Part shown: positions 1-64,000 of the stretch, in pieces | Numbering within the stretch: the first letter of the stretch is position 1 | Layout of the letters: every line of letters begins with the position of its first letter | Assembly (NCBI GenBank): GCA_918797485.1 | Contig: CAKKNE010000001.1 | Coordinates: 4,278,001 to 4,342,000 of the forward strand | DNA: 64,000 nt | From: Pelagomonas calceolata | Lineage: Eukaryota | Reading direction: 5' to 3' | Notes under the pieces: generated by a model | What the model was told of the DNA's origin: nothing | The model's input: the letters and a program-made list of their open reading frames with translations, nothing else | Databases searched by the model: none | Made by a program: the position numbers and the translations under genes

Positions 1-1743
1 ATGTGGATGAATTTGGACTTGATCTTAAATCTACTCTACCTGTGCGTACTCCTCTTAGCTGTCCTCCCGAAAATCATGGCCTACTACGTGGAACGGTTGG
101 TGCCGCCCGCGCCTGGGGGCGAGTCCAATGTGCGTGTCAAGCTCGGACTTTTCCCCGCTTTTTTGGGATTAGTGTACTTAATTGGCGCGGTGATATTGTT
201 TATCATCTTACTCATCGTTTATTTCGTGACCATGTCGGTAACTCACGTGGATGTTGGCGTTTGGCTCGTTTTGTGGTTTTTGCTCACCCAGTCGTGGGGT
301 GTCGCGCTGGCTTGGCTCATCGATATGCGGACGGCGCATCGGCAATCGCGAGCCGCAGAGCCCGTGGCCCCAAAGCCGGTGGCGGAGCAATCGCGTCCGA
401 CGGTTCGGCAGCTAAACAAAAGGTTTGCAAGCTGGGTTGAGACGAGCTCAGAATCGGCCCATGCCGTGTTGTTCTCGTCGCTTGGCCTTTGGCTATCGCC
501 GCACTTTCAAGTGGGGCTTGAAATGCTGATTGGGTTAGTCATGATTATTGCGATAATTGGTCTCTTGTTTGTTGCGTTTTTTAAACTTGCTCTCTGCGCG
601 GCTTTGCTGATGGTAGGATTTGCACTTCTGGCCACGGCGCACTTATTGTCCATGGGACGACGGTTTGCGGCGCGGATGTTACTATTTGCTGCAATCTTAG
701 CGAACGGGGCGGTGGGCATCAGAGAAGGTGTCGTCTTGCTGGGGCGGGGGCGGTCCGGGTACATTGTTGCGGATTTGATCATAGATCGTCTCATGTCTCT
801 CGCTTGGGCCACCATCGTGTGCTTATTTCCGCGGTGGCATTCGTTTCGAGTTACCTTGGCTTATGTCCTCGGTTATTTTTACCATAAGTGCTTAATTTGG
901 GGCTTGTTCTACGCGAAGCGGCAAAGTGTCCACCTGCAAAATATATTTTACTCTTGGTGTTTCCTAAGCGGGGGAGCGGTCGCATGCATTGTGCTAGTGG
1001 AGCTCAAATACAGAGGGACGCTCCGACACGCGCACGAGATGGCCCGCGCCGACGCCAGCTCCTACGACGAAATCTGGAAGACCTTCGTCGCGGACGAGAC
1101 GAAACTCAGAGCGCTCTCGGGCCTGGTCGACGCGTACAAAGCTGCCATGGCCGGCGCGGAGAAGCGGAGCAAGCGCCAGGCGGCAGCGAGCGTGGGCGCG
1201 CTCTTTGAAGATGCCTACGTGCTCCAGCCGCTCGTTGTCGCGAAGGCGGAGGCTATCGGTGGCGACGCAGGCGCCGTCGTGTACGGATCAACGAAGACCG
1301 TGGCGCGCGCGTTCCAGAAGGCGTGGCGGTCGTACGGAGGCGACTACCGAAGGCTCTGCGACGTCGTGCGGGTGTCCATCGCGTTCGAAACTATCGACGA
1401 ACTGACGGCATGCCTCGAGCGCATCGTCGCGGACGACGAACTCGAGCTCGTCCCGCAGGGCCTCGAGAAGTGTCGCTTCGATCCGGAATATGATCCATAC
1501 GCCGGCCAATTCGTCGGCTACCGGGACCTGCAGCTCGGCGCGAGGTTTCGGTCGGAGGCGACGCGGAAACAGGGTCTCGACCAACATGTCGTCGAGATAC
1601 AGCTCCACTTGCGGGTGTTCGAGGCCATCAAGCGGGGACACGTGACTGTCGGGTTGCCCGTCAACACAACAAATCTGGCGGACTGGCGGATGGGGAGCGG
1701 CCACAGGACGTACGTGTCCTGTCGCAACCTGAGATGTAGCTAG
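1..1743 (+). CDS. Multi-pass membrane protein with C-terminal RelA/SpoT-like nucleotidyltransferase domain (may be 5'-truncated at the window edge)
   Basis: About 9-10 hydrophobic segments, then KTVARAFQK..Y.GD..RLCDVVR, GYRDLQ and VEIQLH, resembling RelA_SpoT synthetase motifs. Confidence 0.6.
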   Translation: MWMNLDLILNLLYLCVLLLAVLPKIMAYYVERLVPPAPGGESNVRVKLGLFPAFLGLVYLIGAVILFIILLIVYFVTMSVTHVDVGVWLVLWFLLTQSWGVALAWLIDMRTAHRQSRAAEPVAPKPVAEQSRPTVRQLNKRFASWVETSSESAHAVLFSSLGLWLSPHFQVGLEMLIGLVMIIAIIGLLFVAFFKLALCAALLMVGFALLATAHLLSMGRRFAARMLLFAAILANGAVGIREGVVLLGRGRSGYIVADLIIDRLMSLAWATIVCLFPRWHSFRVTLAYVLGYFYHKCLIWGLFYAKRQSVHLQNIFYSWCFLSGGAVACIVLVELKYRGTLRHAHEMARADASSYDEIWKTFVADETKLRALSGLVDAYKAAMAGAEKRSKRQAAASVGALFEDAYVLQPLVVAKAEAIGGDAGAVVYGSTKTVARAFQKAWRSYGGDYRRLCDVVRVSIAFETIDELTACLERIVADDELELVPQGLEKCRFDPEYDPYAGQFVGYRDLQLGARFRSEATRKQGLDQHVVEIQLHLRVFEAIKRGHVTVGLPVNTTNLADWRMGSGHRTYVSCRNLRCS

Positions 1744-1804
1744 CACTCGCTCCTTCCTTTTGACATTTCTCCGTTCCCCGCGTTTCTTCTAACAATGTTT
1801 TAAC

Positions 1805-3280
1805 TTAGAACTCCATCCCCCCGAGGTCCATCCCCCCCAGGTCCATCCCCTCGAACGCGCCGGAAGCCATCTCAGCGAAGCCGCCGAGCCCCTCAAACAG
1901 GCCCCCCGCGCCCTCGGCGATCGTCCCGACGACGCTGCCGATATTCCCGAAGACGCTCCCGACGGCGTTCGCGGCGCCACTGATGTTGATGTTGCCGACG
2001 GCGTTTGACACCGCTCCGGCCGCGTTAGAAGCCGCGCCGCCCACGGCGTTCGCGGCGCCACCGACGTCGAAGTTGCCGACGGCGTCCCCGACAGCCCCGG
2101 CCGCGTTCGACGCCGCGCCGCCCACCACGCCCGCGGCGTCTCCGACGTCACCGAGCGACACGTCCGACAGCGCGCCGCCGACGGACATCAGGACGTCGCC
2201 CGTCTCGCTCACGACGTCGCCCGCCAGGTCGCCGACGACGTCCGCGAAATCCGACGGGTCCATGGTTGGTACCGCTTCGAGTAGTTCCTGCGGCTCGAGG
2301 GCCGCCGCCGCGTTCACTAAGCCCGTGGCCCCGATGCCCAGATTCGACAGCTCCAGGTTGGGCGCGGCGAAGATAGCAATCGCCGCCGCGACGCCCGCGG
2401 CGGACGCCACCACCAACGCCGGCGCGGCCGACGATTTCGTGGCCTTTACTTTAACACCACCGGCGGGCGCCTTCTTGGCCTGGACTCCGTGCTGCGGCGG
2501 CGGCGCCGTGTTGACGAGGATGACCGAGCCCGGAATTGAGGAAGGAGGCACGAGCACGGACAGCACGCGGCCGTCTGGCGCCCGCACCTGGATGGACTGA
2601 CCGGGCATGCCGGGCTGCACGAGGACCTGGACGATCGTCGGCGGCGGCGCCGCCGCTTGCACCGGCGGCGCGTTCACAGGAACCATGCGCAGCGCCAGCG
2701 CCTTGGCCACCTCCGCCGCGGTCCTTCCAGAACCCTGCTGCCCAAGGCCCATCCAGTTCCACTTGTTGCCATGCTTGTAGAGTTTGGCGAAGACTAGGGC
2801 GTCGCCTCGACAACCCTTGAGGTTAAACCGCGCTAGCTCCTGGTCCGAGTCCGCGTGCACTAAACGCGCGTAGGCCGAACTCACGTCGCAGAACGTCCGG
2901 CCCTGCGTGTACACGTTGACCACCAAAAAAATGTTGTCCACGCCCCGCTTCTCCATGGCTTCGGGCTGGACGTAGATCCGTTCCAAATCAGAGGTGCCCG
3001 TGCCGGTCCCCGACGTGAGCACGTCGCCCGTGTGGACGATCGACGCCGGCGTGGCATCCCTTAACTTCTGGAAGGAGATAATATCGGCCACTTGCGCGCC
3101 GGCGAGGCAGACCGCCGACGCGTCGATGTCGATATTCGCCTTGGCGCTCCAGGACAGGCCGAAGTAGAGTCGGGCGCACTTGGACGGCACCTGCACGTTG
3201 TGCGTGGGCAGGAGCTGCACCGGCTTCTTGCTGTCCTTGGCCGGCGCGGCGGCCGCTGTCGAGGAGGCGCCGCTGCCCAT
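1805..3280 (-). CDS. TerD-domain protein with Gly/Ala-rich C-terminal repeats
   Basis: GLSW...DIDASAVCL, SIVHTGDVLT, ERIYV, FLVVNVY, SAYARLV, ELARFNL, FAKLYK..KWNW are typical TerD motifs; MGSGAS start at 3280 resembles an N-myristoylation site. Confidence 0.8.
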   Translation of the reverse strand: MGSGASSTAAAAPAKDSKKPVQLLPTHNVQVPSKCARLYFGLSWSAKANIDIDASAVCLAGAQVADIISFQKLRDATPASIVHTGDVLTSGTGTGTSDLERIYVQPEAMEKRGVDNIFLVVNVYTQGRTFCDVSSAYARLVHADSDQELARFNLKGCRGDALVFAKLYKHGNKWNWMGLGQQGSGRTAAEVAKALALRMVPVNAPPVQAAAPPPTIVQVLVQPGMPGQSIQVRAPDGRVLSVLVPPSSIPGSVILVNTAPPPQHGVQAKKAPAGGVKVKATKSSAAPALVVASAAGVAAAIAIFAAPNLELSNLGIGATGLVNAAAALEPQELLEAVPTMDPSDFADVVGDLAGDVVSETGDVLMSVGGALSDVSLGDVGDAAGVVGGAASNAAGAVGDAVGNFDVGGAANAVGGAASNAAGAVSNAVGNINISGAANAVGSVFGNIGSVVGTIAEGAGGLFEGLGGFAEMASGAFEGMDLGGMDLGGMEF

Positions 3281-3591
3281 CGTTATTGGGCTGCCTCTGT
3301 TCGCTGTTCGCGCATGCAAAGCGCCAGCCAGCGCTGTGCAGAGCGCCCTGCACGGCGCGCGACCAGCCGTAATACGACCCAGGCCACCCTCAAGGGTACT
3401 AGCAGTGGTCCCGGAGAGATCGCAAACGTACGAGTATTTTTTTTGAATTGGCATGAGGTTGCTCTCTCTCCTCTCTGAAGCATTTGGGCAGCCTCTGTGC
3501 GCACCGTGCGTGCGCGCTGCGCGCTGATAATGCGGCGCCTACGTGCGTTTATTATCGTAGGAACGAGAATCCCATCCATAACAGCGTGAGC

Positions 3592-5063
3592 ATGCAAGTG
3601 AGCATGCAAGTCTGGTTCCTGCTCCTGGCAGCGCTGCCGACTGGCGTATCGTCCGGTGTCTGCTCCCGCGCACCAAAACGTGGCGTGGCCGTGCACACGG
3701 CACAAACGTGTGACGTGCTCGACGCGCACAAGAGGTCATCGTGGTGGTACAGCTGGGGCCTCGGGACCGGCTTCGACGGCAGCTTCTGCGCCACGCCAGA
3801 CGATGCGGCGGCCCGGGCCCGCGCGAGCATGGACTTCGTGCCCATGTTTTGGGGCGAGGGTCACATCAACGACTTCGTTGCGGCGCCCGAGGCGTGGCAC
3901 CACGAGCTCGACCAGGCGTCGTACCTTCTGACGTGCATGATCCGTGCCCCTTGACTTTCCAAAGAGCCCGACGCACTTTCGAAAGAGCCTGACGCCATCG
4001 ACGCAGGTTCAACGAGCCCGAATTCTCGGCGCAAGCCAACATCTCCCCGCGCCGCGCCGCGCAGCTGTGGCCGACCCTCGTCGAAATCGCCCAGAACTAC
4101 AGTCTGGAGCTCGTGGCGCCGTGCGTTAGTGCTGGCGTCCACGGCGAGCGGTGGTGGGCGCCGTGGCAAAGTAATTGCACGGCGCTGCACGGGAGCTGTG
4201 AGTTTGACTACGGCTGCACGCACAACTACTTCCAGCCCGCGCCCTGCCGCGACGACGTGTCCTGGTGGGCCTGCGTGGGCAACGGCGACGACGGGACGGA
4301 GCACCTGGAGCAGGAGCTTCAGACGTGGTACGAGAACACGGGAGGAAAACCCATCTGGGTCACGGAGTTCGCCTGTAATCCCTGGGCTGAGCGGTCTTGT
4401 AATGCGAGTTTGCACTCGCGACTCATGGATCAGGTGGTGCCCGTACTCGAGGCGTCGCCGCTCGTGAATCGGTACGCGTGGTTCGCCGCGTACGAGGCCG
4501 CGTCCATGCCGGGCAACGCGCTAAACCGCGAGACCTGGAGTCAGTTGACGTCGTTCAGCTGCCCGAACAACTCGTGGACCGCGGGCTACGGCGACGCCTC
4601 GTGGCAGATCCAGACGAACGCCGAGTGCGTGGCAGCAGCGGAAGCGGACGCTTCGTGCGCGACGCCCCTCGTCCTCAACATCGGCTGGGACGCGTGCTAC
4701 TGCGCGACGGACGCCTGCGACGCGCCCGTCGCTACGAGCTACATGACGACGTACCGCTACGCCGGGGACGGTCAAGGCCTCGCGCCGCTCGGCGAGCGCT
4801 ACGAGAACTTTTCGTGGGAGAGTCCGTGTCAGCCGTCACGAGCGCCGACGCTGTCGCCGACTCTGTCGCCGACTCTGTCGCCGACTCTGTCGCCCACTGT
4901 CGGGGCGCTCTCGTCGTCGTCGTCGTCGTCGTCCGACAAGCCGGGGACAGTGACAATTGTCTTGATGGTGATCCTCGCTGTTGGCATCTGTGCATGTGTT
5001 GGAGTGACGTTATTCTATTGTGGACGGACGTGCCGCGGATTATGGGATTTGAGAGGTCAATAA
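3592..5063 (+). CDS. Membrane-anchored GH128-like (Glyco_hydro_cc) beta-1,3-glucanase, 2 exons (intron 3933-4006)
   Basis: Signal peptide, WWYSWG, FVPMFWG; splicing the GT..AG intron restores LLTFNEP in frame; KPIWVTEF and RYAWF motifs; PTLS linker and C-terminal TM helix. Confidence 0.8.
3933..4006 (+). other. Spliceosomal intron (74 nt) containing the CGCCATCGACGC motif
   Basis: AC|GTGCATG...GACGCCATCGACGCAG|G joins the 3484 and 4113 ORF frames and restores the catalytic NEP. Confidence 0.85.
4844..4898 (+). repeat. 12-nt coding tandem repeat (PTLS) x4
   Basis: ccgactctgtcg repeated in the stalk of the GH128 gene. Confidence 0.9.
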
Positions 5064-5126
5064 GTATATCTCTACTTAACCTCGCTGTCGCGCCGACTCT
5101 CATGCGTTGTTACTACATCGGCGCAC

Positions 5127-5342
5127 TCACTCCTTGGTCGAATTGTACGCGCCGTATCCCAACTCCAGCAAGAGGTAGCCGCCGAGGAGCCCGCCGGACA
5201 GCGCCGTCGCACGATTAATCGGGGGAGTGCTCGTCTTCGGCGGCTCGGAGCGGACGACGGTCGAGGGTGGCTTCGGCGGCGCCACTGGTGCAAACGATGT
5301 AGCCAGCGCAAGAATAGCGCAGAGGACAAACTTCCGCACCAT
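5127..5342 (-). CDS. Small plastid-targeted single-TM protein (71 aa)
   Basis: MVRKFVLCAILALATS-FAP fits a signal peptide plus ASAFAP-like cleavage motif; C-terminal hydrophobic helix. Confidence 0.55.
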   Translation of the reverse strand: MVRKFVLCAILALATSFAPVAPPKPPSTVVRSEPPKTSTPPINRATALSGGLLGGYLLLELGYGAYNSTKE

Positions 5343-5592
5343 GTTTATCGCTCTGCCGTGCTTGCTATTGTGAGTTGCTGTGAGTGCTCTCGCTATGGGT
5401 GCTCTTTCAGTGCTCTGCTCAGCTCCACTAGCTGGGAGTTGAAGCACCGATGCAAAACCAGTGTAAACTTTATGCCGCCACAGTAAACGAGTCGATGCAG
5501 CTCTGTCTCCGATGCTCGGCTTTTTTGCTCTCGGAGCTAGCGCCGTAACACACTAGGCATTCGGCATGCGTAAAAAAAGGCACACAGAACAA

Positions 5593-6636
5593 TTAACGCA
5601 ACTCCGCGGAACCCGCAGCAGGCAACGCACCCGTGTACCGCCCCGCGAAGTCGTAGGGAGACCCCTCTTCGTCGATGACCCAGAACATTGCGCCCCGCAA
5701 GCCCGCCGATTGCACGGCGCGCGCGGCGTCTTCGGGCTCCACTCTGATGAATTTCTCGTTGTCGGCCCAGCCGTTCGCGAAGCCGAGCAGCAGCTTCTCG
5801 CGCGGCACTCGGACGACGTCGGCCCCGACGGTCACGCCTTTCGTGGATAGGCCGGCGGCGACCTCTTCTGCGTACGTTGCCAGCGCGGCGCCGCCGCGCG
5901 TCAGCGCGTAGCAGGCCGACGAGTAGCCCTCGTAGAGCTGCACCGAGACGGCGTCGACGCTGTCCATGCCGGCCCGGGCCAGGACCGCGGCGTAGGCGTT
6001 GCGCCCGGCGTAGGGAAAGCCCGCCGCGGGAAAGCCGTTCTCGCCCGGCCGCCACGGCGCGCGCGGCTCATGATTTAACAGCAGGTCGACCTCCGCCGAG
6101 CCCGCGTCGAGGTACGACTCCGCGGGCGCTAGAGCGATCAGATACCCATGTCGCTTCGCCTCCCTGCAAAAGTCCGCCACGAGCGCCACCATCGCTTCAC
6201 TCAAGTTCTGAGACGCGTCGTCGTTGCCCTCGAGGTCCCAGTCGCACCCGTCAAATACAAAGCCGTGCGCCACGTTCCACGCGCGCCAGACCTCGAACCA
6301 CGCTCGGCCGTCGAGCTTCTCGTCGGGGTGCGGCCCGTTCCAGCCGCCGAACGCGACCAAGTGCCGCACGTCCAATTGCTCCGCTTCCAGTCGTTTCTGC
6401 GTCGCCCTTACCAGGTCCACGTCAAAGGTCGGTCTGACGCGCGGCACGTCGTCCTCGACCTCGAGGTGGGCGAACGACCAGATGACGACGTTGACGCCCT
6501 GGCGGCACGCGGCGACGACCCTGTCCTCGCGCAGACTACGGTCTGTCGCGTAGCCGACGAGCAGGCGGCCCTTCGGCAGAGCGCGCTCGGGCGTCGACAG
6601 CGCGGCCGCGGCTGCTACCGACATGGCAAAGAGCAT
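5593..6636 (-). CDS. GH18 (chitinase-like) glycoside hydrolase
   Basis: LVGY, VVIWSFA, VAFGGWNG, catalytic FDGCDWDLE (DxxDxDxE), VQLY, GAMFW. Confidence 0.8.
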   Translation of the reverse strand: MLFAMSVAAAAALSTPERALPKGRLLVGYATDRSLREDRVVAACRQGVNVVIWSFAHLEVEDDVPRVRPTFDVDLVRATQKRLEAEQLDVRHLVAFGGWNGPHPDEKLDGRAWFEVWRAWNVAHGFVFDGCDWDLEGNDDASQNLSEAMVALVADFCREAKRHGYLIALAPAESYLDAGSAEVDLLLNHEPRAPWRPGENGFPAAGFPYAGRNAYAAVLARAGMDSVDAVSVQLYEGYSSACYALTRGGAALATYAEEVAAGLSTKGVTVGADVVRVPREKLLLGFANGWADNEKFIRVEPEDAARAVQSAGLRGAMFWVIDEEGSPYDFAGRYTGALPAAGSAELR

Positions 6637-6881
6637 GGGCCGCTCTCTCAGAGAGGGGCTGTACCTGCGCTGCCGTCCGTTATCGTGCCCGCGAGGCTTC
6701 ACCCGATCTGTTCGATGTGCGTTGGAGGTCTTGAGCTGTCGCCGTGATCGCTGCGGCAGCACGGGCGGATTTAGAGTGGTGCTCTCTCGACCAGGCTGGG
6801 AGAGGCAGGCGCCACTGAAGGCAAAAAGGCCGGCGAAACGCCCACAGCGGAGGCGCAGCACGAGCAGCGATCCCAGAAGCG

Positions 6882-7853
6882 ATGCTGCGCCGCACGGTTG
6901 TCCTCATACGACGCGCACAAGCACCACTGGCACGGTATGGGCGCCAGTCGTCGACGCGCCGCGAGCTCAGCTTCGCCGAGGAGCTCATGCAGCACCGCAA
7001 GACGCAGGGCAAGACCATCGCTGCGAGGCGCGAGGACGGCGCCGTCGCGTTCCCGAATTTCGACGCGGTCGACGTCGACGGCACGGCCGTGGCCTTCCCC
7101 GCGTTGCTGAAACGACGCGTCACGTTGGTCGGGGTCTCGTTCCGGGCCATCGGCGCGGCGCAGTCGCGCGAGTGGCTCGAACCATTTGGTCGACGAGTTT
7201 ACTTGACTTATAGAGGGATGGCGCATACGGCCACTGCCCATTGTTCGCTCATCGAACAGCCCGTGTTTAGGTTCAAGTTTCTGCGGAACTGGCTGCTGAG
7301 AGATTTGCGGAAGGCGGCGACGGACATCTCCCTGAACACGTGGAATTGCCTCAAAATCGGCGACGTCGCTCCCATAAGACAGGAGCTGGGGCTCGACAAC
7401 CGATTGGTGGGCTACGTGTACTTGTTGGATCAGGAGGGGCGCGTGCGCTTCCGCGGGTCCGGAAGCCCGACGGAGGACGAATTGCAGCTCCTCTTCCAGG
7501 TCACGGAGGAGTGCGTGTCCGAGCGAGAGCGCGTCTGGACGGACGTCGACGAGCACGCGGCCGAGGTTACGTTCGACGTCGACGATGGTGAGGACCGGGA
7601 CGCGCGGCTGAAGAGAGATAGAGGCTTTCGAGCTAGAGCGCGGGACGCGCAGCTGCCGCTCGAGTTACCGGTCTGGGAGGCCGGCGGCGACGTCCCCGAG
7701 CCGCTCCCGCGCGTGCCGTGGGACGTCGTCGGCGCGGACGGCGGGCCCGTCGCGCCGCCGCCGCGCAAGCGCGAGGCGTCGCGCGCCGCGCGCCGCGCCG
7801 CCGGCCCGCTCTCGACGCAGACGCGGCCCGGGCGGAAGCGGCGGAGACACTAA
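6882..7853 (+). CDS. ATP10: Mitochondrial ATPase complex assembly factor ATP10
   Basis: Mitochondrial-type presequence; LGLDNRLVGYVYLLDQEGRVRFRGSGSPTEDEL matches the ATP10 C-terminal motif. Confidence 0.8.
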   Translation: MLRRTVVLIRRAQAPLARYGRQSSTRRELSFAEELMQHRKTQGKTIAARREDGAVAFPNFDAVDVDGTAVAFPALLKRRVTLVGVSFRAIGAAQSREWLEPFGRRVYLTYRGMAHTATAHCSLIEQPVFRFKFLRNWLLRDLRKAATDISLNTWNCLKIGDVAPIRQELGLDNRLVGYVYLLDQEGRVRFRGSGSPTEDELQLLFQVTEECVSERERVWTDVDEHAAEVTFDVDDGEDRDARLKRDRGFRARARDAQLPLELPVWEAGGDVPEPLPRVPWDVVGADGGPVAPPPRKREASRAARRAAGPLSTQTRPGRKRRRH

Positions 7854-8272
7854 GTTTTAGGATACAATACGCGCTTCCGCACCCACCGCTCGCCGTCGGA
7901 CCAGCGGATACTGTCCGCCGGGAAGGTCACCTGGACCATGCAGTCCAGCACGGCGCTGTTTCTCGCGCTCTCGAAGACTCCCGACTTGCCGGCGACTCGT
8001 AGGCCGTCGTCGCCAGCGCTTGACTCGAGTACGCGCCATCGGCCGTCCTCCTCCGCCTCGACGACGACGGCGCCGTCGCGCGTGACGACTCTGCGTCTGC
8101 TCTTGGATCCCTCGACGTAGTACAGGCCGTCGTATGTTTGTGCTGGGACGTCAGCACGCGCAGCGAACGGTACGGCAGCTGTTCCAATCGCAAATGTCCG
8201 CCTGGAGAGTGATAGTGCGATTGCTCGGCCGGCGAGGCACCAAATGAATAGCGGCTTCGCACGCAGCATCAT
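7850..8272 (-). CDS. Small hypothetical protein, possibly thylakoid lumen (twin-arginine signal)
   Basis: Signal-like N-terminus, then SRRTFAIGTAAVPFAARA (RR...AxA). Confidence 0.5.
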   Translation of the reverse strand: MMLRAKPLFIWCLAGRAIALSLSRRTFAIGTAAVPFAARADVPAQTYDGLYYVEGSKSRRRVVTRDGAVVVEAEEDGRWRVLESSAGDDGLRVAGKSGVFESARNSAVLDCMVQVTFPADSIRWSDGERWVRKRVLYPKT

Positions 8273-8505
8273 CGGTGTCGTGTATGTACGTTGTCAAAGT
8301 TATCGATGCGTAGCTGCAGCCTATAATGTGTACGGGGCGAAAACAAAGCGCGAGTCATTAGCTAGCGTTAGTAAGACACTAGCAAGCTCTCCGGCTCGTC
8401 TTGCTCTGCTGCCATTGCTCAGTCATAAAAGGCGTAAGCCTCATCCTCGCAGCCGGTCGCTGCGAGCCACGTGCGCTACGTGCGCTGCGCTTGGCTGCCT
8501 GAAAG

Positions 8506-9846
8506 ATGCCCCCGCGAAGGAAAAAATCAGCTTCCGGCACCACCAGACGCAAAAAGGTCAAAACGGAGCCAAAAGAGGACAATAGTTCTCTAAACATCAG
8601 CGTACGCTGCGGTGAGACGGGCGTGGCGCTTTGGTTTAAGCTTAAGAAGACAACGAAATTCAACAAAATAATGGATGCATTCGCTTCGAGACGCCCTTTT
8701 TTTTCGGTACCAGCGACTCCGCTCGCGCGCCTACCGGCGACGGAACTGTCGAGCCTCGGCGGCGCCGGCGGCGCGCTGGCCGCGGCGCTACGGGCGCGCG
8801 GCGCTGCCGTCTTAAAATTCAAGGGCCTGGACTTCGGCAGACACCCGCTCCTCGCCGAGGCGAACGCTTTCTTCAACAGCACGACTCAGCCGCGGGAGCA
8901 TCGCCTGGATGATGATTCGATGTCGGGCAGCGGTTACAAAAGTCCCGAGACAGGCCGGGAGCTCTACGTCCATCACCGCGGGTCGCCGGGGCCATTCACG
9001 AAGTCCGCGGCTGACGATCTCTTTGACGAGCTGCATGCGATTTCCCTCCAAGTGACCCGTGCGACCGCCCTGGGCCTCACTGGTAGCGGGACGGCGTTTG
9101 ACGAGCTCTTAGACACGAGGTCGTCGCGTTCAGCGGCGTCAAGCTGCCTCCGCTTCCACAAGTACTCGCAGGACAGCATGGCGAAGGATCCCTTGCGTGA
9201 CGCCCGCGTCCTGCCGGGGGGCGGAACGTCAGTCCCTTGCGCTGGTGCTGACCTTGTTGCCTGCCCGCGCCACGTCGACCGCGGCTTAGTTACTCTTATC
9301 CTGCCGTGCTCCGGCGGCTCGCGTCTGGAAGTGATGGATCCGAAGAACGGCTACGTCGAGCCCGTGGACCTGGCCGACGACGAAGTTGCTGTTCTCTGCG
9401 GGCACACCCTCTCGGTCGCGTCTTGCGGTGCAGTTTGCGAGGCGCCACATCGGGTGTCGTGGACGTCGGCTTCAGGGAACGAACGTCTTGCCACCGTGTT
9501 TACTTTGCGCGCGCCGCCGGACGGGCGTTTTGCCGCCGCGCACCAGAAGATCATCGAATCGGGCTGTCCCCACGACAAGGCATACGACCCGGGCTACGGA
9601 GCTCATCGCATTCACAGCGCCTCTTCGATCAAAACATTCAAGGGCGACGAGGACGTTGCCTTCGTCATGCAGAAATTTAGTGAGAGAAATGCTTCGATCC
9701 ACTCGAGGCGGTTCGAGCCCGTGCCCGCCAGGCATTTACGCTTCTTGTATGATGGATCACGCGTACACGGCGATCAGACGCCTGCGAGCCTCGATATGGA
9801 AAGTGGCGAACAGCTTGATTGCTTCGAGCCTATGATGGGCGACTGA
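8506..9846 (+). CDS. SUMO-like domain interrupted by a 2OG-Fe(II) oxygenase domain
   Basis: LNISVR..WFKLKKTTKFNKIMDAFASR is the SUMO N-half; HVD...HRV..R is the 2OG oxygenase triad and 2OG-binding Arg; LRFLYDGSRVHGDQTPASLDMESGEQLDC is the SUMO C-half. Confidence 0.75.
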   Translation: MPPRRKKSASGTTRRKKVKTEPKEDNSSLNISVRCGETGVALWFKLKKTTKFNKIMDAFASRRPFFSVPATPLARLPATELSSLGGAGGALAAALRARGAAVLKFKGLDFGRHPLLAEANAFFNSTTQPREHRLDDDSMSGSGYKSPETGRELYVHHRGSPGPFTKSAADDLFDELHAISLQVTRATALGLTGSGTAFDELLDTRSSRSAASSCLRFHKYSQDSMAKDPLRDARVLPGGGTSVPCAGADLVACPRHVDRGLVTLILPCSGGSRLEVMDPKNGYVEPVDLADDEVAVLCGHTLSVASCGAVCEAPHRVSWTSASGNERLATVFTLRAPPDGRFAAAHQKIIESGCPHDKAYDPGYGAHRIHSASSIKTFKGDEDVAFVMQKFSERNASIHSRRFEPVPARHLRFLYDGSRVHGDQTPASLDMESGEQLDCFEPMMGD

Positions 9847-9964
9847 TGCTCAGAGGAGGCGGGTAGGTGTGTAAAACTACTCTTGTTGAATTGAAGACTC
9901 CTTTTATGAATCTCTACTAACGCCCCACCGCAAACACGCGCCGCCGCGCGCTGCAAGCTCACCA

Positions 9965-11067
9965 TCAGAGGTACTCGGACGCGACCGCCAGAACGCCGAT
10001 CAGGACGATGGCGCCGTAGGCGAAGGCGAACTTCCGGAGCGCCTGCTCCGGGGCCGCCGCCGCCGGCGGCGCCTCCCACGTGTCCGCGCGCTCGACGAAG
10101 CGGGCGCGCGGCGGCGTCTCGGCCGCCTCGGCCGCGGCGCGCGGCGAGGGCTCCCGGATCGCGGGGCGCTTCGCCGCCGCGGCAGCGGCGGCCGGCGCGG
10201 GCCGCTTCGCGCCAGCGGTCGGCGACGGCACCGCCTCCTCCTCCTCGAACGCGGGCTGCGACGTCGGCGACGCCACGGGCGACTGCGCCGGCGTCGACTG
10301 CCGCGACGTCTGCCGCGACGACGACGGGCTCTTCAGGGGCGCCGACGCGGCCTTGATGCGCAGCGACGACTCGACCGTGTTCCTCTTCGACTTCGAGCGG
10401 CCGATCATGGGCAGGCCGCTGATCTGCTTCTTGATCCCGCGCGTGAAGGACATCTTCTTTTTCTTCTGCGCGATCTCCCGATCTTTGACCGCATCCGCCG
10501 AGCCGAGCTCGATGGCCTTGTCGAAGTGCTCGATCGCCTTGTCCAGGTCCTGCTCGACGCCGACGGCGTACAGGTACCGCACGCCCAGTTGGTGCGTCGC
10601 GTGGGCGTTGCCCTGGTCCGCGGCGCGCGTCAAGTACTCGAACGCCACCGACTCGTCCTTCTCGTAGCCGCCCCGCCCGAACGTCGACATCTGTGCCAAA
10701 AACATCTGCGCCTTCACCGCGCCGCCCTCGGCCGCGATCTTCAGCCACTTCCGGGCCTCCTCCTTGTCCACGACGCCGGTCTTGCCGTGGGCGTGCATCA
10801 GCGACAGCTCCCACGCGCCCTCCGCGCTGCCGGCCTCGGCCGACTGCTGGAACGCCTTCATGGCCGCGGGCCAGTCCTTGCGCGCGTAGGCGGCGTGGCC
10901 GACGGCCAGCATGGCTTCGCCCTGCGTGGTGCTTGCGGTTTCGGGGGCGCGCGTGGAATAAGGGTTTTCGGATTGGATGCTTTTTGGGGTTGCGCGCGCG
11001 GGCGGCGCCCGGGGCTGCACCGGCGTGGGTGGGGCAGCGATGCGGTGGTGCGTACCTCGGTAGCCAT
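9965..11067 (-). CDS. Sel1-repeat protein with C-terminal TM anchor, 2 exons (intron 10922-11055)
   Basis: Repeats of the type A..WLKIAAEGG..KAQ and YLTRAADQGNAHATHQLG..Y; ATGGCTACCGAG|GTACG...CACGCAG|GGC splices in frame. Confidence 0.8.
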
Positions 11068-11429
11068 CTCTCAGGCGGCCTCGTAATTAGTTTGCAAATG
11101 GCGCAAAAATGGCGGCCTCTCAGGCGCATCCATCCAGCACCCCGCGCGGGCAGCAGCTAGCGGCGTCCAAAGAGGCGCTGAGCAGGCCTCCTCGCTCGCC
11201 GTGGGCCGGTGGTAGCTATCTGGCTCGCATTTCTATCAGTGCTAGTGTGTCTCAAGACACGCTAGGTCGAATTGCAAAACCGGCTCTGGTCTGCAGCAGT
11301 GCTCGCTGCTCGCAAGCTGTCGGCGAGCTTCGTTATTTCTTCTGTCGGCTGCAGCAGCGATCGCGGAACTGCGCTCGCGCGCCAGTAATTACTGCCACCA
11401 GCAGGCTGCAGCACACTGAGCTCGCAGCG

Positions 11430-12827
11430 ATGCGCTGCCTCGTGGTACTCGCGACGGCGAACGCCCTGCAGCAGCGCTACTTCGCCTCGACGGCGCGCGG
11501 CTGCGAGCCGTACCTCGCCGACGAGCTTGAGAGTATCGGCGCGTCTCACGTCGAAATCGGGCGCAGCGGCGTGCACTTTGACGGAGACACGCGCGTGGGC
11601 TACGCGGCGCTCATCCACGCGCGGACGGCCACGAAGGTGCTGGAAGTGCTGGCCTGGCGGAACGGCGTCGAGACGGCCGCGGACCTGTATAACTTGGGAA
11701 GGGACGTCCCGTGGCCCGAGCTCATGGACGTCGAGGGCACGCTGCGCGTCGACGCGACGCTGACGGGCGGCGTCGCGCAGGCGCTGGCCCACTCGCACTT
11801 CTCGTCGCTGACCCTGAAGAACGCCGTCGTCGATTCCTTTAGGGGCGAGAACCAGCTGGGCCGGCGGCCGTCCGTCGCCAAGGATGGGTGCGACGTGCCA
11901 CTGCACTTGTTTTTGGACCGGGATAGGTGTACCTTGTACCGATCTTTATCATCAGAGTCGCTTCACAAGCGCGGCTATAGGTCACGAACGTCTCACAGAG
12001 CGGCTTTACGACCGACCGTCGCGGCCGCGATGCTCTACGGGGCCCGCTGGCCCCAGCGCAGCATGCGAGGCGAAGCACTATGTGATCCGATGTGCGGCTC
12101 GGGCACGTTTCTCATCGAGGCGGCGCTCATGGCGCGGCAGATCGCGCCGGGCCTGCAACGGGCGGAGAGCGAGGGCTTCGCGTGCGAACGGTGGAAGGAC
12201 TTCGACGGAGACGCGTGGGACGAGGTTATAAGGGAAGCGCGAGAACGCGTCCGGGACACATGCCCCTCGAAAATCATGGGTGCGGACGCGCACGCGGGCG
12301 CCGCCGGTCTAGCGAGGGACGGCATCGCGAACGCCGGCGTCGAGGACGACGTGACGATACAAGTCGCCGACTGCCTCGCGTGGACACCTGAGTCAAAACC
12401 GTCTCTGGTCATTTCGAACCCGCCCTGGGATGGAAGACTAGAGGGCGCCGACGCGGCCTGGACGGCTTTGAGGAGTTTCCTCAAGAGGGAGGCGGGCGGC
12501 GGCGTCGCCCATTTGCTGACGGGGAACATGCCGGTCACGCGGAACCTGATGATGCGCGCGTCCAAAAAGAAGAAGCTGAGCACGGGCGGCGTCGACTTGC
12601 GGTGCCTGACCTATGAGATTCGGGGCTCAGAAGTGGACGTGGCGCCGCAGATTGCGAAGAAGGACGTGCCGCTCTGGCACGCGCCGCCGCGGTCGACCTA
12701 CGAGGCGCTGACCGTCGTGGTCCTGAAGGAGAAGCTGCGCGAGCGGTCCCTGAAGGTGTCGGGGCGGAAGGCGGAGCTGGTCGATCGGTTGTTGGAGGCG
12801 GACGCGCGGGTGCTCGAGGGGGCTTAA
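11430..12827 (+). CDS. THUMP-domain RNA m2G methyltransferase (RlmL-like) with C-terminal SAP domain
   Basis: SLHKRGYR, AALRPTVAAAML, DPMCGSGTFLIEAA, ISNPPW; C-terminal LTVVVLKEKLRERSLKVSGRKAELVDRL is a SAP motif. Confidence 0.85.
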   Translation: MRCLVVLATANALQQRYFASTARGCEPYLADELESIGASHVEIGRSGVHFDGDTRVGYAALIHARTATKVLEVLAWRNGVETAADLYNLGRDVPWPELMDVEGTLRVDATLTGGVAQALAHSHFSSLTLKNAVVDSFRGENQLGRRPSVAKDGCDVPLHLFLDRDRCTLYRSLSSESLHKRGYRSRTSHRAALRPTVAAAMLYGARWPQRSMRGEALCDPMCGSGTFLIEAALMARQIAPGLQRAESEGFACERWKDFDGDAWDEVIREARERVRDTCPSKIMGADAHAGAAGLARDGIANAGVEDDVTIQVADCLAWTPESKPSLVISNPPWDGRLEGADAAWTALRSFLKREAGGGVAHLLTGNMPVTRNLMMRASKKKKLSTGGVDLRCLTYEIRGSEVDVAPQIAKKDVPLWHAPPRSTYEALTVVVLKEKLRERSLKVSGRKAELVDRLLEADARVLEGA

Positions 12828-12860
12828 CGTTAGTGTGATACAACAGTTCTTACACACACA

Positions 12861-13685
12861 TCAAAAACCACCAGTCACCATGTCGTCCTGCCAGCTCGGC
12901 CACTTCCTCTCCGCCGCGCGCTTCCGCATGAAGACGTGGTAGCGCGGCCCCCACTCCTCCAACAGCGTCGCGTCGGTCAGCGGGACGATGCGCACGTCGT
13001 CGACGCCCCAGTCGCCGGCCTTGGCTTCCCACCAGGCTTCCGTGACGAGGTCCTCCGGCGGTTTCAGGTACGCGCCGGCCGCTGCGTCGGTCACGCCGCG
13101 TGGTGGCCGCACGTTCCCCACGAACACCCTTGCACTCGGCTTCGCCAAGCGGCACATCTCGCGGACCCATGTTTCCGTAACCGCGGCCTCATTTTCATTT
13201 TCGCCGGGCTCGACGTACGCACAGATGACGGCGTCGAACCGCTGCGGGTCGACCCAGGTTAGGTTGAGCGAGTCGCCAACAGCAAAACTGCCCCAGGGCA
13301 GCTCCATGCGGCACTCCTCGATGGCTTTCATCGAGACGTCGTTGCCCGCGACGTCGAAGGCCACATCAAGTAACTCGTATAGACCGGAGAGGAACCAGCC
13401 CTCGCCCACGGCGGACTCAAAGACCGTGGCGCCCTCCTCTATCCCTAAATCGTCCGCGACGGCCTTCACGAAGCCGTCGACGTATCGTCGGTACGTGACG
13501 CCCCAATTACCAGACCCGTGCGCGTCGCCCTCGTACCATTGTACCACGTTGCGGAACTGGGGCGCCGTCGCGCAGTGCGTTTGTTGCCAGGCGCACTGCT
13601 TGATTAATTTCGGCGGCGGCGGCGAGTAGCTCGAGAGGGCGCTCGTTGTTGCGGCGAGCGTCGCGGCTAGAAGTTTTGATGGCAT
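12861..13685 (-). CDS. Class I SAM-dependent methyltransferase
   Basis: VFESAVGEG (motif I), VAGNDVS, FDAVIC, REMCRLAKPSARVFV; signal-like N-terminus. Confidence 0.7.
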   Translation of the reverse strand: MPSKLLAATLAATTSALSSYSPPPPKLIKQCAWQQTHCATAPQFRNVVQWYEGDAHGSGNWGVTYRRYVDGFVKAVADDLGIEEGATVFESAVGEGWFLSGLYELLDVAFDVAGNDVSMKAIEECRMELPWGSFAVGDSLNLTWVDPQRFDAVICAYVEPGENENEAAVTETWVREMCRLAKPSARVFVGNVRPPRGVTDAAAGAYLKPPEDLVTEAWWEAKAGDWGVDDVRIVPLTDATLLEEWGPRYHVFMRKRAAERKWPSWQDDMVTGGF

Positions 13686-14115
13686 CGCTGCGGCGGTCTT
13701 GCAAAGCTGCAGCTGGCAGAGTGTGTGCAGCAGGTCTCCTGCTGCGCTGCCTGTGTTGTTTTCGTATTTCAGGTCAAGAAGAGGCACGCCTCCGTCTGCT
13801 CCTTTACTTATAAGATCACTGCGGTGACCTAGGCGGAGTTTGGTGGGCCAGGCTGTGCGCAGGCCGTGGAGCGATGAGCTTTTTGGCCTAGCAAGGCGCC
13901 ACGCATAAATCGATTAGGACGGAACCGAGCCGCACGAAAGTCGCATCGGTGGTGCATCTCTTGTCTCCAGCAGTTTGAGCGTGAACGGCACGCTGCGCTG
14001 AGAGCTGAAGACCATCACACACAGTGCACACAACTTTTGCTAACAGCAAGCGCGGCGCCACTCGCGACGTAGGGCGCAGCCAGCACTTCACAACAAGCAG
14101 CCAAAGGCAGCGCAA

Positions 14116-14676
14116 ATGGCCAAGAAACAAAAGCAAAAGGCCAAGCAGGCGGCGCGCAAGGCCGGCAAGGGCTCCGCGCTCGTCAAAAGGCAGGTTGTCA
14201 AACAACAGCCCGGCGGCAGCGGCAAGCGCATGCTCGTGCCGAAGCACGCCAAGCAGGGCAAAGTGCACAAACCCGTGTCGTCGGAGAAGCTCGCGCTGAA
14301 AGCGCGGCGCCGGGAGGAGCAGGCCGCGCGCGAGCGCGCCAAGGCCGCCGAGTACGCGGCCGAGCGCGGCCAGTTGCCGCCGCCGGACGTGCACATAAAG
14401 CCGGCGTCCTTCGCCGTCGACGCGCCGCCGCCGCGGGACGAGGGCGACCTGCGCTGGCTCTTCGCCATGGACCACGAAAGAGACGCGAAGCGGGCGGCCC
14501 GCAAAGCGCGCGCGACGGCGGCGCCCTCCAAACAAGCGGCGTCCTTCGAGATGCTCCGGGAGGACAGCGACGAAGACGCCGCGCCGCCCCTGCCGCCGCC
14601 GCCCGTCGCGCCGCCCGTCGTGGCCATCGCGCCGCCGACGTTCGCATTGCCGGGGCAGGACTTCGACGACATCTAG
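14116..14676 (+). CDS. Hypothetical Lys/Arg-rich protein
   Basis: ATG-started ORF with GC3-biased codons; no domain recognised. Confidence 0.55.
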   Translation: MAKKQKQKAKQAARKAGKGSALVKRQVVKQQPGGSGKRMLVPKHAKQGKVHKPVSSEKLALKARRREEQAARERAKAAEYAAERGQLPPPDVHIKPASFAVDAPPPRDEGDLRWLFAMDHERDAKRAARKARATAAPSKQAASFEMLREDSDEDAAPPLPPPPVAPPVVAIAPPTFALPGQDFDDI

Positions 14677-14718
14677 TATGATTATAAGTGTGTTCTTGTG
14701 ACTTCGATAGATACTACG

Positions 14719-16179
14719 TTACCAGCTACCCCCCTCGAAGTTCCGCAGCTTCTCCGAGAGGTCCTGCGGCGGCGGCGCGTCTGCCGTCGGCGCCGGCCCG
14801 GGCGGCCCGGCGGGCGGCGTGCCCGCGGCGCCGCCGCCGTAGCCGGGCATCGCGCCGCTGTACTGCTGCGGCGGCGCGCCCGGCGGCCCGCCCGGAGGCG
14901 GTGCTCCGGGAGGCGCCCCGTACTGCCCCGGCGGCGGCGGCGGCCCGCCCGGAGGCCCGGCAGGCGGCGGCGCGCCAGGCGCGCCGTACTGTCCCGCCGG
15001 CGGTCCACCGTACCCGGGCCTGGCGCCCGGCGGCCCCGGCGGCGGCGCGCCCGGCCGCGCCGGCGGCGCCTGCTGACCAGGCTGCCAGCCCGATGAAGGC
15101 GGCAGGGCCCGCTGCGGCTGCGCCCCCCACGAAGGCTGCTGGAACTGTTGCGACTGGAGCTGCGCGTGGTAGTCGGCCCATTCTTTGGGGATGCCCTTCA
15201 CATCACCTAAGGCGAAGCGGTAGGCGTTGCCCCCGCCCAGCGACTGGAGTAGTTCCTGGTAGGGCACGAATCGTAGTAATTCGCGTTGATCAGCGAGCAG
15301 GTTGATTTTTTGGCGCGTCTTTTCATCGACGAACCGCGACGCGACGCCCCAGAGACCTCTGAACAAGCCATCCGCGGGCACGACGCACGCCTTCGCCAAA
15401 GCCTCCGGGAAGTTCAACTCCAGGATTTTTGCCAGTTCTCTAGGATAAGCTAATCTACCACCTCTGGGAGCGGAAGGATCTCTGACAATAACAACAGTGA
15501 CTTTCCCATCAGGCGATCTCGCTGTAGCTTCGTCCATCCAGTAGACCGCCGCGCGCACGGCTAAGGCGATTTGCTGGGGCGTCGCGCCGGGCGGCACGCC
15601 CGGACCGATGTGATAGATGACTGGTCGTCCTTCATAGTCCTTGCCCCTCGAGAAGATCGTACCCTGAGCTAGCTGATGAGCGATCTGCGTGGGCTCCACG
15701 GGAAAGCCATACGCGCGGCGCCAGCGCAGTGACGCCCCGAGCATCTCCGAGGCGGCGTCGGCGTCGTCCTTGCGAGCCGTCAGAAACCGTTCCAAGGTCT
15801 TCTGGGACTCGCCCGGGAACCTTTGTTTGAGCGTCCACATCGATCTCTCTCTGTTCTGCTGCTTTTCCTGCTCTTCCCTTGCTTTCCTTTGCTCCTCCTC
15901 CCACTCGGCCTTCCCGGGCCAGTCCTGCTGCTGCTGTCCTCGGTTGTCGGGGGGGTAGCCGGGCTGGTACCACTGCTGGTCCTGCTGCTGGCCCCAGGGC
16001 GTCGTCTGGTACGGTGTCTGTTGTTGGTTTTGCTGCTGCTGCGGCCATCCTCCTTGCGGCGGTTGTTGAGGGTTGCCGCCGGTGGCCGAGCCCCAGCTTG
16101 ATGCTGCGGCGCTCGTTACACAGAGGGCGATAACGAGAGCGCTCCGCCGCGCCGGCCGCCGTCGTGTTGATTGTTGCAT
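14719..16179 (-). CDS. CRAL-TRIO (Sec14-like) lipid-binding protein with signal peptide and Gln/Pro/Gly-rich low-complexity tails
   Basis: LERFLTARKDD..AASEML..SLRWRR, GKDYEGRPVIY, LELNFPEAL, FVDEKTRQKI, SLGGG. Confidence 0.8.
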   Translation of the reverse strand: MQQSTRRRPARRSALVIALCVTSAAASSWGSATGGNPQQPPQGGWPQQQQNQQQTPYQTTPWGQQQDQQWYQPGYPPDNRGQQQQDWPGKAEWEEEQRKAREEQEKQQNRERSMWTLKQRFPGESQKTLERFLTARKDDADAASEMLGASLRWRRAYGFPVEPTQIAHQLAQGTIFSRGKDYEGRPVIYHIGPGVPPGATPQQIALAVRAAVYWMDEATARSPDGKVTVVIVRDPSAPRGGRLAYPRELAKILELNFPEALAKACVVPADGLFRGLWGVASRFVDEKTRQKINLLADQRELLRFVPYQELLQSLGGGNAYRFALGDVKGIPKEWADYHAQLQSQQFQQPSWGAQPQRALPPSSGWQPGQQAPPARPGAPPPGPPGARPGYGGPPAGQYGAPGAPPPAGPPGGPPPPPGQYGAPPGAPPPGGPPGAPPQQYSGAMPGYGGGAAGTPPAGPPGPAPTADAPPPQDLSEKLRNFEGGSW

Positions 16180-16647
16180 CTTTGTGCAAGTCTCCTGACA
16201 AGGGCTTGCGGCGACGGCGTGAAGCTATTTGCACAGCAGTTCGCGCTGCGATTGCTGCGAGAACGTGTGCACGGACCACAAATGAGCTGTGCGGGCGCGG
16301 GACTTGGGAACGGCGCCGCTGTAAAGGGCCGCGTCGCACAACACGATTGCCTCCAGGTGGATGCTAGTACGGAGCTGTCGTTGCTGAGATACGGCGAGTG
16401 GACACGTGGCGAGAGCGGTAGGCGCCGTCGTTTGAAGCTTGCTGACTGCGCCGGTCGTGCAAAGTTGCTGCTCTCAATGGGCATTGGCGGTCGGCAGCGA
16501 CGCGGCACGCCATCGACGCGCGGCAGGTAGCGTATTCATAAGCCGCATTGCTGCAACCATTCATCACGCTGCAGTTACAGCGTTCGCCGACGCGCACACA
16601 TTAAGCACATCAGCAGGAGCTGTGCAGCCACAGCAACACTGAAAGCA

Positions 16648-18547
16648 ATGAGCGCCCAGCTGGACCTCCCCCTGAGCCAGGTCTTGGTGTTCGAGAAGAC
16701 CGGCCGGGTACTGTGGAGAAGAGGCGCCCCGACGCTCAAGGGCGACCCTTTATCGGAACTCGTCGGCGCCTACCTCCTCGAAGAAAAGGGCGGCACGCAG
16801 AGCGCGCGCATCGGGGACCACGCCTTGGACTGGCGTTTTGTGAATGAGGCGGATTTGGTCGTCGTGACGGCGGCACCGGCAAGCATGGAGCTCGACTGGA
16901 CCGGGGACCTGTGCGACAGCGTGAGAAAGAAGGTTGCGGCACTCGCGAAGTCAGGCCACGTGCAGGAGGCCCTGCGGTCGTCCTTCGACCCTACTTTTGA
17001 CGGTCTGGAAAAAGAGTTCGAGGCGCGCTTGCGGATTAGAAGGAAAAAACAACAGGCCGACTTGGAAGCTCGCAAGGCGCGCAGCGCGGAGGCGGCCCAG
17101 CGGCGGGCCGAGGCCGAAGCTGAAGCGGCGGAAGCGGCTGAAGAGGAGGAGGGCGTGCGCGGCCGCGTCCTTCATCAACGATGGCGTCCCCACGCGTCAC
17201 CCGCGCGACGACGTCTCGCCCCCCATACGCCATCGACGCGACGCCTCATCAACGCAGGCCGAGAAGACCGACGAGGACCCCCTCGCCCGCTTAAAAAGAA
17301 GAACAGCCACGAAATCTTCCTCGGGCGGCCGACGGCGCGGCAAGAAGAAGCCCACGGACTCCTCAGAAAAGGCCGGCAAGAAGCCGACGGTCTGGAGAGA
17401 TGGTTCCCAGAGGAACAAGAAGGCTACGGCCGCCGAAGTCGCGGCGCTAGATCGAAGTGGCGCCCATGGCGACGCGGCGGCGCAGCAGGCGGCCCAGGAT
17501 CGGCACCTCGAAGAGATGCGCGGCACTTATTTAGCGAATGAGGGCGAGAAGGCCGCCTGGGACGAGGAGGAGGAGTTATTGTTAGAAGACGAGAGCGACG
17601 ACGAGGCTGCTCCGAAATCTTGGTTCGGCAGAAATGTGGGCAACTTACTGAACAACGTGGCTGGCAGTCAAACATTGACAAAGGAGGAGATCGAGCCCGT
17701 CATGGCCGATCTGAGGAAGACTTTGCTAGAAAAAAATGTCGCGGTCGAAGTGGCCGATGCCGTCACAAAAAGTGTGGCCGATTCACTCGTCGGTCAGAAA
17801 GTAGAAAGATTCGGACGAGCCTCGACGATGATCAAGCAGGCTCTAGCCGCAGCAGTGGAGCGTGTCCTGACACCGAAGCGCTCGACGGATGTGCTACGGG
17901 AGGTGCTAGATGCCAAAAGGAAGGGCAAGACCTACTCTATAGTTTTTGTGGGCATCAACGGCGTGGGCAAATCTACATCTCTCTCAAAGGTAGCCTACTA
18001 CCTCAAGGAGCACAACATCGACGTGATGATTACGGCCTGTGACACGTTCCGTTCTGGGGCCGTGGAGCAACTACGGTCCCACGCGAAATGCCTGGATGTG
18101 GAGTTGTTCGAGAAGGGCTACCTGAAGGATCCCGCGGACGTGGCTCGGGCATCTCTCGTACATGCCAAACAAGCGAAGAAGGATTGTGTATTGATAGACA
18201 CCGCTGGCAGAATGCAGAACAACGATAAGTTAATGAGGGAGTTAGCTAAATTAGTGAGTGTCAACACGCCGGATCTCGTGCTCTTCGTCGGCGAAGCTCT
18301 CGTAGGAAACGATGGGATCGATCAATTGAACATGTTCAACAAGTCGCTGGCGCAGTTCTGTAGCGATGGTCGGACGATCGATGGATTGGTGTTGACGAAG
18401 TTCGATACCATAGATGATAAAGTAGGGGCCACCCTCAGTATGACGTACAAGACGGGCCAGCCCATCATGTTCATCGGCGTCGGCCAGAAGTACACGCACC
18501 TCAAGAAGCTCTCCGTGAACGCGGTCGTGAACGCGCTGTTCAAGTGA
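16648..18547 (+). CDS. SRPRA: Signal recognition particle receptor alpha subunit, 2 exons (intron 17155-17257)
   Basis: N-terminal SRX-like domain (KTGRVLW); GINGVGKST, DTFRSGAVEQL, DTAGRMQ, TKFDT, GVGQKY; GGC|GTGCGC...ACGCAG|GCC joins the two frames. Confidence 0.92.
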
Positions 18548-18665
18548 CGCTCGGCGATGGCGTCTCGAGTGGTAAGAGTGACTAGGGTTATCTACTACCA
18601 CGGCCGGTGGCGAGGCGTCGATGATGATGGCGTGGCGATGAGTAAGAGTAACTTACTAGGGCTAC

Positions 18666-19829
18666 CTACCACGGGCCGGTGTGCCAGTGGGTGTCGTCGG
18701 GACCGCCGCAGCCGCTACTGTTCGGGGTTCTGATCCTGTAGTAGCACTGCCAGAACGAGAGGACGTTCCAGGCGACGCCGTTTGGCAGACCAAACACGAA
18801 TCCGAGGATGGCGTTCGACGTCTTCGCGCGTCTCTTGAGCGCCAGCGCCCGGAGAACGAGGATCTGCTTTCGCGGCCGCACGAAGCACGCCTTGTATGCG
18901 GCGCTGCTGTTCATGGACGAAGGCGCGGAGCTCGACAGGGCGAAGGCATACGATCCGCCGCCGGCCGCTCTCACCTCTCGGACCAAAATACTGCACTTTT
19001 GCCAGACGGCGAGTTGTCGCGTTTCGAAGGCTGCCTTGTCTAATCTCCACTCTGCCGTCTTGAGGTTCCAATGGTCGTCCTCCTCATTGGTGCAATTATC
19101 TAACGACGCGCCGGCGAGCAGCAACGCCCGGCAGACAAACTCCAGCCCCCGAAATTGAGTGTCCCTGGAATTACGTCCTTCCATTAGGGTCAGGAGTTCG
19201 CCCAGAGGCGAATATCTTTTCGCCGTTGGATCATCTGGATAGTATTTGGAAGGGATAAGTGCGTTGACCTCGGCGCCGCCGGCAATGAGCAGCATGATTA
19301 TCTCGTGCTTGTTTGCAGTGAAGTTATACGATGGCGAATACATGACTTCGTGACTCGTGCACGCAAAATCCAGCGGCGACCACCCATCCGCGTTTCGTAT
19401 GGTTGGATCGGCGCCGCACGCCAGCAGCCAGCGAACGAGTGCCACGTGGCCGCTGTAATAAGCAGGCGAATGCGCGACCAGGGCCAGCAGCGTGTGGCCT
19501 GAAACGGGCTCCGCACCTACGCGCTTCGCGAGATACGGTTCCGTGAGCGTGAACGTCTCGTTTATGTCGCGCGGTCCCGTGGCGTCGAACCAAGCTACCA
19601 CCGCGTCCTTGTCTCCTTCGTTGAAGAGTTTCTTGAAGACGTCCACGGGGAGCCCCGGACCGCCGCTGCTCGAGAGGCCCAACTTCTCCAGCTTACGCGG
19701 TGGCGGTAATCTCATGTGGGCGGCGCGTCGCTTACGCTCCCGCTCGGCGCGTGCAATCTCGTCGACTTCTAGGGCGCGGAGCTCGTCGACGACGCGGGCC
19801 TCAGCAGTTTCATTGTTTTCAGTCTCCAT
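18666..19829 (-). CDS. Ankyrin-repeat protein with C-terminal LPNGVAWNVLSFW motif
   Basis: LVRWLLACGADPTIRNADGWSPLDFAC, LLIAGGAEVNA, LLLAGASLD. Confidence 0.7.
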   Translation of the reverse strand: METENNETAEARVVDELRALEVDEIARAERERKRRAAHMRLPPPRKLEKLGLSSSGGPGLPVDVFKKLFNEGDKDAVVAWFDATGPRDINETFTLTEPYLAKRVGAEPVSGHTLLALVAHSPAYYSGHVALVRWLLACGADPTIRNADGWSPLDFACTSHEVMYSPSYNFTANKHEIIMLLIAGGAEVNALIPSKYYPDDPTAKRYSPLGELLTLMEGRNSRDTQFRGLEFVCRALLLAGASLDNCTNEEDDHWNLKTAEWRLDKAAFETRQLAVWQKCSILVREVRAAGGGSYAFALSSSAPSSMNSSAAYKACFVRPRKQILVLRALALKRRAKTSNAILGFVFGLPNGVAWNVLSFWQCYYRIRTPNSSGCGGPDDTHWHTGPW

Positions 19830-19959
19830 CGAATTTTGGCTTGAGGATCGGTACTTCAGGCGATATGCGTCGGCCGGTCGCATTGTCAGAAGGTTACTAA
19901 GGCAATATAGACACGCGCGTCTGGCCTCTACGCGTTTGTTTGCCGATGCGATTTTGCCA

Positions 19960-19982
19960 GCTAGCGGCCTGTAACACACTAG
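19960..19982. promoter_or_regulatory. Representative copy of recurrent intergenic motif GCTAGCG-N-GTAASACACTAG
   Basis: gctagcggcctgtaacacactag; related copies at about 5536, 8361, 11242, 27818, 28852, 30551, 33282, 38112, 42218 and 54863. Confidence 0.7.
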
Positions 19983-20133
19983 GGATGCTGGCAAGCTCGT
20001 GACAACTGGCTGGATAGCAGCGAGGAAAGTCGTTGCGAGCTAAATCACATCGCTGCGAGCCGCATCGCTGCGAGCCGAACCAGCTGCGGCAATTTCCGTG
20101 CAACAAATTGGAGAGATAGCACAGCGAGCTGCC

Positions 20134-21006
20134 ATGGCTAACAAGCAACAAAAGTCCCTCACCAAAGTAGGACTAGCAGGAGGGATAGCCGGATCAATGG
20201 AAATAGCGGTCACCTACCCGCTCGAGTACGTGAAGACGAACGTGCAATTGCAGCACGGCGCCGCGGGCACCGGCAGTGGATACAACGGCGCTATCCATTG
20301 CTTTCGCCAAACGATAAAAACAAATGGCTTGAGGGGCCTCTACAGCGGCTGCGCGCCGTGGTTCGCGTTCGCCGGGCCCCGGTCGGCCGTCCGCTTTGCA
20401 GCCTTTGAATTTTTGTCAAAAGACGCGCCCAGGACGTCGGGCTGGGACTTTTTATGCGGCTTGGGCGCGGGCGCGTGTGAGGCCGCTCTCTGCCAGACGC
20501 CGAACCAGTCGATACAAATAAAACTGCTACACGACGCCTCTCCAGCAGTCGTAGAGAAGCGCTACTCGCACCTACCTTTCTTCCGGGCCTGTGCGGCGAT
20601 AGGAAGGCACCACGGCATCTTATCATTTTATGACGGCCTGGCGCCGGCCGTGGCGAAGGGCGCGCTCACGAACTGCGTGCGCTTCGTCGGCTATAAGGGT
20701 ATACTGCGGGCTTCCGGGAGAGAAGAAAATGCGTCGGCGATGGAGTCGTTCGGGGCCGGCGCCGTCGCTGGGGCTATATCGGCGGTAATCTCGCAGCCAG
20801 TCGACACGGTCAAGGCGAACATGATGGGCCTCGATCGGGGCGTTTACGCGTCGTCGCTGGACTGCGCGCGCGCCATCGTGAAGGCCGACGGCGTGCGAGC
20901 GCTGTGGAACGGCGGCGGGCCGCGCGTCGTGCGCGTCTTCTTCGAGGTGGGCCTGCAATTCGCGCTGTTCGGGGAGGTGTCGAAGCTCGTCGATAAGTTG
21001 TGGTAA
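20134..21006 (+). CDS. Mitochondrial carrier (SLC25), citrate/tricarboxylate-carrier-like
   Basis: Three Px(D/E)xx(K/R)-like signatures (YPLEYVK, TPNQSIQIK, QPVDTVK); RSAVRF and TNCVRF. Confidence 0.85.
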   Translation: MANKQQKSLTKVGLAGGIAGSMEIAVTYPLEYVKTNVQLQHGAAGTGSGYNGAIHCFRQTIKTNGLRGLYSGCAPWFAFAGPRSAVRFAAFEFLSKDAPRTSGWDFLCGLGAGACEAALCQTPNQSIQIKLLHDASPAVVEKRYSHLPFFRACAAIGRHHGILSFYDGLAPAVAKGALTNCVRFVGYKGILRASGREENASAMESFGAGAVAGAISAVISQPVDTVKANMMGLDRGVYASSLDCARAIVKADGVRALWNGGGPRVVRVFFEVGLQFALFGEVSKLVDKLW

Positions 21007-21016
21007 CATGTATTTC

Positions 21017-23912
21017 TTACAAACAAAACGTGGCGAGCTCCTTCTTCTGGAGTCCTGATTGGGCGATGGCGTTGCCCTTAGTAGCTGGGGCCGCGGCCTT
21101 CTGCTTTGCGGTCGCGGCGACCGCGTCGAAGGGTGCCAGGACCTCATCCACAAACGCCGGCACCAGGTCCTTCTGGTGCTTGAAGTACTTGTGCACGAGG
21201 TGGCGCATCGACAGCGCGTTCTGGGGCGCCCGCGGGTCGTAGGCGACGCCTTCTCTTGTGCGGAGGAATATTGGGTCGCGCGTCAGGCGGTTGATCCAGG
21301 CTATAACTTTCGGGCACTGCTCTTCGATTTTGGTACCGCCGTCCGCGTCGAAGTTCCGCGTCATCATGACCGTGATACCAGCAAGGAAGATAAACCTCCA
21401 ATCGCTCCACCCGGGAGCAGAACCGCCCGAGAGGTAGTCGTGGTCCTGCAGGTACGCATCCAGGAGCTTCAGCCGCTCGACGAACGCCGTCAGCTTCTCC
21501 TCTTTAGCAGAAGCCTTGGCGGCGTCGCGCACATCGCGCACGAGGACCGGTAATGATGCTTGAAAACCAAACCACGGCATCATGAGCCCCGGCATCACGT
21601 CGGCATCCGCAACGGGAAACCCTTCGCCCTTCGACGGCGCCAGCCGCTCCAGTAATTTAGTGGTGTCGATGACGAACTCCGCCGAGCCGTCCGCCTTCTT
21701 TATCAAAGCACAGGGCGTCTCGGCTTTGGCTTCATTTTTTTCCACTAGATCTAAGAACCACTGGGGCTTATCCTCGAGGTCGATCCAGTGGCGCCGGAGC
21801 TTCCATCCAGCTTGAATACAGGCTGCATACACATTATCCGAGAAGATGCAGCTCTCGACGAGCTTGTCGCCTAGTCGGAGACCGCCCGCGAATAAATGAA
21901 CGTCTACATCTTCAAAAGCTAGTAAAGGCGCACTCCCGGAGGCGAACGCGTCGTACGGCGCCAGGACTTCGTCGACGAACGATGGCAGCAGGTCGGCCTG
22001 GTGCTTAAAGTACTTGCCTACCATTTTCTGCATAGCCGCGCAATTCGCGGGCAGCCGCGGATCGAAGTTGAGGCCGCACCGCGCCTTGAGGACGACGGGA
22101 TCCTTGGAGCAGCGCTCGACCCACGCCTTCACGCGCGGGCACTGGCTCTGCACATAGGCCGCACCTTCCGGATCACACACGCGCGAGAACATATCAACGA
22201 ATCCTACAAAGAAGATGTACCGCAAGTCCGACCAGCCGATCTTGGCGCTGTCCGAAAGGTAGTCCCGCCCATCCAGATAGGCGTCGATTGGCCGTAGTTT
22301 GTCCACAAACTTGTCCAATTTCAAGCGACTCTCGGCCCACTTCTCCGCGTTCTGCAGGTCGCGCACCGTGACCTGCGTGGAATGAATTGTTGAGAACACG
22401 CCATCGCCGCGACTCGTGTGATTCCGCGCCGACCGCGACGGGCACGGAAGCCTGATACCCAAACCAGCTCATGAGCATGCCGGGAGAAACGTCCGCCGGC
22501 TCGACGGCCATGCCGACGCCGTCGTACGGCGCCAGCCGCGCCAGCACCTTGGCCGTGTCAGTGACGAACTCGCCGCCCGGCAGTAAAACGCAGGGCGTCT
22601 CGGCCTTGGCGCCGTAGTCGCTGACGAGGTCGAGGAACCACTGGGGCTTCGCCGCCAAGTCGATGAAGTGCCTCTTCACCCTTAGTCCTTTCGCCTCACA
22701 GGCGGCGTACGCATTTTCCGAGAAAACGCAGTTCGGCCGCAGCCGGTCCCCCAGCTTCAAACCACCGCAAAAGACGTGAACATCTATATCGTTGAAGTGG
22801 AGCGACGGCGGCGGGACGTTCGGGTTCGCTGTCGGTGGTGCGGCTACCGACGCGGCGGCCTCCGTGTCGTCGAGGCGGTGAAAATCCAGCACGACCTTGC
22901 CATTTTCATCTCTACGAGTCATCCAGCTGAAGTGCTGATCAAAAATCGCGTCCTTCGCGCAGAGGTACGTGTGCTTGCACATCAAATCATCATGATACAC
23001 CGTATCTCTCCCTAAGACCGTGACGCTCAAGGCGTTCGACTCATCACAAAAAGCCTCGCGATCGAATGTGTCGTCTTTGACGTATTTTCCGAGGGGCGAT
23101 TTTTCGTCGATGACGTGCGAGACCGTCAGGACGCCCGTCATCGCAGAAGACACCGTCTCGAGCTGGAGCTCGTTCTGCCCAATGTAGGACTCGCCTTCTT
23201 GCGTCGCGTGCGGCGTCAGAAATAAGACGCGGATCTCCGGGTGCAAGATGAGGTTACACCGTCGGTTCGCGAGTCGGATGAGCAGGACGCGCTTGCCGTC
23301 GCGCTTCGTGACGCAGAAGTGGCTCGCGAAGACTAATCGACTTCGCGGTTGCTGGAACTTCGAGACGACGACGGCGAAGCAGACGACGTTGAGCATGAGA
23401 CCGAGCGCCATCTGCACGATGCCCGCGAAGTAGGCGCCCTTCGTCGACACATTGACCTCGCCGTAGCCCATCGTCACGACATTAGCCGCAGCATACATGA
23501 TGGCCGTCCACCAGGTGCCCGTGCCGTCGAAGCCGAGGCCTCGCGCGCACAGCAGGTTGACGATAGTCGAGACCAGCACGATTGCAGTGTACGCCGCGAG
23601 CACATGTAGTAACAGCGCCGGCCAATGCAACTTCAGCGTGGAAAAATACAAATCATCAGCGTCGGCAAGCAAGCCGCCGGCGTGGTCGATGGCCGCCTTG
23701 CTCTTCGCGGCGCGCTCCTTCGCTTTCAGGACCTTCGTGCGCTCGCTCGCTTCCCGGTACGCCACGATGCGCTGGCTCATTTGCCGGCGGAGCTGGCCCG
23801 GTCCTGATGAGCTCCTCTTGGCACGCTGCGCGAATGACTTCATCCGTGCTATCGTTTTGAGGCTCGGGGTCGGTTCTTTCGTCTCCTCGGCGGCGGCGAC
23901 CTTGGCCGTCAT
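21017..23912 (-). CDS. Inward-rectifier (Kir-type) K+ channel fused to two DHAR/CLIC-like GST domains, 2 exons (intron 22373-22439)
   Basis: TMGYG filter, KFQQP..RLVFAS, IRLANRR, HVIDEKSPL (Kir); then two domains with NCVFS/SCIFS..IDL..KPQWFLDL..ETPC; CCC|GTCGCG...CACGCAG|GTC joins the ORFs in frame. Confidence 0.8.
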
Positions 23913-24123
23913 CGCGCGGCTGCTCCGACGAGTCGTGCGTTGTCTGTGAGGCTGCCCCGTAGTCCGTTTGTCTGTTCGATCGTCACGGGCTCAGCTTGGG
24001 TCTGCGGCGCTGGGGCGACCGCGCTGTAGACCCGAATATGTCGAGTTGATTTGACTCGATTTGCTCGAACGAGGTCTTGTTTGTTGTTGGCAAGCCTGCG
24101 CACTTCAAATAGAATTCCTAGAC

Positions 24124-25707
24124 TTAAACACCCCGGTCCTCCCCCGGCTCGAGCGTCCGATGAAATTCCGAGAAATCCACGAGACAAGACCCGCCCGGCT
24201 GCCGAAACACGCACGGCGCGAAGTTGTGCCACCACGCGAAGTTCTCGATCGCGTAGGAATGTCTAGCTTGCACTAACCGCGACGTGATCTCGTCGCAGCC
24301 CTCGACGATGGCCACGATCTCGACGTCGCGGTCGAAGAAGAACGCGTCGAGCGCCGCCCGAAACTCCGCGTCCTCGGACGCTGTTGGACCGCGAGCAAAG
24401 TGCGCCTGCCGCCCCGGCGGTGGCGGCGTCGAGGGCTCCTCCTCTTCGGTGTCGAACGAGCCCGAGACGTCGTCGCTCACGTGCGACGCCGAGTGCGTGA
24501 AGGGCGCGAACATGCGCGACTCGACGCTCGGCCGTCGTCGGTGGATGCGCTGTTTTGGAGGAGGTTTGCCGACCTTGTGCGGCGACGGGATCGCGGCCGC
24601 GTTCGTGCGGAAGGAGTCGCCTCGCTCGAACCTAGGTTTGTGGCCTTCGCCGAAGGTGGGAGACGCCATGACGTTCGGCGACAGCCCGCGCCAGCTTCGA
24701 GGCCCCCTTGCACTAATCCACGTCTCCGCCGGGACTAACGGAGACGCCGCGTCCAGTTTATGAACCACGAGCTGCGGCAAAGCCATCAACAGCAGCCCGC
24801 CCGTATCATCTCGAGGTCTTCGTAACTGCATGCGGTGCGCCTGATAATACGCAGCCCCATGCTCGTCGCGCTCGTGCCGCACGGCGAAAACTCGAATTTT
24901 CGCATCCAGGAGGTGGTGCCGTCGCAATTCGCAGACCTGAAACACGAGGTAGTAGGAGCCGTCGACCCTTCGTACTACCGCTTTATCCGAGAACAGGACC
25001 GTCGACTGGCGGTGTCGACCCCGCGTCAGGCGATGGAATATAATCCCAAAGTATAACGACTCAATCACCAGCCCGCACACGACCTGCACGTTGATGATGG
25101 CCAGCGGCTCCCAGCAGTGCCCGAAGAAGTAATCTTGAGTACCATACCCAATCGTCGCCATCGTCTCCAGGCTGAAGTAATAGGCTTCTAATCTATCCCC
25201 AAAATCCATGCCGCATTCATCAGAAAAAGAGAGGTAGCCCACGCCAAACACAAAGACGCAGGCCACGTAGATGATGACCATCAAGAACAGTAACCGTAGT
25301 ATAGGTAAATGTACTATGGTATTAAACCAATCGTCCAAATACATGTGCACCCAGTCGCCGCCCACTCGCTTAATGTTCCATCTTCCAACAGACTGGTGGT
25401 CGTACGAGTCCCGCAACAAAATTCGCGAGCGCCGCTGCGACACCTCGGCGCCTTCCGCGAAAGACCTTCGCCGCGCCTCCTCGCGCTCCCGGATCTCCTC
25501 GTACATCTCCCGTCTCCCTCGCGCCCGCTGCGGCGTCACGGTGCGCCGCATCGAGGCCCAGAGTCGTCTCGCGGCGCCGGCCATGCGCTCGTTCCACGGT
25601 GGAGACTCTATTCGCATCGCCGTGCCGTGTAGCGACGGCGAGCCGTAAGTGGTTGGCGTCTCGAGCGCGGCTTGCCTTAGCGTCTGCGCGCGCGGCGACG
25701 ACGCCAT
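24124..25707 (-). CDS. Inward-rectifier (Kir-type) potassium channel
   Basis: DDWFNTIV, YYFSLETMATIGYG, VLFSDKAVV, VVHKLDAASPL, EIVAIVEG.DE.T...QARHSY. Confidence 0.88.
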   Translation of the reverse strand: MASSPRAQTLRQAALETPTTYGSPSLHGTAMRIESPPWNERMAGAARRLWASMRRTVTPQRARGRREMYEEIREREEARRRSFAEGAEVSQRRSRILLRDSYDHQSVGRWNIKRVGGDWVHMYLDDWFNTIVHLPILRLLFLMVIIYVACVFVFGVGYLSFSDECGMDFGDRLEAYYFSLETMATIGYGTQDYFFGHCWEPLAIINVQVVCGLVIESLYFGIIFHRLTRGRHRQSTVLFSDKAVVRRVDGSYYLVFQVCELRRHHLLDAKIRVFAVRHERDEHGAAYYQAHRMQLRRPRDDTGGLLLMALPQLVVHKLDAASPLVPAETWISARGPRSWRGLSPNVMASPTFGEGHKPRFERGDSFRTNAAAIPSPHKVGKPPPKQRIHRRRPSVESRMFAPFTHSASHVSDDVSGSFDTEEEEPSTPPPPGRQAHFARGPTASEDAEFRAALDAFFFDRDVEIVAIVEGCDEITSRLVQARHSYAIENFAWWHNFAPCVFRQPGGSCLVDFSEFHRTLEPGEDRGV

Positions 25708-26167
25708 GTTTCCGAGTGAGTGGGTGGCAGGGTGCTTGTTTGATGCCTTCCAAGCTCCGGCGCTTGCTCGCTTTCGATGCACAGCTGGTAACCGTAGATG
25801 GGAGTGCTGTGACAAGTGTAACCACTCTCTAACCACAAATGCCGGCGAGTTTTGGCCGATTTACTTGCGATTGAGCTGTAACTCGCGGGTTTCACGGCGT
25901 GCGCCGGCGAGCGCTCGAGGGGTACATCTACCGGCCTAGACAGCATTATAAGAGTCGTCGAAATTCAAATCGCGCTCCCCCGTTCTCGCAGCGGAGCAAC
26001 AGACTGTTCAGTCTGCAATTACAATCACCCAAAGCTGCCAGCGAACCACCATTCACGCGCAGCAGCGGTTTGTTACAGCCGCTAAGAATCACCCATAAGC
26101 ACACTACGCATACGGAGCCGCTCACCACCGAGCACAGGCTGCCCCGGTGCACATAGCTCAGAACGCA

Positions 26168-26887
26168 ATGGAGCACGCCGCCCACGTCTGGTACCACGAG
26201 CGCGTCGATGGACTAGAGGCGAAAGGGTGGACGCGCACGTCGGTCTTCATGCGCCGCCTGGTCATCGACGCCCAGGCCGTGGTCATCTACATGGCGGTCT
26301 GCGTGCTCATCTTCATGATCGACCTGTTCACGCAAGGGACGGCGGAACGCCTCGCGAGCCCGCCATACCGGTACTTCTACGCCAAGAGCCCGCGGTCCTG
26401 GCTCAACCTGGTCGCGCACGTCGTCGCGCACAAGGACTGGGCGCACCTCAAGACGAACATGATCAACCTGCTGCTCGTGGGGCCGGCGGCGGAACGGGAA
26501 TTCGGCACGCAGCAGGTTGCCATCGTCGGCGTCGTCGTGGCCGTGGCGTCGGCGCTGGCGCACATGGCCTTTGGGCACTCGCACTCGGGCCAACTGGGGG
26601 GCAGCGGCGTCGTCTCGGCGCTGATCCTGCTCAATTCGCTGGGCGCGGCGTCCTCGGGCCGCGTGCCGCTGACATTTCTGCTGACGGCGGTCTTCTGGCT
26701 CTCGGACGAAATCCAGTCCATCCTGACCCGCGACGGCGTGAGCCACGCCGCGCACCTCGCCGGCGCCTTGGTCGGCACCGCGGCCGGCTACGCCATCCAC
26801 GCGGGCCGGGGCCGCGCGAAACGCGACCCGAACCGCCGCGTGAGCGACCCCTTCGGCCGGACGCGGTCGGCGAAGAAGCTGCGCTGA
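26168..26887 (+). CDS. Rhomboid-family intramembrane protease
   Basis: H..WAHL..NM, GGSG (catalytic Ser), SHAAHLAG (catalytic His). Confidence 0.8.
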   Translation: MEHAAHVWYHERVDGLEAKGWTRTSVFMRRLVIDAQAVVIYMAVCVLIFMIDLFTQGTAERLASPPYRYFYAKSPRSWLNLVAHVVAHKDWAHLKTNMINLLLVGPAAEREFGTQQVAIVGVVVAVASALAHMAFGHSHSGQLGGSGVVSALILLNSLGAASSGRVPLTFLLTAVFWLSDEIQSILTRDGVSHAAHLAGALVGTAAGYAIHAGRGRAKRDPNRRVSDPFGRTRSAKKLR

Positions 26888-26950
26888 GCCCTCCACGCCG
26901 TCGAGCAGACGCGTCACGCGACCCCGGGGACACGAATTTTAACACGGAAA

Positions 26951-27319
26951 TTAAAGCGCGTTCGACACCTGGAGCCCCGGGAGGTCCTTGAAGTCCAGCG
27001 CGTCGAGCATGTCCTTCGTGTCCGGGTCGACCTCCACAAAGTCCTGGTCGATGGCCGAGACCTCGGGGACGAAGTCCATGCGTCGTTCGCGCTCCTCCTC
27101 CTGGAGCTTGAGCGAGATGCCGCGGACCGGGCCGCGCGCGATGCGCTTCATGAGGTGCGTCACGAAGCCCGCGATTTTGTTGCGCATGCGCTTCGACGGG
27201 ACGACGGCGACCTCGTCACAAATCCGCTTGTTCGTGTGGAAGTCGACGCCGAGCCGCGAGTAGTACTTCTCGACGATGACGCGCGCCGACTTCTTGACCG
27301 TCTTCGTGCGGACGCCCAT
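26951..27319 (-). CDS. RPS17: 40S ribosomal protein S17 (eS17)
   Basis: [54 protein letters not shown]. Confidence 0.97.
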
Positions 27320-27871
27320 CTTTGTATCTGGGTCGTCGCTTTACTCCCGATGTATATAGACCTGCGTGGACGGCGCGTTACTTTCATGCCTCGCGGCGGC
27401 AGCGTCTGTCTGTCTCTCTTTCTCTTCCCCTCTCCGATGCTGCCAGGTGCACCGGCCGCCGGCGCCGCTCCGGCCAGCGGGCCGCCGAGCGCTCGCACGA
27501 CGACGTCTCGGGCGGGCGGCGGCCAGAGGCTCCCGCCAGCGAGCCGTGAGTCTTCCAGCCGTCGGTGAGTGCTGTCGGTGCACGCTGACGCCGCGACGGC
27601 GTGGCAGGACCGGCAGATGGCGCCGCAGCCGCTTGTTTGGGCTGTGGCGAGCAAGCCATCAAGCTCAGCGATGCCAGCTCCGCCGGCTAAATCCTCGCGG
27701 CAGCGGCCACCCAGGGTCTCGGGAGGCTTCATAGTCAGTGTAAATTCGTCTCGGACGCCGTAAGGATGCCGTAATTTGCGGCTTTTAAGTCGTGCTTGCT
27801 AAAAATGGCGAGGGTTTGTAGACACACTAGAACCGAGTCTAGTAGGTTACAAGGAAGTCTCCAAAAAAACG

Positions 27872-28642
27872 TTAAGCATCAGGCTTCGCGTGCAGCACCG
27901 ACTTGAACGCGGAAAACGCCGTCGACCCGACAATTGCCCCGAGCACGGGCCCCAGCGTATAAGTCCACGCCGGCGACGGCCCCAGCGCGGAAGAGGGCCC
28001 GGACGCGAGCAGCGTCACGAGCCGCGGCCCGACGTCCCGAGCCGGATTCATCCCGCAGCCGGACACGGGCCCCGTCACGAAGATGAGCAGGCCGACGATG
28101 GACCCAATTAAAAATGGTGCCGCTTGCGGCGGCGCCCCGAGCTCGGGATCTACAATAGCGTTGACGCCGAACAACAACGCCGCCGTCGAGCCGATCTCCG
28201 TCAAGAATAAAGCTCGGGTCCCGAGGAATTTGGGATTGTGCGCGACGCCGAAGGCGTTGCCCCACGCGGCGCTGCCCTCCGTCTTCTCAAGAGCCCGGAT
28301 ACCCGTCTTGTACATCCCAAAATTGCAGCAGGCCGCCAGGAAGGCGCCGACGGTCTGCGAGGCGGCGTAGCACAGGCCCTCGTCCGGCGAGCACGGGCCC
28401 GGCTTGCTTGTGGCCACGCAGGCCGCCGTCACGGCCGGGTTCAGGTGGGCACCTGACACACTACCCGTGGCGTAGACCCCGATCATCACACTCCCAGCAA
28501 AGGCCGAGGCGGCGATGGGCGGCCCTCCAGCGTACCTCGCCGCCGATACCGCCCCGCAGCCGCCGGCGACGATCGTGAACGTGCCGACGGCCTCGGCGGC
28601 GCATCTTGCGGCCAACGAGTACTTCGGCTTATCTTCAGCCAT
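27872..28642 (-). CDS. MIP-family aquaglyceroporin
   Basis: SGAHLNPAVT and MNPARD (GlpF-type second NPA), AEAVGT. Confidence 0.9.
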   Translation of the reverse strand: MAEDKPKYSLAARCAAEAVGTFTIVAGGCGAVSAARYAGGPPIAASAFAGSVMIGVYATGSVSGAHLNPAVTAACVATSKPGPCSPDEGLCYAASQTVGAFLAACCNFGMYKTGIRALEKTEGSAAWGNAFGVAHNPKFLGTRALFLTEIGSTAALLFGVNAIVDPELGAPPQAAPFLIGSIVGLLIFVTGPVSGCGMNPARDVGPRLVTLLASGPSSALGPSPAWTYTLGPVLGAIVGSTAFSAFKSVLHAKPDA

Positions 28643-29091
28643 CGTATACTTGTTCGTGCGCCGCGTCGATGGCGTCGGCGTGGACTTTAATGTCACTCCA
28701 AGCTGTGTTGTGTGGCTTGGCTGCGCCCCTAGGCTACAGCGCTGTAATAGATCGCCGGGGATGGATAGTAGGCGTCCTACAGCTGCCTCAAACGTGACAA
28801 ACAGCTCACGAGACGCGCTTCAAAGCTGATTCTGGATCCCGGGCGCTCTTTCTAGTGTGTTACATGCACGCTAGCACCTGGTTTGAGCCGGCGCCCATCT
28901 TTAGCAGCGTTCAGTGGCTCACAGCTACCCTAATACAACGCCTGAGGCCAGCTGAATGACGCCTCTTGCCGTCCGGACAATCTAAACGCGATAGGCCCGC
29001 TGCAGCCAGAGCCACAGCCTGAGCCACAGCAGCCTGGATTTGAGAGCTCAAACCAGCTAGCGTGTAGCGTGGACCATTGGGGGCGGCGGTC

Positions 29092-30180
29092 ATGGCCCAG
29101 GACGACGCCGAACCAATAACCGAGCGCGCATTAACGCGCGTCCTGGGCTACGTCGACCCGGTAGCGCACGCCCTGGCGACGAAAGCCGCCGCGCGCGACG
29201 AAACCACCATCGCCGCCGCCCTGAAGAACGTGCTCGGGCCCGAGGCCGCGCGGGCGGTGCAGGAGGCGGTGCAGGCGCGCCAGGGGCCCTCCGATGACGA
29301 GTCCTCGTCGGACGACGAGCAGATAGACGCGCCGGCCTGGGCGTCCCAGCGGGATTTAGATGAGGCCGTCGCGGCCTTCGACGCCTGGGTTCAGCCTGAT
29401 GAAACCGAGCGACGCCGGGCGGACGACCTCTTCGCACGCATCACGCAAACAATAAACGAAGTGGACCCCTTCGCGCGCGTCGAATTGCGGGGCAGCCGCG
29501 CGAGCGGCTGCGCGTTGTTTGATGCGGATGTCGATGTGGTTGTGGAGGTAATGCTGACCCTCGAGGCCGTCGCCGAGGCGTTGGGAGAGGCGGAATGGAG
29601 TCGGGGCGCCGAACTGATCCGGGCGCGCGTGCCCATCGTCACGGGCAAGGACGCTTCAACAAACCTCGCGTTCGACGTCGCCACGACCCAGGACGCGGCG
29701 CGCCAGGCCGCGCACGCCTACGGCAGCGATTTGAATGATGCGTCGTTCGCGCAACACCGGCCGCCGCACTTCGCCTCGACCGTACGGCTCTGCAAAGTTG
29801 TGTTAAGGCAGACCGGCCTCGGCGGCGCCTACGGCGGTGGGCTCGGCTCCTTCGCGCTGTGCGCGCTGGTCTTTGACATCCTGCGGCGCGCGTCGCACGG
29901 GACGCCGGGCAGCGCCGCGCTCGGTGCGTTGCGGGGCCTCGGGTCCGTGCACACGTACGGGCGGCCTGTACACCTCGGCGCCGCAGTTGTCGACGTGAAT
30001 CTGGACGACCCGGCGGCCCTCGCAGCGGCGTTTGCGCGCGCCGCCGATGCGCCGACGCTCGGCGCCATGCTCGACGTACCCGGGCTCGCGCGGACGCGCC
30101 GGCGCTTCCGCCGGCGGGGCGACGACCGCGCGTCTGCCGCGCCCCGTCCCGATCGCGGGGTGAAACGACCGCGCGCGTAG
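29092..30180 (+). CDS. Non-canonical poly(A) polymerase / TRF4-like nucleotidyltransferase
   Basis: GSRASG..LFDADVDVVV (GS..DxD), ARVPIV, FDV, YGGGLGSFAL. Confidence 0.7.
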   Translation: MAQDDAEPITERALTRVLGYVDPVAHALATKAAARDETTIAAALKNVLGPEAARAVQEAVQARQGPSDDESSSDDEQIDAPAWASQRDLDEAVAAFDAWVQPDETERRRADDLFARITQTINEVDPFARVELRGSRASGCALFDADVDVVVEVMLTLEAVAEALGEAEWSRGAELIRARVPIVTGKDASTNLAFDVATTQDAARQAAHAYGSDLNDASFAQHRPPHFASTVRLCKVVLRQTGLGGAYGGGLGSFALCALVFDILRRASHGTPGSAALGALRGLGSVHTYGRPVHLGAAVVDVNLDDPAALAAAFARAADAPTLGAMLDVPGLARTRRRFRRRGDDRASAAPRPDRGVKRPRA

Positions 30181-30182
30181 GT

Positions 30183-30383
30183 GTGACGGCGGCGAGGGCC
30201 TGCTTCGCGTGCGCGACATGCGAGAAGTGCGGCCAGCGGTACTGCTCGCCGCTCTGCCGCGACCGCGCGTTCCTCGCGCACGCGGCCGCGTGCGGGGGCT
30301 TGACGACGTCGACGGCGTGCCCGGTGTGCGAGCAGGAGCTGCGGCCGTGCTCGATGTGCGCGCTCCGCGCCTCCTCTGTGTGA
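30183..30383 (+). CDS. Possible MYND-like zinc-finger exon or small ORF
   Basis: CFAC..CEKC...YCSPLCRD...AH...C plus CPVC..CSMC; no ATG; follows directly on TAG|GT at 30180. Confidence 0.4.
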   Translation: MTAARACFACATCEKCGQRYCSPLCRDRAFLAHAAACGGLTTSTACPVCEQELRPCSMCALRASSV

Positions 30384-30807
30384 TTTTGTAACGACATGTT
30401 TGTAAGGATCCCTCCTGAACCCACACGATACCGACGGACGATCGATGCGTCCGGCGCTACCTAGATTAGACGATGTTACGGTGCTAGGACTAGTGGGCGG
30501 GGCCCCTGGGGGGGGGGGCACCGCGCGTCGCTGATTCGGCGCTACCTAGGTAGCGGTCTGTAAAGACACTAGAAGCATCTCACTGCTCGACGCGTAGAGC
30601 TACGGCGCCGCTTCAGGACCTGCACGCGTGCTCTGGCGCAGCGTCTCCCATCTATTCGTACCGTCTACGGACCCGTGCGGTACGGCTGGCGACCGCTGGG
30701 CAGCCGTGCGCTCTGGCAGCCTGTCAATCTTGTGGCAGCCCCAATTGATCGACATGGTGCGACTGCGAAGACTGCGTTTGCAACATTGACAGCGCTGAAC
30801 ACCGAAG

Positions 30808-31746
30808 ATGTTTAGACGCGCGTCGCTCCTGCTCGCTGGCGCAGCAGCAGCGCCACCTTGGTCGGCGTGGGACGCATGCGCCGCGACGTACGCCCGCAGC
30901 GTCGCGGCCATCTTCCCGCGCCATACCACAAACGAAATACTAACAAAGCTCCCACCACCGACGACCAACCACCCGCCTGCTTCCGACCGAACGCCGCTCG
31001 TGCTCCTTGCGCCGGGCTCCAGCGGCACGGCGTCGCTCTGGTGGGCAAGCGCCATGCTAAACCTCACGTCTAAGCACCACAAGGACGTCTGGCTGAGGGG
31101 CGGTCGCTGCGGAGCGCGCGTGCGGAACCGCGACAAAAGTTACAAGCCAAAATTGCTGTTCACAAAGGGCTGCGGGGGACGAGGCTGCGAGTTTGTAGCT
31201 GATTGGCCCGCGCAAGTCTCCCTATCAACCTACTGGTCCCTCGCACCAGCCGCGCGCTTCATCATGATAGACTTCGACGCCGACAACTGGCGCGCCACGC
31301 GGCTCACGTTCCGAGGCGGGTGGTGTACTAACGCTAAGAGGCCGGACTGCCGCGTTCCGCTTGCCTTCGACGCCGACGACGCGTGGCATGACACGGCGGT
31401 CGCCGTCGCGACTGCGAACCAGACGGCCGCCGCCGCGGCCGCGCTCAAGGCGTTCCTCCGATGCGTCGTTCCGCCGTCTCAGCTCCTGTGGCTGAATTGG
31501 CAGATGCCGACTCCCACGTTGTGGGCGCGACTCAGCGAATTCGCGCGCGTCCCGTTACCGCCGACGCTCGACACGACGTACTTCCCCCGGAGCCGCACCG
31601 TCGACAACCAAAAGAGCTGTGCCTTCAACCGCGGTTCGTGCAAGGACGCGCTGGCGTGCGTCATGTGGGACGCGTGCGCGGGCGTGTGCCACGGTCGCTG
31701 CTCGACGTCGAGGATTCCAGAATTCGAATGTAGTAACTTGTTGTGA
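30808..31746 (+). CDS. P-loop sulfotransferase-like protein (Sulfotransfer_4-like)
   Basis: LVLLAPGSSGTASL, ADWP, ARFI, VPPSQLLWL..WARLSEF..VPLP..YFP. Confidence 0.55.
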   Translation: MFRRASLLLAGAAAAPPWSAWDACAATYARSVAAIFPRHTTNEILTKLPPPTTNHPPASDRTPLVLLAPGSSGTASLWWASAMLNLTSKHHKDVWLRGGRCGARVRNRDKSYKPKLLFTKGCGGRGCEFVADWPAQVSLSTYWSLAPAARFIMIDFDADNWRATRLTFRGGWCTNAKRPDCRVPLAFDADDAWHDTAVAVATANQTAAAAAALKAFLRCVVPPSQLLWLNWQMPTPTLWARLSEFARVPLPPTLDTTYFPRSRTVDNQKSCAFNRGSCKDALACVMWDACAGVCHGRCSTSRIPEFECSNLL

Positions 31747-31752
31747 ACAACC

Positions 31753-33156
31753 TTAGATCCTATCTAAAGCCGAGATGTAGGCGTCCAGCGTCGCGTGCGC
31801 GAGCATGCTCTTCGACAGCAGCACGTCGTTCAGCTGCCAGAGGAGCTCCTCGCGCGCGCGGCCCGCGCCGCCCCGATACACGCCGACGGCGCCGTCCGCC
31901 CGCGGCTTCAGGAAGAACACGTCGCCCGGCAAGCGCAGCTCGTCGTCGTCCGTGAGCTTAGTCCGCTGCTCGTCCGTCACGGCGCGGCCCGCGGCGCCCA
32001 TGCCCTGCTCGAAGGCCGAGCCTGCTAGAGCCGCACCCAGTCGCACCGCGCCCAACGCCCCGCCCGCCGACGCCGGCAGGAACCGCCTCAATCGCTTCCG
32101 CAGCCGCCGCAGCGCCGACGGCGAGCACCTGCCGATACAGTCGTCTCCCAAAAGTACCGTGGTGCACCGCGCGCGGCGCGGGTCCCAGCTTCGAGCTGCT
32201 TTTGCCGATAAACAAGGCGCGCAGCCGACGCTCACGCACCGGATTTTTTGGGAAGGAAAGGGCGGCGGCCGCGGCGGCTCGCGCTTCTGGGCGAGGTTGA
32301 GGTCCCCGAGCTGCTGCTGCGGCTTCTTTGGTGGAGTAGGTGGCCGCCTTACAACACCACTCAAGAGAGACGCCGCCAACGCCGCGACGGCGCCGCCGCC
32401 GCCGTGGCCCACCAATACGACCTCGGTGCCGTTTTTCAGCGATGATAGCGTTTTCTGGAGACTGTCAACGACGTCCTCGGCGAGTTCTAGTAACGCGGCG
32501 GACGCGCGCGCCCGTTGAAAGTCCGGCGTGACAATATCACAAGCATCCGCGTCCAGCGCGGTCACGAGTTTGGTGGCGCCGCTCCGCCAGTGGATCGAGA
32601 TAACACACCTCGCGTCTTCCTCGACGACACACACCTCGCAGGCGCCTTGCGACGTCTCTACAATATCACCTTCCGGCGCTCGTCGGCAGAGCTCGCACGC
32701 TTCTAAGGCCTCGAGCGCCATGCGCGCCCGGCACGCCGCCGACGCGCGCTTTTTTAGGGCTCTAGGACCTCGCCCCGCCACGTCGCGTGCAGCGGCGACG
32801 CGCTCCGCCACCGTCGCCCCTGACGCCGCGCTCGCCCCCATCTTGATGGCGTGGTGCGTCGCGCCGTCCACGAACTTCACGGTTTTGGTGGACGTCGACA
32901 GCGCCAGCAACGCTCGCCGCACGCGCTTCGGACCCTTTTCGCCTAATTCAGGCGCTTCGCAGAGGAAGGCCGCGAGCGCGGAGAAGGGGTGCTCGAGCTC
33001 CTCCGTGGCGAAGAGCTTACGGCTTGTGAGCGTGCTGCCGCCTCGCGCGCCGCCGAGCCAGCGCGTGGCGTCTGCTCGGATCGACGGCGCGCCGCCGCCG
33101 AGCCGCCGCGTGGCGTCTGCTGCTGCAAGCGCCAGGAGCAGAGTGCTGGGCCGCAT
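31753..33156 (-). CDS. Class 3 lipase-like protein lacking the nucleophilic Ser
   Basis: VVLVGHGGGGAVAALAA, CVSVGCAPC, VLLGDDCIGR, SMLAH...YISAL. Confidence 0.65.
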   Translation of the reverse strand: MRPSTLLLALAAADATRRLGGGAPSIRADATRWLGGARGGSTLTSRKLFATEELEHPFSALAAFLCEAPELGEKGPKRVRRALLALSTSTKTVKFVDGATHHAIKMGASAASGATVAERVAAARDVAGRGPRALKKRASAACRARMALEALEACELCRRAPEGDIVETSQGACEVCVVEEDARCVISIHWRSGATKLVTALDADACDIVTPDFQRARASAALLELAEDVVDSLQKTLSSLKNGTEVVLVGHGGGGAVAALAASLLSGVVRRPPTPPKKPQQQLGDLNLAQKREPPRPPPFPSQKIRCVSVGCAPCLSAKAARSWDPRRARCTTVLLGDDCIGRCSPSALRRLRKRLRRFLPASAGGALGAVRLGAALAGSAFEQGMGAAGRAVTDEQRTKLTDDDELRLPGDVFFLKPRADGAVGVYRGGAGRAREELLWQLNDVLLSKSMLAHATLDAYISALDRI

Positions 33157-33345
33157 TGTTGCCGCGTTGCGATGGGCTCCGGTGGTCGCTGGCCAGTAAG
33201 TGATCACTTAACAGCTACTATCTGATAGATGCGCGCAATAGCGGCTCAACAGGCGCCGCGTTTGCCCGGACTTGCTTGCTGCTAGTGTGTTACAGGACGC
33301 TAGCCCGCTTTTTGCGCGGCCGAGGCTTAAAAAACGGTCGCATAG

Positions 33346-34509
33346 ATGGCCAGAGCCGGCCGCCGGGCGCGCCAGCGCGCGCGCGCATTGGCTTCTCGAA
33401 GGCTGGCCCAGCAGCGTGCTGAGCAGCGCGGCGCGAAGCGTGAACGCCTGGAGCGTGCCCGGCGGCGTCGACAGGAACTGATCCGTCGCCACGGTCCGCT
33501 AGGGCCTGTTCTCCAGAGGCTGGATGATGACTCCGACTCGTCCTCGAGCTCTGGCGACTCGTCCTCCGACGAATCCTCCGACGACGACAGCCGCGTCGAC
33601 GAGCAAGCATTATCACCGACTGCGATCTTCAACGCGTATGCGTCTACCGGGCGCTATAGAAGACTTGTCGATTATCTGCGGCGCAATCCCAGCAAGATGA
33701 GACTTCTCGAGGGCAGTCTACTTAATGCAAGCCAAGGTCCTGGCTGGGTGGGGCTTGCGACCCAATTCAACGAATTCGGACAAACGATGTTGCACCACGC
33801 GGCTCAACTGGAAGATCCAGCGATTGCTTCGATGCTGCTGCGGTACGGTGCTGACCCGAATGCAAGCGAAGAAGGAGATTCAACGCCGTTGCATTACGCG
33901 GCTGAGACCAGCTCCTATCGAACCTTGGCATGCTTGCTGGATAACGGTGCGGAAGTTGATGCGCAAGATGACATGGGAGCCACTCCGCTTATGTTGGCTG
34001 CTGAAGAGAACAGCCGGGAATGTTGCGTCGCGCTCATCGCGGCAGGCGCCAATGTCCACTACGAGGACGAGGACGCGGCCTCGGCTTTGTTCTACGCCGC
34101 GACCGAGCACAAACATCCCCGGTGCATCGTCCCACTCCTGGATGCGGGCGCGGAAGCCTCGGTCGACATACTGCAGGGGACGGTGCACGATGGCAGCCCG
34201 CGTGGGCTCCATCCGCTCCTACGCGTACCCCCTGCGACTGACGCAAACTTCAATATGCGGCGGTTCATCGACTCCAGGCGGTTGATTTTGGGTAACCGAC
34301 GTCACAGCTGGGTAACCTACGACCCCAAGGCGATGCGAGTGAACTTGCCCTACCTCGAACGAGTCTTTGCAGCGGGCGGTATATTTCTCTACGAACGCGA
34401 CGAGCGGCGCAGGCTTGTGAGTCTTCTCCGGCGTCACGTCGCCCCGCGCGCGCCCGACGACGTCCTCCACGTCATCATGTCGTTCTGGGGTCATCCGGGA
34501 AGCTACTAA
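33346..34509 (+). CDS. Ankyrin-repeat protein with C-terminal PDDVLHVIMSFW motif
   Basis: GQTMLHHAA, STPLHYAA, GATPLMLAA, SALFYAA repeats. Confidence 0.85.
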   Translation: MARAGRRARQRARALASRRLAQQRAEQRGAKRERLERARRRRQELIRRHGPLGPVLQRLDDDSDSSSSSGDSSSDESSDDDSRVDEQALSPTAIFNAYASTGRYRRLVDYLRRNPSKMRLLEGSLLNASQGPGWVGLATQFNEFGQTMLHHAAQLEDPAIASMLLRYGADPNASEEGDSTPLHYAAETSSYRTLACLLDNGAEVDAQDDMGATPLMLAAEENSRECCVALIAAGANVHYEDEDAASALFYAATEHKHPRCIVPLLDAGAEASVDILQGTVHDGSPRGLHPLLRVPPATDANFNMRRFIDSRRLILGNRRHSWVTYDPKAMRVNLPYLERVFAAGGIFLYERDERRRLVSLLRRHVAPRAPDDVLHVIMSFWGHPGSY

Positions 34510-34647
34510 GTATCTGTTCTATGTGACAAGAGACTTGATTTCCGCGCCGCACCCCGCACCACTTCAAAATCCGACGCGTTGCCGGCCGGGCTGCGACGCT
34601 GCCGACGCGACGCGACGACGACGTAAAGGCAGCCCAACAACACAACC

Positions 34648-35532
34648 ATGGTCCTCCTCCCCAGCAGCGCCGCCGCGACGGCGAAAGCCAAGGCCTGGGT
34701 CGCCCAGCAGCTCCAGACGGACTCATATACCACCAATCAATCGACGGGCAGCCGCGCCGCGCGCCTCTCGGAAATCGAGAAGCTGGCCATTGACGTGGCG
34801 GACCTCGAGAAGCAGGTCCAACAAGCTAGAAAGCGCGCGGACTACGCCCGGCGCGCGCGCGCGGGCACGCGCACGAAGGCCAAGGCCGCCGCGCGCATGC
34901 CCCACGACGCTCCTCCACCTCCGCCGCGGCGCCGCCGTTCCGAGGAGGAGGACGACGACGCGTTCGACGAGATGCAGAGCGGTCTCGATTCACTGAGGGA
35001 GAAGCGCGACAAGGCGCGGCAGCGGGAACTCAAGGCCGAAGCGCAGACCAAGCAGGCCGAACTAGAACTGGCCAAGTGCCTCGAAACCTTAGAGAGAGCG
35101 GCGCAGCGCCGGTCGGCGGCGCGGCGCGGGGAAGATGAAGGCGCGCCCTGGGTCGCGGCGGCGCAGGCCGAGCGCGACGCCTTCGAGAGCGTGCAGCGGA
35201 TGGCGGCGGCGCTGCCTGGTAATAGAGGTCCTGGCGCGGCGGACGTTGCGGAACTGCGGGACCGCGTGCGGAAGCAGAAGGACCAATGCCGGGCGCTGCG
35301 AAAACGGGCGTCCTCTAAAAGACGCCTCGCCGAGGCCTGGCGCGACGACGCGCAGCTCCACGCGAAGTGCGCGCTGGATGCCGCCGCGCGGCGCGACGCG
35401 CACGATTTAGGAAGGGCGTCGCGCCTGGCGCGGTCGGCGGTCCGCGCGGAGAGACATGTCGCGGAGGCGGAGACGCGCGAGGAGGCCTTCGCCCGACGCG
35501 CGGCGTTCGCCTCGGAGTTCAAAACAGAGTAA
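34648..35532 (+). CDS. Hypothetical coiled-coil protein
   Basis: Long ATG ORF with heptad-rich E/K/R/A composition. Confidence 0.55.
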   Translation: MVLLPSSAAATAKAKAWVAQQLQTDSYTTNQSTGSRAARLSEIEKLAIDVADLEKQVQQARKRADYARRARAGTRTKAKAAARMPHDAPPPPPRRRRSEEEDDDAFDEMQSGLDSLREKRDKARQRELKAEAQTKQAELELAKCLETLERAAQRRSAARRGEDEGAPWVAAAQAERDAFESVQRMAAALPGNRGPGAADVAELRDRVRKQKDQCRALRKRASSKRRLAEAWRDDAQLHAKCALDAAARRDAHDLGRASRLARSAVRAERHVAEAETREEAFARRAAFASEFKTE

Positions 35533-35533
35533 C

Positions 35534-38053
35534 TTACCACACATAGTACCAATATCCGTAGTCATCGTCGTACTCGGAGTACGTCGCGTTGACGGCGAGC
35601 GAGGCGGTGCCTAGCGACCGCCCGTCTTCGAGGGACGTCTTGGCGACGAAGTTGTCCGAGAACGTGTAGACGGCGTCGCCGCGGCGCAGCGACCGCGTGA
35701 CGTGGCCGCCCGAGGAAGCCGAGCTCCGCTGGGAGTAGGCCCACCAGTAGTTGTTGTTGTCGTCGTCGTCCTCGTCCCAGAATTCGGGACTCAAATGCGT
35801 CACGTTGCCCAACGGATTTAGGGCGACATCCAGCCTGTGTGGAAATCAAATATCAAGCGCCCCATGCCATTGACGCGCCATGGTCCTTGTGACCGCGTCT
35901 GCTCAATGGTGTGGAGATTCTACGTCATCGACGCGACGTTGTCCCCGGAACGGCGGCAGCTCGATGGCGTGGAGGTTCACAAAGGTCTCCGCAATAATCT
36001 AACTCACTGGTTAATTTCCACACAGCATCCAACATGAGTAACCCTTGGAAGTAGTTCGCGCCCGTCGCCCAGACCGACGTATCGGTGGAGCCCCGTTCTT
36101 TCGCGAGCGCCAGCGACGCGAGTTGGGCAGGCACGGCGAAGATTCCCGGCGAGGCGACGCCGGCGGCGCGTAGGTCGCTCGCGGACCAGAACTGGAAGGC
36201 CTTGGCGTCGTCTAGGGCCTCGGAGTCCGAGCCGCGGTCAGCGACAACGAGCACGGCGGCCTGGCGCGGATTGAGCTCGTCAGAGACGTCGAACAGCGAG
36301 AACTGGAGGCCCCGCTCCGTGCCCGTCTCCGGGTCCGCGTCGCGGCCCACTCCTATCATATGGGTGGCGTTGACCGGGTGGAGGTACGACGAGAAGCCCG
36401 GGATCTTGAGCTCGCCCAGCACCTTCGGGACCGCATCGTCGAGAGAAATGACGAACAACCTGTGCGCAAATCAATCAGTGAGTCGGGTGCGGCCGCCACG
36501 CCATCGAAGCGAGCGCCGTCACAGTTTGATTTATGCACCGAGAACAACGGATCAGTCTGCACAAAGGTCACCAAATAACACCTATCCGTAGTAAAGCGCA
36601 CGGCCTTGATGGTCTCGCCCGGCGCGAGGCCCTCGACGGCACCTACTTCGTTGCCTGCCGCGTCGAAGGCGTAGAGGTTGTTGCTCGTGTCGAACCACCA
36701 GCCCGAGACCGCCCTCGACGTCGTCGCTGCCCTAAACATCCCGTCCGCCTCGCTCATGGCGTACTGATTGAGTAGCTGGCCTGGGGCCCACATCATCGTG
36801 TCGAAGGCGACCTCTGGACCACTTAACCGCAGCTTCAGGAACACGGAACGTGTATAGGAAGCGCTCTGATAGTAGGTCCACTCCGCCAGCACGAGGTAAA
36901 TATTGTTTCGGGAGGCGTAGACCGCGCCGTCGGCGGCTTTGCCAGCAATGACCTGGAACGTCGTTTCTGCGTCTACGTCGTCCATATCAATCGCGGCCAC
37001 CACCGTAAAGTCGTCTAAGTTTTCAGATACGGTATTGAGGAACACGACCTCGTCGCACGCCACGGCCGGCTCCATCCACGTCGAGTTTTCGCGCTGGTAG
37101 AAGGGCACGCTGGACCGGGGGTCGGCCCAGTACGTCCGCCTGGCGAGCACCAAATAAGCGTACGAGTCGACCTTTCGCGCGCTCACGTAGGAGCCCTCGA
37201 TAATTTGCCGTCGCAGCAGTACGGGCGCCGGATTGGTGATGTCGAAGGTCAGGACCACCGTCGCGGGCTCACCTTTATTACAGTAGTCGTAGTCGTCGCT
37301 TTTCGCATCGGTATCGTCGTAGATCACCTCAGCGCTCCCGTAGAGGAGTAGCACGTCACCTTGCACGAACATGGCCTCGGGCGTCGTCGCCAGCGGTTCC
37401 AGGTCTACAGAAGCGACGAGTTCGAGACCGTCCACTCCGTCCTCCACCACGGACAGGCGATAGGCGCAGTCCTCCAACGACCCGTCGTCCTCGCGCTCGC
37501 CGCCCCGTATCTCCCCGACCTTGTAGATGAAGTCGCCGGACGTCTTGACCGTGTCCGCCTCGTCGACGCCTTCCTCCTGCACGTTCGTGCCCGAGAAGTC
37601 CTCTGAGGTAGGGGTGTCCTCGGCGCCGCCGTCCTCGGCCGTCGCGAAGACGGGCCCGCCCCGCAGCCAGCCGTCGCGGCTCCGGCAGCGGCCGCCCCGG
37701 ACCTCCTTGATGCGGCGCGGGGCGTTGTCGGCGCCGCCCCTCGCGGGGCAGGGGCCCGACGACTCGCGCGCGGCGAGGAGTTGGGCGCAGTCATCATACG
37801 TCGCCACGGTCAGCGGCGGCGACGACGCGAAGGCGGCGGCGTAGGCGGCGGCGACGCCGGGGCTGTCGCTATGGTTGTTCTTTTTGCCGTCGCTCGTCGT
37901 GAGCACGATTGCGATCGTTACGACGCCTGCGACGAGCACCGCGGCCGCCAAGCATAGTGCTATGCGCAGCCCGTGGCCCCCAGCCTTTGCCGGCTTATCG
38001 GTTTGGTGCTCCGGCAGGATGCTCGTGGCCTTCTTGGTTGGGGAGGGCAGCAT
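35534..38053 (-). CDS. Type II membrane protein with Beta_propel (PF09826-like) domain, 3 exons (introns 36460-36548 and 35835-36033)
   Basis: FSGTNVQEEGVDEADTVKT, GQLLNQYAMSE, GLAPGETIKAVRF; splicing restores TDPLFVISL, GELKIPGFSSYLHP and FQGLLMLDV..LGNVTH. Confidence 0.85.
35835..36033 (-). mobile_element. Introner-like intron (199 nt) with TIRs and 8-bp TSD
   Basis: TIRs ctgtgtggaaatcaa / ttaatttccacacag (1 mismatch); TSD catccagc (35827-34) / catccaac (36026-33); the TSD supplies GT and the TIR supplies AG. Confidence 0.85.
36460..36548 (-). mobile_element. Introner-like intron (89 nt) with TIRs and 8-bp TSD
   Basis: TIR-like ctgtgcgcaaatcaa / ttgatttatgcaccg; TSD cgaacaac / agaacaac; splicing restores DPLFV. 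Confidence 0.85.
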
Positions 38054-38252
38054 GATCAGCTGCCCGTAGTCATGCCTGAGCGTGAGAAGCATTTTGGGAT
38101 TATATTTCTGAGCTAGCGGCAGTAACACACGAGCCACCGGAGTGCATCGCGGGTGAAGCATTTGACCAGCCCATCTGCCCCATTCCCACAGCGAACAACA
38201 CTTTCGCTGAGCCAAAATAATCGTGCATCCGCGTGGGACCCCTGCGCCTACG

Positions 38253-39293
38253 ATGCCGCCGCGCAAGCGAGCGGCCAAGGCCAAGGCTGAAGACGGCCCG
38301 GCCAAAAAGAAGCCCGCGAGACGAGCCGCAGCGGCGGCTAGCGAGGCGACTGAGGTCGAGGCCCCGCCGGCCAAGCCAGCATCAAAGCCAGCAGCACGGC
38401 CGCGCAAGCGCGCGGCAGCCGCCGAGGCGCCCGCACCGCCGCCGGCGAAACGCGCTGCCCCGGCTTCCGCCTTTGACGAGACCGAGGCGACGAAGGCCGC
38501 CAAAAAACTGACAGTGCCCAAGCTCCGCGCCGCGCTCGAGGCCGCGGGCGCCGACACGAAGGGCCTCAAGGCGGCACTCGTCGAGCGCCTCGTCGCCACG
38601 CAGCGCGCCGCGTCCGCGGATGGGGAAGCGACTACGCCAACCCCCGCGGAAGCTGAGGCCCCCGCGCCGTCGCGCAAGCGCAAGGGCCCGCCCGTCCTCT
38701 ACTCGGCCCCGGCCCGGCAGCCGGCCAAGCTCACGCGCGCCGCGCAAGCCGAGATCTCGGGCGCGCTCTCCCCCGACGTCGGCGGACGGCGCGGCGCGCC
38801 CTTCGAGGCCGACGCGCCGCCGGCCCCCGCGCCGGCGCCCGCGCCCGCGCCGCCGCGCGACCCGGACGCGTACCACGTCGACGTCGACCCGCGGCCGCCG
38901 GCGAACCGCGTCGCCGCGCCGGCCGCCGCGGCGCCGGCGCCCGCCGCGCCCGCGCCCGCGCCGCCACCCGCGGCGGCGCCGGCGCCCGCCTCCCGACCGC
39001 CGCCGCCGCTCGCGCCGCCGCCGCCCGGCGTGCGCGCCTGGGACCCGGCGACGGACGCGTCGGCGCCGAGCTTCGGCCTCGCCGTGCCCGCGCGCGCGCC
39101 CGCCGCCGCGAACGTGTCGCCCATGTCGCCGTGGTTCCTCTGCGGCGGGCCGCCGCCTCTCGCCAAGCAGCACGGCCCCGCGTCGGCCGGGCGGCCGGAC
39201 GCGGCCGACGTGCTGCGCCGCGTCCGCGACGAGGCCCAGGCCGCGGGCCGGCTCGGCGACGTCCTCCGCGGCGCGCTCGAGACGCGCACCTAG
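38253..39293 (+). CDS. SAP-domain, Pro/Ala-rich protein
   Basis: KLTVPKLRAALEAAGADTKGLKAALVERL is a SAP motif. Confidence 0.65.
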   Translation: MPPRKRAAKAKAEDGPAKKKPARRAAAAASEATEVEAPPAKPASKPAARPRKRAAAAEAPAPPPAKRAAPASAFDETEATKAAKKLTVPKLRAALEAAGADTKGLKAALVERLVATQRAASADGEATTPTPAEAEAPAPSRKRKGPPVLYSAPARQPAKLTRAAQAEISGALSPDVGGRRGAPFEADAPPAPAPAPAPAPPRDPDAYHVDVDPRPPANRVAAPAAAAPAPAAPAPAPPPAAAPAPASRPPPPLAPPPPGVRAWDPATDASAPSFGLAVPARAPAAANVSPMSPWFLCGGPPPLAKQHGPASAGRPDAADVLRRVRDEAQAAGRLGDVLRGALETRT

Positions 39294-39326
39294 CTAACTT
39301 AACTTATACGTAGTACATCACACATA

Positions 39327-40541
39327 TCATTCGCCCGGCGTATCCAGCGTGGCCGGCTGCTGCGGTGCCACACCGGGTGCAGGCTCGACAGGTTCCGGCG
39401 CGGCCGGAGCACTCACTACCTCTGGCGCCTCAGAAAGGTCGATGACTCCCTCCGCGGCGTCGCCGAGGAACAGCCGCGGCACGCAGCCGTGCCGGCCGTC
39501 TTCCGGCATGGCAAACAGTGCCGTTTCCAACACTTCGACCTCGGCGTCGACCGCCACGACCGTCGCTTCGAGCGCCGTGGCCCGTTCCCGCAGGACCTGC
39601 GTGGAAGTCAACCAGTGAGTCTCCGTCACCTTTACGCCATCGAGCAGAATGTATGAAATTCGATTTCCACACGGGCGCAGGACGGCCGGCGCGTGCAGCG
39701 GATACCACTTCGCCGCACTCCGCCCGAGCGAGAGCAGCTTCACCACGCCGCGCCGCGCGGCCTCGCCGCCGTCGACGAACAGCGCCTTCAGAGCGGGCCG
39801 CTCAAAGAGCGCCGCCGCCAGCGCGTCCGTCGACGCGACGATGGCGTCGCGGGCGGCGTCCGCGGCAGCGCCGACGCCGCTGATCACTAGATCCTCGCGC
39901 TCGCGTTCCTCCGCCGCCCGCCTTTCCGCTAGCGCTTCGGCGTCGGCCTCCGCGGCGACGCGCGCGGCATCTACGGCCCGGCACTCCGCCACGAGCGCCG
40001 CGTCGTTGTCGGCCCGCGACGCCGCCAGCGCTCGTTCCAACTCGTCCTCCGGGGCGCTCGCCGCGCGCGCCGCCGCCAGCGCGCGCGCCAGGTCCACGGG
40101 CGGGTTGGCTGCCGACGGCGGCGCCTCGATGCCCGCCTCGGCGCGCGACAGGGCCAGCGCGCGCTGCAGGTCGTCCTCGGCGTCGCCGGCTGTGGCCGCC
40201 ATGGACAGCTCGAGCGCGCGGCGCAGGGCGTCCGGGGCGACCACGCCTTGCTGCTGCGGTGGCGGTATCTGTGGCCGCGGTGGCGCCGGCGCGGGTGGCG
40301 TTGGTCGTCGCTGCGGCGCCGGCGCCGGCGGACGCGGCCGCGCCGGCGCCGGCGCGACGCGCTGCGGCCGCCGCTTTTTTGCTTTCCGGGCGGCTGGTAC
40401 GTTCCGGCGCTCGAGCGCTTCGAGCATCCGTCGGCGCCGCGTTCCCGGCGAGACGTCGGCCGCCGACGCCGTAGTTGTGGATGTGGTCGACGCAGTCGAC
40501 TCGGACGCCTCAGAACGCGCGCTGGAGGGTGGGTCGCTCAT
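39327..40541 (-). CDS. Protein with ubiquitin-interacting motifs (in-frame intron 39597-39683)
   Basis: DALRRALELSM, EDDLQRALALSRAE, EDELERALAASRAD. Confidence 0.65.
   Translation of the reverse strand: MSDPPSSARSEASESTASTTSTTTASAADVSPGTRRRRMLEALERRNVPAARKAKKRRPQRVAPAPARPRPPAPAPQRRPTPPAPAPPRPQIPPPQQQGVVAPDALRRALELSMAATAGDAEDDLQRALALSRAEAGIEAPPSAANPPVDLARALAAARAASAPEDELERALAASRADNDAALVAECRAVDAARVAAEADAEALAERRAAEEREREDLVISGVGAAADAARDAIVASTDALAAALFERPALKALFVDGGEAARRGVVKLLSLGRSAAKWYPLHAPAVLRPCGNRISYILLDGVKVTETHWLTSTQVLRERATALEATVVAVDAEVEVLETALFAMPEDGRHGCVPRLFLGDAAEGVIDLSEAPEVVSAPAAPEPVEPAPGVAPQQPATLDTPGE
39597..39683 (-). mobile_element. Introner-like in-frame intron (87 nt)
   Basis: Perfect TSD cgcaggac at 39589-96 and 39676-83; TIR-like ctgcgtggaagtcaa / tcgatttccacacgg; duplicated VLR in the read-through translation. 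Confidence 0.8.
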
Positions 40542-40630
40542 TTATACGCTCCACGCGCCGCGCCGCGCCGCTGAGATTGATCCTTGTGAGCGCCGCACGC
40601 AGTGCGCCCGCGCAGTGACTAGTTCAGGCT

Positions 40631-40721
40631 GGGCGCTGGTGGTGGGGCGTCGGTCTGGTGCCGCAGCGCGTTGATGTGGTTGCGTACCTCGGTCTTGGAT
40701 TGCTTGGCACAGTGCTGCTGC
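40631..40721. repeat. 91-bp direct repeat, second copy at 41987-42077
   Basis: gggcgctggtggtgggg...gcgttgatgtggttgcgtacctcggtcttggattgcttggc.cagtgctgctgc; 5 mismatches by eye. Confidence 0.9.
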
Positions 40722-40831
40722 TTCTCTCCCGTTGCCGGCGGCTTTTTGGTGCTAGTGGCTCTATCGCTGGGTCGAGCTACATCGTCTACATCGTCTCACT
40801 TAAAGAGAAGCCGAAACCCCCCCTCTCTAAG

Positions 40832-42118
40832 CTAAAGCATCGTGATGTTGTCCCGCGTCCAGTCGCGGAAGGCGCGGAGCTCGGTGCGTTCGGTCGCCGT
40901 GAGTCTCTCGTAGCGTTCGAGGATGGCGTTCGCTCCATCGCGGCCTTTGTTCGACAGGCCCAGGACGCCGCGGCGATTTGCCCCCAGGAAGGTGTTGTTG
41001 AAGTCGGACGTCATGTGGTGGTCGAGCATGTCGAGGATGTCGGAGCTGCCGCCCGGACCGGGTGTCGGCCCGCACTTGCGGATCTGGACGAGCGCGGGGA
41101 GGACGTAGTCCTCGACGAGCTCGAGCTTCGAGTTCGCACCGCAGGCGGCGCCGGCGTTGTTTGGGTTCCTCATCATCTGATACAAGACGCACGGGTTGGT
41201 GGCGTCGAGGCGCGACTTGCGCTTCTTGACCCGGTCCGACGTTAAGCGGCCGAGGGCCGCGAAGACGGCGAGGACGTCGCGGGCGGCGTCCTTGTCCGCG
41301 GCGACGGGAGGCAAAATCGGCAAAATACCTCGGTCCATCAAGCACTGGTCACGGTCGAAGAGGCAGACGACGGGCGTCCGCTGGTCCTTCCGGCCGTCCT
41401 TGAAGTGGAGGCCGACGATGGACTTGGGCGAATTTACGTACACGTCGCAGTCCGTCGAGTACGCGCACGCCACCTTGTGGCCCTCGAAGCCATCGCGGAC
41501 GAGTTCCGCGACCTTCGCGTCGGCGTTCGAGGTCCAGGCCTGCACGCACCGGACCCCGCGGCTCGTCAGCTCGCCGTACAGCCATTCGCAGATCTGGTAG
41601 AACTCCAGCCGACCGTCGCCTACGGCGTAGCGGACCGGCCCGTGCGGCCCCGCGGCCACCGAAGGGTCGCGGAAGCCGCCCGTCGCGTTCTCCGAGTTGA
41701 AATAGTTGGCTGCGAGGTTCATGTCGAAGACGGCGATGGGCCCGTCGAAGCCGCAGTCCATCAAGAAACTAAATGCGCGGTCCGTCGTGTTTTTGGCCTC
41801 CTGTTTCTGCTGGTCTAGGGGCGGTTTCGGCGGCGTGATGCACTCGTCTGGGAACCGCTTCGACGCCCACGCGAGGGCGAGGGGCCCCATGTCGACCGCG
41901 ACGAGGATCTGGCGGCGCTGCCCGCCCTGGCCCACGGGCCGCGGCGCGGCGGTTCCGCGCGGCCGGCTGAAGACTGAGAGGCGACCGGGCGCTGGTGGTG
42001 GGGTGTCGGTCTGCTGGCGGAGCGCGTTGATGTGGTTGCGTACCTCGGTCTTGGATTGCTTGGCGCAGTGCTGCTGCATCGATCTGTGGACCAGCCATCG
42101 AAACTCGTCGACGCCCAT
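40832..42118 (-). CDS. Divergent XPG/FEN1-like (PIN-fold) 5' nuclease
   Basis: MGV start, VAVD, PIAVFD, GVRCVQA..NADAKVAELV..G, AYSTDCDVYV follow the XPG-N and XPG-I motif order. Confidence 0.55.
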   Translation of the reverse strand: MGVDEFRWLVHRSMQQHCAKQSKTEVRNHINALRQQTDTPPPAPGRLSVFSRPRGTAAPRPVGQGGQRRQILVAVDMGPLALAWASKRFPDECITPPKPPLDQQKQEAKNTTDRAFSFLMDCGFDGPIAVFDMNLAANYFNSENATGGFRDPSVAAGPHGPVRYAVGDGRLEFYQICEWLYGELTSRGVRCVQAWTSNADAKVAELVRDGFEGHKVACAYSTDCDVYVNSPKSIVGLHFKDGRKDQRTPVVCLFDRDQCLMDRGILPILPPVAADKDAARDVLAVFAALGRLTSDRVKKRKSRLDATNPCVLYQMMRNPNNAGAACGANSKLELVEDYVLPALVQIRKCGPTPGPGGSSDILDMLDHHMTSDFNNTFLGANRRGVLGLSNKGRDGANAILERYERLTATERTELRAFRDWTRDNITML

Positions 42119-42651
42119 GGTCCGACGGAGCTGATATATGATCACGGCTGCAAAGCGGAGCGCGGGGCAGCTATCGCGCGCGGCAAGGCACACCAGGGGA
42201 CGAGGCCAAGGCTTGCTCTAGTGTCTTACAGGCCGCTAGCGTCAAGCCCTGGCTGGCGCCGCGACGCCTCGAACCCGAGGCCGAGGCCTCGCGCCAGTTG
42301 GGAGCGGTGCACCGAGGATGTAGTGGGAGCTCCTGGAGGTCGAGTTTGCTGATGCGCGCCGACCGGCACGGAGCAAAGCCGCAGATAGCTCCCCCTTTAA
42401 TGGCTCCGGGGAGTACCAGTCCGCCTTTGACCTATGCTTCGTCGAGGCAAAATGGCTTTTTTTCAAGGCCGTGTGGAAAAAACGGGTTTCTCAGGTCAAT
42501 ACACATCGCCTTTACTCACCGCTTGGGAGGCGCAAAACCTCGTCTCGCGCGCTGTCCGCACACGCGAGGACGCCCGTGCACGAATTCAGTCGGCGCGTAC
42601 GCACGACAGCAAAATCAGCACTGAAAAAAAAAATTGACCTGAATTGATAAT

Positions 42652-44118
42652 ATGGCCGAGGAGCCGCCGAAACGGCGCCTGGTGGTCACGGAGGTGACGC
42701 GGGGCCGCAACGGCGGGCCGGGCATCCTGGCCCTCGGGCTCGGGGCGCCGCGCGCGGCACCGGCCGCGGTCGGCGCGGGTCGCCGCGGCGCCGCGCAACC
42801 GCCGCCGCCGCCGCTCTTCAAGTTGCGCTCGGACTTCGCCAAGCAAGCAGAGGAAGAAGATGGAACTCCTGTGATCGACATCTGCAAGAAGGCCGAGGCG
42901 TGCATCTGTCTGTCGACGGTCGGCGCGCTGTGCCACGACCAGGCCACGGCCGCGGCCATAGAGTGTGCCTACGGCGCGCCGCTGCTCTACAACGGCCAGG
43001 TCGTGTTATTAGACCGCGAGGCCGTCGAGGGCTGCGTCAACGACTGGATCGACCGTATCGAGGATCGTGATCTTGAGATATGGACGGGGTTGACTCCCAT
43101 TAATGGCAGCCTCGCGTCGGCTGCCGAGGTCTTCAACAAAAGCACGGACCCCTTTTACGCCTTCTCGGACGTGTTCGTGCCGGAGTCTGAGACGCGCGAG
43201 AGGATCAAGGACCGGCCCAAGGACCGCAAGGACACCATTCTCGCGCGGTTGCGAAGCGGTGCGTCTGGCGAATGCGGTCACATGCACGTGACGACGGTTG
43301 TCTACGTGGAGCGCCTCGGCCGGTACGTCAAGGCGTCGCTCGCTTTTCAGTCGCGGAAAGCCATATTGACCAACATGCGCATCTATCCAACGTCGCGAGT
43401 GGCCTTGGTAGGACGCTTGAGGGAGTTTGCGGCGGCGCGGAACGACAACAAACTCCTCGAGCGATTGGCACCGGGGGTCATTTCGAGCAACCACCCGAAC
43501 AACTTCGGCATCATCGAGCTGAAGGCGCACAAGAAGAGTGAGTTCAAGCGTCATGAAAAGGGAGTCTCAGGAACGACTCCGCTACAAACTGCGGCGGACA
43601 ACCTCTACCAGACGATGTTCAAGGAGGGCGCAGCGGCGAAGGAAATGGTCGAGAGCTTCTCGGCCAAATTGCGCGACGACTTCCAGCAGTTCGGCATGGA
43701 CCTGGACAACATCCAGGAGCACCTCGTCGGCGGCGTCGACGTCCGGGAGGGCTTCGAGGTCTTCGACCTGGTCGCGCACGCGTTCACGGACGACGACGGC
43801 GCCGCCACGCGCGCCGAAAGGCACGCCCGGGACCACGCCGACGAGATGGACGTGTTCTGCAACGAATTTGCAGTGATGCCGACTTCCCACACGCTGCCCT
43901 TCCTCTTCGACGACGTCGCGCAGCAGACGTTCAAGGCCTTCGGCGTCGCGCTCCGCTCGCGGATCTCCCAGCTGCCCGCGACCTGTCTGACCTGGCCTGA
44001 CCCGGCCGACGACGACGCCGACGACTTGATCCCCGACTTCCCGCCGGGGGGCGGGGACGACGAGATCCACGTGTTCCACCACATGTCGTCCATCGAGCTC
44101 GAGAACTACGAGGCGTGA
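42652..44118 (+). CDS. Hypothetical protein (possible HUH motif GHMHV)
   Basis: 488-aa intronless ATG ORF with coding-like codon usage; no confident family. Confidence 0.6.
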   Translation: MAEEPPKRRLVVTEVTRGRNGGPGILALGLGAPRAAPAAVGAGRRGAAQPPPPPLFKLRSDFAKQAEEEDGTPVIDICKKAEACICLSTVGALCHDQATAAAIECAYGAPLLYNGQVVLLDREAVEGCVNDWIDRIEDRDLEIWTGLTPINGSLASAAEVFNKSTDPFYAFSDVFVPESETRERIKDRPKDRKDTILARLRSGASGECGHMHVTTVVYVERLGRYVKASLAFQSRKAILTNMRIYPTSRVALVGRLREFAAARNDNKLLERLAPGVISSNHPNNFGIIELKAHKKSEFKRHEKGVSGTTPLQTAADNLYQTMFKEGAAAKEMVESFSAKLRDDFQQFGMDLDNIQEHLVGGVDVREGFEVFDLVAHAFTDDDGAATRAERHARDHADEMDVFCNEFAVMPTSHTLPFLFDDVAQQTFKAFGVALRSRISQLPATCLTWPDPADDDADDLIPDFPPGGGDDEIHVFHHMSSIELENYEA

Positions 44119-44394
44119 GGTCCCGGCGCCTCCGTCGTTGTGACTCGTAAGTCTTGTATTTCAACACGACTGCGCTTCGGCCGCTGCAGGCTGTAAGGTG
44201 CCAAAAAGCTGAGGCGGCAAGACCTGGTCGACCTAGCTTCGTAGACCTACTAGGATAGGCCAAAACTTTGCCAAAAGTGCGCACAGCTCGAGCGGAGCAC
44301 AGCGGTGCGCGGGCTGCTCCGGACAGACCGAGCGCGCGCTCCCACGCGATTCTGCGCTGCCCAAGACCAAGCACGCGACACATACGCTGCCCCA

Positions 44395-45842
44395 ATGCGC
44401 CGCCTCCTCCCCTGGCTCGCTTTGACATGCGCGCAAGACGCGAAGCCCTACTACGAGGTCGTCTTCGCCGTGTTAACAGTACCAAATCATAGACCACATA
44501 GAGACGCTATCAGAAATGGCTACGGGCAGCCGGGCGGCTTCCGGACGAAGCTTTGGTTCGTGGTGTCAGAAAGGGACCCGGGGTATGAAGGAGCCGCCTT
44601 CGTCGAGGAGCGGTCGAAGCGAGACGACTTACTGGTGTGCGACACGGAACCCGGGTTCGACCATATTATCGGCAAGGTCTCTTGTGCCATCCGGAAGGCC
44701 GTTCAGTTGTACGACTTCGACTTCTTCTTCAAGACGGACGACGACGCTACTCTATGTATTGCGCAGCTCGTCAAGGACCTGCGGGCGGCTCCAAAAGGTG
44801 CGAGTGTCTATGCGGGGCGCCGCGTCAAGGCCGGACGAGCTTTAGAGGCGGGCAAGCCGCTCGAGGTCAATCTTGGTTTAACATCAGACCCGCCGCACTT
44901 CGGGGGCCACGGCTACGGCGTCTCGTATGATGTCGCGAGGTTCGTGGCCCGGCCGCCGGCGCCCTTGTACCACCACCTGCACGAGGACACGTGCTTCGGG
45001 AACTGGGTCGTCGGCTTCGACGTGAAACGTCTCAATTTGAGAGCGATGACGGACCACTACTACCCGAACCAGAAGAATCTCGCGGGCGTCTCGCGTCCGT
45101 GTGGAAATCGCGCCATCGTGCAGACGCACTTACGGAGACGACGTCGCGTCGATGGCGTTAGAACCTCCAAGCCATCGTGCAGACGCATTTCCACACGCAG
45201 GTCTCGGCCGAGCGGAAACGGGCGTGCGCCCGGATCATGGCCCAGCGCTACGCCAACGGCTCGGCCTGGGACCTCTACGGGTCGGGCTGCGGCTTCAAGC
45301 AGCTCCCTCGCAGTGTGCCCGTGGAGAAGTGCGTGCGCGTCGCGTCGGCTGCCGCGGCCGCGGCGCCGCGCGCGCGCCCCGCGCTTGCGTCAGTGCCCGC
45401 ATTGCCCAGCCAGGGTCTCGCCGTCGTGATGACAAAGGGGGCCTGCGCCGTGGATGTGCCCTGCGTGGCCGGACCGGACCTGCGCGCTGGATTGAGACGG
45501 ACGTCCGCGAAGCACGTGGTCGTCGTCTTTGGTGGAAACGTAGCTCCATGTCTCTCATCTCTCCGAAAGGAACTTGAAATGAGGAGCGGCCCGCTCTACG
45601 CCGGCGCGGCTCCGTCGCGGAACGTCCCGCTGCCCGCGAGCCTCGAGGAACGGACAAAATTAGGCGTCGCGCCCGAGCACTTTGATGGAGTGGCGGTCCT
45701 CTCGGCGGAGCTCGCTTCGTATGTCGCGTCCCAGGCAACGCCGCCTTTGCTTGCCGGTGACGGGCCCGCGGCTTTGGGTGTGTGGCTGGCGCCGTTCGAT
45801 GTTGATCGGCGGCCGCTTGCTGCGTTGAGGGGGTGCGTGTAA
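44395..45842 (+). CDS. GT31 beta-1,3-galactosyltransferase-like, 2 exons (intron 45088-45200)
   Basis: RDAIR, FFFKTDDD, FGGHGYGVS, EDTCFGNW; GGC|GTCTCG...CACGCAG|GTCTCG splices in frame. Confidence 0.8.
45088..45200 (+). mobile_element. Introner-like intron (113 nt)
   Basis: TSD-like GTCTCG at both junctions; inverted ends gtgtggaaat / atttccacac; internal cgcgtcgatggcg and a direct repeat gccatcgtgcagacgca. Confidence 0.8.
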
Positions 45843-45980
45843 TTGTGTTTTTGTGTGTATCCGTCCGATTAAAACGGGTGCCATCGGCAGGCCCAGCCTG
45901 GCTCGGCGCGCTTGGTCTACGTAGTCCGCACGCCTAGCTCTCGCCTATCACCATCATCATTCAATTTACCACCATCTGAA

Positions 45981-46334
45981 ATGTCGGGCGCGATAAAGAA
46001 TGAGGTCGCGCCGCCGGAAGGCCTTGATTTGCGCAGTGGCCCCGGCCCACTGCTCCCTGTCTTAGGAGTCCCGCTCGCAGCCTGCGGCGGTTTCCACGCC
46101 GTGAGCCTGTGGGTCGGAATCGCCCTCGGCACCATATTCGCCACCTTGGGGACATTGGTCTTGGTGTCCCTGGGATACTTGGATCAGGAGACGCTTTCGC
46201 TCCCTGACACGGATTCCCTCGAGCACTGGTGCGAGTGGGCCGCGATGGGGTTCCACAAGGTCGGGTCTCGCAATATCTGGTGCCGCTGCGAGGACTGTGG
46301 GTTGGGTGGTTGCGGCCCGGGGGCGTTCCAGTGA
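45981..46334 (+). CDS. Possible small membrane protein
   Basis: ATG ORF with hydrophobic stretches and a Cys-rich tail; weak codon bias. Confidence 0.3.
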   Translation: MSGAIKNEVAPPEGLDLRSGPGPLLPVLGVPLAACGGFHAVSLWVGIALGTIFATLGTLVLVSLGYLDQETLSLPDTDSLEHWCEWAAMGFHKVGSRNIWCRCEDCGLGGCGPGAFQ

Positions 46335-46654
46335 ATCCGGTCGGACAAACGCGAAGGGCCGCCGGTCGAAAAACCAGCGGCGACTTCCTACTACACACAT
46401 CACCTTCTTCTCCTCCCCCGAATAATATCATGACATAAAACAAACAAACTCGGGGGCGGCAAGACGCCACCAATTCTCGGGCCAGACCCATCGCGGTACG
46501 TACACACGCTACCACCCAGCACGCCATCGCCGCGACCCCTCGCAAATTTTCGGCAACTTACATATTACTGTTTTTCATGGGGTATCGTCATGGGCGAAGC
46601 GAGTACAGTTTCGGTGTCGCGCGCCGTCGCGGGCGCGCGGGGCTAATTTCGGCG

Positions 46655-47179
46655 TCATTTCCGCGGGACCTGCGGCGACTCCGGGCCCGTTCCAAGCGGG
46701 CGGGACAGCGGCACGTCAGGCGTCGGCGCCTCGGATTCCTCCGCGGCGTCCGCGGCGTCCGCCGCGGCCGGCGCCGGCGCCGGCGCCGGCGCGGCTTTGC
46801 GCGACAGCGTCGGCGACCCGGCGGCCGTCCCGAGCGGACGGGCGGGCGGCAAGGACGGGCTTTCTGCCGAGCCCGCGCGCGGCCTGGGCTCTGGCCGTCG
46901 TCTCGGAGGCATCGGCGGCGCGTCCGACTCCTGGGCGGTGTCGCGCCAGAGCGGCCGCGGCTCGCGCGCCTTCGTCTGGATTGGCTGCCGCGCCTCGGCG
47001 GCGAGGCGCGGCCGCTTGAACGCCTCGCTGGGCGACATGGGCTCGCTTGGCGACTGCGGCGCGCCCGGCCCGCCTAGTTTGATCTCGCCCGGCGAAGTAG
47101 GATTCGGTGTTGCGGCCCGGCCTTCGTCTGTCTTCGCCGGTTCTTCGTCGTCGCCGTCGATTGACGGGCGCTTAGCCAT
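46655..47179 (-). CDS. Hypothetical low-complexity Pro-rich protein
   Basis: ATG ORF, disordered composition. Confidence 0.45.
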   Translation of the reverse strand: MAKRPSIDGDDEEPAKTDEGRAATPNPTSPGEIKLGGPGAPQSPSEPMSPSEAFKRPRLAAEARQPIQTKAREPRPLWRDTAQESDAPPMPPRRRPEPRPRAGSAESPSLPPARPLGTAAGSPTLSRKAAPAPAPAPAAADAADAAEESEAPTPDVPLSRPLGTGPESPQVPRK

Positions 47180-47640
47180 TTCGCTATGAGGCTTGCCAGC
47201 TGGTCTGCTTTGCTTTGTGCTAAATGCGCATTTTCACGCGTACCACGCTGCTGTGAGCGTTCCGCTGGATTGATGCGGTGCTCCTCCAAGCGTCCAGCCA
47301 GCGAAAGCAAATTGTCTGGCCTCGTACGCGGCTGTTTTGACCTCGGAGGGATTTGCTGTTTTGCATCTGACTTGAAGTGAGAGAAGGGCAAAATACCCGT
47401 CTAATGACGCCCCCCATGCGTCCTTAGTGTCCTAATCAGTGAAATTGAATTTCGGTCGCCCGAAAAACCCGTCACCATCTCAAGGCGTGCTCGAGCCCGC
47501 GCGCCTCGCAAATACGCCGGCGCTCGATCGCTCCGAGCGTCAAGGAGCAACAATAAGGCAGCCTTTGACTCTTCCGGCGACCAACGCCGCCGCGAAGCCC
47601 GGCAAAAGGCTGCCCACACCACAGAGCAGCAGAGACTGAG

Positions 47641-48345
47641 ATGGCCACCTTCGCCCCATTAAAAATCGACGCCGTCATCTTCGACGTCGACGCCTTACTC
47701 CAGGACGACGGCGAGCCGCGGCCGGGCGCCGTCGACCTGGTCCAGGGCCTCGTGGACCGGAAAATCCCGCTGGCCGCGGTGACGAGCGGCACGCAGGCGA
47801 CCTTCGACGCGAGGCTGGGGCGCCACCCCGACCTGCGCTACTCCATGTCCGCCGTCGTGACGGCCGACGACGAGGCCGAGAACCTCTACGTCAAGGCGGC
47901 GCAGCGCCTCGGCGTCGACGCGCCGGCGTGCCTCGCCTGCGACGCCACGCAACCGGGCCTCGAGGCGGCGCAGAGCGCGGGCTGCCTGCTTTGTGCTTTA
48001 GCCAGCGGGCTGGAGGGGCTCCGGCCGAACCTCTCGCTGCCCGGGGGCCTCGCGACGCTCGACCACGAGCGCGTCCTCGAGTTCGAGCGCAAGCCGCCGC
48101 TCGCGTTCATGGTGGAGACCTGCACGCGTTGGAAGGAGTGCAACCCGAAAGCACTCGGCGACTACGACCTCATGACCCTCGGCGGACGCCTGCGGCGGCC
48201 GAACGTCGGGCCCGAGCCCGGGCCCGCGGGCGGGGGCCGGGAGGAACTGCTCGCGAAGCTCCGGGGGAATGGCGAGAAGGTCCGGGGGGATGTAGCGAAG
48301 CTGGCGGCTGAGGAGGCCGCGACGACGACGCTGCCGAAGCTATAA
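47641..48345 (+). CDS. HAD-superfamily hydrolase-like protein
   Basis: AVIFDVD (DxD motif I), AAVTSG, YVKAAQRLGV..CLACD..GLEAAQSAG. Confidence 0.7.
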   Translation: MATFAPLKIDAVIFDVDALLQDDGEPRPGAVDLVQGLVDRKIPLAAVTSGTQATFDARLGRHPDLRYSMSAVVTADDEAENLYVKAAQRLGVDAPACLACDATQPGLEAAQSAGCLLCALASGLEGLRPNLSLPGGLATLDHERVLEFERKPPLAFMVETCTRWKECNPKALGDYDLMTLGGRLRRPNVGPEPGPAGGGREELLAKLRGNGEKVRGDVAKLAAEEAATTTLPKL

Positions 48346-48646
48346 CTTGTTTCAATGTTTTCCTTCCCGTGTCGCGGCGACGGCGTCGCGTCTCGCGACG
48401 TGTCTCGCGTCGATGCCGTCGCGTCGACGGCGTTGGAGACTGCGGCTAGTATGTGATGCCGCTAGGGCGTCGTCGATGGCGGTCGAGTGCAGTCGCGGCA
48501 CAAGCGATTACACGAGGTGCTAGACGCGTGACAATACCGCATAACGTGGACATTTGTCGCCGCGCATCTCTTCTCGACCACGCGCTGGGCCACGCCGAAG
48601 CAGTGACGCTGCAGCTGGAGAGTGCCACTTGACGAGCAGCAAACGG

Positions 48647-49003
48647 ATGGCGCCGGGTCTAGGGCCCTTTGTCCGCATGCTAGCGCAGGCCGCCGTGCCG
48701 CTCTTTCGCGCGTTCGCGACGGCCTACCAGCAGGCGCTGCACAACGCGCGGAAGGAGGGCGCGACGGCCGCGAAGGAGGCCCTCAAGCCGAAGCGCGGCG
48801 CCATGACGCCCACCGAGGCGGCGGAGATCCTGCACCTGCCCGAGGGCGGCGCGGCCGACGCGGCGCAGGTCGCCGCGCGCTACGACAAGCTCTACGCCAT
48901 GAACGACCCGTCGAAAGGCGGCTCCTTCTACCTCCAGTCCAAGATCCTCCGCGCGCGGGAGGCGCTCGACGCCGAGATCGCCGGTTCTAGCGCGAAGACC
49001 TAA
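48647..49003 (+). CDS. PAM16: Mitochondrial import motor subunit Pam16/Tim16
   Basis: RAFATAYQQA, MTPTEAAEIL, YDKLYAMNDPSKGGSFYLQSKILRAREAL. Confidence 0.9.
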   Translation: MAPGLGPFVRMLAQAAVPLFRAFATAYQQALHNARKEGATAAKEALKPKRGAMTPTEAAEILHLPEGGAADAAQVAARYDKLYAMNDPSKGGSFYLQSKILRAREALDAEIAGSSAKT

Positions 49004-49078
49004 CTATTGTTGTCTGAACTTGCTCCTCACGCCATAGCGCGGACGTGGCGTGGAACGTGGATACAAATCACACAATGA

Positions 49079-50753
49079 TCACACATTTACTCCATAAAAA
49101 AACGGTGCAGCCATCGTCGCGCGCGACGGCTCCGCCCGCGGCCGCGCCTTGACAACAACGTTGAGGAGCCGACACAGCAGCTCCTTGCCGCGGCCGCGGT
49201 CGAGCGCCACCGTTCCACCCGCGGCGACGGCCGCGCACCGTTCCGCGTCGAGGGCGAGGTCCTCGTCAAAACACGTCGCGAGCACCGCGAGGGCGACGCC
49301 CACACTCCGGTCCCGCCCCTGGGCGCAGTGGACGAGCACGCGGTCGCCCTTCGCGAGCCGCGCCGCAATGAACCGCAGCGCCGCGGGCAGGTGCCGCACG
49401 AGGCCCCCCTTGTCGCGCTTTCCTTCAGCCACGGGCACCTGGAGGTAGCGCGCGTCGCCGGCCATGCCCGCGTACTCGTCCTGCGTCACGTTCACGACGG
49501 CGTCAAAGGCGGCCCAGCACTCCGGCGGCCGCCCGGCCCGCCGCGAGCCGACGGCGAGGCCCGGCGCCTGCGCGGGAGTCGCGTCGACGGCGTGGAGGCG
49601 GTGTAGACTCTCTCGTGCTGTTGCTCGCGCGACAACGGCACGCCATCGCCGCGACCGTCGTGGGTCGACGGCGCGTGGAGGCTCCTAAGACGGCCGCGGG
49701 GTCGCAAAAAAAAGGACGCCGCATTAACACCACGTAGTCGTAGGGCTCCGCCTCTTCGCACGGCGCCGCCGGCGCCGCGGCCGCGGCCGCCGCAACGGCC
49801 GCCTCCACAGCATCATCCGAGGCCTCTTCCAAAATTTGCGGGTTCCGCCAGAAGACGTCCGCCGTGAATCCCGGCGGCGCCCAGGCCTCCTCGTCGTCGG
49901 CCGCGCCCTGAAGATCACCATTTGGTGCCGACGCCGACACGCAGATAATGGGCGTGGCGTCCTCTGGTAATGCAATGGAGGTATCGTCGCCATTGACGAC
50001 CCACACGCAGCGGAGCGGCTTCTTTAATGATAAATGGGGCGCGTGCTGCCTCATTAATGAAACGCAGGCGTCCAGGCGCGCCTCAATTTCTCTCGCTTCC
50101 GCGTCGGCCACGCACGGGGGCAAGCGGAGCTCTTCCGCCGCAAACCCCGCCGCGCGGTTCACGCAGCAGCACCAGATCGGCACCGTCTTCGACAGCGCGT
50201 CGGGCAAGGACCGCCCGCGCCGCGTCGCGTCGACCAGTAGAGCGCCATTATGAGTCACCACAATGCGCAGGAAGTCCAGATTGAGTCGTCTTAATGAAAG
50301 CGCCCACTGCCCGCGGTGGCCGTCCGTCGACTTGAAGCGGGCCACGTGCTTTGTATGAGCGTACCAGCAGCCCGCCCGGGCGTTCGCCACGACCGGAAGC
50401 GGGATTTTCGCCGCGAGTTCCCGCACGAAGGCCGCGTCGCGGGCGATCGACCGCAGCCGGTTGCGCAGCGTGCCGCTCACACCGAACGCGCGCCGCGCGT
50501 GGGCCGCCGGCGACAGCGTATGACATACATCGTCGCGCCGGCTCCTTCGATAAATGCCGTACTGCCGCGCGCACTGCGTGTACGTGAGCTGCAGCTTCGC
50601 CGCGAGCGCGTCCAACGGGGCGTCGTGGCCGGGCCGCGGCAGCGCGTCGTGGGCGTAATTTGTTGTGCGGAAGAGGGCCCACAAGGCTTGCTTTTGCTCT
50701 TGCGTGATTGGTGTGGTCTTTTTTTGTCTCGCGCGCTGCTCTTGGCTGCTCAT
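49079..50753 (-). CDS. RIT1: Initiator tRNA A64 2'-O-ribosylphosphate transferase, 2 exons (intron about 49568-49733)
   Basis: LRNRLRSI, VANARAGCWY, FKSTDGH.GQW..SLRRLN, VDATRRGRSLPDALSKTVPIWC, QGAADDEEAW; C-terminal DUSP-like HCAQGRDRSVG. Confidence 0.88.
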
Positions 50754-51109
50754 TGCTGCACTCCTGCCTTAGAGGTGCTCAAAAGCATGAAGGCTGGCAA
50801 AGCGATGGAAATGTTGACAGCAGCGCTGCATTTTGGTGCGGAGAGTATGTTTTATAGGCGGTCTAGGCCCTCACGCTGCAACAAACGTAAAACTGGCTGA
50901 TCACCTAGCTCATAGACATGCTAGCACTCTCGAGGCTGAGCTTTGCAGCCGATTGCTGCAATAAACGCGTGTCCTGGGCCTGGACTGCAATAATACGTCA
51001 CCCTGCACACTGTGCGCGGCCACTCCTTGATCGGTGGCATCGCTGCGATTGGCAAAACCGCTCTGACGCATCGAGGCTGCTGAATCACTGTGCAGCACAC
51101 GCGTAAGCG

Positions 51110-51835
51110 ATGCTCCACACGACGACCCGCCTCACGCGGCGCGCCATCGCCGCGGCGCCGCGGCCAAACAACACGCGGCGCGCCTTCGCCGCATCCCCCA
51201 AACCAACCAACGCGATGCGCGGCCCGATCGGCTGGGGCGCGCTCGCCGTCACCGGCGCCGCCGGCTGTGGACTAGCGTACTACTACGAGGTCGAGAAGAC
51301 GCGGCGCCAGGAGCAGGCGGCCAAAAAGCAAACGACCTACGGTAAGCCGTCGCTCGGAGGCCCCTGGACGTTGGTCGACGCGAAAACAAATAAACCGGTC
51401 ACGGACGCGTCCTTCCACGGCTCGTATGTGTTGCTCTACTTCGGCTTCTCGCGGTGCCCGGACATCTGCCCGTCGGAGCTCCTGAAGGTGCAGAAGGTGC
51501 TGCGGTTGTTGGGGGACGAGGCGCCCACACCATTATTTGTGTCGTTGGATCCGCGGCGCGACTCGCTGAGGCAACTACGGGCGTACGGGAAGGATTTCGA
51601 TGAGCGCGTGCGGTTCCTGGTGGGGACGCCGGCGCAGTGCAAGGCGGCCGCGAAGGCGTACCGCGTCTACAGTAGTATTGGGGCGGTCGACGACGAGGAC
51701 TCCGACGACTATCTCATCGACCACTCTATTGTTCTATACCTCGTGGGCCCCGACGGCAAGTTCCTGGACTTCTTCACGCAGGCGACGCCGGCCGACGCGA
51801 TCGCCGCGAAGATCCGGGAGCACCGCGCCTCGTAA
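51110..51835 (+). CDS. SCO1: SCO1/SenC cytochrome c oxidase copper chaperone
   Basis: LGGPWTLVD, YFGFSRCPDICPSEL, DYLIDHS..YLVGPDG. Confidence 0.92.
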   Translation: MLHTTTRLTRRAIAAAPRPNNTRRAFAASPKPTNAMRGPIGWGALAVTGAAGCGLAYYYEVEKTRRQEQAAKKQTTYGKPSLGGPWTLVDAKTNKPVTDASFHGSYVLLYFGFSRCPDICPSELLKVQKVLRLLGDEAPTPLFVSLDPRRDSLRQLRAYGKDFDERVRFLVGTPAQCKAAAKAYRVYSSIGAVDDEDSDDYLIDHSIVLYLVGPDGKFLDFFTQATPADAIAAKIREHRAS

Positions 51836-51890
51836 GTTAGTATGTTCTGTCTTAGGCCCTCGCGCGCCTAGAGCTCTGGTGGGACGTCGT

Positions 51891-53302
51891 CTAGACGAGG
51901 ATCTTCTGGACCGCCGTGTCCTTCATCGGCGACTCCTCGCCGTCCTCCCACGCGATGACGCACATGCCGTCCTCGACGCTCTTGATGACGCCGTCGAAGT
52001 ACTCCGTGCCGGACGCCGAGCGGTAGCCCTTGAATTTCTTGTTCACCTTCTTGCCGACGAGCGACGTGGACGCGGCGCCGCGCTTCTTGGCGCGGCGCAC
52101 CGGGGCCTCGGTCACGGGGTCCGGGCAGCCGAAGGGGTCCGTCTTGGCCTTCTTCGCCTTCTTCGTCGGCGTCGTCGCGGGCTTGGCCGCCTTGCCCTTC
52201 GTGGGCTTGGCCGCGGGCGTCTGCTTGCCGAGCAGGCCCGCCTTGGTCGTCGTGTAGGTCTCCTCGTCCATCTTGCCCTCGTCTAGGGCCTTCTTCGCGT
52301 CGCGGAGGGCCTTGACGGTCTCGGGCGTCAGCGCGTCGCTCGCCTTCGCCGGCGTGGCCTCCTCCTCGGCCTCGGCCTCGGGCTCGGGCTCGACGGGCGG
52401 CGGCGCGAGCCGCGCCTGCGTGTCGAGGTGGTGCTGGTAGAAGAGGAGCTTGCGCAGCGGGTGGTTGAGGAGCCAGCCGTTGCCGTGGTCGCGGCCGTGC
52501 TCGTTCTCGAAGTCGCGCGCGTCCTCGATGATCTGGCCGATATCAGACCTGCGTAGATCGTCGCGTCGATGGCGTGAAACTCGGAATTGATTGGGCACTG
52601 CGTCCGACTGCATCGTCACGGGCTCGTCCTTGCGGAAGATGACGTCGTCCGGCCAGCCGTACTGGGGCGAGGCGTAGTGGACGCCCTCGCCGGACACGAG
52701 CTTCGTGACCTGGCGGATGACCTGGCGCCGGTTGTCGTCGGAGATGGGGTGCTCGCCGTCGGGCTCCATCCACCTGTGTGCATATGAACTGGTGATCACG
52801 CCGTCGCGTCGATGGCGTGGTTTCGTGAAGGACGCCGACGCGGACGCCTCGAAATCGTCCATGTTGAACTCGTCGAGCGCCGCGCGCTGCTCCTCGGAGA
52901 GCTCGACGAGGCGGTTCTTGCGCGCGCGGCGGCCGCCGGAGCCGCGCGAGCGCTGGCGCGGCCGCTCGTCGTCCGACCACTCGTCGTAGGTCAGGCGCTC
53001 GGGCTCGGCCGTGCCGCCCTGGAGGCGCGACGAGCGGCGGCGCTCGCTCTCGGGCACCTTCTTGCGGGGCAGGCGCGGCTTCGGCGGCGCCTTCTTCTTG
53101 TTCTGCTTCATCTGTGTGGAAACCAACCAGAGTCTCGTCGATGGCGTGGAGGTCAAGATTTGATTTATGCACTGCTCAGCACGTAGCCGCCACCGTGGGG
53201 GTCGATGCCGATGGACAGCATGAAGGCCTCGTTGCGCTTGATGCGCTCGTCGCGCTCAATCTCGTACTGGGACTTGGGGGCGACGGGGATGTTCGACGGC
53301 AT
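51891..53302 (-). CDS. Probable nuclear protein with N-terminal YE..R..RI.RN motif and C-terminal Tudor-like domain, 4 exons (introns 53112-53182, 52774-52845, 52549-52608)
   Basis: SQYEIERDERIKRNEAFMLSIGI; RRSSRL; LVGKKVNKKF...YFDGVI....CVIAWEDGE; all three GT-AG introns keep or restore the frame. Confidence 0.65.
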
Positions 53303-53819
53303 GCTTGTGGCTGTGGGTGTGTTTTGCTTGTGCTCGGTTTTCCCGCCGGTTACGCGGGAGTTGTTTGCCTGCGCGCGGGATGCGGTTTCTCGCTGCGCGC
53401 GGGCTCTGTGCGCGGTTTCGAAGCTCTGTGCGCTGTCGCGAGGCCGCGCGCGGCGATGGCGGCTTGTGTGGGCTGTTTCTTGCTTTTTGGCGGACTGCCC
53501 AGTGCGTCGCGCAGGGCTCGTTTTAGCGTGCGCGCGCGCGCGCGCCAGCACATATATACATCTGAAGCCTATCGGCGCGGACGCTGGGCGTGTACGATGC
53601 AGTGCCGATCTAAACAGACGACTTTAATGGCTGTGCTGGGGCTCTCAATTATGGCGCCTCTCCTTAGCCACTAGCCTTTTTGAATCTGGAATACCCTCTC
53701 CCGAGCTCTCTGACCCTCAAAGCATCCTCCCAACGAGCAGTGGAGGCGATACGGGCCCCAAGAACCAATTACGTGCACATCGCGGGCGCCGCGGTGCCAC
53801 TACTAGTCTTGAAACAACA

Positions 53820-54680
53820 TTAGGCGAGCAACTCCGCAATCTCCGAGTATCCCTCGGATCGCGCGACGTCGGCCGCAGTCTTCCCGTCGCCGTCCTTCAG
53901 CGACCGGTCCGCGCCACGGTCCGCGAGCAACGTCGCCAGGGGCGTCGACCCCAGGAGCGCTGCGTAGTGCAACGGCGTCGAGCCGTCATCGTCGCTCGTG
54001 TTCACGTCCGCGCCGGCGTCGAGGAGCAGCCGCGCGGAATCCTCCCTCTCGGCGTCGACAGCGTGGATGAGCGGCGTCAGGTGATAGTCGTCGATCTCGT
54101 TGACATCAAAGTCGCCGAAGGCCTTCAAACTGGCCGCCCCGGCCCTAGCCGCCTCGAAGACGTCTTCGGCCGCCGGCGGCGGCGCCGCGTTGGAGGACTC
54201 GTTGATGCCGCACGCGCTCAGGTCGTTCTTGACCTTGGCCAGCTGGTCGTCCGAGGCGTCCTCCTCCGGCGCGATGAGCAGGAAGTCCGGCACCTCGCGC
54301 GTGACTTCGTCCACATATGCACGCATGGCGCTCAGCTGCTGCGGGTGCTCCTCGTGGGCCGAGCGCCAGGCGGCGTCCTTCGCGCGTTCCCCTTCCTGCA
54401 TGTTTTCGTAAAGCGTCCTGAAGGAAGGCGAGTCATTGGGCGGAGGGGCACCGTTCGTCGCCACACAGTGCAGGCCAAACAACTTGCGCTGCGCGTCGTC
54501 GGAGAGTTTGACCGCTTGAGTGTTCACGTACTCGACAGCTTCAAAAAAGTCGGCGCGTGTGGCCTGCTCCTCGGCGGCGTCCATGCCGCTCGCGTCGGCG
54601 GCGGGTGCCGGCGCCTCCGCTGCCGCTGCCTCTTTGGCGCGCCTGAGGACCTCGGGCGGGAGGCTTATCTGGCTTGCCAT
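53820..54680 (-). CDS. Acyl-CoA-binding domain plus ankyrin repeats (ACBD6-like)
   Basis: FFEAVEYV, KLFGL..AT.G, KDAAW, AMRAYV (ACBP); TPLIHAV, GSTPLHYAA (ankyrin). Confidence 0.8.
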   Translation of the reverse strand: MASQISLPPEVLRRAKEAAAAEAPAPAADASGMDAAEEQATRADFFEAVEYVNTQAVKLSDDAQRKLFGLHCVATNGAPPPNDSPSFRTLYENMQEGERAKDAAWRSAHEEHPQQLSAMRAYVDEVTREVPDFLLIAPEEDASDDQLAKVKNDLSACGINESSNAAPPPAAEDVFEAARAGAASLKAFGDFDVNEIDDYHLTPLIHAVDAEREDSARLLLDAGADVNTSDDDGSTPLHYAALLGSTPLATLLADRGADRSLKDGDGKTAADVARSEGYSEIAELLA

Positions 54681-55104
54681 TGCTACGAGCTGTATTTGTG
54701 CTTGAGAGAGCTGCTGGTGTGCAGAGCTGCAGCGCTGCCCCAGTGCAGCTATCTGTGCTTGGGAGCGGACTGCGCTGGCGCGCGCAGCAGTCTGCGCTGC
54801 TGCTGGTCCCAGGTCGTATCTGTACGCCGAGAGCCAAAGCCAAAAGTCGTGCGCGCAAGCCAGCTAGCGGCTGTAAGACACTAGAAAGAACTATACCCGC
54901 GGAGGCGTTCAGGGCACAAGCACACATCGAAAGCACACCCAGAAGGAAATAGAAGAACATCGCCGTCGCCGCCTCCGAGCTAACACTCGGGGCGGGGCCG
55001 GGGGCTGGGCGGGCGTGCGTTCACGCAGGGAGGCGTCGGTCGGGTGGCTAGGCGGCCGAGCTCTAAGCAAAGCAAAAGGAAAAGAAAAAAACACAAAAAC
55101 AAGC

Positions 55105-57642
55105 TTAGAGGTCCACGACGCAATCCTCCTCGAGCTCCGAATCGGAGAAGGTCACCTCGACGGGGGTGTCCTTCCAGTCGTCCGCGAGCCAGACGGGCGC
55201 GCGCCGCCGCCGCCGCCAGGCGCACAATCCAACACCAACGCCGAGCAGCAGAAAGCCGCCCGCCGCGGCCGCGCCGAGCGCCGCCGCCGCGGCCACGTCG
55301 GCGCCAGCCATGTCGCCGCCGCCGTTACTATCACCACTGGACGTGGGCCGCGGCGCCGGACTCGTGGACGGCCGCGCCGTCGCAGAGAGCCCGTCTTCCG
55401 GCGCCCAGAGCGGCCCGAGCGCGTGCGGCGCCGCCGTCGCCGCCACGTCTTTAAAAACGCGCGCGAAGCCGGCGCCGCCCCCGTACAGTTGCGAGCCGCC
55501 GACCACAACTCGGTTGCCAAAGGCCGCTACCGAACCGCCAAATCCGTCGTCCGCCTCGGGGTCACTTTCTGTTAAAGTGGCACCGGCGACGTACTCCGCG
55601 CCGCTCCGTCTGAAGACGAGAGCAGCGCCCGCGTTCGAGCCACCTTCATCTCTACCGGCCGCTCCCACAACCACCGCGCCGTGCGCCAGCGCCACGCTTG
55701 TCCCGAACCAGTCGCCCGCTTCGAGTGGATCGGCGATCAACTCGCGCCCCGTGCAGTTCGCATTAGCAGGGCAGTCGAACGCGTAGGCCGCGCCGGCGTT
55801 CGACCCCTTGGCGTCGTTGCCCGGCGCGCCTATAATAATTGTCGTATCTTCCACAGCTACTGAGGACCCGAAGCCGTCTCCTATCGAACCCATGCCAAAG
55901 TCCGCCTTCATTTCACCTTCTGTGTCAAAGACGACGACGGCGCCGGACCCGCGCCGGTGGGGCGCGCCCGCCGCGATCAATGACGCCTCGCCACGGGCGA
56001 GCCCGCCGATGGCGACGGCGACGCCGAGGCGGTCCCCGGGTTGCGCATCATGCGCCTGGAGCCTTCCAATAAATTCGTAGTCCCGCCACATGTATACGGC
56101 GCCCCGCTGGTCATCATCTTCATCCGCGCCCGCCACTATGATGGAACCGTGGACGGCCACGGCCGCGCCGAGGTTGGTCGCATCATTCGCCGTCAGTGTT
56201 GTGACGAGCGTGCCGTTCGCGTGGAAGACTTGTACATAATTTTCCGAGGGCGCGCCCACGACGACGACGCCATCCACAGCCACGGAAGCGCCAAAGTCGC
56301 CGGCTCCATACAAAACAGCTACTGGTAGATGCGTCTGGTTCTCACATGTGAAAAGGGACACGTAGCCGCGCGCACCAATAACTACAAGTTCTCGCGAGAG
56401 GGCCACACTGTGACCGAAGCGGTCGCCCGCGCCAACACCGTCGAACGCCGCCACGACCTCGGGATTCGCCAAAGGCGCGCGCGGCACGTAGACCGCCACA
56501 GAACCCGCAAAATCCTGCGACGCACCGTGCAGCCCGAAGGCCGCGTAGCCGCTCGAGCCGATCGCCGCGCTTACAGATTGCGCTTCAAACGTGTGGCGCT
56601 CCGCCTCGACCCAAGTGCCGTCGACGTTCGAATAGACGTACGCCACGGCGTCGCTCGCCACGGCCAGGGCGCCGTCCGTGAGCGCTACTTGAAAGGGTTC
56701 GTCCGCCTCGCTCCGCAGCGAAGTCCAGCGCGGCCACTCACCATTACTCCTCCTATATACATGGACGCGCCCCGCTTCCGTCGAGTCCCCGCCCAACTTG
56801 CGCGGGTGCGACACGGCCAACACGTCATCATGCAAGGCGATGAAGTAGCCGAACACTAATGCTGAGTCATCTTCCGTCAGTTTCGCTTCCTGCGTCCACG
56901 TCGCGCCTCCGTCAGACGTGTGGAAGAGGTAGACGGCGCCGGCGTCTCTGGGAGCCGCCACCGCAATAACAGCGCCGCTCATGGCCACGGCGTTGCCGAA
57001 CTGGTCGCCTCCACTGGCATCGTGCGGCTTGAGCTTGGCGACCTGCGGCCACGTCACGCCGCCGTTGTCCGTCCGGAAGACGTAGACCGCTCCACTATTG
57101 GATCCGGCGTCGTCATCATAATGAGCGCCGACCGCGACCACTCCTCCTGAAATAGCTAAGCTTCGCCCGAACTGGTCGTAGGCCGCGGCGTCACCTGCCG
57201 TTAATTTAGCAACTTGGGGCCACTCTCTGGAACCATCATACTTGAACAAGTAGACAGAACCGGAAGCCGAACCGGCGTCGTCGTCGTAGTAGGCTCCTAC
57301 AGCTACCACACCCCCATCAATGGCCACGCTCCTTCCAAAATGGTCGTCCTGGCCCGCGTCCGACGCCGTGAGTTTCGCGAGCTGCTGCCAGGCCGCGTTG
57401 TGCGGCGAGATGCGGAACAGGTAGACCGAGCCCGAGTTCTTCATACCATTGTCGTCGTCCTTCCAGGCGCCGACGGCCAGGACCTCGCCCGACGCCGCGA
57501 CGGCGTCCCCAAAGTAGTCGTAGGGCGACGCGTCGCTCGGCTCGATGAGCACGCCGACGTGGTCGCCCCACTGCTGGTTTTGTGGTGCTGCCGGCGGGCC
57601 CAGCTGGGCCCTGGTCGCGAGGAGGAGGAGCGCCCACCTCAT
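55105..57642 (-). CDS. FG-GAP repeat beta-propeller type I membrane protein
   Basis: Many KLTASDA...D.FG.SVAI.G..VAVGA..DDDAGS.SG.VY.F repeats; signal peptide; C-terminal TM. Confidence 0.88.
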   Translation of the reverse strand: MRWALLLLATRAQLGPPAAPQNQQWGDHVGVLIEPSDASPYDYFGDAVAASGEVLAVGAWKDDDNGMKNSGSVYLFRISPHNAAWQQLAKLTASDAGQDDHFGRSVAIDGGVVAVGAYYDDDAGSASGSVYLFKYDGSREWPQVAKLTAGDAAAYDQFGRSLAISGGVVAVGAHYDDDAGSNSGAVYVFRTDNGGVTWPQVAKLKPHDASGGDQFGNAVAMSGAVIAVAAPRDAGAVYLFHTSDGGATWTQEAKLTEDDSALVFGYFIALHDDVLAVSHPRKLGGDSTEAGRVHVYRRSNGEWPRWTSLRSEADEPFQVALTDGALAVASDAVAYVYSNVDGTWVEAERHTFEAQSVSAAIGSSGYAAFGLHGASQDFAGSVAVYVPRAPLANPEVVAAFDGVGAGDRFGHSVALSRELVVIGARGYVSLFTCENQTHLPVAVLYGAGDFGASVAVDGVVVVGAPSENYVQVFHANGTLVTTLTANDATNLGAAVAVHGSIIVAGADEDDDQRGAVYMWRDYEFIGRLQAHDAQPGDRLGVAVAIGGLARGEASLIAAGAPHRRGSGAVVVFDTEGEMKADFGMGSIGDGFGSSVAVEDTTIIIGAPGNDAKGSNAGAAYAFDCPANANCTGRELIADPLEAGDWFGTSVALAHGAVVVGAAGRDEGGSNAGAALVFRRSGAEYVAGATLTESDPEADDGFGGSVAAFGNRVVVGGSQLYGGGAGFARVFKDVAATAAPHALGPLWAPEDGLSATARPSTSPAPRPTSSGDSNGGGDMAGADVAAAAALGAAAAGGFLLLGVGVGLCAWRRRRRAPVWLADDWKDTPVEVTFSDSELEEDCVVDL

Positions 57643-57925
57643 TCTTCACCGGTTGGGCTCCATGCTACGCCTCGGTGTCCGAGCTGGGGCAGCCCGCACG
57701 CCTCCTTTTGAGGCGCTCTTTACCCTCGGCTGCTCCGCGCTTTTCATAGCGTGCGGGTTCCTCCCGCGAAGGGTGTGAGAGCCTATTCGACGTGTCGCGT
57801 AACGATGATGGCACTCTCGAACGAGATACGTCGAACGCCATCCGCCCGCGCGGCGATCTCGTCTCGCAGGAGAGCAGGCCAAAACAACACGAAGGGCTGC
57901 CCCAAAGCTTGATAGCAGACTGAAG

Positions 57926-59242
57926 ATGATCCTCACGCAGTGCGCCGTCTGCGCCACCGACCTTGGGCTAACCTTGGGCAAGAAATGCGGCCGCTGCAAC
58001 ACACGCTACTGTGGGCCCGAATGCCAGGTGCAGCACTGGAAAGAGGGTGGCCACGACACGCTCTGCAGACAAATAAAAAAAGCCGGCGGCGCAGAGCAAT
58101 ACAACGCAAACACGAAGTACACGGAGGCCGTCGCGGTCGCGGCCGAGAAATGCGCGGACGACACGAAGGGCCAGACGTGCTACATCTGCACGCAGGCCCT
58201 CCACTGGAAGACAAAGGAGGGCCTCGTGCGTATGTGTGCGTGCCGCGGGACGGCGGGCTTCGCGCATGTGTCGTGTCTGGCGGAGCAGGCGAAGATTTTG
58301 TGTGACGAGGCCGAGGAGAACAATAAACCAAAAAATCCAGCGTGGGTGCGGTGGCACACGTGTAGCCTGTGTGAGCAAAAGTACCACGGCGTCGTGCGGT
58401 GCGCGCTCGGGTGGGCGTGCTGGAAGACGAATGTGGGGCGGCCAGAGGCGCACTGGGCTCGGCTACTGGCGATGTCGCGGCTTGGGAACGGCTTATCCGC
58501 TGCAAAGCACCACGAGGACGCGTTGTTCGTGCAAGAGGCCGAGTTGTCTATGTGGCGGCGCCTTGGCGAGTCAGAAGAACAAATGCTCGACGTGCAGACC
58601 AATCTTGCGAGGACGTATCATCACTGTGGACGGACAGAAGAGGCCAACCGCATGCTGCGAGACGTGTACTCCGGATGTTTGAAGCTCAACGGCGAACAAA
58701 GTAGAGATACCCTTGCAGCAGCCCTCAACTACTCGGCGTCCCTTGATGCTCTAAAGCGCTACAGAGAAGCCAAGTCGGTGCTGCGCAAAATGATGCCCGT
58801 GGCGCGACGGGTTCTTGGCGAGAATAATGACGCCACGCTCAGGCTGAGGTGGACTTACGCGCGGGCGCTCTCCAAGGACGACGGCGCCACGCTCGACGAC
58901 CTCCGCGAGGCCGTGACAACGCTCGAGGACACGGCACGGACCGCGCAGCGCGTTTTCGGCCGCGCGCATCCGATGGTAGTGCAACTTGAGCGATCTCTGA
59001 GAGAGTCGCGGGCAGCGCTCAGGGCCCGCGAGATGCAGACGACGACGCTGATGTCGGAGACTGCACCGCTGCCGCCCAGCTGGATCGCCGGCAACGCGTT
59101 GGTCACTGGCGAGACCGAGGAGCAGCTCATGGCGCGCCTGCGGAGGGAGGCGAAGGAGATCAACGCGGCCGTCGCGCGCGAGGCCGCGGAGGCGAAGGCG
59201 CGGTTGCGGAACGAGCTCCCCGGTTACGACGAGCCAGGTTAG
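57926..59242 (+). CDS. MYND zinc finger + RINGv + TPR-like protein
   Basis: CAVC..KKCGRC..YCGPECQVQHWK..H..C; CYIC..CACRG..AHVSCL..W..CSLC; kinesin-light-chain-like TPR helices. Confidence 0.8.
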   Translation: MILTQCAVCATDLGLTLGKKCGRCNTRYCGPECQVQHWKEGGHDTLCRQIKKAGGAEQYNANTKYTEAVAVAAEKCADDTKGQTCYICTQALHWKTKEGLVRMCACRGTAGFAHVSCLAEQAKILCDEAEENNKPKNPAWVRWHTCSLCEQKYHGVVRCALGWACWKTNVGRPEAHWARLLAMSRLGNGLSAAKHHEDALFVQEAELSMWRRLGESEEQMLDVQTNLARTYHHCGRTEEANRMLRDVYSGCLKLNGEQSRDTLAAALNYSASLDALKRYREAKSVLRKMMPVARRVLGENNDATLRLRWTYARALSKDDGATLDDLREAVTTLEDTARTAQRVFGRAHPMVVQLERSLRESRAALRAREMQTTTLMSETAPLPPSWIAGNALVTGETEEQLMARLRREAKEINAAVAREAAEAKARLRNELPGYDEPG

Positions 59243-59494
59243 TGCAGTAAGAACACGCGAAGCACAGCTTACTTAGCTTCATAACTAGCCAAGCGTCGCT
59301 CGCTAGCTCTCGCCTCGCCCTGGGAAGTGCCCTAGGCTAGAACCTCGCCCGCCGAACCACATAACACTCGGGGCGCTGTCGCATGATGGTCGCGCAGACC
59401 CCGCGTCTCTGCAGGCAAATTGCTTTGATCATCAAATTAACACGTCACCGGGTACGGTAGACCATCGCGCGAACGCGCGGGGAAGGGAGGGGAT

Positions 59495-61309
59495 TCAGTC
59501 GTCCTGCTTCGCGAACGAGCCCACGACGAGGAGCACCACGAGCCCCAGCACGAACTGCTCCTCGGCGGGTAAGGAAGCGGCGAACGTGTACGCGAAGACC
59601 GGCACGTAGACGAGGAACACGACCGTCTGCTCTAATGCACCCTCAGCTAAGCCCGCCCAGTCCACTTTGGACGCCTCGACGGCGACCTGCGACGCCGCGG
59701 CCGACGCCGCCTTCGTAGTTTCATCAGCACCATACTTCAACGCAGGCACGGCGACGTCGGCCGTGAACGCGCCGATGGCCGGGCCCGCGTCCGCCGCGGC
59801 CTTGCTGATCGTCTTGGACGCCTCGGCGGTCGTCTTCTTGGCCGCATCCCCTAACTGGGCCGAGGCCTTGGAGACGTCGATGGTCGAAACGTCGGGGACC
59901 TTGACCTTGCTCACGTCGATCTTCTTGATTGTTTCCAGACTCTTGGCGACGTCGACGTCCGGCAGCTTGACCTTGGAGACGTCGACCTCGGGTAATTTGA
60001 CCTTGGTGACGTCGAGCGCCTTGATCGCCGTGATTGAAGGTGCCACCACGACAACCGGCTCGGGCGGCGGCGGCGGCGCGACGATCTTCGCCGGCTTCGG
60101 TGCGGCTAAAGCAATCACGGTAGCAAACAGGAAAGTACCAACACCAATAGCGGCCTCGGGCTTCGCGGCGAAGGTCTTGTACTCCTTGGTCTTCTGGAGC
60201 TCCTGGGACGCTTTGCGCAGGGCCTCGCCGGCCGGGACCGCCGCGTACTTCACGGCCGTGTTCTTGATGACGGGCGCGGCCGTGGCGTAGGCCTTGGTGA
60301 CGGCCGGTGCCACGGACGAGTACGTTCTAGAGACCTGCTGGAAGGCGGGCTGCTTCGACGCGACGGCGGCGGCGGCCTTGGCCTGCTCCGCGGCCTGCTT
60401 TCGTAGGAGCTCGGTTTGCTTCGCGGCGGCCTGGGTCGCTCGGGCCTGCAGCTGCTGGGCGTAGGGGCCGCCCCGCGCGGCCGCGCGCTTCGCCGCCTCC
60501 TGGGCGGCCCGCTGCGTCTCCTGAGCTTTCCGCGACAGGGCCGTCTGGGCCTGCTGGCCGAGCTTCGCCGAGACGGACGGCGCGTCCTTGTAGGCCTGCT
60601 CCAGCGTCTTCGTGAGCTTGGGCGTGAAGGTCGGCGCGGCCTTGGCTGCACTTTCAGTCGCCTTGTAGATGTTGATGGCCGAGTTGGCTATCGGTTTAAC
60701 TGCGTCCTCGACCGCCTTTGACTTTAACGGCGTGTAGGGCCTTCCTTGCACAACTTCAAAAGCCTTGAAGCCGGCGTTGACCGCGTTTTGGGCGGCCGCT
60801 GCGGCCTTCTCCGCGGGCGTCGGCGGGGGCGGCGGCGGGGGCGTCGCCTTGCGCGCGATCGCCGCGCCCGTCACGGCGACCCAGATCACGGCACCCGTGG
60901 CCAGGGCGCTGTCGGAGACGCCCGCGTCGCGCGCCGCCTGGAGCGAGGCGTAGAACGCGTCGCCGGCGCCCGCCGCGCCCGCCGTGATCGCCTCGCCGAC
61001 GGCCGGGACGACGTTCGTCTGGAACGCCTCGGCGCCGTCCGCGAGGGCCGGAACGACCTTGGTCTTTAATGCCACGGCCGCCGCGTCGCCGCCCTGCGCT
61101 AAAGCTGGTGCTACTTTATTCTGGAGGATGTCTCCGGCAGCGAAGCCGCCGTCGACGACCGCGTCTAACGCCCTAAACGCTTGTAACGCAATGGCGTCAC
61201 CAATTTCTTCAGCCTCGACGGCGTGCAGGGTCGTGTCGCGCACGCGCGTAGTCGGCGTCACGAAGGCGCTCGCGCTGCCCAACAGCAGGAGCAGCGAAAA
61301 TCGCGCCAT
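59495..61309 (-). CDS. Ala-rich plastid-targeted membrane protein (paralog A)
   Basis: MARFSLLLLLGSASA-FVTP is an ASAFAP-type leader; shares FEVVQGRPYTPLKSKAVEDAVKPIA with the neighbour. Confidence 0.7.
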   Translation of the reverse strand: MARFSLLLLLGSASAFVTPTTRVRDTTLHAVEAEEIGDAIALQAFRALDAVVDGGFAAGDILQNKVAPALAQGGDAAAVALKTKVVPALADGAEAFQTNVVPAVGEAITAGAAGAGDAFYASLQAARDAGVSDSALATGAVIWVAVTGAAIARKATPPPPPPPTPAEKAAAAAQNAVNAGFKAFEVVQGRPYTPLKSKAVEDAVKPIANSAINIYKATESAAKAAPTFTPKLTKTLEQAYKDAPSVSAKLGQQAQTALSRKAQETQRAAQEAAKRAAARGGPYAQQLQARATQAAAKQTELLRKQAAEQAKAAAAVASKQPAFQQVSRTYSSVAPAVTKAYATAAPVIKNTAVKYAAVPAGEALRKASQELQKTKEYKTFAAKPEAAIGVGTFLFATVIALAAPKPAKIVAPPPPPEPVVVVAPSITAIKALDVTKVKLPEVDVSKVKLPDVDVAKSLETIKKIDVSKVKVPDVSTIDVSKASAQLGDAAKKTTAEASKTISKAAADAGPAIGAFTADVAVPALKYGADETTKAASAAASQVAVEASKVDWAGLAEGALEQTVVFLVYVPVFAYTFAASLPAEEQFVLGLVVLLVVGSFAKQDD

Positions 61310-61566
61310 ACTCTTCGCCTCCGTATCGGTTAGCCTTCGTGCTTGGTGTGCAGCAGCGTGTGTATCTGATTTAGCACCTCCAGTGCTTTGATCTCGGATG
61401 CAACGAAAGACCCTGCCGTGAGGGCAGATGGCGCGACTCGAAATCGCGAGATGATACGGTACCACGTGGTATGGTATCAGATATGGTATGGTATACCTAG
61501 ACGCCATCGACGCGAGGCCACAACATCACTGGAATCATGATGAAAATTATACAGGGCGCGCGCAGG

Positions 61567-63201
61567 TCATGACTTCCGGCCGCTCGCGACGGCGGCGGCC
61601 AGGAGCGCGACGAAGAGCGCGGCCTGGTCGCCCGGCGGCAGGGCGAGGACGAAGGTCCCCACGAAGACGGGGACGTAGAGGATGGCCCGCACGCCGGTCA
61701 GCACGCCCTCCGCGTCCGCCGCGGCGAGCGCGGCGAGCGGGTTGTCCAGGTCCAGGTTCGCGAACGCGGACAGGTCGACCTCGGGCAGCTCGAAGGACGA
61801 GAAGTCGAACTCGGGCAGCTCGAAGGCCGGGACTTCCGGCTCAATCACTACCGGCTCCGGCGGCGGCGGCGGCGCTTTCTCGGGCTTGGGCAGCGCCAGC
61901 GCCAGCGCGGCCGCGGCCAGGAACGCGCCGAGCGGCGCCGCGGCAGAGGGCTTCGCGGCGAGCTTCCGGTACGCGTCCGACGAACGGAGGGCCTCGGCGG
62001 ACTTGACCGCAGCCGACATGGCCGCGGCCGAGGCGGCGACGCTCGTCGCGCCGGCCGTCGCCGCCGCCTTTTGCGCCGCGGTCTGGACGGCGGGCGCGGC
62101 CGCGGCGTAAGCTTTTGTCACGACGGGCGCCGCGGCCGAGTACACCTTCGTCACGGCGAGTGCGGCGGCCGAGTAGGCCGTCGAGAGCGTCCGCACCGCC
62201 GGGGCGCTCCGCTCCGCGACGACGGAGACGGCCTGCGCACTTTGTTCCTTGAGCGCCGCGGCGCGCTTCGCGGCCGCTTGAGTAGCGCGCTCCTTGAGCA
62301 ATTCCGCGTAGGGCCCGCCGCGCGCCGCCGCGCGTTTAGCCGCCTCCTGCGCGGCCTTCTGCGTCTCCTGGGCTTTCTTGGAGAGGGCGGACTGGGCCTG
62401 CTGGCTTAGTTTGGCGGAGACGGCGGGCGCGTCCTTGTAGGCCTTTTCCAGGGACCGCTTGGCGGTCTCGGTGTACGTCGGGGCCTTTTTCGCGGTAGAA
62501 TCGATGGTCTTGTAGATAGTGACCGCGGACGAGGCGATGGGCTTGACGGCGTCCTCGACGGCCTTGGACTTGAGGGGCGTGTAGGGTCGCCCCTGCACGA
62601 CCTCGAACAGATCCAAAGCGCCGGAAAGTGCCTTCTTTGCTCCTACGGCAGCCTTCTCCGCGGGCGTGGGCGGCGGCGGCGGCGGCGGGGTGGCCTGCTT
62701 CTTGATCGTGGCGACCGTGAGGAAGAGCGCGATGGTCGTCGCACCGGCGAGCTCAATGTCCGTCCAGCCCGCGGCATGTCCTGCGTCGACGACCGCGGCG
62801 AACGCGCCGCTCGCTGTGGAAGCGCCCGTTGATAAGGCTGCTTCGACGGCCGGTTTCAGCGCATCGCCGCCCTCTTTCAGGGCCGGCACGACTTTCGTAG
62901 AGAACGCCTCCGAAGCCTTGCCCGCGAGTTCGCCGAGCGCGGCCGCCTCGGCGCCGAGCGCGGGGCCCACTTTCGTTGTAATGAATTCGGAAACGCCACC
63001 GGCCGCGCCGGCCACGGCGTCGGGCGCGTTGTAGAGGGCTGCCAGCTGCTCTGCACTTAATGAATTAACAACGTCGTCGGGCAGGAGGTCCGCGACGGCT
63101 TGTACTTGGATCGCGCGGCGCGCTGTCGCGGCTTTCGTCGTTGGTTGGAGGAAGGCGTACGCGGCGGTCGCGCACGCGAGCTGTAACCAAAAGCGCGCCA
63201 T
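61567..63201 (-). CDS. Ala-rich plastid-targeted membrane protein (paralog B)
   Basis: MARFWLQLACATAAYA-FLQP leader; colinear similarity to 59495-61309. Confidence 0.7.
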   Translation of the reverse strand: MARFWLQLACATAAYAFLQPTTKAATARRAIQVQAVADLLPDDVVNSLSAEQLAALYNAPDAVAGAAGGVSEFITTKVGPALGAEAAALGELAGKASEAFSTKVVPALKEGGDALKPAVEAALSTGASTASGAFAAVVDAGHAAGWTDIELAGATTIALFLTVATIKKQATPPPPPPPTPAEKAAVGAKKALSGALDLFEVVQGRPYTPLKSKAVEDAVKPIASSAVTIYKTIDSTAKKAPTYTETAKRSLEKAYKDAPAVSAKLSQQAQSALSKKAQETQKAAQEAAKRAAARGGPYAELLKERATQAAAKRAAALKEQSAQAVSVVAERSAPAVRTLSTAYSAAALAVTKVYSAAAPVVTKAYAAAAPAVQTAAQKAAATAGATSVAASAAAMSAAVKSAEALRSSDAYRKLAAKPSAAAPLGAFLAAAALALALPKPEKAPPPPPEPVVIEPEVPAFELPEFDFSSFELPEVDLSAFANLDLDNPLAALAAADAEGVLTGVRAILYVPVFVGTFVLALPPGDQAALFVALLAAAVASGRKS

Positions 63202-63677
63202 TCTGTTGTTTTGGGTATGGCTGGAGTCTGGGAGAGCTTGTTTGTTGCGCACAGAGTGCCGTTATCAGCGCTGATTGCCGAGCAGCCAAGTTGTGATCTG
63301 TTTTGTGCACTGTTGATTTCTTGTGCCCCAAGATTTGGCAGCGGCTGTGAAAATCCCCCCGCCGATTTCGAGCACGATGGCGCGTGGCAGGGCTGCGGCG
63401 AGTTCAGCATTTGGGACACGTAGTCGTCCGGATGCCGGTTGGAGGACCCTCAAAGAACCTCCTACCGGACCTTTCCTTCCCAAAACCCGAATTGCGCGAA
63501 AAACCCGTCGCAGAAGGCGTCTTTGCTAGCATGCTAGCCACCGACTTTCAGCCGTCATAAGCGCATCGTTGCTGCACGCAGACGCGTTACGGCTGGTCCA
63601 TATCGTCCCGCGGGCAGTCAGCTGCAATCGCTGCGTCAAACCCCGCATCTTACGAGCCAGTAGACCTCATATAGAAC

Positions 63678-64000
63678 ATGCTCCGCACCGCCATCCGTCG
63701 CGCGGCCAGCGCGCGCCCTGCGCGACGCACCCTCTCCGAAGCGTCCATCACCGTCGACTTCCCGGGCGCCTACACGGCCCACCTGGGCGACGAGCCCGCG
63801 GCGACGGCCGAGACCAATAAAACCGAGCTCCTCGAGTACTTCAAGACCATGTACACGATGCGCCGCATGGAGATTACGTGTGATAACGAGTACAAGGCCC
63901 GGACGATCCGCGGGTTCTGCCATTTGTACGACGGCCAGGAGGCGATCGGCACGGGCGTGCAGGCGGCCCTGTCCCCGGAGGACTCGTGGATCACGTCCTA
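63678..64000 (+). CDS. PDHA1: Pyruvate dehydrogenase E1 alpha subunit, mitochondrial (3'-truncated by the window)
   Basis: Manual translation: MLRTAIRR...MYTMRRMEITCDNEYKARTIRGFCHLYDGQEAIGTG. Confidence 0.92.
   Translation, partial: MLRTAIRRAASARPARRTLSEASITVDFPGAYTAHLGDEPAATAETNKTELLEYFKTMYTMRRMEITCDNEYKARTIRGFCHLYDGQEAIGTGVQAALSPEDSWITS

What the first reader, a model, noticed from the sequence alone, without database searches (positions are those of the whole stretch)
5536..54884. Recurrent ~22-bp CTAG-bracketed motif upstream of genes, mostly in divergent promoters
Seen, in either orientation: gctagcgccgtaacacactag (5536), gctagcgttagtaagacactag (8361), ctagtgtgtctcaagacacgctag (11242), gctagcggcctgtaacacactag (19960), gtagacacactag (27818, partial), ctagtgtgttacatgcacgctagc (28852), tagcggtctgtaaagacactag (30551), ctagtgtgttacaggacgctagc (33282), gctagcggcagtaacacacgag (38112), ctagtgtcttacaggccgctagc (42218), gctagcggctgtaagacactag (54863). 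Weaker variants lie at about 48446 and 50906. I saw none inside called exons. Seven lie between head-to-head genes, and most lie within about 250 bp of a start codon. Inference: a lineage-specific bipartite core-promoter or transcription-factor site with a variable spacer and dyad symmetry, or less likely a transposon footprint or replication-origin signal.
Basis: partly seen in the sequence, partly recalled or inferred. Interest (0 to 1): 0.75.

Follow-up and report, generated by a model that had tools for sequence, protein, structure and literature searches.

The report
Algal promoter anchor that phases nucleosomes
A 22-24-letter DNA signal sits in front of about a third of the genes in this stretch of a tiny ocean alga's genome, in either direction, and is likely the docking site of an abundant protein that would set where genes start and how the DNA is wrapped on both sides.

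Summary
The motif is real. Consensus: (A)GCTAGCG-N2-5-GTAA[G/C]ACACTAG(CAA). A matrix built only from marine metagenome copies recovers 10 window sites (null 0.1), all intergenic. None of 143 scored sites lies in predicted coding DNA. The motif is orientation-free (median 176 and 177 bp to the next ATG) and is as common in tandem gaps as in divergent ones, so it is not a core-promoter element.

Two signals are locked to the motif, not to the ATG. One is a CG-poor, sense-strand CA-rich patch 140-180 bp away toward gene starts (likely the start zone). The other is a 152-bp periodicity of synonymous GC inside flanking genes (p about 0.001, cross-validated in the loci, not reproduced in the window alone).

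Best reading: the site of a Reb1/Abf1-like general regulatory factor that phases nucleosomes; about 5,000 copies per genome by extrapolation. The factor, start sites and nucleosomes were not measured. No target-site duplication was found, but about 6% of copies share a 45-bp flank, a hint of spread by a mobile element. My searches found it nowhere in print.

The parts
5536..5556 (+). Motif copy in tandem gap, 194 bp upstream of the ATG (5342) of a small minus-strand ORF
   Evidence: (score 31)
8361..8382 (+). Motif copy, divergent gap (ATGs 8272 minus, 8506 plus)
   Evidence: (44)
11242..11265 (-). Motif copy, degenerate core, divergent gap (Sel1-repeat gene / THUMP methyltransferase)
   Evidence: (20)
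19960..19982 (+). Motif copy, divergent gap (ankyrin gene / mitochondrial carrier)
   Evidence: (41)
28852..28875 (-). Motif copy at the centre of a 449-bp divergent gap (MIP aquaporin / nucleotidyltransferase-like gene), 206 and 215 bp from the ATGs
   Evidence: (39)
30551..30572 (+). Motif copy with damaged left arm, tandem gap, abutting a short repeat insertion
   Evidence: (19)
33282..33304 (-). Motif copy, divergent gap; kept in the homologous promoter of locus L092 (22 of 23 identical; flanks 0.50 and 0.62)
   Evidence: (40)
38112..38133 (+). Motif copy with CGAG for the right CTAG, divergent gap
   Evidence: (33)
42218..42240 (-). Motif copy, divergent gap
   Evidence: (36)
54863..54884 (+). 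Motif copy, tandem gap upstream of an ACBP-ankyrin gene
   Evidence: (45)
27818..27830 (+). Right half only, about 500 bp upstream of RPS17; unproven
   Evidence: (below threshold)
44233..44253 (+).
48446..48465 (-). Weak CTAG-16-CTAG variant upstream of Pam16; unproven
50905..50924 (.). Weak CTAG-16-CTAG variant in a divergent gap (Rit1 / SCO1); unproven
29002..29042 (+). Example of the CG-poor, CA/CAG-rich patch 140-180 bp from the centre of site 28852 (inferred start zone of the plus-strand gene)
   Evidence: sequence; pooled statistic
28682..28722 (-). Mirror patch on the other side of site 28852 (inferred start zone of the aquaporin gene)
   Evidence: sequence
30452..30549 (+). Insertion of a short dispersed repeat (repeat A, starts 30474) between 13-bp direct repeats (30452-30464, 30537-30549), directly beside the motif

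Best explanation
The motif lies only between genes, in either orientation, a median of about 177 bp from the next start codon, and is likely the binding site of an abundant general regulatory factor that would act as a two-way barrier, positioning nucleosomes and start sites on both sides. Shown: the site, its spacer variation, its position, its persistence between relatives, a strand-specific patch at a fixed 140-180 bp toward gene starts, and a 152-bp synonymous-GC rhythm locked to it. Inferred: (1) a protein with two flexibly linked or dimeric DNA-binding modules reads the GCTAGCG arm and the GTAA[G/C]ACACTAG(CAA) arm; (2) with the flanking A/T tracts it keeps local DNA open and serves as the reference from which remodelers space nucleosomes about 152 bp apart; (3) most adjacent genes initiate near +155, some near +70. 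The factor is unidentified; an AP2-type domain is only a lead.
For: Exclusion from coding DNA: 0 of 143 sites, loci 58% coding; 10 of 10 intergenic in the window. Orientation-free and symmetric: medians 176 and 177 bp, 49 and 47 arms, as reported for Reb1 sites (passages). A/T tracts 18-45 bp from the centre (TTTT 88 vs 21 expected). Patch at +140-180 in non-coding DNA: CG 104 vs 183 expected (z -5.9; shift permutation p 0.005, 0 of 200), CAC[AT] 50 vs 23; best z only -1.6 and 1.6 when the same arms are anchored on the ATG. It is strand-specific (CA 11.1 vs 6.8-7.2 per 100 bp, TG flat), present on both motif sides and absent toward 3' ends. It is also seen in 68 short-locus arms without gene calls (CG -1.60 +/- 0.29) and in the window's 13 arms. 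A-T skew turns positive at +140 in 46 long-leader arms. Motif-locked CG excess in coding DNA at +285-325 (z 4.3, window chosen post hoc). GC3 rhythm: best period 152 bp, z 6.55 vs null 3.59 +/- 0.56, 0 of 1000 permutations reaching it; none when ATG-anchored. It is confined to third positions (4-fold z 6.4, 2-fold 3.7, positions 1-2 0.5) and positive in 6 of 6 cycles tested. Out-of-sample z 3.9 vs null 0.05 +/- 0.64; the left and right sides give 152 and 151 separately. Four homologous promoter pairs keep the motif (0.87-0.96) while flanks are 0.45-0.70 against 0.48-0.49 for unrelated pairs; two of the four differ by a 1-nt spacer indel. One pair (L032/L071) has the motif flipped at nearly the same place.
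Against: No protein, start-site, accessibility or nucleosome data were obtained; all mechanism steps rest on sequence composition. The 152-bp rhythm was found after several features were tried: CG periodograms were negative, and CG and total-GC folds were weak. It is not reproduced in the window alone (18 arms, z 0.6), is absent in cycle 1, gives no peak in anchor-free autocorrelation, and its out-of-sample z falls to 1.65 when 17 multicopy-family loci are dropped. The +305 CG peak and the later GC3 peaks are not in one phase, so linker versus dyad cannot be assigned. A quarter of arms have the ATG closer than 142 bp, and sense ATGs are depleted from +25 on, so +155 cannot be the only start zone. 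9 of 16 divergent window gaps lack a strong site, and divergent gaps without it have a similar length (median 436 vs 407 bp). Gene calls in the loci come from my own simple predictor, which ignores introns. The loci were selected by an exact pattern, which biases the consensus and the conservation test. Convergent gaps are short, so their lack of sites is weak evidence per base (2 sites in 6.1 kb vs about 1.2 per kb).
Confidence: 0.62

Rival explanations
1. An ordinary upstream activator site for one transcription factor with a very large regulon. It recruits the transcription machinery at a preferred distance, and any nucleosome phasing follows from transcription, not from the factor as a barrier.
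For: Promoter-only position, orientation independence and a fixed distance to the start-like patch fit, as for the oomycete CCAAT box (equal orientations, median 83 nt upstream of INR; passages). The patch is missing toward 3' ends.
Against: The 152-bp rhythm also appears in 27 arms running into gene 3' ends (z 4.3 at period 152, phase 94; best period 146, p 0.027), where no start site is expected. Neighbouring genes share no evident function.
Confidence: 0.15
2. Remnant or terminus of a transposable element that inserts in open promoter DNA; mostly neutral, with the spacing signals set by the promoter, not by the motif.
For: A motif this long cannot easily arise thousands of times by point mutation (inference). 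About 9 of 153 sites share a same-orientation 45-bp flank on the GCTAGCG side. The end of repeat A resembles the left two-thirds of the motif, and 6 of its 8 copies lie within 113 bp of a site.
Against: No target-site duplication at any of the offsets tested in 121 sites. Information drops to background beyond -1 and +5. The base after the right CTAG is never T (0 of 125), against the recalled Helitron rule. The hairpin is weak (mean -2.9 kcal/mol). The motif is kept while immediate flanks are near unrelated levels.
Confidence: 0.1
3. A replication-origin, insulator or SMC-loading signal that lies in promoter gaps and phases nucleosomes as origins and CTCF sites do.
For: A long, asymmetric, variable-spacer site with arrays on both sides resembles CTCF or origin-bound sites (recalled).
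Against: About one site per 6 kb is far denser than recalled origin spacing. The strand-specific patch appears only toward gene starts. Origin activity was not tested.
Confidence: 0.08
4. A core-promoter element read by the basal machinery next to the start site.
For: Sense ATGs are depleted from +25 onward, and short-leader genes show a CA/CG signal at +65-80.
Against: No orientation bias, whereas oomycete core elements are 1.8- to 5.9-fold forward-biased (passage). The main start-like patch is about 155 bp away.
Confidence: 0.05

Closest known systems
Yeast general regulatory factor sites (Reb1, Abf1, Rap1)
   Same: Abundant promoter sites that phase arrays symmetrically regardless of orientation. 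In vivo, Reb1 lies 60-80 bp from the +1 nucleosome (passages of bioRxiv 2020.02.28.969618), which puts the dyad about 135-155 bp away, near the patch seen here. GRFs control start-site fidelity (abstract of bioRxiv 331793). Abf1's site is bipartite (recalled).
   Different: No sequence likeness. This site is longer, with CTAG-to-CTAG spacing of 16-20 bp. If the patch is the start zone, it is farther from the site than in yeast (recalled, about 100 bp). The factor is unknown and binding is not shown.
CTCF and REST/NRSF sites of animals
   Same: Long, high-information, two-part sites with variable spacer; CTCF phases nucleosomes on both sides; spread by duplication or transposition (all recalled, no call).
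   Different: Different sequence and kingdom. Here the sites are promoter-restricted and sit at roughly a third of promoter gaps.
ApiAP2 target motifs GCTAGC (TgAP2XI-5) and TAGCTA (AP2-O)
   Same: The left arm contains GCTAGC, often preceded by A; AP2 domains can dimerise or occur in tandem (passages of PMC6631176). Phytophthora has a small AP2 family (passage).
   Different: Those are 6-bp sites in alveolates. The right arm and core here have no counterpart, and no pelagophyte AP2 protein was examined.
Oomycete promoter elements INR, FPR, DPEP and CCAAT box
   Same: Nearest described stramenopile promoter motifs; the CCAAT box is orientation-free and lies upstream of the initiator (passages of PMC3599244).
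   Different: No CTAG in that paper's main text (0 hits); different sequence, shorter distance to the start.
Linker-patterned genomes with DNMT5 (Aureococcus, Micromonas, Emiliania) and introner elements
   Same: A related pelagophyte has nucleosome-linker CG methylation (second-hand passage), and introners insert between nucleosomes (review passage), so a nucleosome imprint on sequence is plausible in this group.
   Different: The primary papers were not held. No anchoring motif is mentioned in the passages I saw. No strong CG periodicity was seen here.

Membership tests
General regulatory factor (barrier) site, Reb1/Abf1 type | Abundant and restricted to promoter-containing intergenic DNA | tested here: met
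   10 of 27 non-convergent window gaps, 0 of 16 convergent; 0 of 143 in coding DNA
General regulatory factor (barrier) site, Reb1/Abf1 type | Acts independently of orientation, symmetric on both sides | tested here: met
   49 vs 47 arms, medians 176 and 177 bp; patch on both sides; flipped in L032/L071
General regulatory factor (barrier) site, Reb1/Abf1 type | Phased nucleosome arrays aligned to the site | tested here: inconclusive
   Indirect only: 152-bp GC3 rhythm in loci, not in the window alone
General regulatory factor (barrier) site, Reb1/Abf1 type | Bound in vivo by an abundant sequence-specific protein; lies in a nucleosome-depleted region | not testable with these tools
   No chromatin or binding data available
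General regulatory factor (barrier) site, Reb1/Abf1 type | Fixed distance to measured start sites | tested here: inconclusive
   Composition proxy at +140-180; no RNA reads obtained
Core promoter element (INR/FPR/DPE type) | Forward orientation bias relative to the gene | tested here: not met
   against the ratios
DNA-transposon footprint or MITE | Target-site duplication in the flanks | tested here: not met
   No excess for k 2-8 at 32 offset pairs, 121 sites
DNA-transposon footprint or MITE | Empty-site alleles in relatives | tested here: inconclusive
   Five homologous pairs all carry the motif, but were selected for it
Helitron 3' end | CTRR end followed by T, with a GC-rich hairpin upstream (recalled definition) | tested here: not met
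   T after the right CTAG in 0 of 125; weak hairpin
RFX X-box | CTAGCAAC half-site (recalled) | tested here: not met
   C after CTAGCAA in 1 of 59
ApiAP2/AP2 target site | Bound by an AP2-domain protein | not tested
   Only the GCTAGC resemblance; no proteome was held
Known structured RNA | Rfam match at gathering score | tested here: not met
   0 matches in the 64-kb window

The most novel reading that the evidence does not exclude
Pelagomonas builds about a third of its promoters on a 152-bp lattice: one protein on a 23-bp site sits in a linker, a single nucleosome fills the next ~145 bp on each side, and transcription starts at that nucleosome's far edge in both directions, with gene-body arrays at nearly the shortest possible repeat counted off from the same point. 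The site is seeded through the genome by small mobile cassettes. That would be a promoter design in which a nucleosome, not an open region, is the ruler between factor and start site.
Probability: 0.2. Interest if true: 0.85.

Novelty: new variant of a known kind. Interest (0 to 1): 0.64.

Why it matters
Pelagomonas is described as cosmopolitan and abundant among open-ocean picoalgae (abstract listing), and my searches found no promoter motif described for any pelagophyte. A single site at roughly a third of promoter gaps (about 5,000 copies if 10 per 64 kb holds over 32.4 Mb; Poisson range about 2,400-9,300) gives a direct handle on the master chromatin factor of this lineage by pull-down. 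It also gives a ready bidirectional promoter module for transgenes and a marker for gene starts in environmental pelagophyte contigs. It makes testable whether barrier-factor promoter organisation, worked out in yeast, evolved independently in stramenopiles, and predicts an unusually short nucleosome repeat of about 152 bp.

Tried and rejected
No whole genome was held and no sequencing reads were obtained, so start sites, expression and polymorphism are untested. More DNA from the short metagenome contigs was not available, so the planned independent replicate of the 152-bp test was not run. Viral contigs: 0 exact motif matches and 0 for repeat A. GTDB: 9 matches in 596 Gb; 7 are in MAGs, several near contig ends, and two share identical flanks, read as chance or algal contamination. 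Rfam: none. Target-site duplication: none. 10-bp WW periodicity beside the motif: no clear peak. CG periodicity at 140-200 bp: not significant; CG and GC3 autocorrelation: no peak. Introner ends as linker markers: too few and scattered. Patch spacing in 16 motif-less divergent promoters: 66-448 bp, no fixed value. A second common motif in motif-less promoters: nothing strong. Window site 11242 versus L052 looked flipped, but the 5' parts are not alignable, so it is not counted. RFX and Helitron readings were rejected. Earlier scan notes: five look-ups, none bearing on this. Rows dropped: L035, L071, L084, L092 and L103 (one of each homologous pair) from the positional analyses; L122-L130 from all statistics; 17 multicopy-family loci in one robustness run.
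Full report
Observation. All quoted strings are at the stated places. The window is a compact eukaryotic sequence, 64.5% GC; I mapped 44 genes by hand from the sequence, ORFs and Pfam. A matrix trained only on metagenome copies finds 10 window sites at score 16 or more (null mean 0.1, 20 simulations) and nothing else down to score 8. All 10 are intergenic in an 82% genic window: 7 of 16 divergent, 3 of 11 tandem and 0 of 16 convergent gaps.

Organism and spread. The window's RPS17 shares a 90% cluster with Aureococcus RPS17. The exact pattern gave 0 viral hits and 9 in 596 Gb of prokaryote genomes. Of 10 locus proteins looked up, 9 were found, and 3 of their clusters carry an organism name, each Pelagomonas calceolata. 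Homologous loci align at 73-95% over their matched stretches, so the motif spans several Pelagomonas-like lineages. Other pelagophyte genera were not testable.

Anatomy. Consensus A-GCTAGCG-[G/T]C[C/A]T-GTAA[G/C]ACACTAG-CAA[G]C. Spacer of 4 in 82, 3 in 32, 5 in 8 and 2 in 5 of 127; G variant in 112. Outside the pattern only -1 (A 54%) and +1 to +5 carry information. In 28 sites not selected by the exact pattern, TAG in the left arm and AC.AG in the right are invariant, while the middle tolerates substitutions and shifts. The arms form an imperfect inverted repeat (GCTAGYG) around an asymmetric core, with the CTAGs 16-20 bp apart, mode 18. As single-stranded DNA the hairpin is weak.

Position. 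With a coding model trained on window genes, 0 of 143 scored locus sites lie in coding DNA, which covers 58% of the loci. Distances to the next ATG are the same on both sides (median 176 bp, n 49; 177 bp, n 47). Sites occur in 23 of 34 divergent, 23 of 34 tandem and 2 of 43 convergent gaps. The loci are centred on sites, so these fractions are inflated, and convergent gaps are short. Four homologous promoter pairs keep the motif at 0.87-0.96 identity while 40-bp flanks are 0.45-0.70 (unrelated pairs 0.48-0.49). Two of the four differ by one spacer base. In a fifth pair, L032/L071, the motif is inverted at nearly the same place. These pairs were selected for the motif, so they show persistence, not a rate.

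Signals locked to the motif. For these tests I used 148 sites (296 arms), after dropping one locus of each homologous pair and adding the window's 10. A/T tracts crowd 18-45 bp from the centre. In non-coding DNA of arms leading to a gene start, a patch at +140-180 is CG-poor (104 vs 183 expected, z -5.9) and rich in CAC[AT] (50 vs 23). The same arms anchored on the ATG give at best z -1.6 and 1.6. None of 200 shifted-anchor permutations reached it. It is sense-strand specific (CA and AG up, TG flat), on both motif sides, and absent in 27 arms leading to 3' ends. It shows in 68 short-locus arms without gene calls and in the window's 13 arms; both sets were part of the pool where it was first seen. 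A-T skew starts at +140 in long-leader genes; short-leader genes show a similar signal at +65-80, and sense ATGs are depleted from +25 on. I read +155 as the main start zone and +70 as a minor one (inference). A +1 nucleosome dyad at about +160 is the alternative, matching yeast Reb1 geometry.

Nucleosome-scale rhythm. CG periodograms were negative. A motif-locked CG excess at +285-325 in coding DNA remained after removing the ATG trend (z 4.3, post hoc). Third-position GC folded at 152 bp, phase 80-110, over +350 to +1300: z 6.55 against a null of 3.59 +/- 0.56 that includes the period and phase search, 0 of 1000 permutations. There was no such signal when ATG-anchored; the 27 arms into 3' ends gave z 4.3 at phase 94. 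It is confined to third positions and positive in all 6 cycles in range, but not in cycle 1. Split-half out-of-sample z is 3.9 (null 0.05 +/- 0.64), and left and right sides give 152 and 151. Without 17 multicopy-family loci the best period is still 152 but out-of-sample z is 1.65, and the window's own 18 arms give z 0.6. Three features in two arm sets were folded, so the corrected p is about 0.01. I treat this as good but indirect evidence of phased nucleosomes.

Mobile-element question. No target-site duplication; never T after the right CTAG. Yet about 9 of 153 sites share a 45-bp flank (repeat B) in the same orientation on the GCTAGCG side, 1-50 bp away, one beside telomere-type repeats. 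Repeat A has 8 copies, 6 within 113 bp of a site, and its end resembles the left part of the motif; the window copy sits between 13-bp direct repeats. These fit either insertion into open, factor-bound DNA or seeding of sites by small elements. They do not explain most copies.

Mechanism. Most likely an abundant factor binds the two arms through flexibly linked or dimeric modules and holds the local DNA open with help from the A/T tracts. It would serve as the barrier from which remodelers space nucleosomes about 152 bp apart in both directions, fixing start sites at a set distance (0.62). Shown: site, position, symmetry, persistence, patch, rhythm. Inferred: protein, open chromatin, nucleosomes, start sites. 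Rivals: plain activator site (0.15), element remnant (0.10), origin or insulator (0.08), core promoter (0.05).

Comparison with what is known. It works like yeast Reb1/Abf1 sites (passages of bioRxiv 2020.02.28.969618; abstract of bioRxiv 331793) but shares no sequence with them, and binding is untested, so it is not filed as a member. The left arm contains GCTAGC, a target of apicomplexan AP2 factors (passages of PMC6631176): a lead only. The CTCF, REST, RFX and Helitron features I cite are recalled. The P. calceolata genome preprint has 0 hits for 'motif' and 'promoter' in its main text (section 17 read; supplements closed). Searches for the motif's 12-mers gave one unrelated listing; topic searches gave no description in their listings. 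PMC3599244, PMC11267843, PMC10228655 and bioRxiv 2021.06.11.447926 were seen as passages only. The library lacks most subscription papers.

Verdict. A real, lineage-wide, apparently undescribed promoter motif with sequence evidence that it anchors promoter and nucleosome geometry: a new variant of a known kind, interest 0.64.

Noticed in passing
window 30452-30549; L033:3148-3209, L062:2171-2234, L075:2082-2136, L110, L115, L116, L005: Repeat A: a 30-100-bp dispersed repeat with a constant TG-starting end and a variable other end; 6 of 8 copies lie within 113 bp of a motif; the window copy is flanked by 13-bp direct repeats. Parent element unknown; none in viral contigs.
   Followed up: partly
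L007:1360, L012:763, L024, L033:4, L034:1450 and 5470, L065, L075:3505, L095: Repeat B: a ~45-bp module with a possible short stem-loop, always on the GCTAGCG side of the motif in the same orientation, often just after a gene's 3' end; in L024 it follows telomere-type TTAGGG repeats inside a contig.
   Followed up: partly
L032:1142-1180 vs L071:520-575: The flipped motif in L032 keeps a remnant of the opposite orientation's flank on its left, as a template-switch micro-inversion between the CTAG repeats would leave.
   Followed up: partly
window 3931-4006, 17173-17258, 35860-35980, 36480-36590, 39600-39680, 45130-45200, 52550-52830, 53115-53170, 28660-28680 (approximate): Many short introns and one leader carry the same GC-rich palindromic ends, introner-like; several look much shorter than the 210 bp reported for this species' introners.
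   Followed up: no
window 8506-9846: ORF with a SUMO-like start and end and a 2OG-Fe(II) oxygenase domain between them, as if an oxygenase were inserted into a SUMO gene.
   Followed up: no
window 57926-59242; L001, L008, L021, L028, L050, L068, L119: MYND-finger/TPR gene of a large multicopy family that recurs in at least 7 loci, several next to a motif.
   Followed up: no
window 59495-63201: Two tandem, related alanine-rich proteins (604 and 544 aa) with signal-like N-termini and no Pfam match.
   Followed up: no
window 21017-25707: Two adjacent inward-rectifier potassium channel genes; the first appears to run on into tandem GST domains.
   Followed up: no
window 40640-40730 vs 41990-42080: A ~90-bp duplication of the 5' part of the unknown gene at 40832-42118, placed just downstream of it; the gene and its divergent neighbour (42652-44118) have no Pfam match.
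   Followed up: no
L047:745-940 / L084:93-287: An ~80-bp block 45-125 bp from the motif is almost invariant between two otherwise diverged loci, with no gene called; possibly a small RNA or short exon.
   Followed up: no
L122-L127, L130: Seven prokaryote MAGs in GTDB carry the motif, several near contig ends and two with identical flanks, suggesting algal DNA in those bins.
   Followed up: partly

Follow-up and report, generated by a model that had tools for sequence, protein, structure and literature searches.

Fusions of an oxygenase to SUMO are already known. Chlamydomonas has four tandem genes (Cre17.g716150, g716200, g716251 and g716301) for a 2OG-Fe(II) oxygenase with a C-terminal SUMO that ends in GN, and the role of the SUMO moiety in these fusions is described there as unstudied (PMC7522501). 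SUMO fusions without the diGly are known in grasses (PMC6680281). The split arrangement described here is new, and what sets it apart from the known fusions is the order SUMO-N, enzyme, SUMO-C. At positions 8506–9846 of the window (the whole 64-kb stretch of DNA analyzed), the first half of a SUMO, an oxygenase and the second half of the SUMO are encoded in one chain with a GD end. Our literature search found no published case of a SUMO split around an enzyme (supplementary files may list more fusions), no occurrence of the phrase "split SUMO" among the matches listed, and nothing on At3g12940 or PUB62/63 with an oxygenase. The arrangement is so far confined to one cluster of proteins that are 87–100% identical.

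The gene is a single-exon open reading frame (P0001, 446 aa; 8506–9846) on the plus strand, as are all of its features given below, and its transcribed span, judged by read depth and contig ends, is approximately 8404–9877. The protein opens with a basic tail (residues 1–27; 8506–8586) that is NLS-like by inspection, in agreement with a sequence-only reading of this DNA. The tail contains VKTE (residues 18–21; 8557–8568), the only motif of the SUMO-acceptor type psi-K-x-E in P0001. Strand 1, strand 2 and helix 1 of SUMO follow (residues 28–63; 8587–8694), and then a 2OG-Fe(II) dioxygenase of the IPNS/T7H/DAO type (residues 64–404; 8695–9717), which includes the C-terminal helix of the oxygenase family (residues 383–399; 9652–9702). 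Strands 3–5 of SUMO complete the chain (residues 405–446; 9718–9843). A Ser-Arg-Arg repeat occurs at the left junction (residues 61–63; 8686–8694) and again at the right (residues 400–402; 9703–9711), with seven of nine bases identical. The translation ends in MMGD, so the terminus is GD rather than GG, as had been noted from the sequence.

The sequence-only reading had placed the split in the loop between the helix and strand 3 of SUMO, and it expected the halves to match Rad60-SLD or SUMO. Both statements are borne out. Over the whole of P0001 the Pfam Rad60-SLD model scored above its cut-off (E = 5e-7), its positions 2–34 falling on residues 30–63 (E = 0.059 alone) and its positions 38–69 on residues 408–438 (E = 2.4e-5 alone). 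A profile of 76 stand-alone SUMOs gave two collinear matches, of 30.9 bits at residues 8–63 and 42.7 bits at residues 408–440, and the solved SUMO2 and Smt3 chains likewise matched P0001 in two collinear stretches. When intact SUMO and the halves were used together as a profile query, 104 proteins were returned among 226 candidates. The nearest were pelagophyte-type SUMOs (the P0040 cluster, 52 members), close to P0069, which we take from the name given by its source to be the SUMO of Aureococcus anophagefferens. This kinship, together with seawater metatranscriptomes, suggests that the gene belongs to a marine alga resembling pelagophytes. The two halves tile the algal SUMO P0040 at the helix–strand 3 loop without overlapping and with no more than a single uncertain residue, the N-half reaching R63 and the C-half starting at P405 or V406. 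Identity to P0040 is 17/35 in the N-half and 25/42 in the C-half (42/77 together), and a second sequence type of the split protein has 45–46 of the 77 positions identical. Canonical pelagophyte-type SUMO, which is 55–60% identical to the split halves over these 77 positions, is contiguous, has 95 residues and ends in GG-L, whereas P0001 is split and ends in GD. P0001 has neither the C-terminal diGly of a canonical SUMO modifier nor its contiguous beta-grasp of ∼77 residues, since 341 residues lie between the halves.

A different parsing would make residues 360–446 a whole, degenerate SUMO and residues 28–63 a separate leftover half, and some MAFFT alignments do place the first half of SUMO on residues 360–395. 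However, the SUMO profile gives residues 8–63 a score of 31–45 bits, its match to the C-terminal region starts no earlier than about residue 398, and the helix at residues 383–399 aligns with the oxygenase family's own tail. Furthermore, residues 378–404 show enzyme-like conservation (1 change in 27 codons), and the segment that precedes them has an indel between the two sequence types. We therefore rejected a whole SUMO at residues 360–446 on the limits of the SUMO profile and the position of the tail helix, and regard this parsing as very improbable.

Other SUMO-like sequences also came to light. P0034, P0073, P0082, P0085, P0087, P0114 and P0115 are altered copies of pelagophyte-type SUMO with new N-terminal tails and changed ends, some of them without GG; the basic tail of P0034 has a VKDEP motif that may be compared with VKTEP in the window. 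A contig of a giant-virus bin (L003, positions 336–608) encodes a canonical SUMO of 90 aa ending in GG-K. The oxygenase relative P0141 has extra sequence at its N-terminus (residues 1–75) that, by eye, resembles ubiquitin; it scores with neither Pfam nor the SUMO profile.

RNA reads were taken from four raw runs of one sample, 6–12% of each being read, and 398, 300, 275 and 279 reads fell on positions 7700–10300. Plus-strand transcription crosses the insert at the depth seen for the SUMO halves, and no splice joint within 8506–9846 was present in any of the four runs. The gene is one unspliced transcript. The sequence-only reading had raised the possibility of an in-frame splice from GT at 8707 to AG at 9717, by which the insert would be an intron and the true product a contiguous SUMO; it had also considered an assembly chimera. 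The dinucleotides do exist, in frame and 1011 nt apart, and read depth drops to 0–1.2 at 8744–8830, where one of four contig sets breaks (8796/8832) and another covers only 8989–9856. That stretch is visibly G+C-rich, and depth dips comparably at 10136–10222, where the neighbouring gene is also rich in G+C. The 8707–9717 junction was sought in all four runs of the sample and was absent. The acceptor reads GAG, and at a related locus (L002), which has the same neighbouring genes as the window, the donor position is GA rather than GT. A chimera is countered by the other two contig sets, which we guess to be RNA-derived and in which a single gapless contig spans 8406–9863 and 8420–9877, and by the presence of the exact P0001 protein in the mmetsp source. 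The same layout is also shared by 21 database proteins that are full-length or nearly so, and it occurs on two metagenome contigs (two loci from a scan with 517 pattern matches). The splice and chimera readings were rejected, leaving room for a rare spliced isoform of fewer than three reads, and we find it hardly credible that the insert is intronic or an artifact of assembly.

The gene stands head to head with an expressed gene for a 140-aa protein without a Pfam match (7850–8272, minus strand) and tail to tail with a Sel1-repeat gene (9965–10912, minus strand) that has a poly(A) site near 9886. Neither shows an evident functional link to the split-SUMO gene. Further along, positions 11109–12827 (plus strand) encode an RNA methyltransferase of the RlmL/THUMP type with a C-terminal SAP domain (Pfam). 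Upstream of the split-SUMO gene, an intergenic stretch of 33 bases (8359–8391) matches unrelated contigs in four of four contig sets and resembles a short dispersed repeat.

The insert has an intact-looking HxD...H...R signature, as had been stated from the sequence. H256-x-D258 and H315, the iron ligands of IPNS-like 2OG-Fe(II) dioxygenases, are present together with R327 and Y220, and Pfam 2OG-FeII_Oxy matches residues 251–334 (E = 1.1e-5). R-x-S is the 2OG-binding motif of such oxygenases; P0001 has R-L-A at R327, and the change from Ser to Ala also occurs in the relative P0136. By sequence, the best solved relatives of the insert are the DAO enzymes of rice and Arabidopsis (E = 3.8e-6 and 2.6e-4). 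An AlphaFold model built from 30 rows was mostly confident at residues 70–355 and has the IPNS-type fold. Foldseek matched it to Neurospora thymine 7-hydroxylase (T7H, 5c3r; E = 1.5e-14), and its matches at 13–20% identity included T7H, GA2ox3, IPNS and the ethylene-forming enzyme. In the Atlas, structural alignments ran over residues 64–403 with TM 0.68–0.74 to eukaryotic clusters, mostly plant and algal. T7H, rice GA2ox3 (6ku3), DAO (6kun/6kwa) and IPNS have this fold in common with P0001 (Foldseek E of ∼1e-14 to 1e-11) and the same HxD...H...R ligands; P0001 differs from them in having R-L-A for R-x-S and SUMO halves at both ends. At 13–20% identity their substrates are not transferable to P0001.

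The sequence-only reading had suggested that a protein hydroxylase or demethylase was being recruited. This is not what the fold indicates. JmjC and AlkB gave no Pfam match at E up to 1 and were absent among the Foldseek matches listed. Judged by the model, the enzyme belongs to the small-molecule IPNS class, and a small molecule is its most likely substrate for hydroxylation, the nearest folds being those of T7H, GA2ox, IPNS and DAO. Comparison of the window with L002 gives a dN/dS of 0.08 for the catalytic core and of 0.38 for the insert as a whole. Purifying selection acts on the enzyme, and these values make it likely to be active.

A HMMER search with the insert over 1.84 billion representatives, which is independent of length, returned 26 matches: its own cluster, the one close cluster among them, and 25 distant relatives at 35–49 bits. 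A word-index search found only relatives of 87–91% identity at near length and one fragment at shorter length. Five of the 25 distant relatives have a Pfam Rad60-SLD match, in every case C-terminal (P0138, P0139, P0150, P0155 and P0156); the other 20, several of which are fragments, have no Pfam SUMO match. A GD end is likewise found in five of the 25, namely in four of the five Rad60-SLD carriers and in P0144, where the SUMO has degenerated too far to score. These GD-ending members (P0139, P0144, P0150, P0155 and P0156) are environmental sequences, ∼25–30% identical to the insert of the window. GD ends none of the 76 stand-alone SUMOs. The sequence-only reading had called for a comparison of GG and GD in orthologues: of 29 close relatives, all 24 that reach the C-terminal end finish in GD, the other five being cut or frameshifted. 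Four copies (P0007, P0020, P0021 and P0029) have a stop or a change of frame just after an HRVS motif, and these breaks, in some type-B copies, may reflect a frameshift, an intron or an assembly error.

A family profile built without the close relatives of P0001 scored P0001 at 148 bits; since its members had been found with the P0001 insert, this score is not fully independent. With a profile of seven SUMO-bearing relatives, profile positions 374–412 fell on residues 24–63, positions 33–297 on residues 92–399, and positions 415–454 on residues 399–446. The segments of P0001 are thus transposed relative to its family. Of 46 relatives scanned with the SUMO profile, none had a scoring SUMO half at the N-terminal end. 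P0001 has the PF03171 oxygenase domain of the algal 2OG-oxygenase–SUMO fusion subfamily, a complete SUMO (PF11976) sequence in two pieces and, like members ending in GN or GD, a replacement of the second glycine of the diGly. Its SUMO is not contiguous and C-terminal; because the first half is N-terminal, we class P0001 as a rearranged variant rather than a plain fusion member. With such fusions and their GD or GN ends among the relatives, the GD end and the link to SUMO are inherited or recurrent traits of the enzyme's family.

Two family members deserve separate mention. P0163 (847 aa, P0138 cluster) comprises an oxygenase, a whole SUMO with an intact internal GG and then ∼440 aa containing a GRDP-like domain, and is possibly a polyprotein of the same family that SUMO proteases could cleave. 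In P0155 the SUMO stays close to the algal-type canonical SUMO to which the split halves are nearest, which hints at gene conversion or at repeated re-acquisition of SUMO with GD kept.

A one-off insertion of an unrelated oxygenase into SUMO, as the sequence-only reading had it, is not supported, because the enzyme's own relatives include oxygenase–SUMO(GD) fusions, of a kind known in Chlamydomonas (PMC7522501). We suggest that the ancestral order was enzyme, linker, SUMO(N), SUMO(C), GD, and that such a fusion gene received an extra copy of its enzyme segment within the SUMO moiety. Templated insertion, or tandem duplication with deletions, could have left Ser-Arg-Arg at both junctions; the front copy of the enzyme would then have been lost, and its loss would have turned the basic linker into the N-terminal tail. 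Clusters of Lys and Arg like those of the tail lie downstream of the enzyme core in five of six family fusions checked. Rearrangement of an oxygenase–SUMO(GD) fusion seems the most economical route, as it would explain why the halves tile almost exactly, why GD was inherited, where the basic tail comes from and why both junctions carry Ser-Arg-Arg. The probability that the repeat arose by chance, estimated post hoc, is ∼0.005 at the protein level and ∼0.05 at the DNA level. That P0001 is a rearranged descendant of such a fusion whose halves have probably re-paired as a non-conjugatable SUMO docking handle is a proposition to which we give even chances.

Alternatively, a SUMO-less oxygenase gene could have been inserted into a duplicate of an ordinary SUMO gene, with GD arising convergently in a subfamily that repeatedly gains SUMO. 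Exact tiling is automatic under insertion, Pfam finds no SUMO in most of the distant relatives (20 of 25), and SUMO duplicates without GG do occur among related sequences (P0082 and P0087); these end in GC, however, not GD, which none of the 76 stand-alone SUMOs has. The P0001 halves match stand-alone algal SUMO with a higher score than they reach against any family SUMO domain, and the SUMO of the P0155 fusion tracks that same SUMO. In the oxygenase tree, 12 of whose 22 inner branches are open, the split form is not grouped with the SUMO-bearing members. No unsplit oxygenase–SUMO gene or paralogue of the same lineage lies within the window, and an Atlas search with P0155 gave only scores of ≤0.85 and no SUMO-fusion cluster; NCBIfam held nothing useful for P0001. 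We keep independent insertion as a rival because the halves are nearer to stand-alone SUMO, the tree is unsettled and the window holds no remnant or paralogue. It would require coincidence or selection to have united this uncommon enzyme subfamily with an identical Gly-Asp-stop end, and we rate it as rather improbable compared with rearrangement of a fusion.

Whether the halves still form a SUMO domain is a separate matter. Both exist in two deeply diverged types (67–69% identical) that flank an enzyme 93% identical between the window and L002. The core positions remain hydrophobic at 19/20 in P0001 and 18/20 in the other type. Neutral drift over the full distance that separates the halves from algal SUMO would give a much lower SUMO-profile score than is observed (p = 0.0005 with the halves combined and ≤0.0095 for either one alone, in three proteins). 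The core-hydrophobic count by itself was significant only in P0001 (p = 0.04; 0.23 and 0.19 in the others). When the two halves were predicted as a complex, the score was 0.32 against a mark of 0.34, with controls at 0.00–0.01, which counts neither for nor against pairing. AlphaFold on seven close relatives gave a mean pLDDT of 30.5, and with 30 rows lacking stand-alone SUMOs pLDDT was below 50 at residues 1–46 (bar one residue), 56–68 and 358–446, so that these models are uninformative about pairing. Across the 21 split proteins the combinations of N- and C-half types were A/A 6, A/B 5, B/B 10 and B/A 0 (Fisher p = 0.012); we did not accept the absence of B/A as a sign that the halves co-evolved, since these sequences lack independence and could be assembled chimeras. 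With the evidence mixed, the odds that the halves refold together as one SUMO domain appear slightly better than even.

The same rearrangement may instead have destroyed the SUMO, so that the enzyme and the NLS-like tail were kept and the halves became unfolded, drifting passengers. In the one pairwise comparison available (35 and 42 codons), dN/dS of the halves between types is 0.98 and 0.87, as expected of a decaying relic. By SUMO-profile score, the changes since the types split (19 and 15) were indistinguishable from neutral drift (p = 0.17–0.59), and the constraint on the halves may therefore be older than that split. Post-split core losses were 0 and 1, against 1.5–2.2 expected (p = 0.09–0.57, both halves together); the single core hydrophobic lost in 34 changes, against ∼3.4–3.9 expected, argues against decay but is not significant. 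A stop-free C-half is unsurprising under drift (chance 0.37–0.41), whereas length and the terminal GD are the same in both types. Non-synonymous differences in the halves (38/180) exceed the pooled rate at four-fold sites (35/302, p = 0.006) and do not exceed the intergenic rate (54/335, p = 0.18). A rate at or above these local neutral proxies fits either decay or diversifying selection. D416 of P0001 aligns with D68 of yeast Smt3, which is needed for back-side binding to Ubc9 (PMC13645794); type B has Gln at this position, which argues against conserved Ubc9 back-side binding and is a loss that decay would also explain. On balance we think it unlikely, but far from negligible, that the halves are relics.

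How a re-paired SUMO might serve the enzyme can be sketched. The basic tail would act as a nuclear-targeting signal, and the re-formed beta-grasp would tie the two ends of the enzyme together. SUMO-interacting motifs (SIMs) bind the strand 2/helix 1 surface of SUMO. That surface of the re-paired domain would be offered to SIM-bearing partners. Because GG is absent, the SUMO would be neither conjugated nor released: it would undergo no E1 activation and no cutting off by SUMO proteases. P0001 is likely to be a nuclear small-molecule dioxygenase with a discontinuous, non-conjugatable SUMO clamping its ends, and it may dock on SIM-bearing partners. The fullest version of this idea is tentative, and we hold it at somewhat less than even: a 341-residue enzyme is threaded through the helix–strand 3 loop of its own SUMO, the halves refold around it into a functional docking domain, rapidly diversifying, by which the ends of the enzyme are held together, and the conserved Gly-Asp marks a widespread link between a dioxygenase subfamily and the SUMO pathway.

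If the halves refold, P0001 would be a natural case of SUMO accommodating an entire enzyme in its helix–strand 3 loop, which would offer a usable insertion site for protein engineering. It would also be a recent domain transposition for which the states before (enzyme–SUMO–GD) and after are both in hand. If the halves are relics, the gene would still be a tidy case of rearrangement and a wider sampling of an under-studied family. A lineage in which the enzyme is under selection and the SUMO is relaxed or diversifying is a natural test of the role of the SUMO moiety, a point left open in PMC7522501.

P0001 resembles the Chlamydomonas fusions and the environmental members P0139, P0150, P0155 and P0156 in having PF03171 and PF11976 in one protein. 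In those proteins the SUMO is whole and C-terminal, whereas in P0001 the enzyme lies inside the SUMO fold. The SUMO ends in GN in Chlamydomonas, and in GD in P0001 and the environmental members. The Chlamydomonas genes form a tandem array, whereas the window has one copy; the likeness to Chlamydomonas is drawn from the description in PMC7522501, not from sequence. The RENi proteins (Rad60, Esc2 and NIP45) also have a SUMO-like domain inside a larger protein, where it acts without conjugation, and they offer a model for how the SUMO part of P0001 could dock on Ubc9 or SIMs (PMC13645794). The equivalent of D68 is kept in only one of the two types of the P0001 lineage. RENi proteins carry a whole SLD1 and a whole SLD2, and Esc2 is reported to be without enzymatic activity (PMC13645794); P0001, by contrast, has an enzyme domain, and a single SLD split around it.

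What the first reader, a model, noticed from the sequence alone, without database searches (positions are those of the whole stretch)
21017..23912. Inward-rectifier K+ channel fused to two tandem DHAR/CLIC-like glutathione-transferase domains
Seen: two overlapping minus-strand ORFs join in frame on removing a 67-nt GT-AG intron (22373-22439). The junction restores GYQASVPVTVRD, which mirrors GFQASLPVLVRD in the second repeat. The product has a Kir pore (TMGYG) and cytoplasmic domain, then two repeats (about 22790-21950 and 21910-21130) with NCVFS/SCIFS, IDL..KPQWFLDL and ETP. Established: plant DHARs carry GDCPFS...KPQWFL...KVP and CLICs carry NCPFS, and Kir channels are regulated by S-glutathionylation. 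Inference: a K+ channel with built-in GSH/ascorbate redox sensors that keep the active-site Cys, analogous in logic to bacterial glutathione-gated KefC but built from different parts. I do not know this architecture from characterised proteins.
Basis: partly seen in the sequence, partly recalled or inferred. Interest (0 to 1): 0.85.

Follow-up and report, generated by a model that had tools for sequence, protein, structure and literature searches.

The report
Potassium channel fused to glutathione enzymes
A marine picoalga expresses one gene that joins a Kir-type potassium channel to two glutathione-transferase-like domains with an active-site cysteine, part of an unstudied protist family that likely ties ion flow to the cell's glutathione redox state.

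Summary
Observation confirmed. Stranded RNA reads splice exactly 22373-22439 (16 reads, 4 of 4 runs, one sample), and single spliced contigs span the gene. The 942-aa product equals a recorded, uncharacterised Pelagomonas calceolata protein. Kir and the first GST N-domain share one open frame, and a 77%-identical ortholog lacks this intron. Channel and both GST modules are under purifying selection (dN/dS 0.03-0.08).

It belongs to a family: five divergent groups join the same Kir clade to one or more Cys-GST modules. Tandem copies arose repeatedly, so the fusion matters, not the doubling. The modules fold like DHAR, CLIC and omega GSTs (tied) and keep the catalytic Cys and most glutathione contacts, but lose DHAR's Pro21 and Asp19. 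They are not DHARs, and ascorbate sensing is unsupported. The channel has Asn at the rectification site, a drifting filter, and a CD-loop Cys in 9 of 9 family Kirs versus 0 of 7 others.

Best reading (0.5): a thiol/glutathione-regulated K+ channel carrying its own thioltransferase; gating is untested. No paper found; the domain pair appears only in an annotation table. This scan noted it before in another genome.

The parts
22440..23912 (-). Exon 1 coding part (aa1-491): basic N-terminal arm, Kir channel, linker, N-domain and start of the C-domain of GST module 1
   Evidence: transcript contigs reach 24012
22857..23663 (-). Kir channel body (aa84-352): M1, pore helix, filter, M2, cytoplasmic domain; KirBac-like
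   Evidence: IRK_C and Ion_trans_2; KirBac1.1 3e-19; Foldseek KirBac3.1
23460..23474 (-). Selectivity filter TMGYG (aa147-151); the pore-helix Glu position is Ala143
23256..23258 (-). Cys219 in the CD-loop motif N-x-R-C-N, invariant in GST-associated Kirs; candidate redox switch
   Evidence: 9 of 9 family rows, 0 of 5 control rows; KirBac1.1 has Q and Kir2.2 has K
22373..22439 (-). 67-nt GT-AG intron, phase 0, inside GST module 1; absent in the 77% ortholog
21926..22790 (-). Cys-GST module 1 (aa375-640); Cys395 in CVFS at 22728-22730, Lys422, cis-Pro440, Asp452-Thr453
21113..21910 (-). Cys-GST module 2 (aa646-911); Cys666 in CIFS at 21848-21850, Lys693, Pro711, Asp727-Thr728
21017..22372 (-). 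Exon 2 coding part (aa492-942) and stop
21020..21028 (-). C-terminal Phe-Cys-Leu at the end of a variable tail; [FL]-C-[LV]-stop recurs across the family
24124..25704 (-). Neighbouring, separately transcribed stand-alone Kir of the Kir2-like type; context only

Best explanation
This expressed gene encodes a KirBac-like channel subunit followed by two cysteine-type glutathione-transferase modules, and the modules likely act as a tethered thioltransferase that adds or removes glutathione on the channel's own conserved cysteine and so would set K+ flux by the cell's glutathione redox state. Shown: one spliced mRNA, one 942-aa protein, Kir and GST folds, conserved catalytic Cys and most glutathione contacts, purifying selection on every domain, and a family that keeps the fusion. 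Inferred steps: (1) four subunits form a weakly rectifying K+ pore with eight modules hanging in the cytosol; (2) Cys395 and Cys666 form mixed disulfides with glutathione, as omega, lambda, DHAR and CLIC proteins do; (3) they exchange with Cys219 in the CD loop, where the cytoplasmic domain meets the gate, possibly through the penultimate Cys941 on the flexible tail; (4) by analogy with Kir6.1 and Kir5.1, glutathionylation would close the channel and the modules would reopen it once GSH/GSSG recovers. The direction of gating is a guess.
For: Fusion is real and expressed and lies in one open frame in the ortholog and in distant relatives. Five groups, about 30% identical to each other where compared, keep Kir followed by GST. 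Their Kir parts form one clade apart from the neighbouring Kir and four bacterial KirBacs (100/99, long branches). With the Cys column masked in the profile, Cys is found in 98 of 102 covered domain hits and in 18 of 19 covered representatives. Lys47-equivalent is kept in 17 of 18, cis-Pro in 18 of 18, and Ser/Thr73 in 17 of 18 (AtDHAR2 contacts from PMC5307357). dN/dS against ortholog L005: Kir TM 0.074, cytoplasmic domain 0.028, GST1 0.030/0.081, GST2 0.045/0.080. Cys219 is in 9 of 9 family Kirs and 0 of 7 others. Glutathionylation inhibits Kir6.1 and Kir4.1/5.1, and glutaredoxin rescues the KATP channel (PMC11631806, passages).
Against: No activity, binding or current was measured. The canonical Pro after the catalytic Cys is lost (1 of 19) and the Lys59-equivalent is never Lys (0 of 18), so catalysis may be altered. 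The linker is the least conserved internal region (57% against L002) and has low pLDDT, so mechanical coupling is not evident. The control set for Cys219 is only 7 sequences, and the family rows are kin, so the Cys may be an inherited structural residue. The filter drifts across the family (GYG, GFG, GWG, GLG, GYTG). The same modules also occur in proteins without a visible Kir (P0010, P0030, P0037, P0052), though several of these look N-terminally cut.
Confidence: 0.5

Rival explanations
1. The modules are allosteric ligand sensors in the KefC manner: binding of GSH versus glutathione adducts or GSSG changes their packing on the cytoplasmic domain, with no chemistry on the channel's cysteines.
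For: Glutathione contacts are kept. Module number varies freely, like a dosage of sensors. KefC is inhibited by GSH and activated by adducts through its RCK domains (PMC11150392, passages).
Against: The catalytic Cys is nearly invariant and the channel carries its own family-specific Cys. The linker is variable.
Confidence: 0.15
2. The modules are ordinary detoxifying or deglutathionylating enzymes that use the channel as a membrane anchor and act on other targets; they do not gate it.
For: Related multi-module proteins occur without a visible Kir. Leishmania TDR1, a tandem GST, matches both modules (Foldseek 2.6e-11; VIA Z 14.3 at rmsd 16.8).
Against: The association persists across deeply diverged groups with one specific Kir clade, and that clade has distinctive gate-region residues.
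Confidence: 0.15
3. The Kir part is a non-conducting or non-K+-selective subunit, either a scaffold or a redox-sensing partner in heterotetramers with a canonical Kir such as the neighbouring gene.
For: The pore-helix Glu is Ala here; the Kir2-type Arg and outer Cys pair seen in the neighbour are missing; the G-loop reads D-x-V-[YF]-[HQ]-D-D; relatives have GWG or GLG filters. A canonical Kir lies next door, also in orthologous loci.
Against: This protein keeps TxGYG and its ortholog TxGFG, and the TM region has dN/dS 0.07. KirBacs also lack the outer Cys pair. The adjacency is part of whole-block synteny, and the distant relative L009 has no such neighbour.
Confidence: 0.13
4. The modules are true dehydroascorbate reductases and the channel senses the ascorbate redox couple.
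For: DHARs are the best N-domain matches by profile (2.8e-10) and rank first by structure (Z 16.1). PtGSTL1 has DHAR activity without Asp19 or Lys8 (PMC5307357).
Against: CPF[SC] is not met, Asp19 is absent in 17 of 17 and Pro21 in 18 of 19 representatives. CLIC1 (16.0) and GSTO2 (15.8) tie. Identity to DHAR1 is 17%. The C-domain's best sequence match is a tau GST.
Confidence: 0.05
5. The fusion is an annotation artefact of separate genes.
For: Read depth is higher over the 3' module.
Against: Kir and GST1-N share one open frame. Spliced contigs are gene-bounded, and orthologs and distant relatives have the fusion in one ORF.
Confidence: 0.01

Closest known systems
Prokaryotic KirBac1.1 / KirBac3.1 channels
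   Same: Best sequence match (3e-19 over aa86-363) and best Foldseek match: two TM helices, TxGYG, Ig-like cytoplasmic domain, no outer Cys pair.
   Different: They end after the cytoplasmic domain. No family member was found in GTDB genomes or IMG/VR by motif scan. Their pore helix reads E/Q-T rather than x-N, and they lack the CD-loop Cys.
Plant and algal DHAR, animal CLIC, omega and lambda Cys-GSTs
   Same: Fold (VIA Z 16.1 DHAR1, 16.0 CLIC1, 15.8 GSTO2, 14.5 GSTL1; rmsd 2.7-3.4 over about 190-210 residues), catalytic Cys, F/S of the motif, KPxW, cis-Pro, Asp-Ser/Thr.
   Different: Motif C-x-[FWY]-S without Pro; no Asp19; a G-[GA]-[LN]-[RK] loop before the Cys; an extra C-terminal helical extension; 13-17% identity; fused to a channel.
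Leishmania TDR1 (PDB 4ags)
   Same: Two GST domains in one chain; the entry aligns over both modules. A cited title describes it as capable of deglutathionylation (seen in the reference list of PMC6270436).
   Different: Soluble trimer without a channel; 13-14% identity; domain arrangement differs in the model (rmsd 17-18). Here the duplications are lineage-specific.
E. coli KefC/KefB glutathione-gated K+ efflux
   Same: Possible logic: a cytosolic domain reads glutathione status and controls K+ movement (PMC11150392).
   Different: KefC is a K+/H+ exchanger with Rossmann-fold RCK domains; it shares no domain with this protein.
Kir6.1 and Kir4.1/5.1, inhibited by S-glutathionylation
   Same: Kir fold and redox control through a channel cysteine (PMC11631806).
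   Different: No enzyme is fused, the target Cys lies in M2, and glutaredoxin acts in trans.
P. calceolata genes Pca_1p23780, Pca_1p27310, Pca_3p14430 (supplementary annotation table of PMC9481584)
   Same: Automatic InterPro rows with both Kir and GST domains: 3 of the 5 Kir rows in the searchable part; the first lies next to a plain Kir.
   Different: Never mentioned in that paper's main text (0 hits for 'potassium', 'glutathione', 'inward'); no function is assigned.

Membership tests
Kir (inward-rectifier-type) K+ channel superfamily | Two TM helices with pore helix plus Kir cytoplasmic domain | tested here: met
   IRK_C 7.6e-12 and Ion_trans_2 1.8e-5 above cut-off; helices 97-123, 134-147, 158-187; KirBac/Kir top hits
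Kir (inward-rectifier-type) K+ channel superfamily | T-x-G-[YF]-G selectivity filter | tested here: met
   TMGYG here, TMGFG in ortholog L002; distant relatives deviate
Kir (inward-rectifier-type) K+ channel superfamily | Tetrameric K+-selective conduction | not testable with these tools
   needs electrophysiology or flux assays
Strong rectifiers (Kir2-like) | Acidic M2 rectification residue, pore-helix Glu with post-filter Arg, outer Cys pair (roles recalled) | tested here: not met
   Asn175 aligns to Glu of the neighbour and Asp of Kir2.2; Ala143; no Arg or Cys pair
Cytosolic GST superfamily | Thioredoxin-like N-domain plus all-helical C-domain, cis-Pro, N-capping motif | tested here: met
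   VIA Z up to 16.1; Atlas TM 0.54-0.73 by query; GST_C above cut-off; P440, G537 and D540 conserved in at least 90% of 23 rows
Cys-GSTs (omega-like group) | Cys at the start of helix 1, aligned with the catalytic Cys | tested here: met
   aligns with DHAR CPFS; 98 of 102 covered hits with the column masked
Cys-GSTs (omega-like group) | Thioltransferase / deglutathionylation activity | not testable with these tools
   needs purified protein
DHAR | CPF[SC] motif (PMC4138524, PMC5307357) | tested here: not met
   CVFS and CIFS here; Pro in 1 of 19 representatives
DHAR | Ascorbate-site Asp19 and Pro21 | tested here: not met
   Asn394 / Ser665; Asp in 0 of 17 covered representatives
DHAR | Ascorbate-site Lys8, Phe104, Trp207, Lys210 | tested here: inconclusive
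   no residue-level alignment over these positions was obtained; Gly383 lies 12 before the Cys, but AtDHAR2 also has Gly at the structurally equivalent place
DHAR | Glutathione contacts Lys47, Lys59, Val60, Asp72, Ser73 | tested here: inconclusive
   Lys422, Asp452 and Thr453 kept; the Lys59 position is Glu438, as in CLIC1 (Glu63, PMC5307357)
CLIC | CPFS motif and CLIC-like_N profile match | tested here: not met
   no Pro; PF22441 not hit by P0093 at E 0.05, weakly hit by some relatives
Kef (KefB/KefC) | CPA2 exchanger domain plus KTN/RCK domain | tested here: not met
   neither domain in Pfam or NCBIfam scans; the comparison is of logic only

The most novel reading that the evidence does not exclude
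A previously undescribed class of 'chanzyme' in marine protists: a distinct Kir clade that carries its own cysteine-GST and a built-in thiol relay (active-site Cys, tail Cys, CD-loop Cys), so that glutathione redox directly opens or closes a K+ pore. It would be the first eukaryotic glutathione-gated K+ channel with the sensor in the same chain, kept from pelagophytes to Picozoa, where the order may be reversed.
Probability: 0.45. Interest if true: 0.88.

Novelty: new variant of a known kind. Interest (0 to 1): 0.7.

Why it matters
Redox control of Kir channels is known only as modification in trans, and glutathione-gated K+ flux with a built-in sensor only from bacterial Kef exchangers. A channel that carries its own Cys-GST would be a single-gene system in which to test how glutathione chemistry moves a Kir gate, and a possible genetically encoded link from redox state to membrane potential. 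Three of five annotated Kir genes of an abundant open-ocean picoalga have this build, so it may be central to how such cells answer light- or nutrient-driven oxidative stress (inferred).

Tried and rejected
Homolog search for proteins of 789-2250 aa with exon 2: none among 7997 scored candidates. This was a false negative, since the 942-aa record surfaced as a cluster member. The near-length search with repeat 2 gave 6 close fragments only. Single-sequence AlphaFold of repeat 2 failed (pLDDT 42) and was not used. The full-length model is middling (pLDDT 60, pTM 0.33): it supports domain folds, not their arrangement. A complex prediction of the GST module on the Kir domain was not available, so docking is open. 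Motif scans of GTDB genomes (0 of 92 candidates) and IMG/VR (0 of 94) found no relative; these need exact short motifs and are weak for absence. The Atlas listed no cluster with both Kir and GST families among 6 rows; it only covers clusters of 50 or more. The regex survey of modules selected for Cys and was replaced by a masked profile. An introner-like family for the intron was not supported inside the window (2 matches, 2.2 expected). Functional pairing with the neighbouring Kir was not accepted from adjacency alone. The TDR1 paper was not held. Literature searches that found no description of the fusion: 0 papers; 12 of 12 listed, titles and abstract starts; 15 of 85 listed; 12 of 7923 listed; 0 papers; PMC12749960 has 0 hits for GST. 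Most subscription journals are not searched.

Full report
Observation. The region holds two overlapping minus-strand frames, 22194-23990 and 21017-22468. Because 325 other GT/GC-AG pairs also open the frame, RNA was needed. Stranded polyA reads skip exactly this stretch in 4 of 4 runs (2, 6, 7 and 1 reads; one sample) and show the RNA on the minus strand. Contigs from 4 of 4 other runs carry the same joint. Two are single 2.9-kb contigs from 24012/24013 to 21008/21028 with no differences, separate from the upstream Kir. A third, about 9% divergent, keeps the joint, but its contig also runs into the convergent neighbour; the fourth is a seawater metatranscriptome. Three of these four runs are only guessed to be RNA, but they lack the intron. 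The product is letter for letter P0093, on record as an unnamed or 'potassium channel domain-containing' protein of Pelagomonas calceolata. Depth is higher at the 3' end, so an extra short transcript is not excluded.

The fusion does not depend on the intron. Kir and the first GST N-domain lie in one frame, and in loci L002-L004 (77% identical) aa1-666 are one open frame. Nei-Gojobori dN/dS against L005 is 0.03-0.08 for the six channel and GST regions and 0.12-0.17 for the two tails and the linker. Against L002, synonymous sites are saturated in 2 of 9 regions and the rest give 0.07-0.30.

Channel part. IRK_C and Ion_trans_2 pass their cut-offs. The best solved relatives are KirBac1.1 (3e-19) and KirBac3.1, ahead of animal Kirs. 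The filter is TMGYG. Asn175 aligns with the Glu of the neighbouring Kir and the Asp of Kir2.2; from recalled Kir physiology this predicts weak rectification. The pore-helix Glu is Ala143, and the Arg and outer Cys pair of Kir2 types are missing. The upstream gene (24124-25704) is a canonical Kir2-like channel, about 23% identical to this one.

GST part. Each repeat is a complete GST. GST_C passes and GST_N_2 is just under cut-off. A family profile hits DHARs best over the N-domain (2.8e-10) and phi/tau GSTs over the C-domain. Structure ranks DHAR1, CLIC1, GSTO2 and a silkworm omega GST within 0.4 Z (16.1-15.7), and the Atlas model agrees. Using the AtDHAR2 contacts (PMC5307357, passages), the glutathione site is mostly kept (Cys, Phe, Lys47, cis-Pro, Asp72, Ser/Thr73), Lys59 is Glu as in CLIC1, and the ascorbate contacts Asp19 and Pro21 are lost. 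With the Cys column masked, 114 domain hits gave Cys in 98, a gap in 12, Gly in 3 and Pro in 1. Among 20 representatives at 70% identity, 18 of the 19 covered have Cys; the Gly row (P0085) has an insertion just after its Cys. Many hits were first collected with a Cys-bearing query, so slight bias remains. All Cys-GST classes tabulated in PMC4138524 (passages) except beta have CP; this family has C-x-[FWY]-S. It is an unassigned omega-like Cys-GST lineage, not a DHAR or a CLIC.

Family. The exhaustive search with repeat 2 gave 28 hits; cluster look-ups, a profile search and a metagenome scan added more. Kir followed by GST in one frame occurs in five groups: this gene and its orthologs (2 modules); P0146/L009 (1; 20 cluster members); P0022/P0145 (1); P0034/P0018 (at least 2, truncated); and P0061/P0031 (2 and 1; P0061 seems to read through an intron). 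A sixth group, whose cluster holds a Picozoa record, has two modules ahead of a Kir fragment in one long frame, which may be a gene-caller merge. The nine family Kir rows form one clade apart from the neighbour and four plasmid KirBacs (100/99; long branches flagged; P0034 and P0031 were left out for lack of the TM part). In the module tree, copies from one protein group together in six cases, so doubling happened repeatedly or copies are homogenised, and one module per subunit is the likely ancestral state. A published annotation table of P. calceolata lists Kir plus GST domains for 3 of 5 Kir genes in its searchable part (PMC9481584 supplement file 4, cut when stored; file 5 unreadable).

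First, every family Kir has N-x-R-C-N in the CD loop (9 of 9, plus P0034), whereas the neighbour, four plasmid KirBacs, KirBac1.1 and Kir2.2 have R, N, T, Q, D, Q and K at that Cys. Second, complete family proteins end in [FL]-C-[LV] after a tail of variable sequence and length: P0093, P0010, P0021, P0022, P0023, P0024, P0028, P0030, P0031, P0037, P0145, P0146; the exceptions are truncated or read-through frames. Of 108 long frame ends in the window and loci, 7 match, all FCL, which I read as the family copies; this is a weak and redundant control. The tail Cys could be a mobile redox arm or a lipid-anchor site; neither was tested.

Mechanism. The most economical reading joins three conserved cysteines: a Cys-GST active site, a channel Cys beside the gate linker, and a tail Cys. 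S-glutathionylation inhibits Kir6.1 (Cys176) and Kir4.1/5.1 (Cys158), and glutaredoxin reverses the KATP inhibition (PMC11631806, passages). A fused thioltransferase would do that job in cis (0.5). Rivals are a KefC-like ligand sensor (0.15; PMC11150392, passages), an enzyme merely anchored by the channel (0.15), a non-conducting or non-selective subunit (0.13; the family filter drifts to GWG, GLG and GYTG), an ascorbate sensor (0.05) and an artefact (0.01). Nothing here measures binding, catalysis or current, and docking of the module on the channel could not be predicted.

Novelty. Five literature searches found no description of a Kir-GST fusion. The species' genome paper does not mention it in its text, and a 623-organism channel survey has no 'GST'; both were seen as term passages only. 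The parts are known and the pairing sits unremarked in automatic annotation, so this is a new variant of the channel-plus-regulatory-domain theme, with a direct experimental test. Interest 0.7.

Noticed in passing
window 24124-25704 (-): A second, canonical Kir2-like channel (TIGYG, outer Cys pair, Glu at the rectification site) directly upstream, with an insert of about 130 aa in its cytoplasmic domain; separately transcribed and 96% conserved in its core against L002.
   Followed up: partly
window 21006-21017: The stop codons of the plus-strand mitochondrial-carrier-like gene and of the Kir-GST gene are 10 nt apart, and both strands are transcribed in the bin that holds them, so the 3' ends probably overlap.
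   Followed up: no
window 22373-22439; L005 about 4426-4516; L002 about 5987-6050; P0085 near aa396: Intron positions differ among close orthologs (near codons 142, 396, 491, 666), which suggests recent intron gain. The window's intron is followed by GTC, repeating its own first three bases, and has imperfect inverted ends. No further copies were found in the window.
   Followed up: partly
P0029 / P0072 / P0073: Picozoa-linked long frame with two GST modules ahead of a Kir fragment of the same clade with an AVGYTG filter: a reversed architecture or two merged genes.
   Followed up: partly
P0146, P0022, P0145, P0061; L009 3971-5929: Family Kirs with non-canonical filters TMGWG and TMGLG; candidates for altered ion selectivity.
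   Followed up: partly
P0010, P0030, P0037, P0052: Multi-module Cys-GST proteins of the same family without a visible Kir, all ending in FCL; stand-alone enzymes or truncated fusions.
   Followed up: partly
window 18666-20039 (-): Ankyrin-like frame (by eye) between the SRP-receptor-like and carrier-like genes; only fragments match in orthologous loci, so it changes much faster than its neighbours.
   Followed up: no
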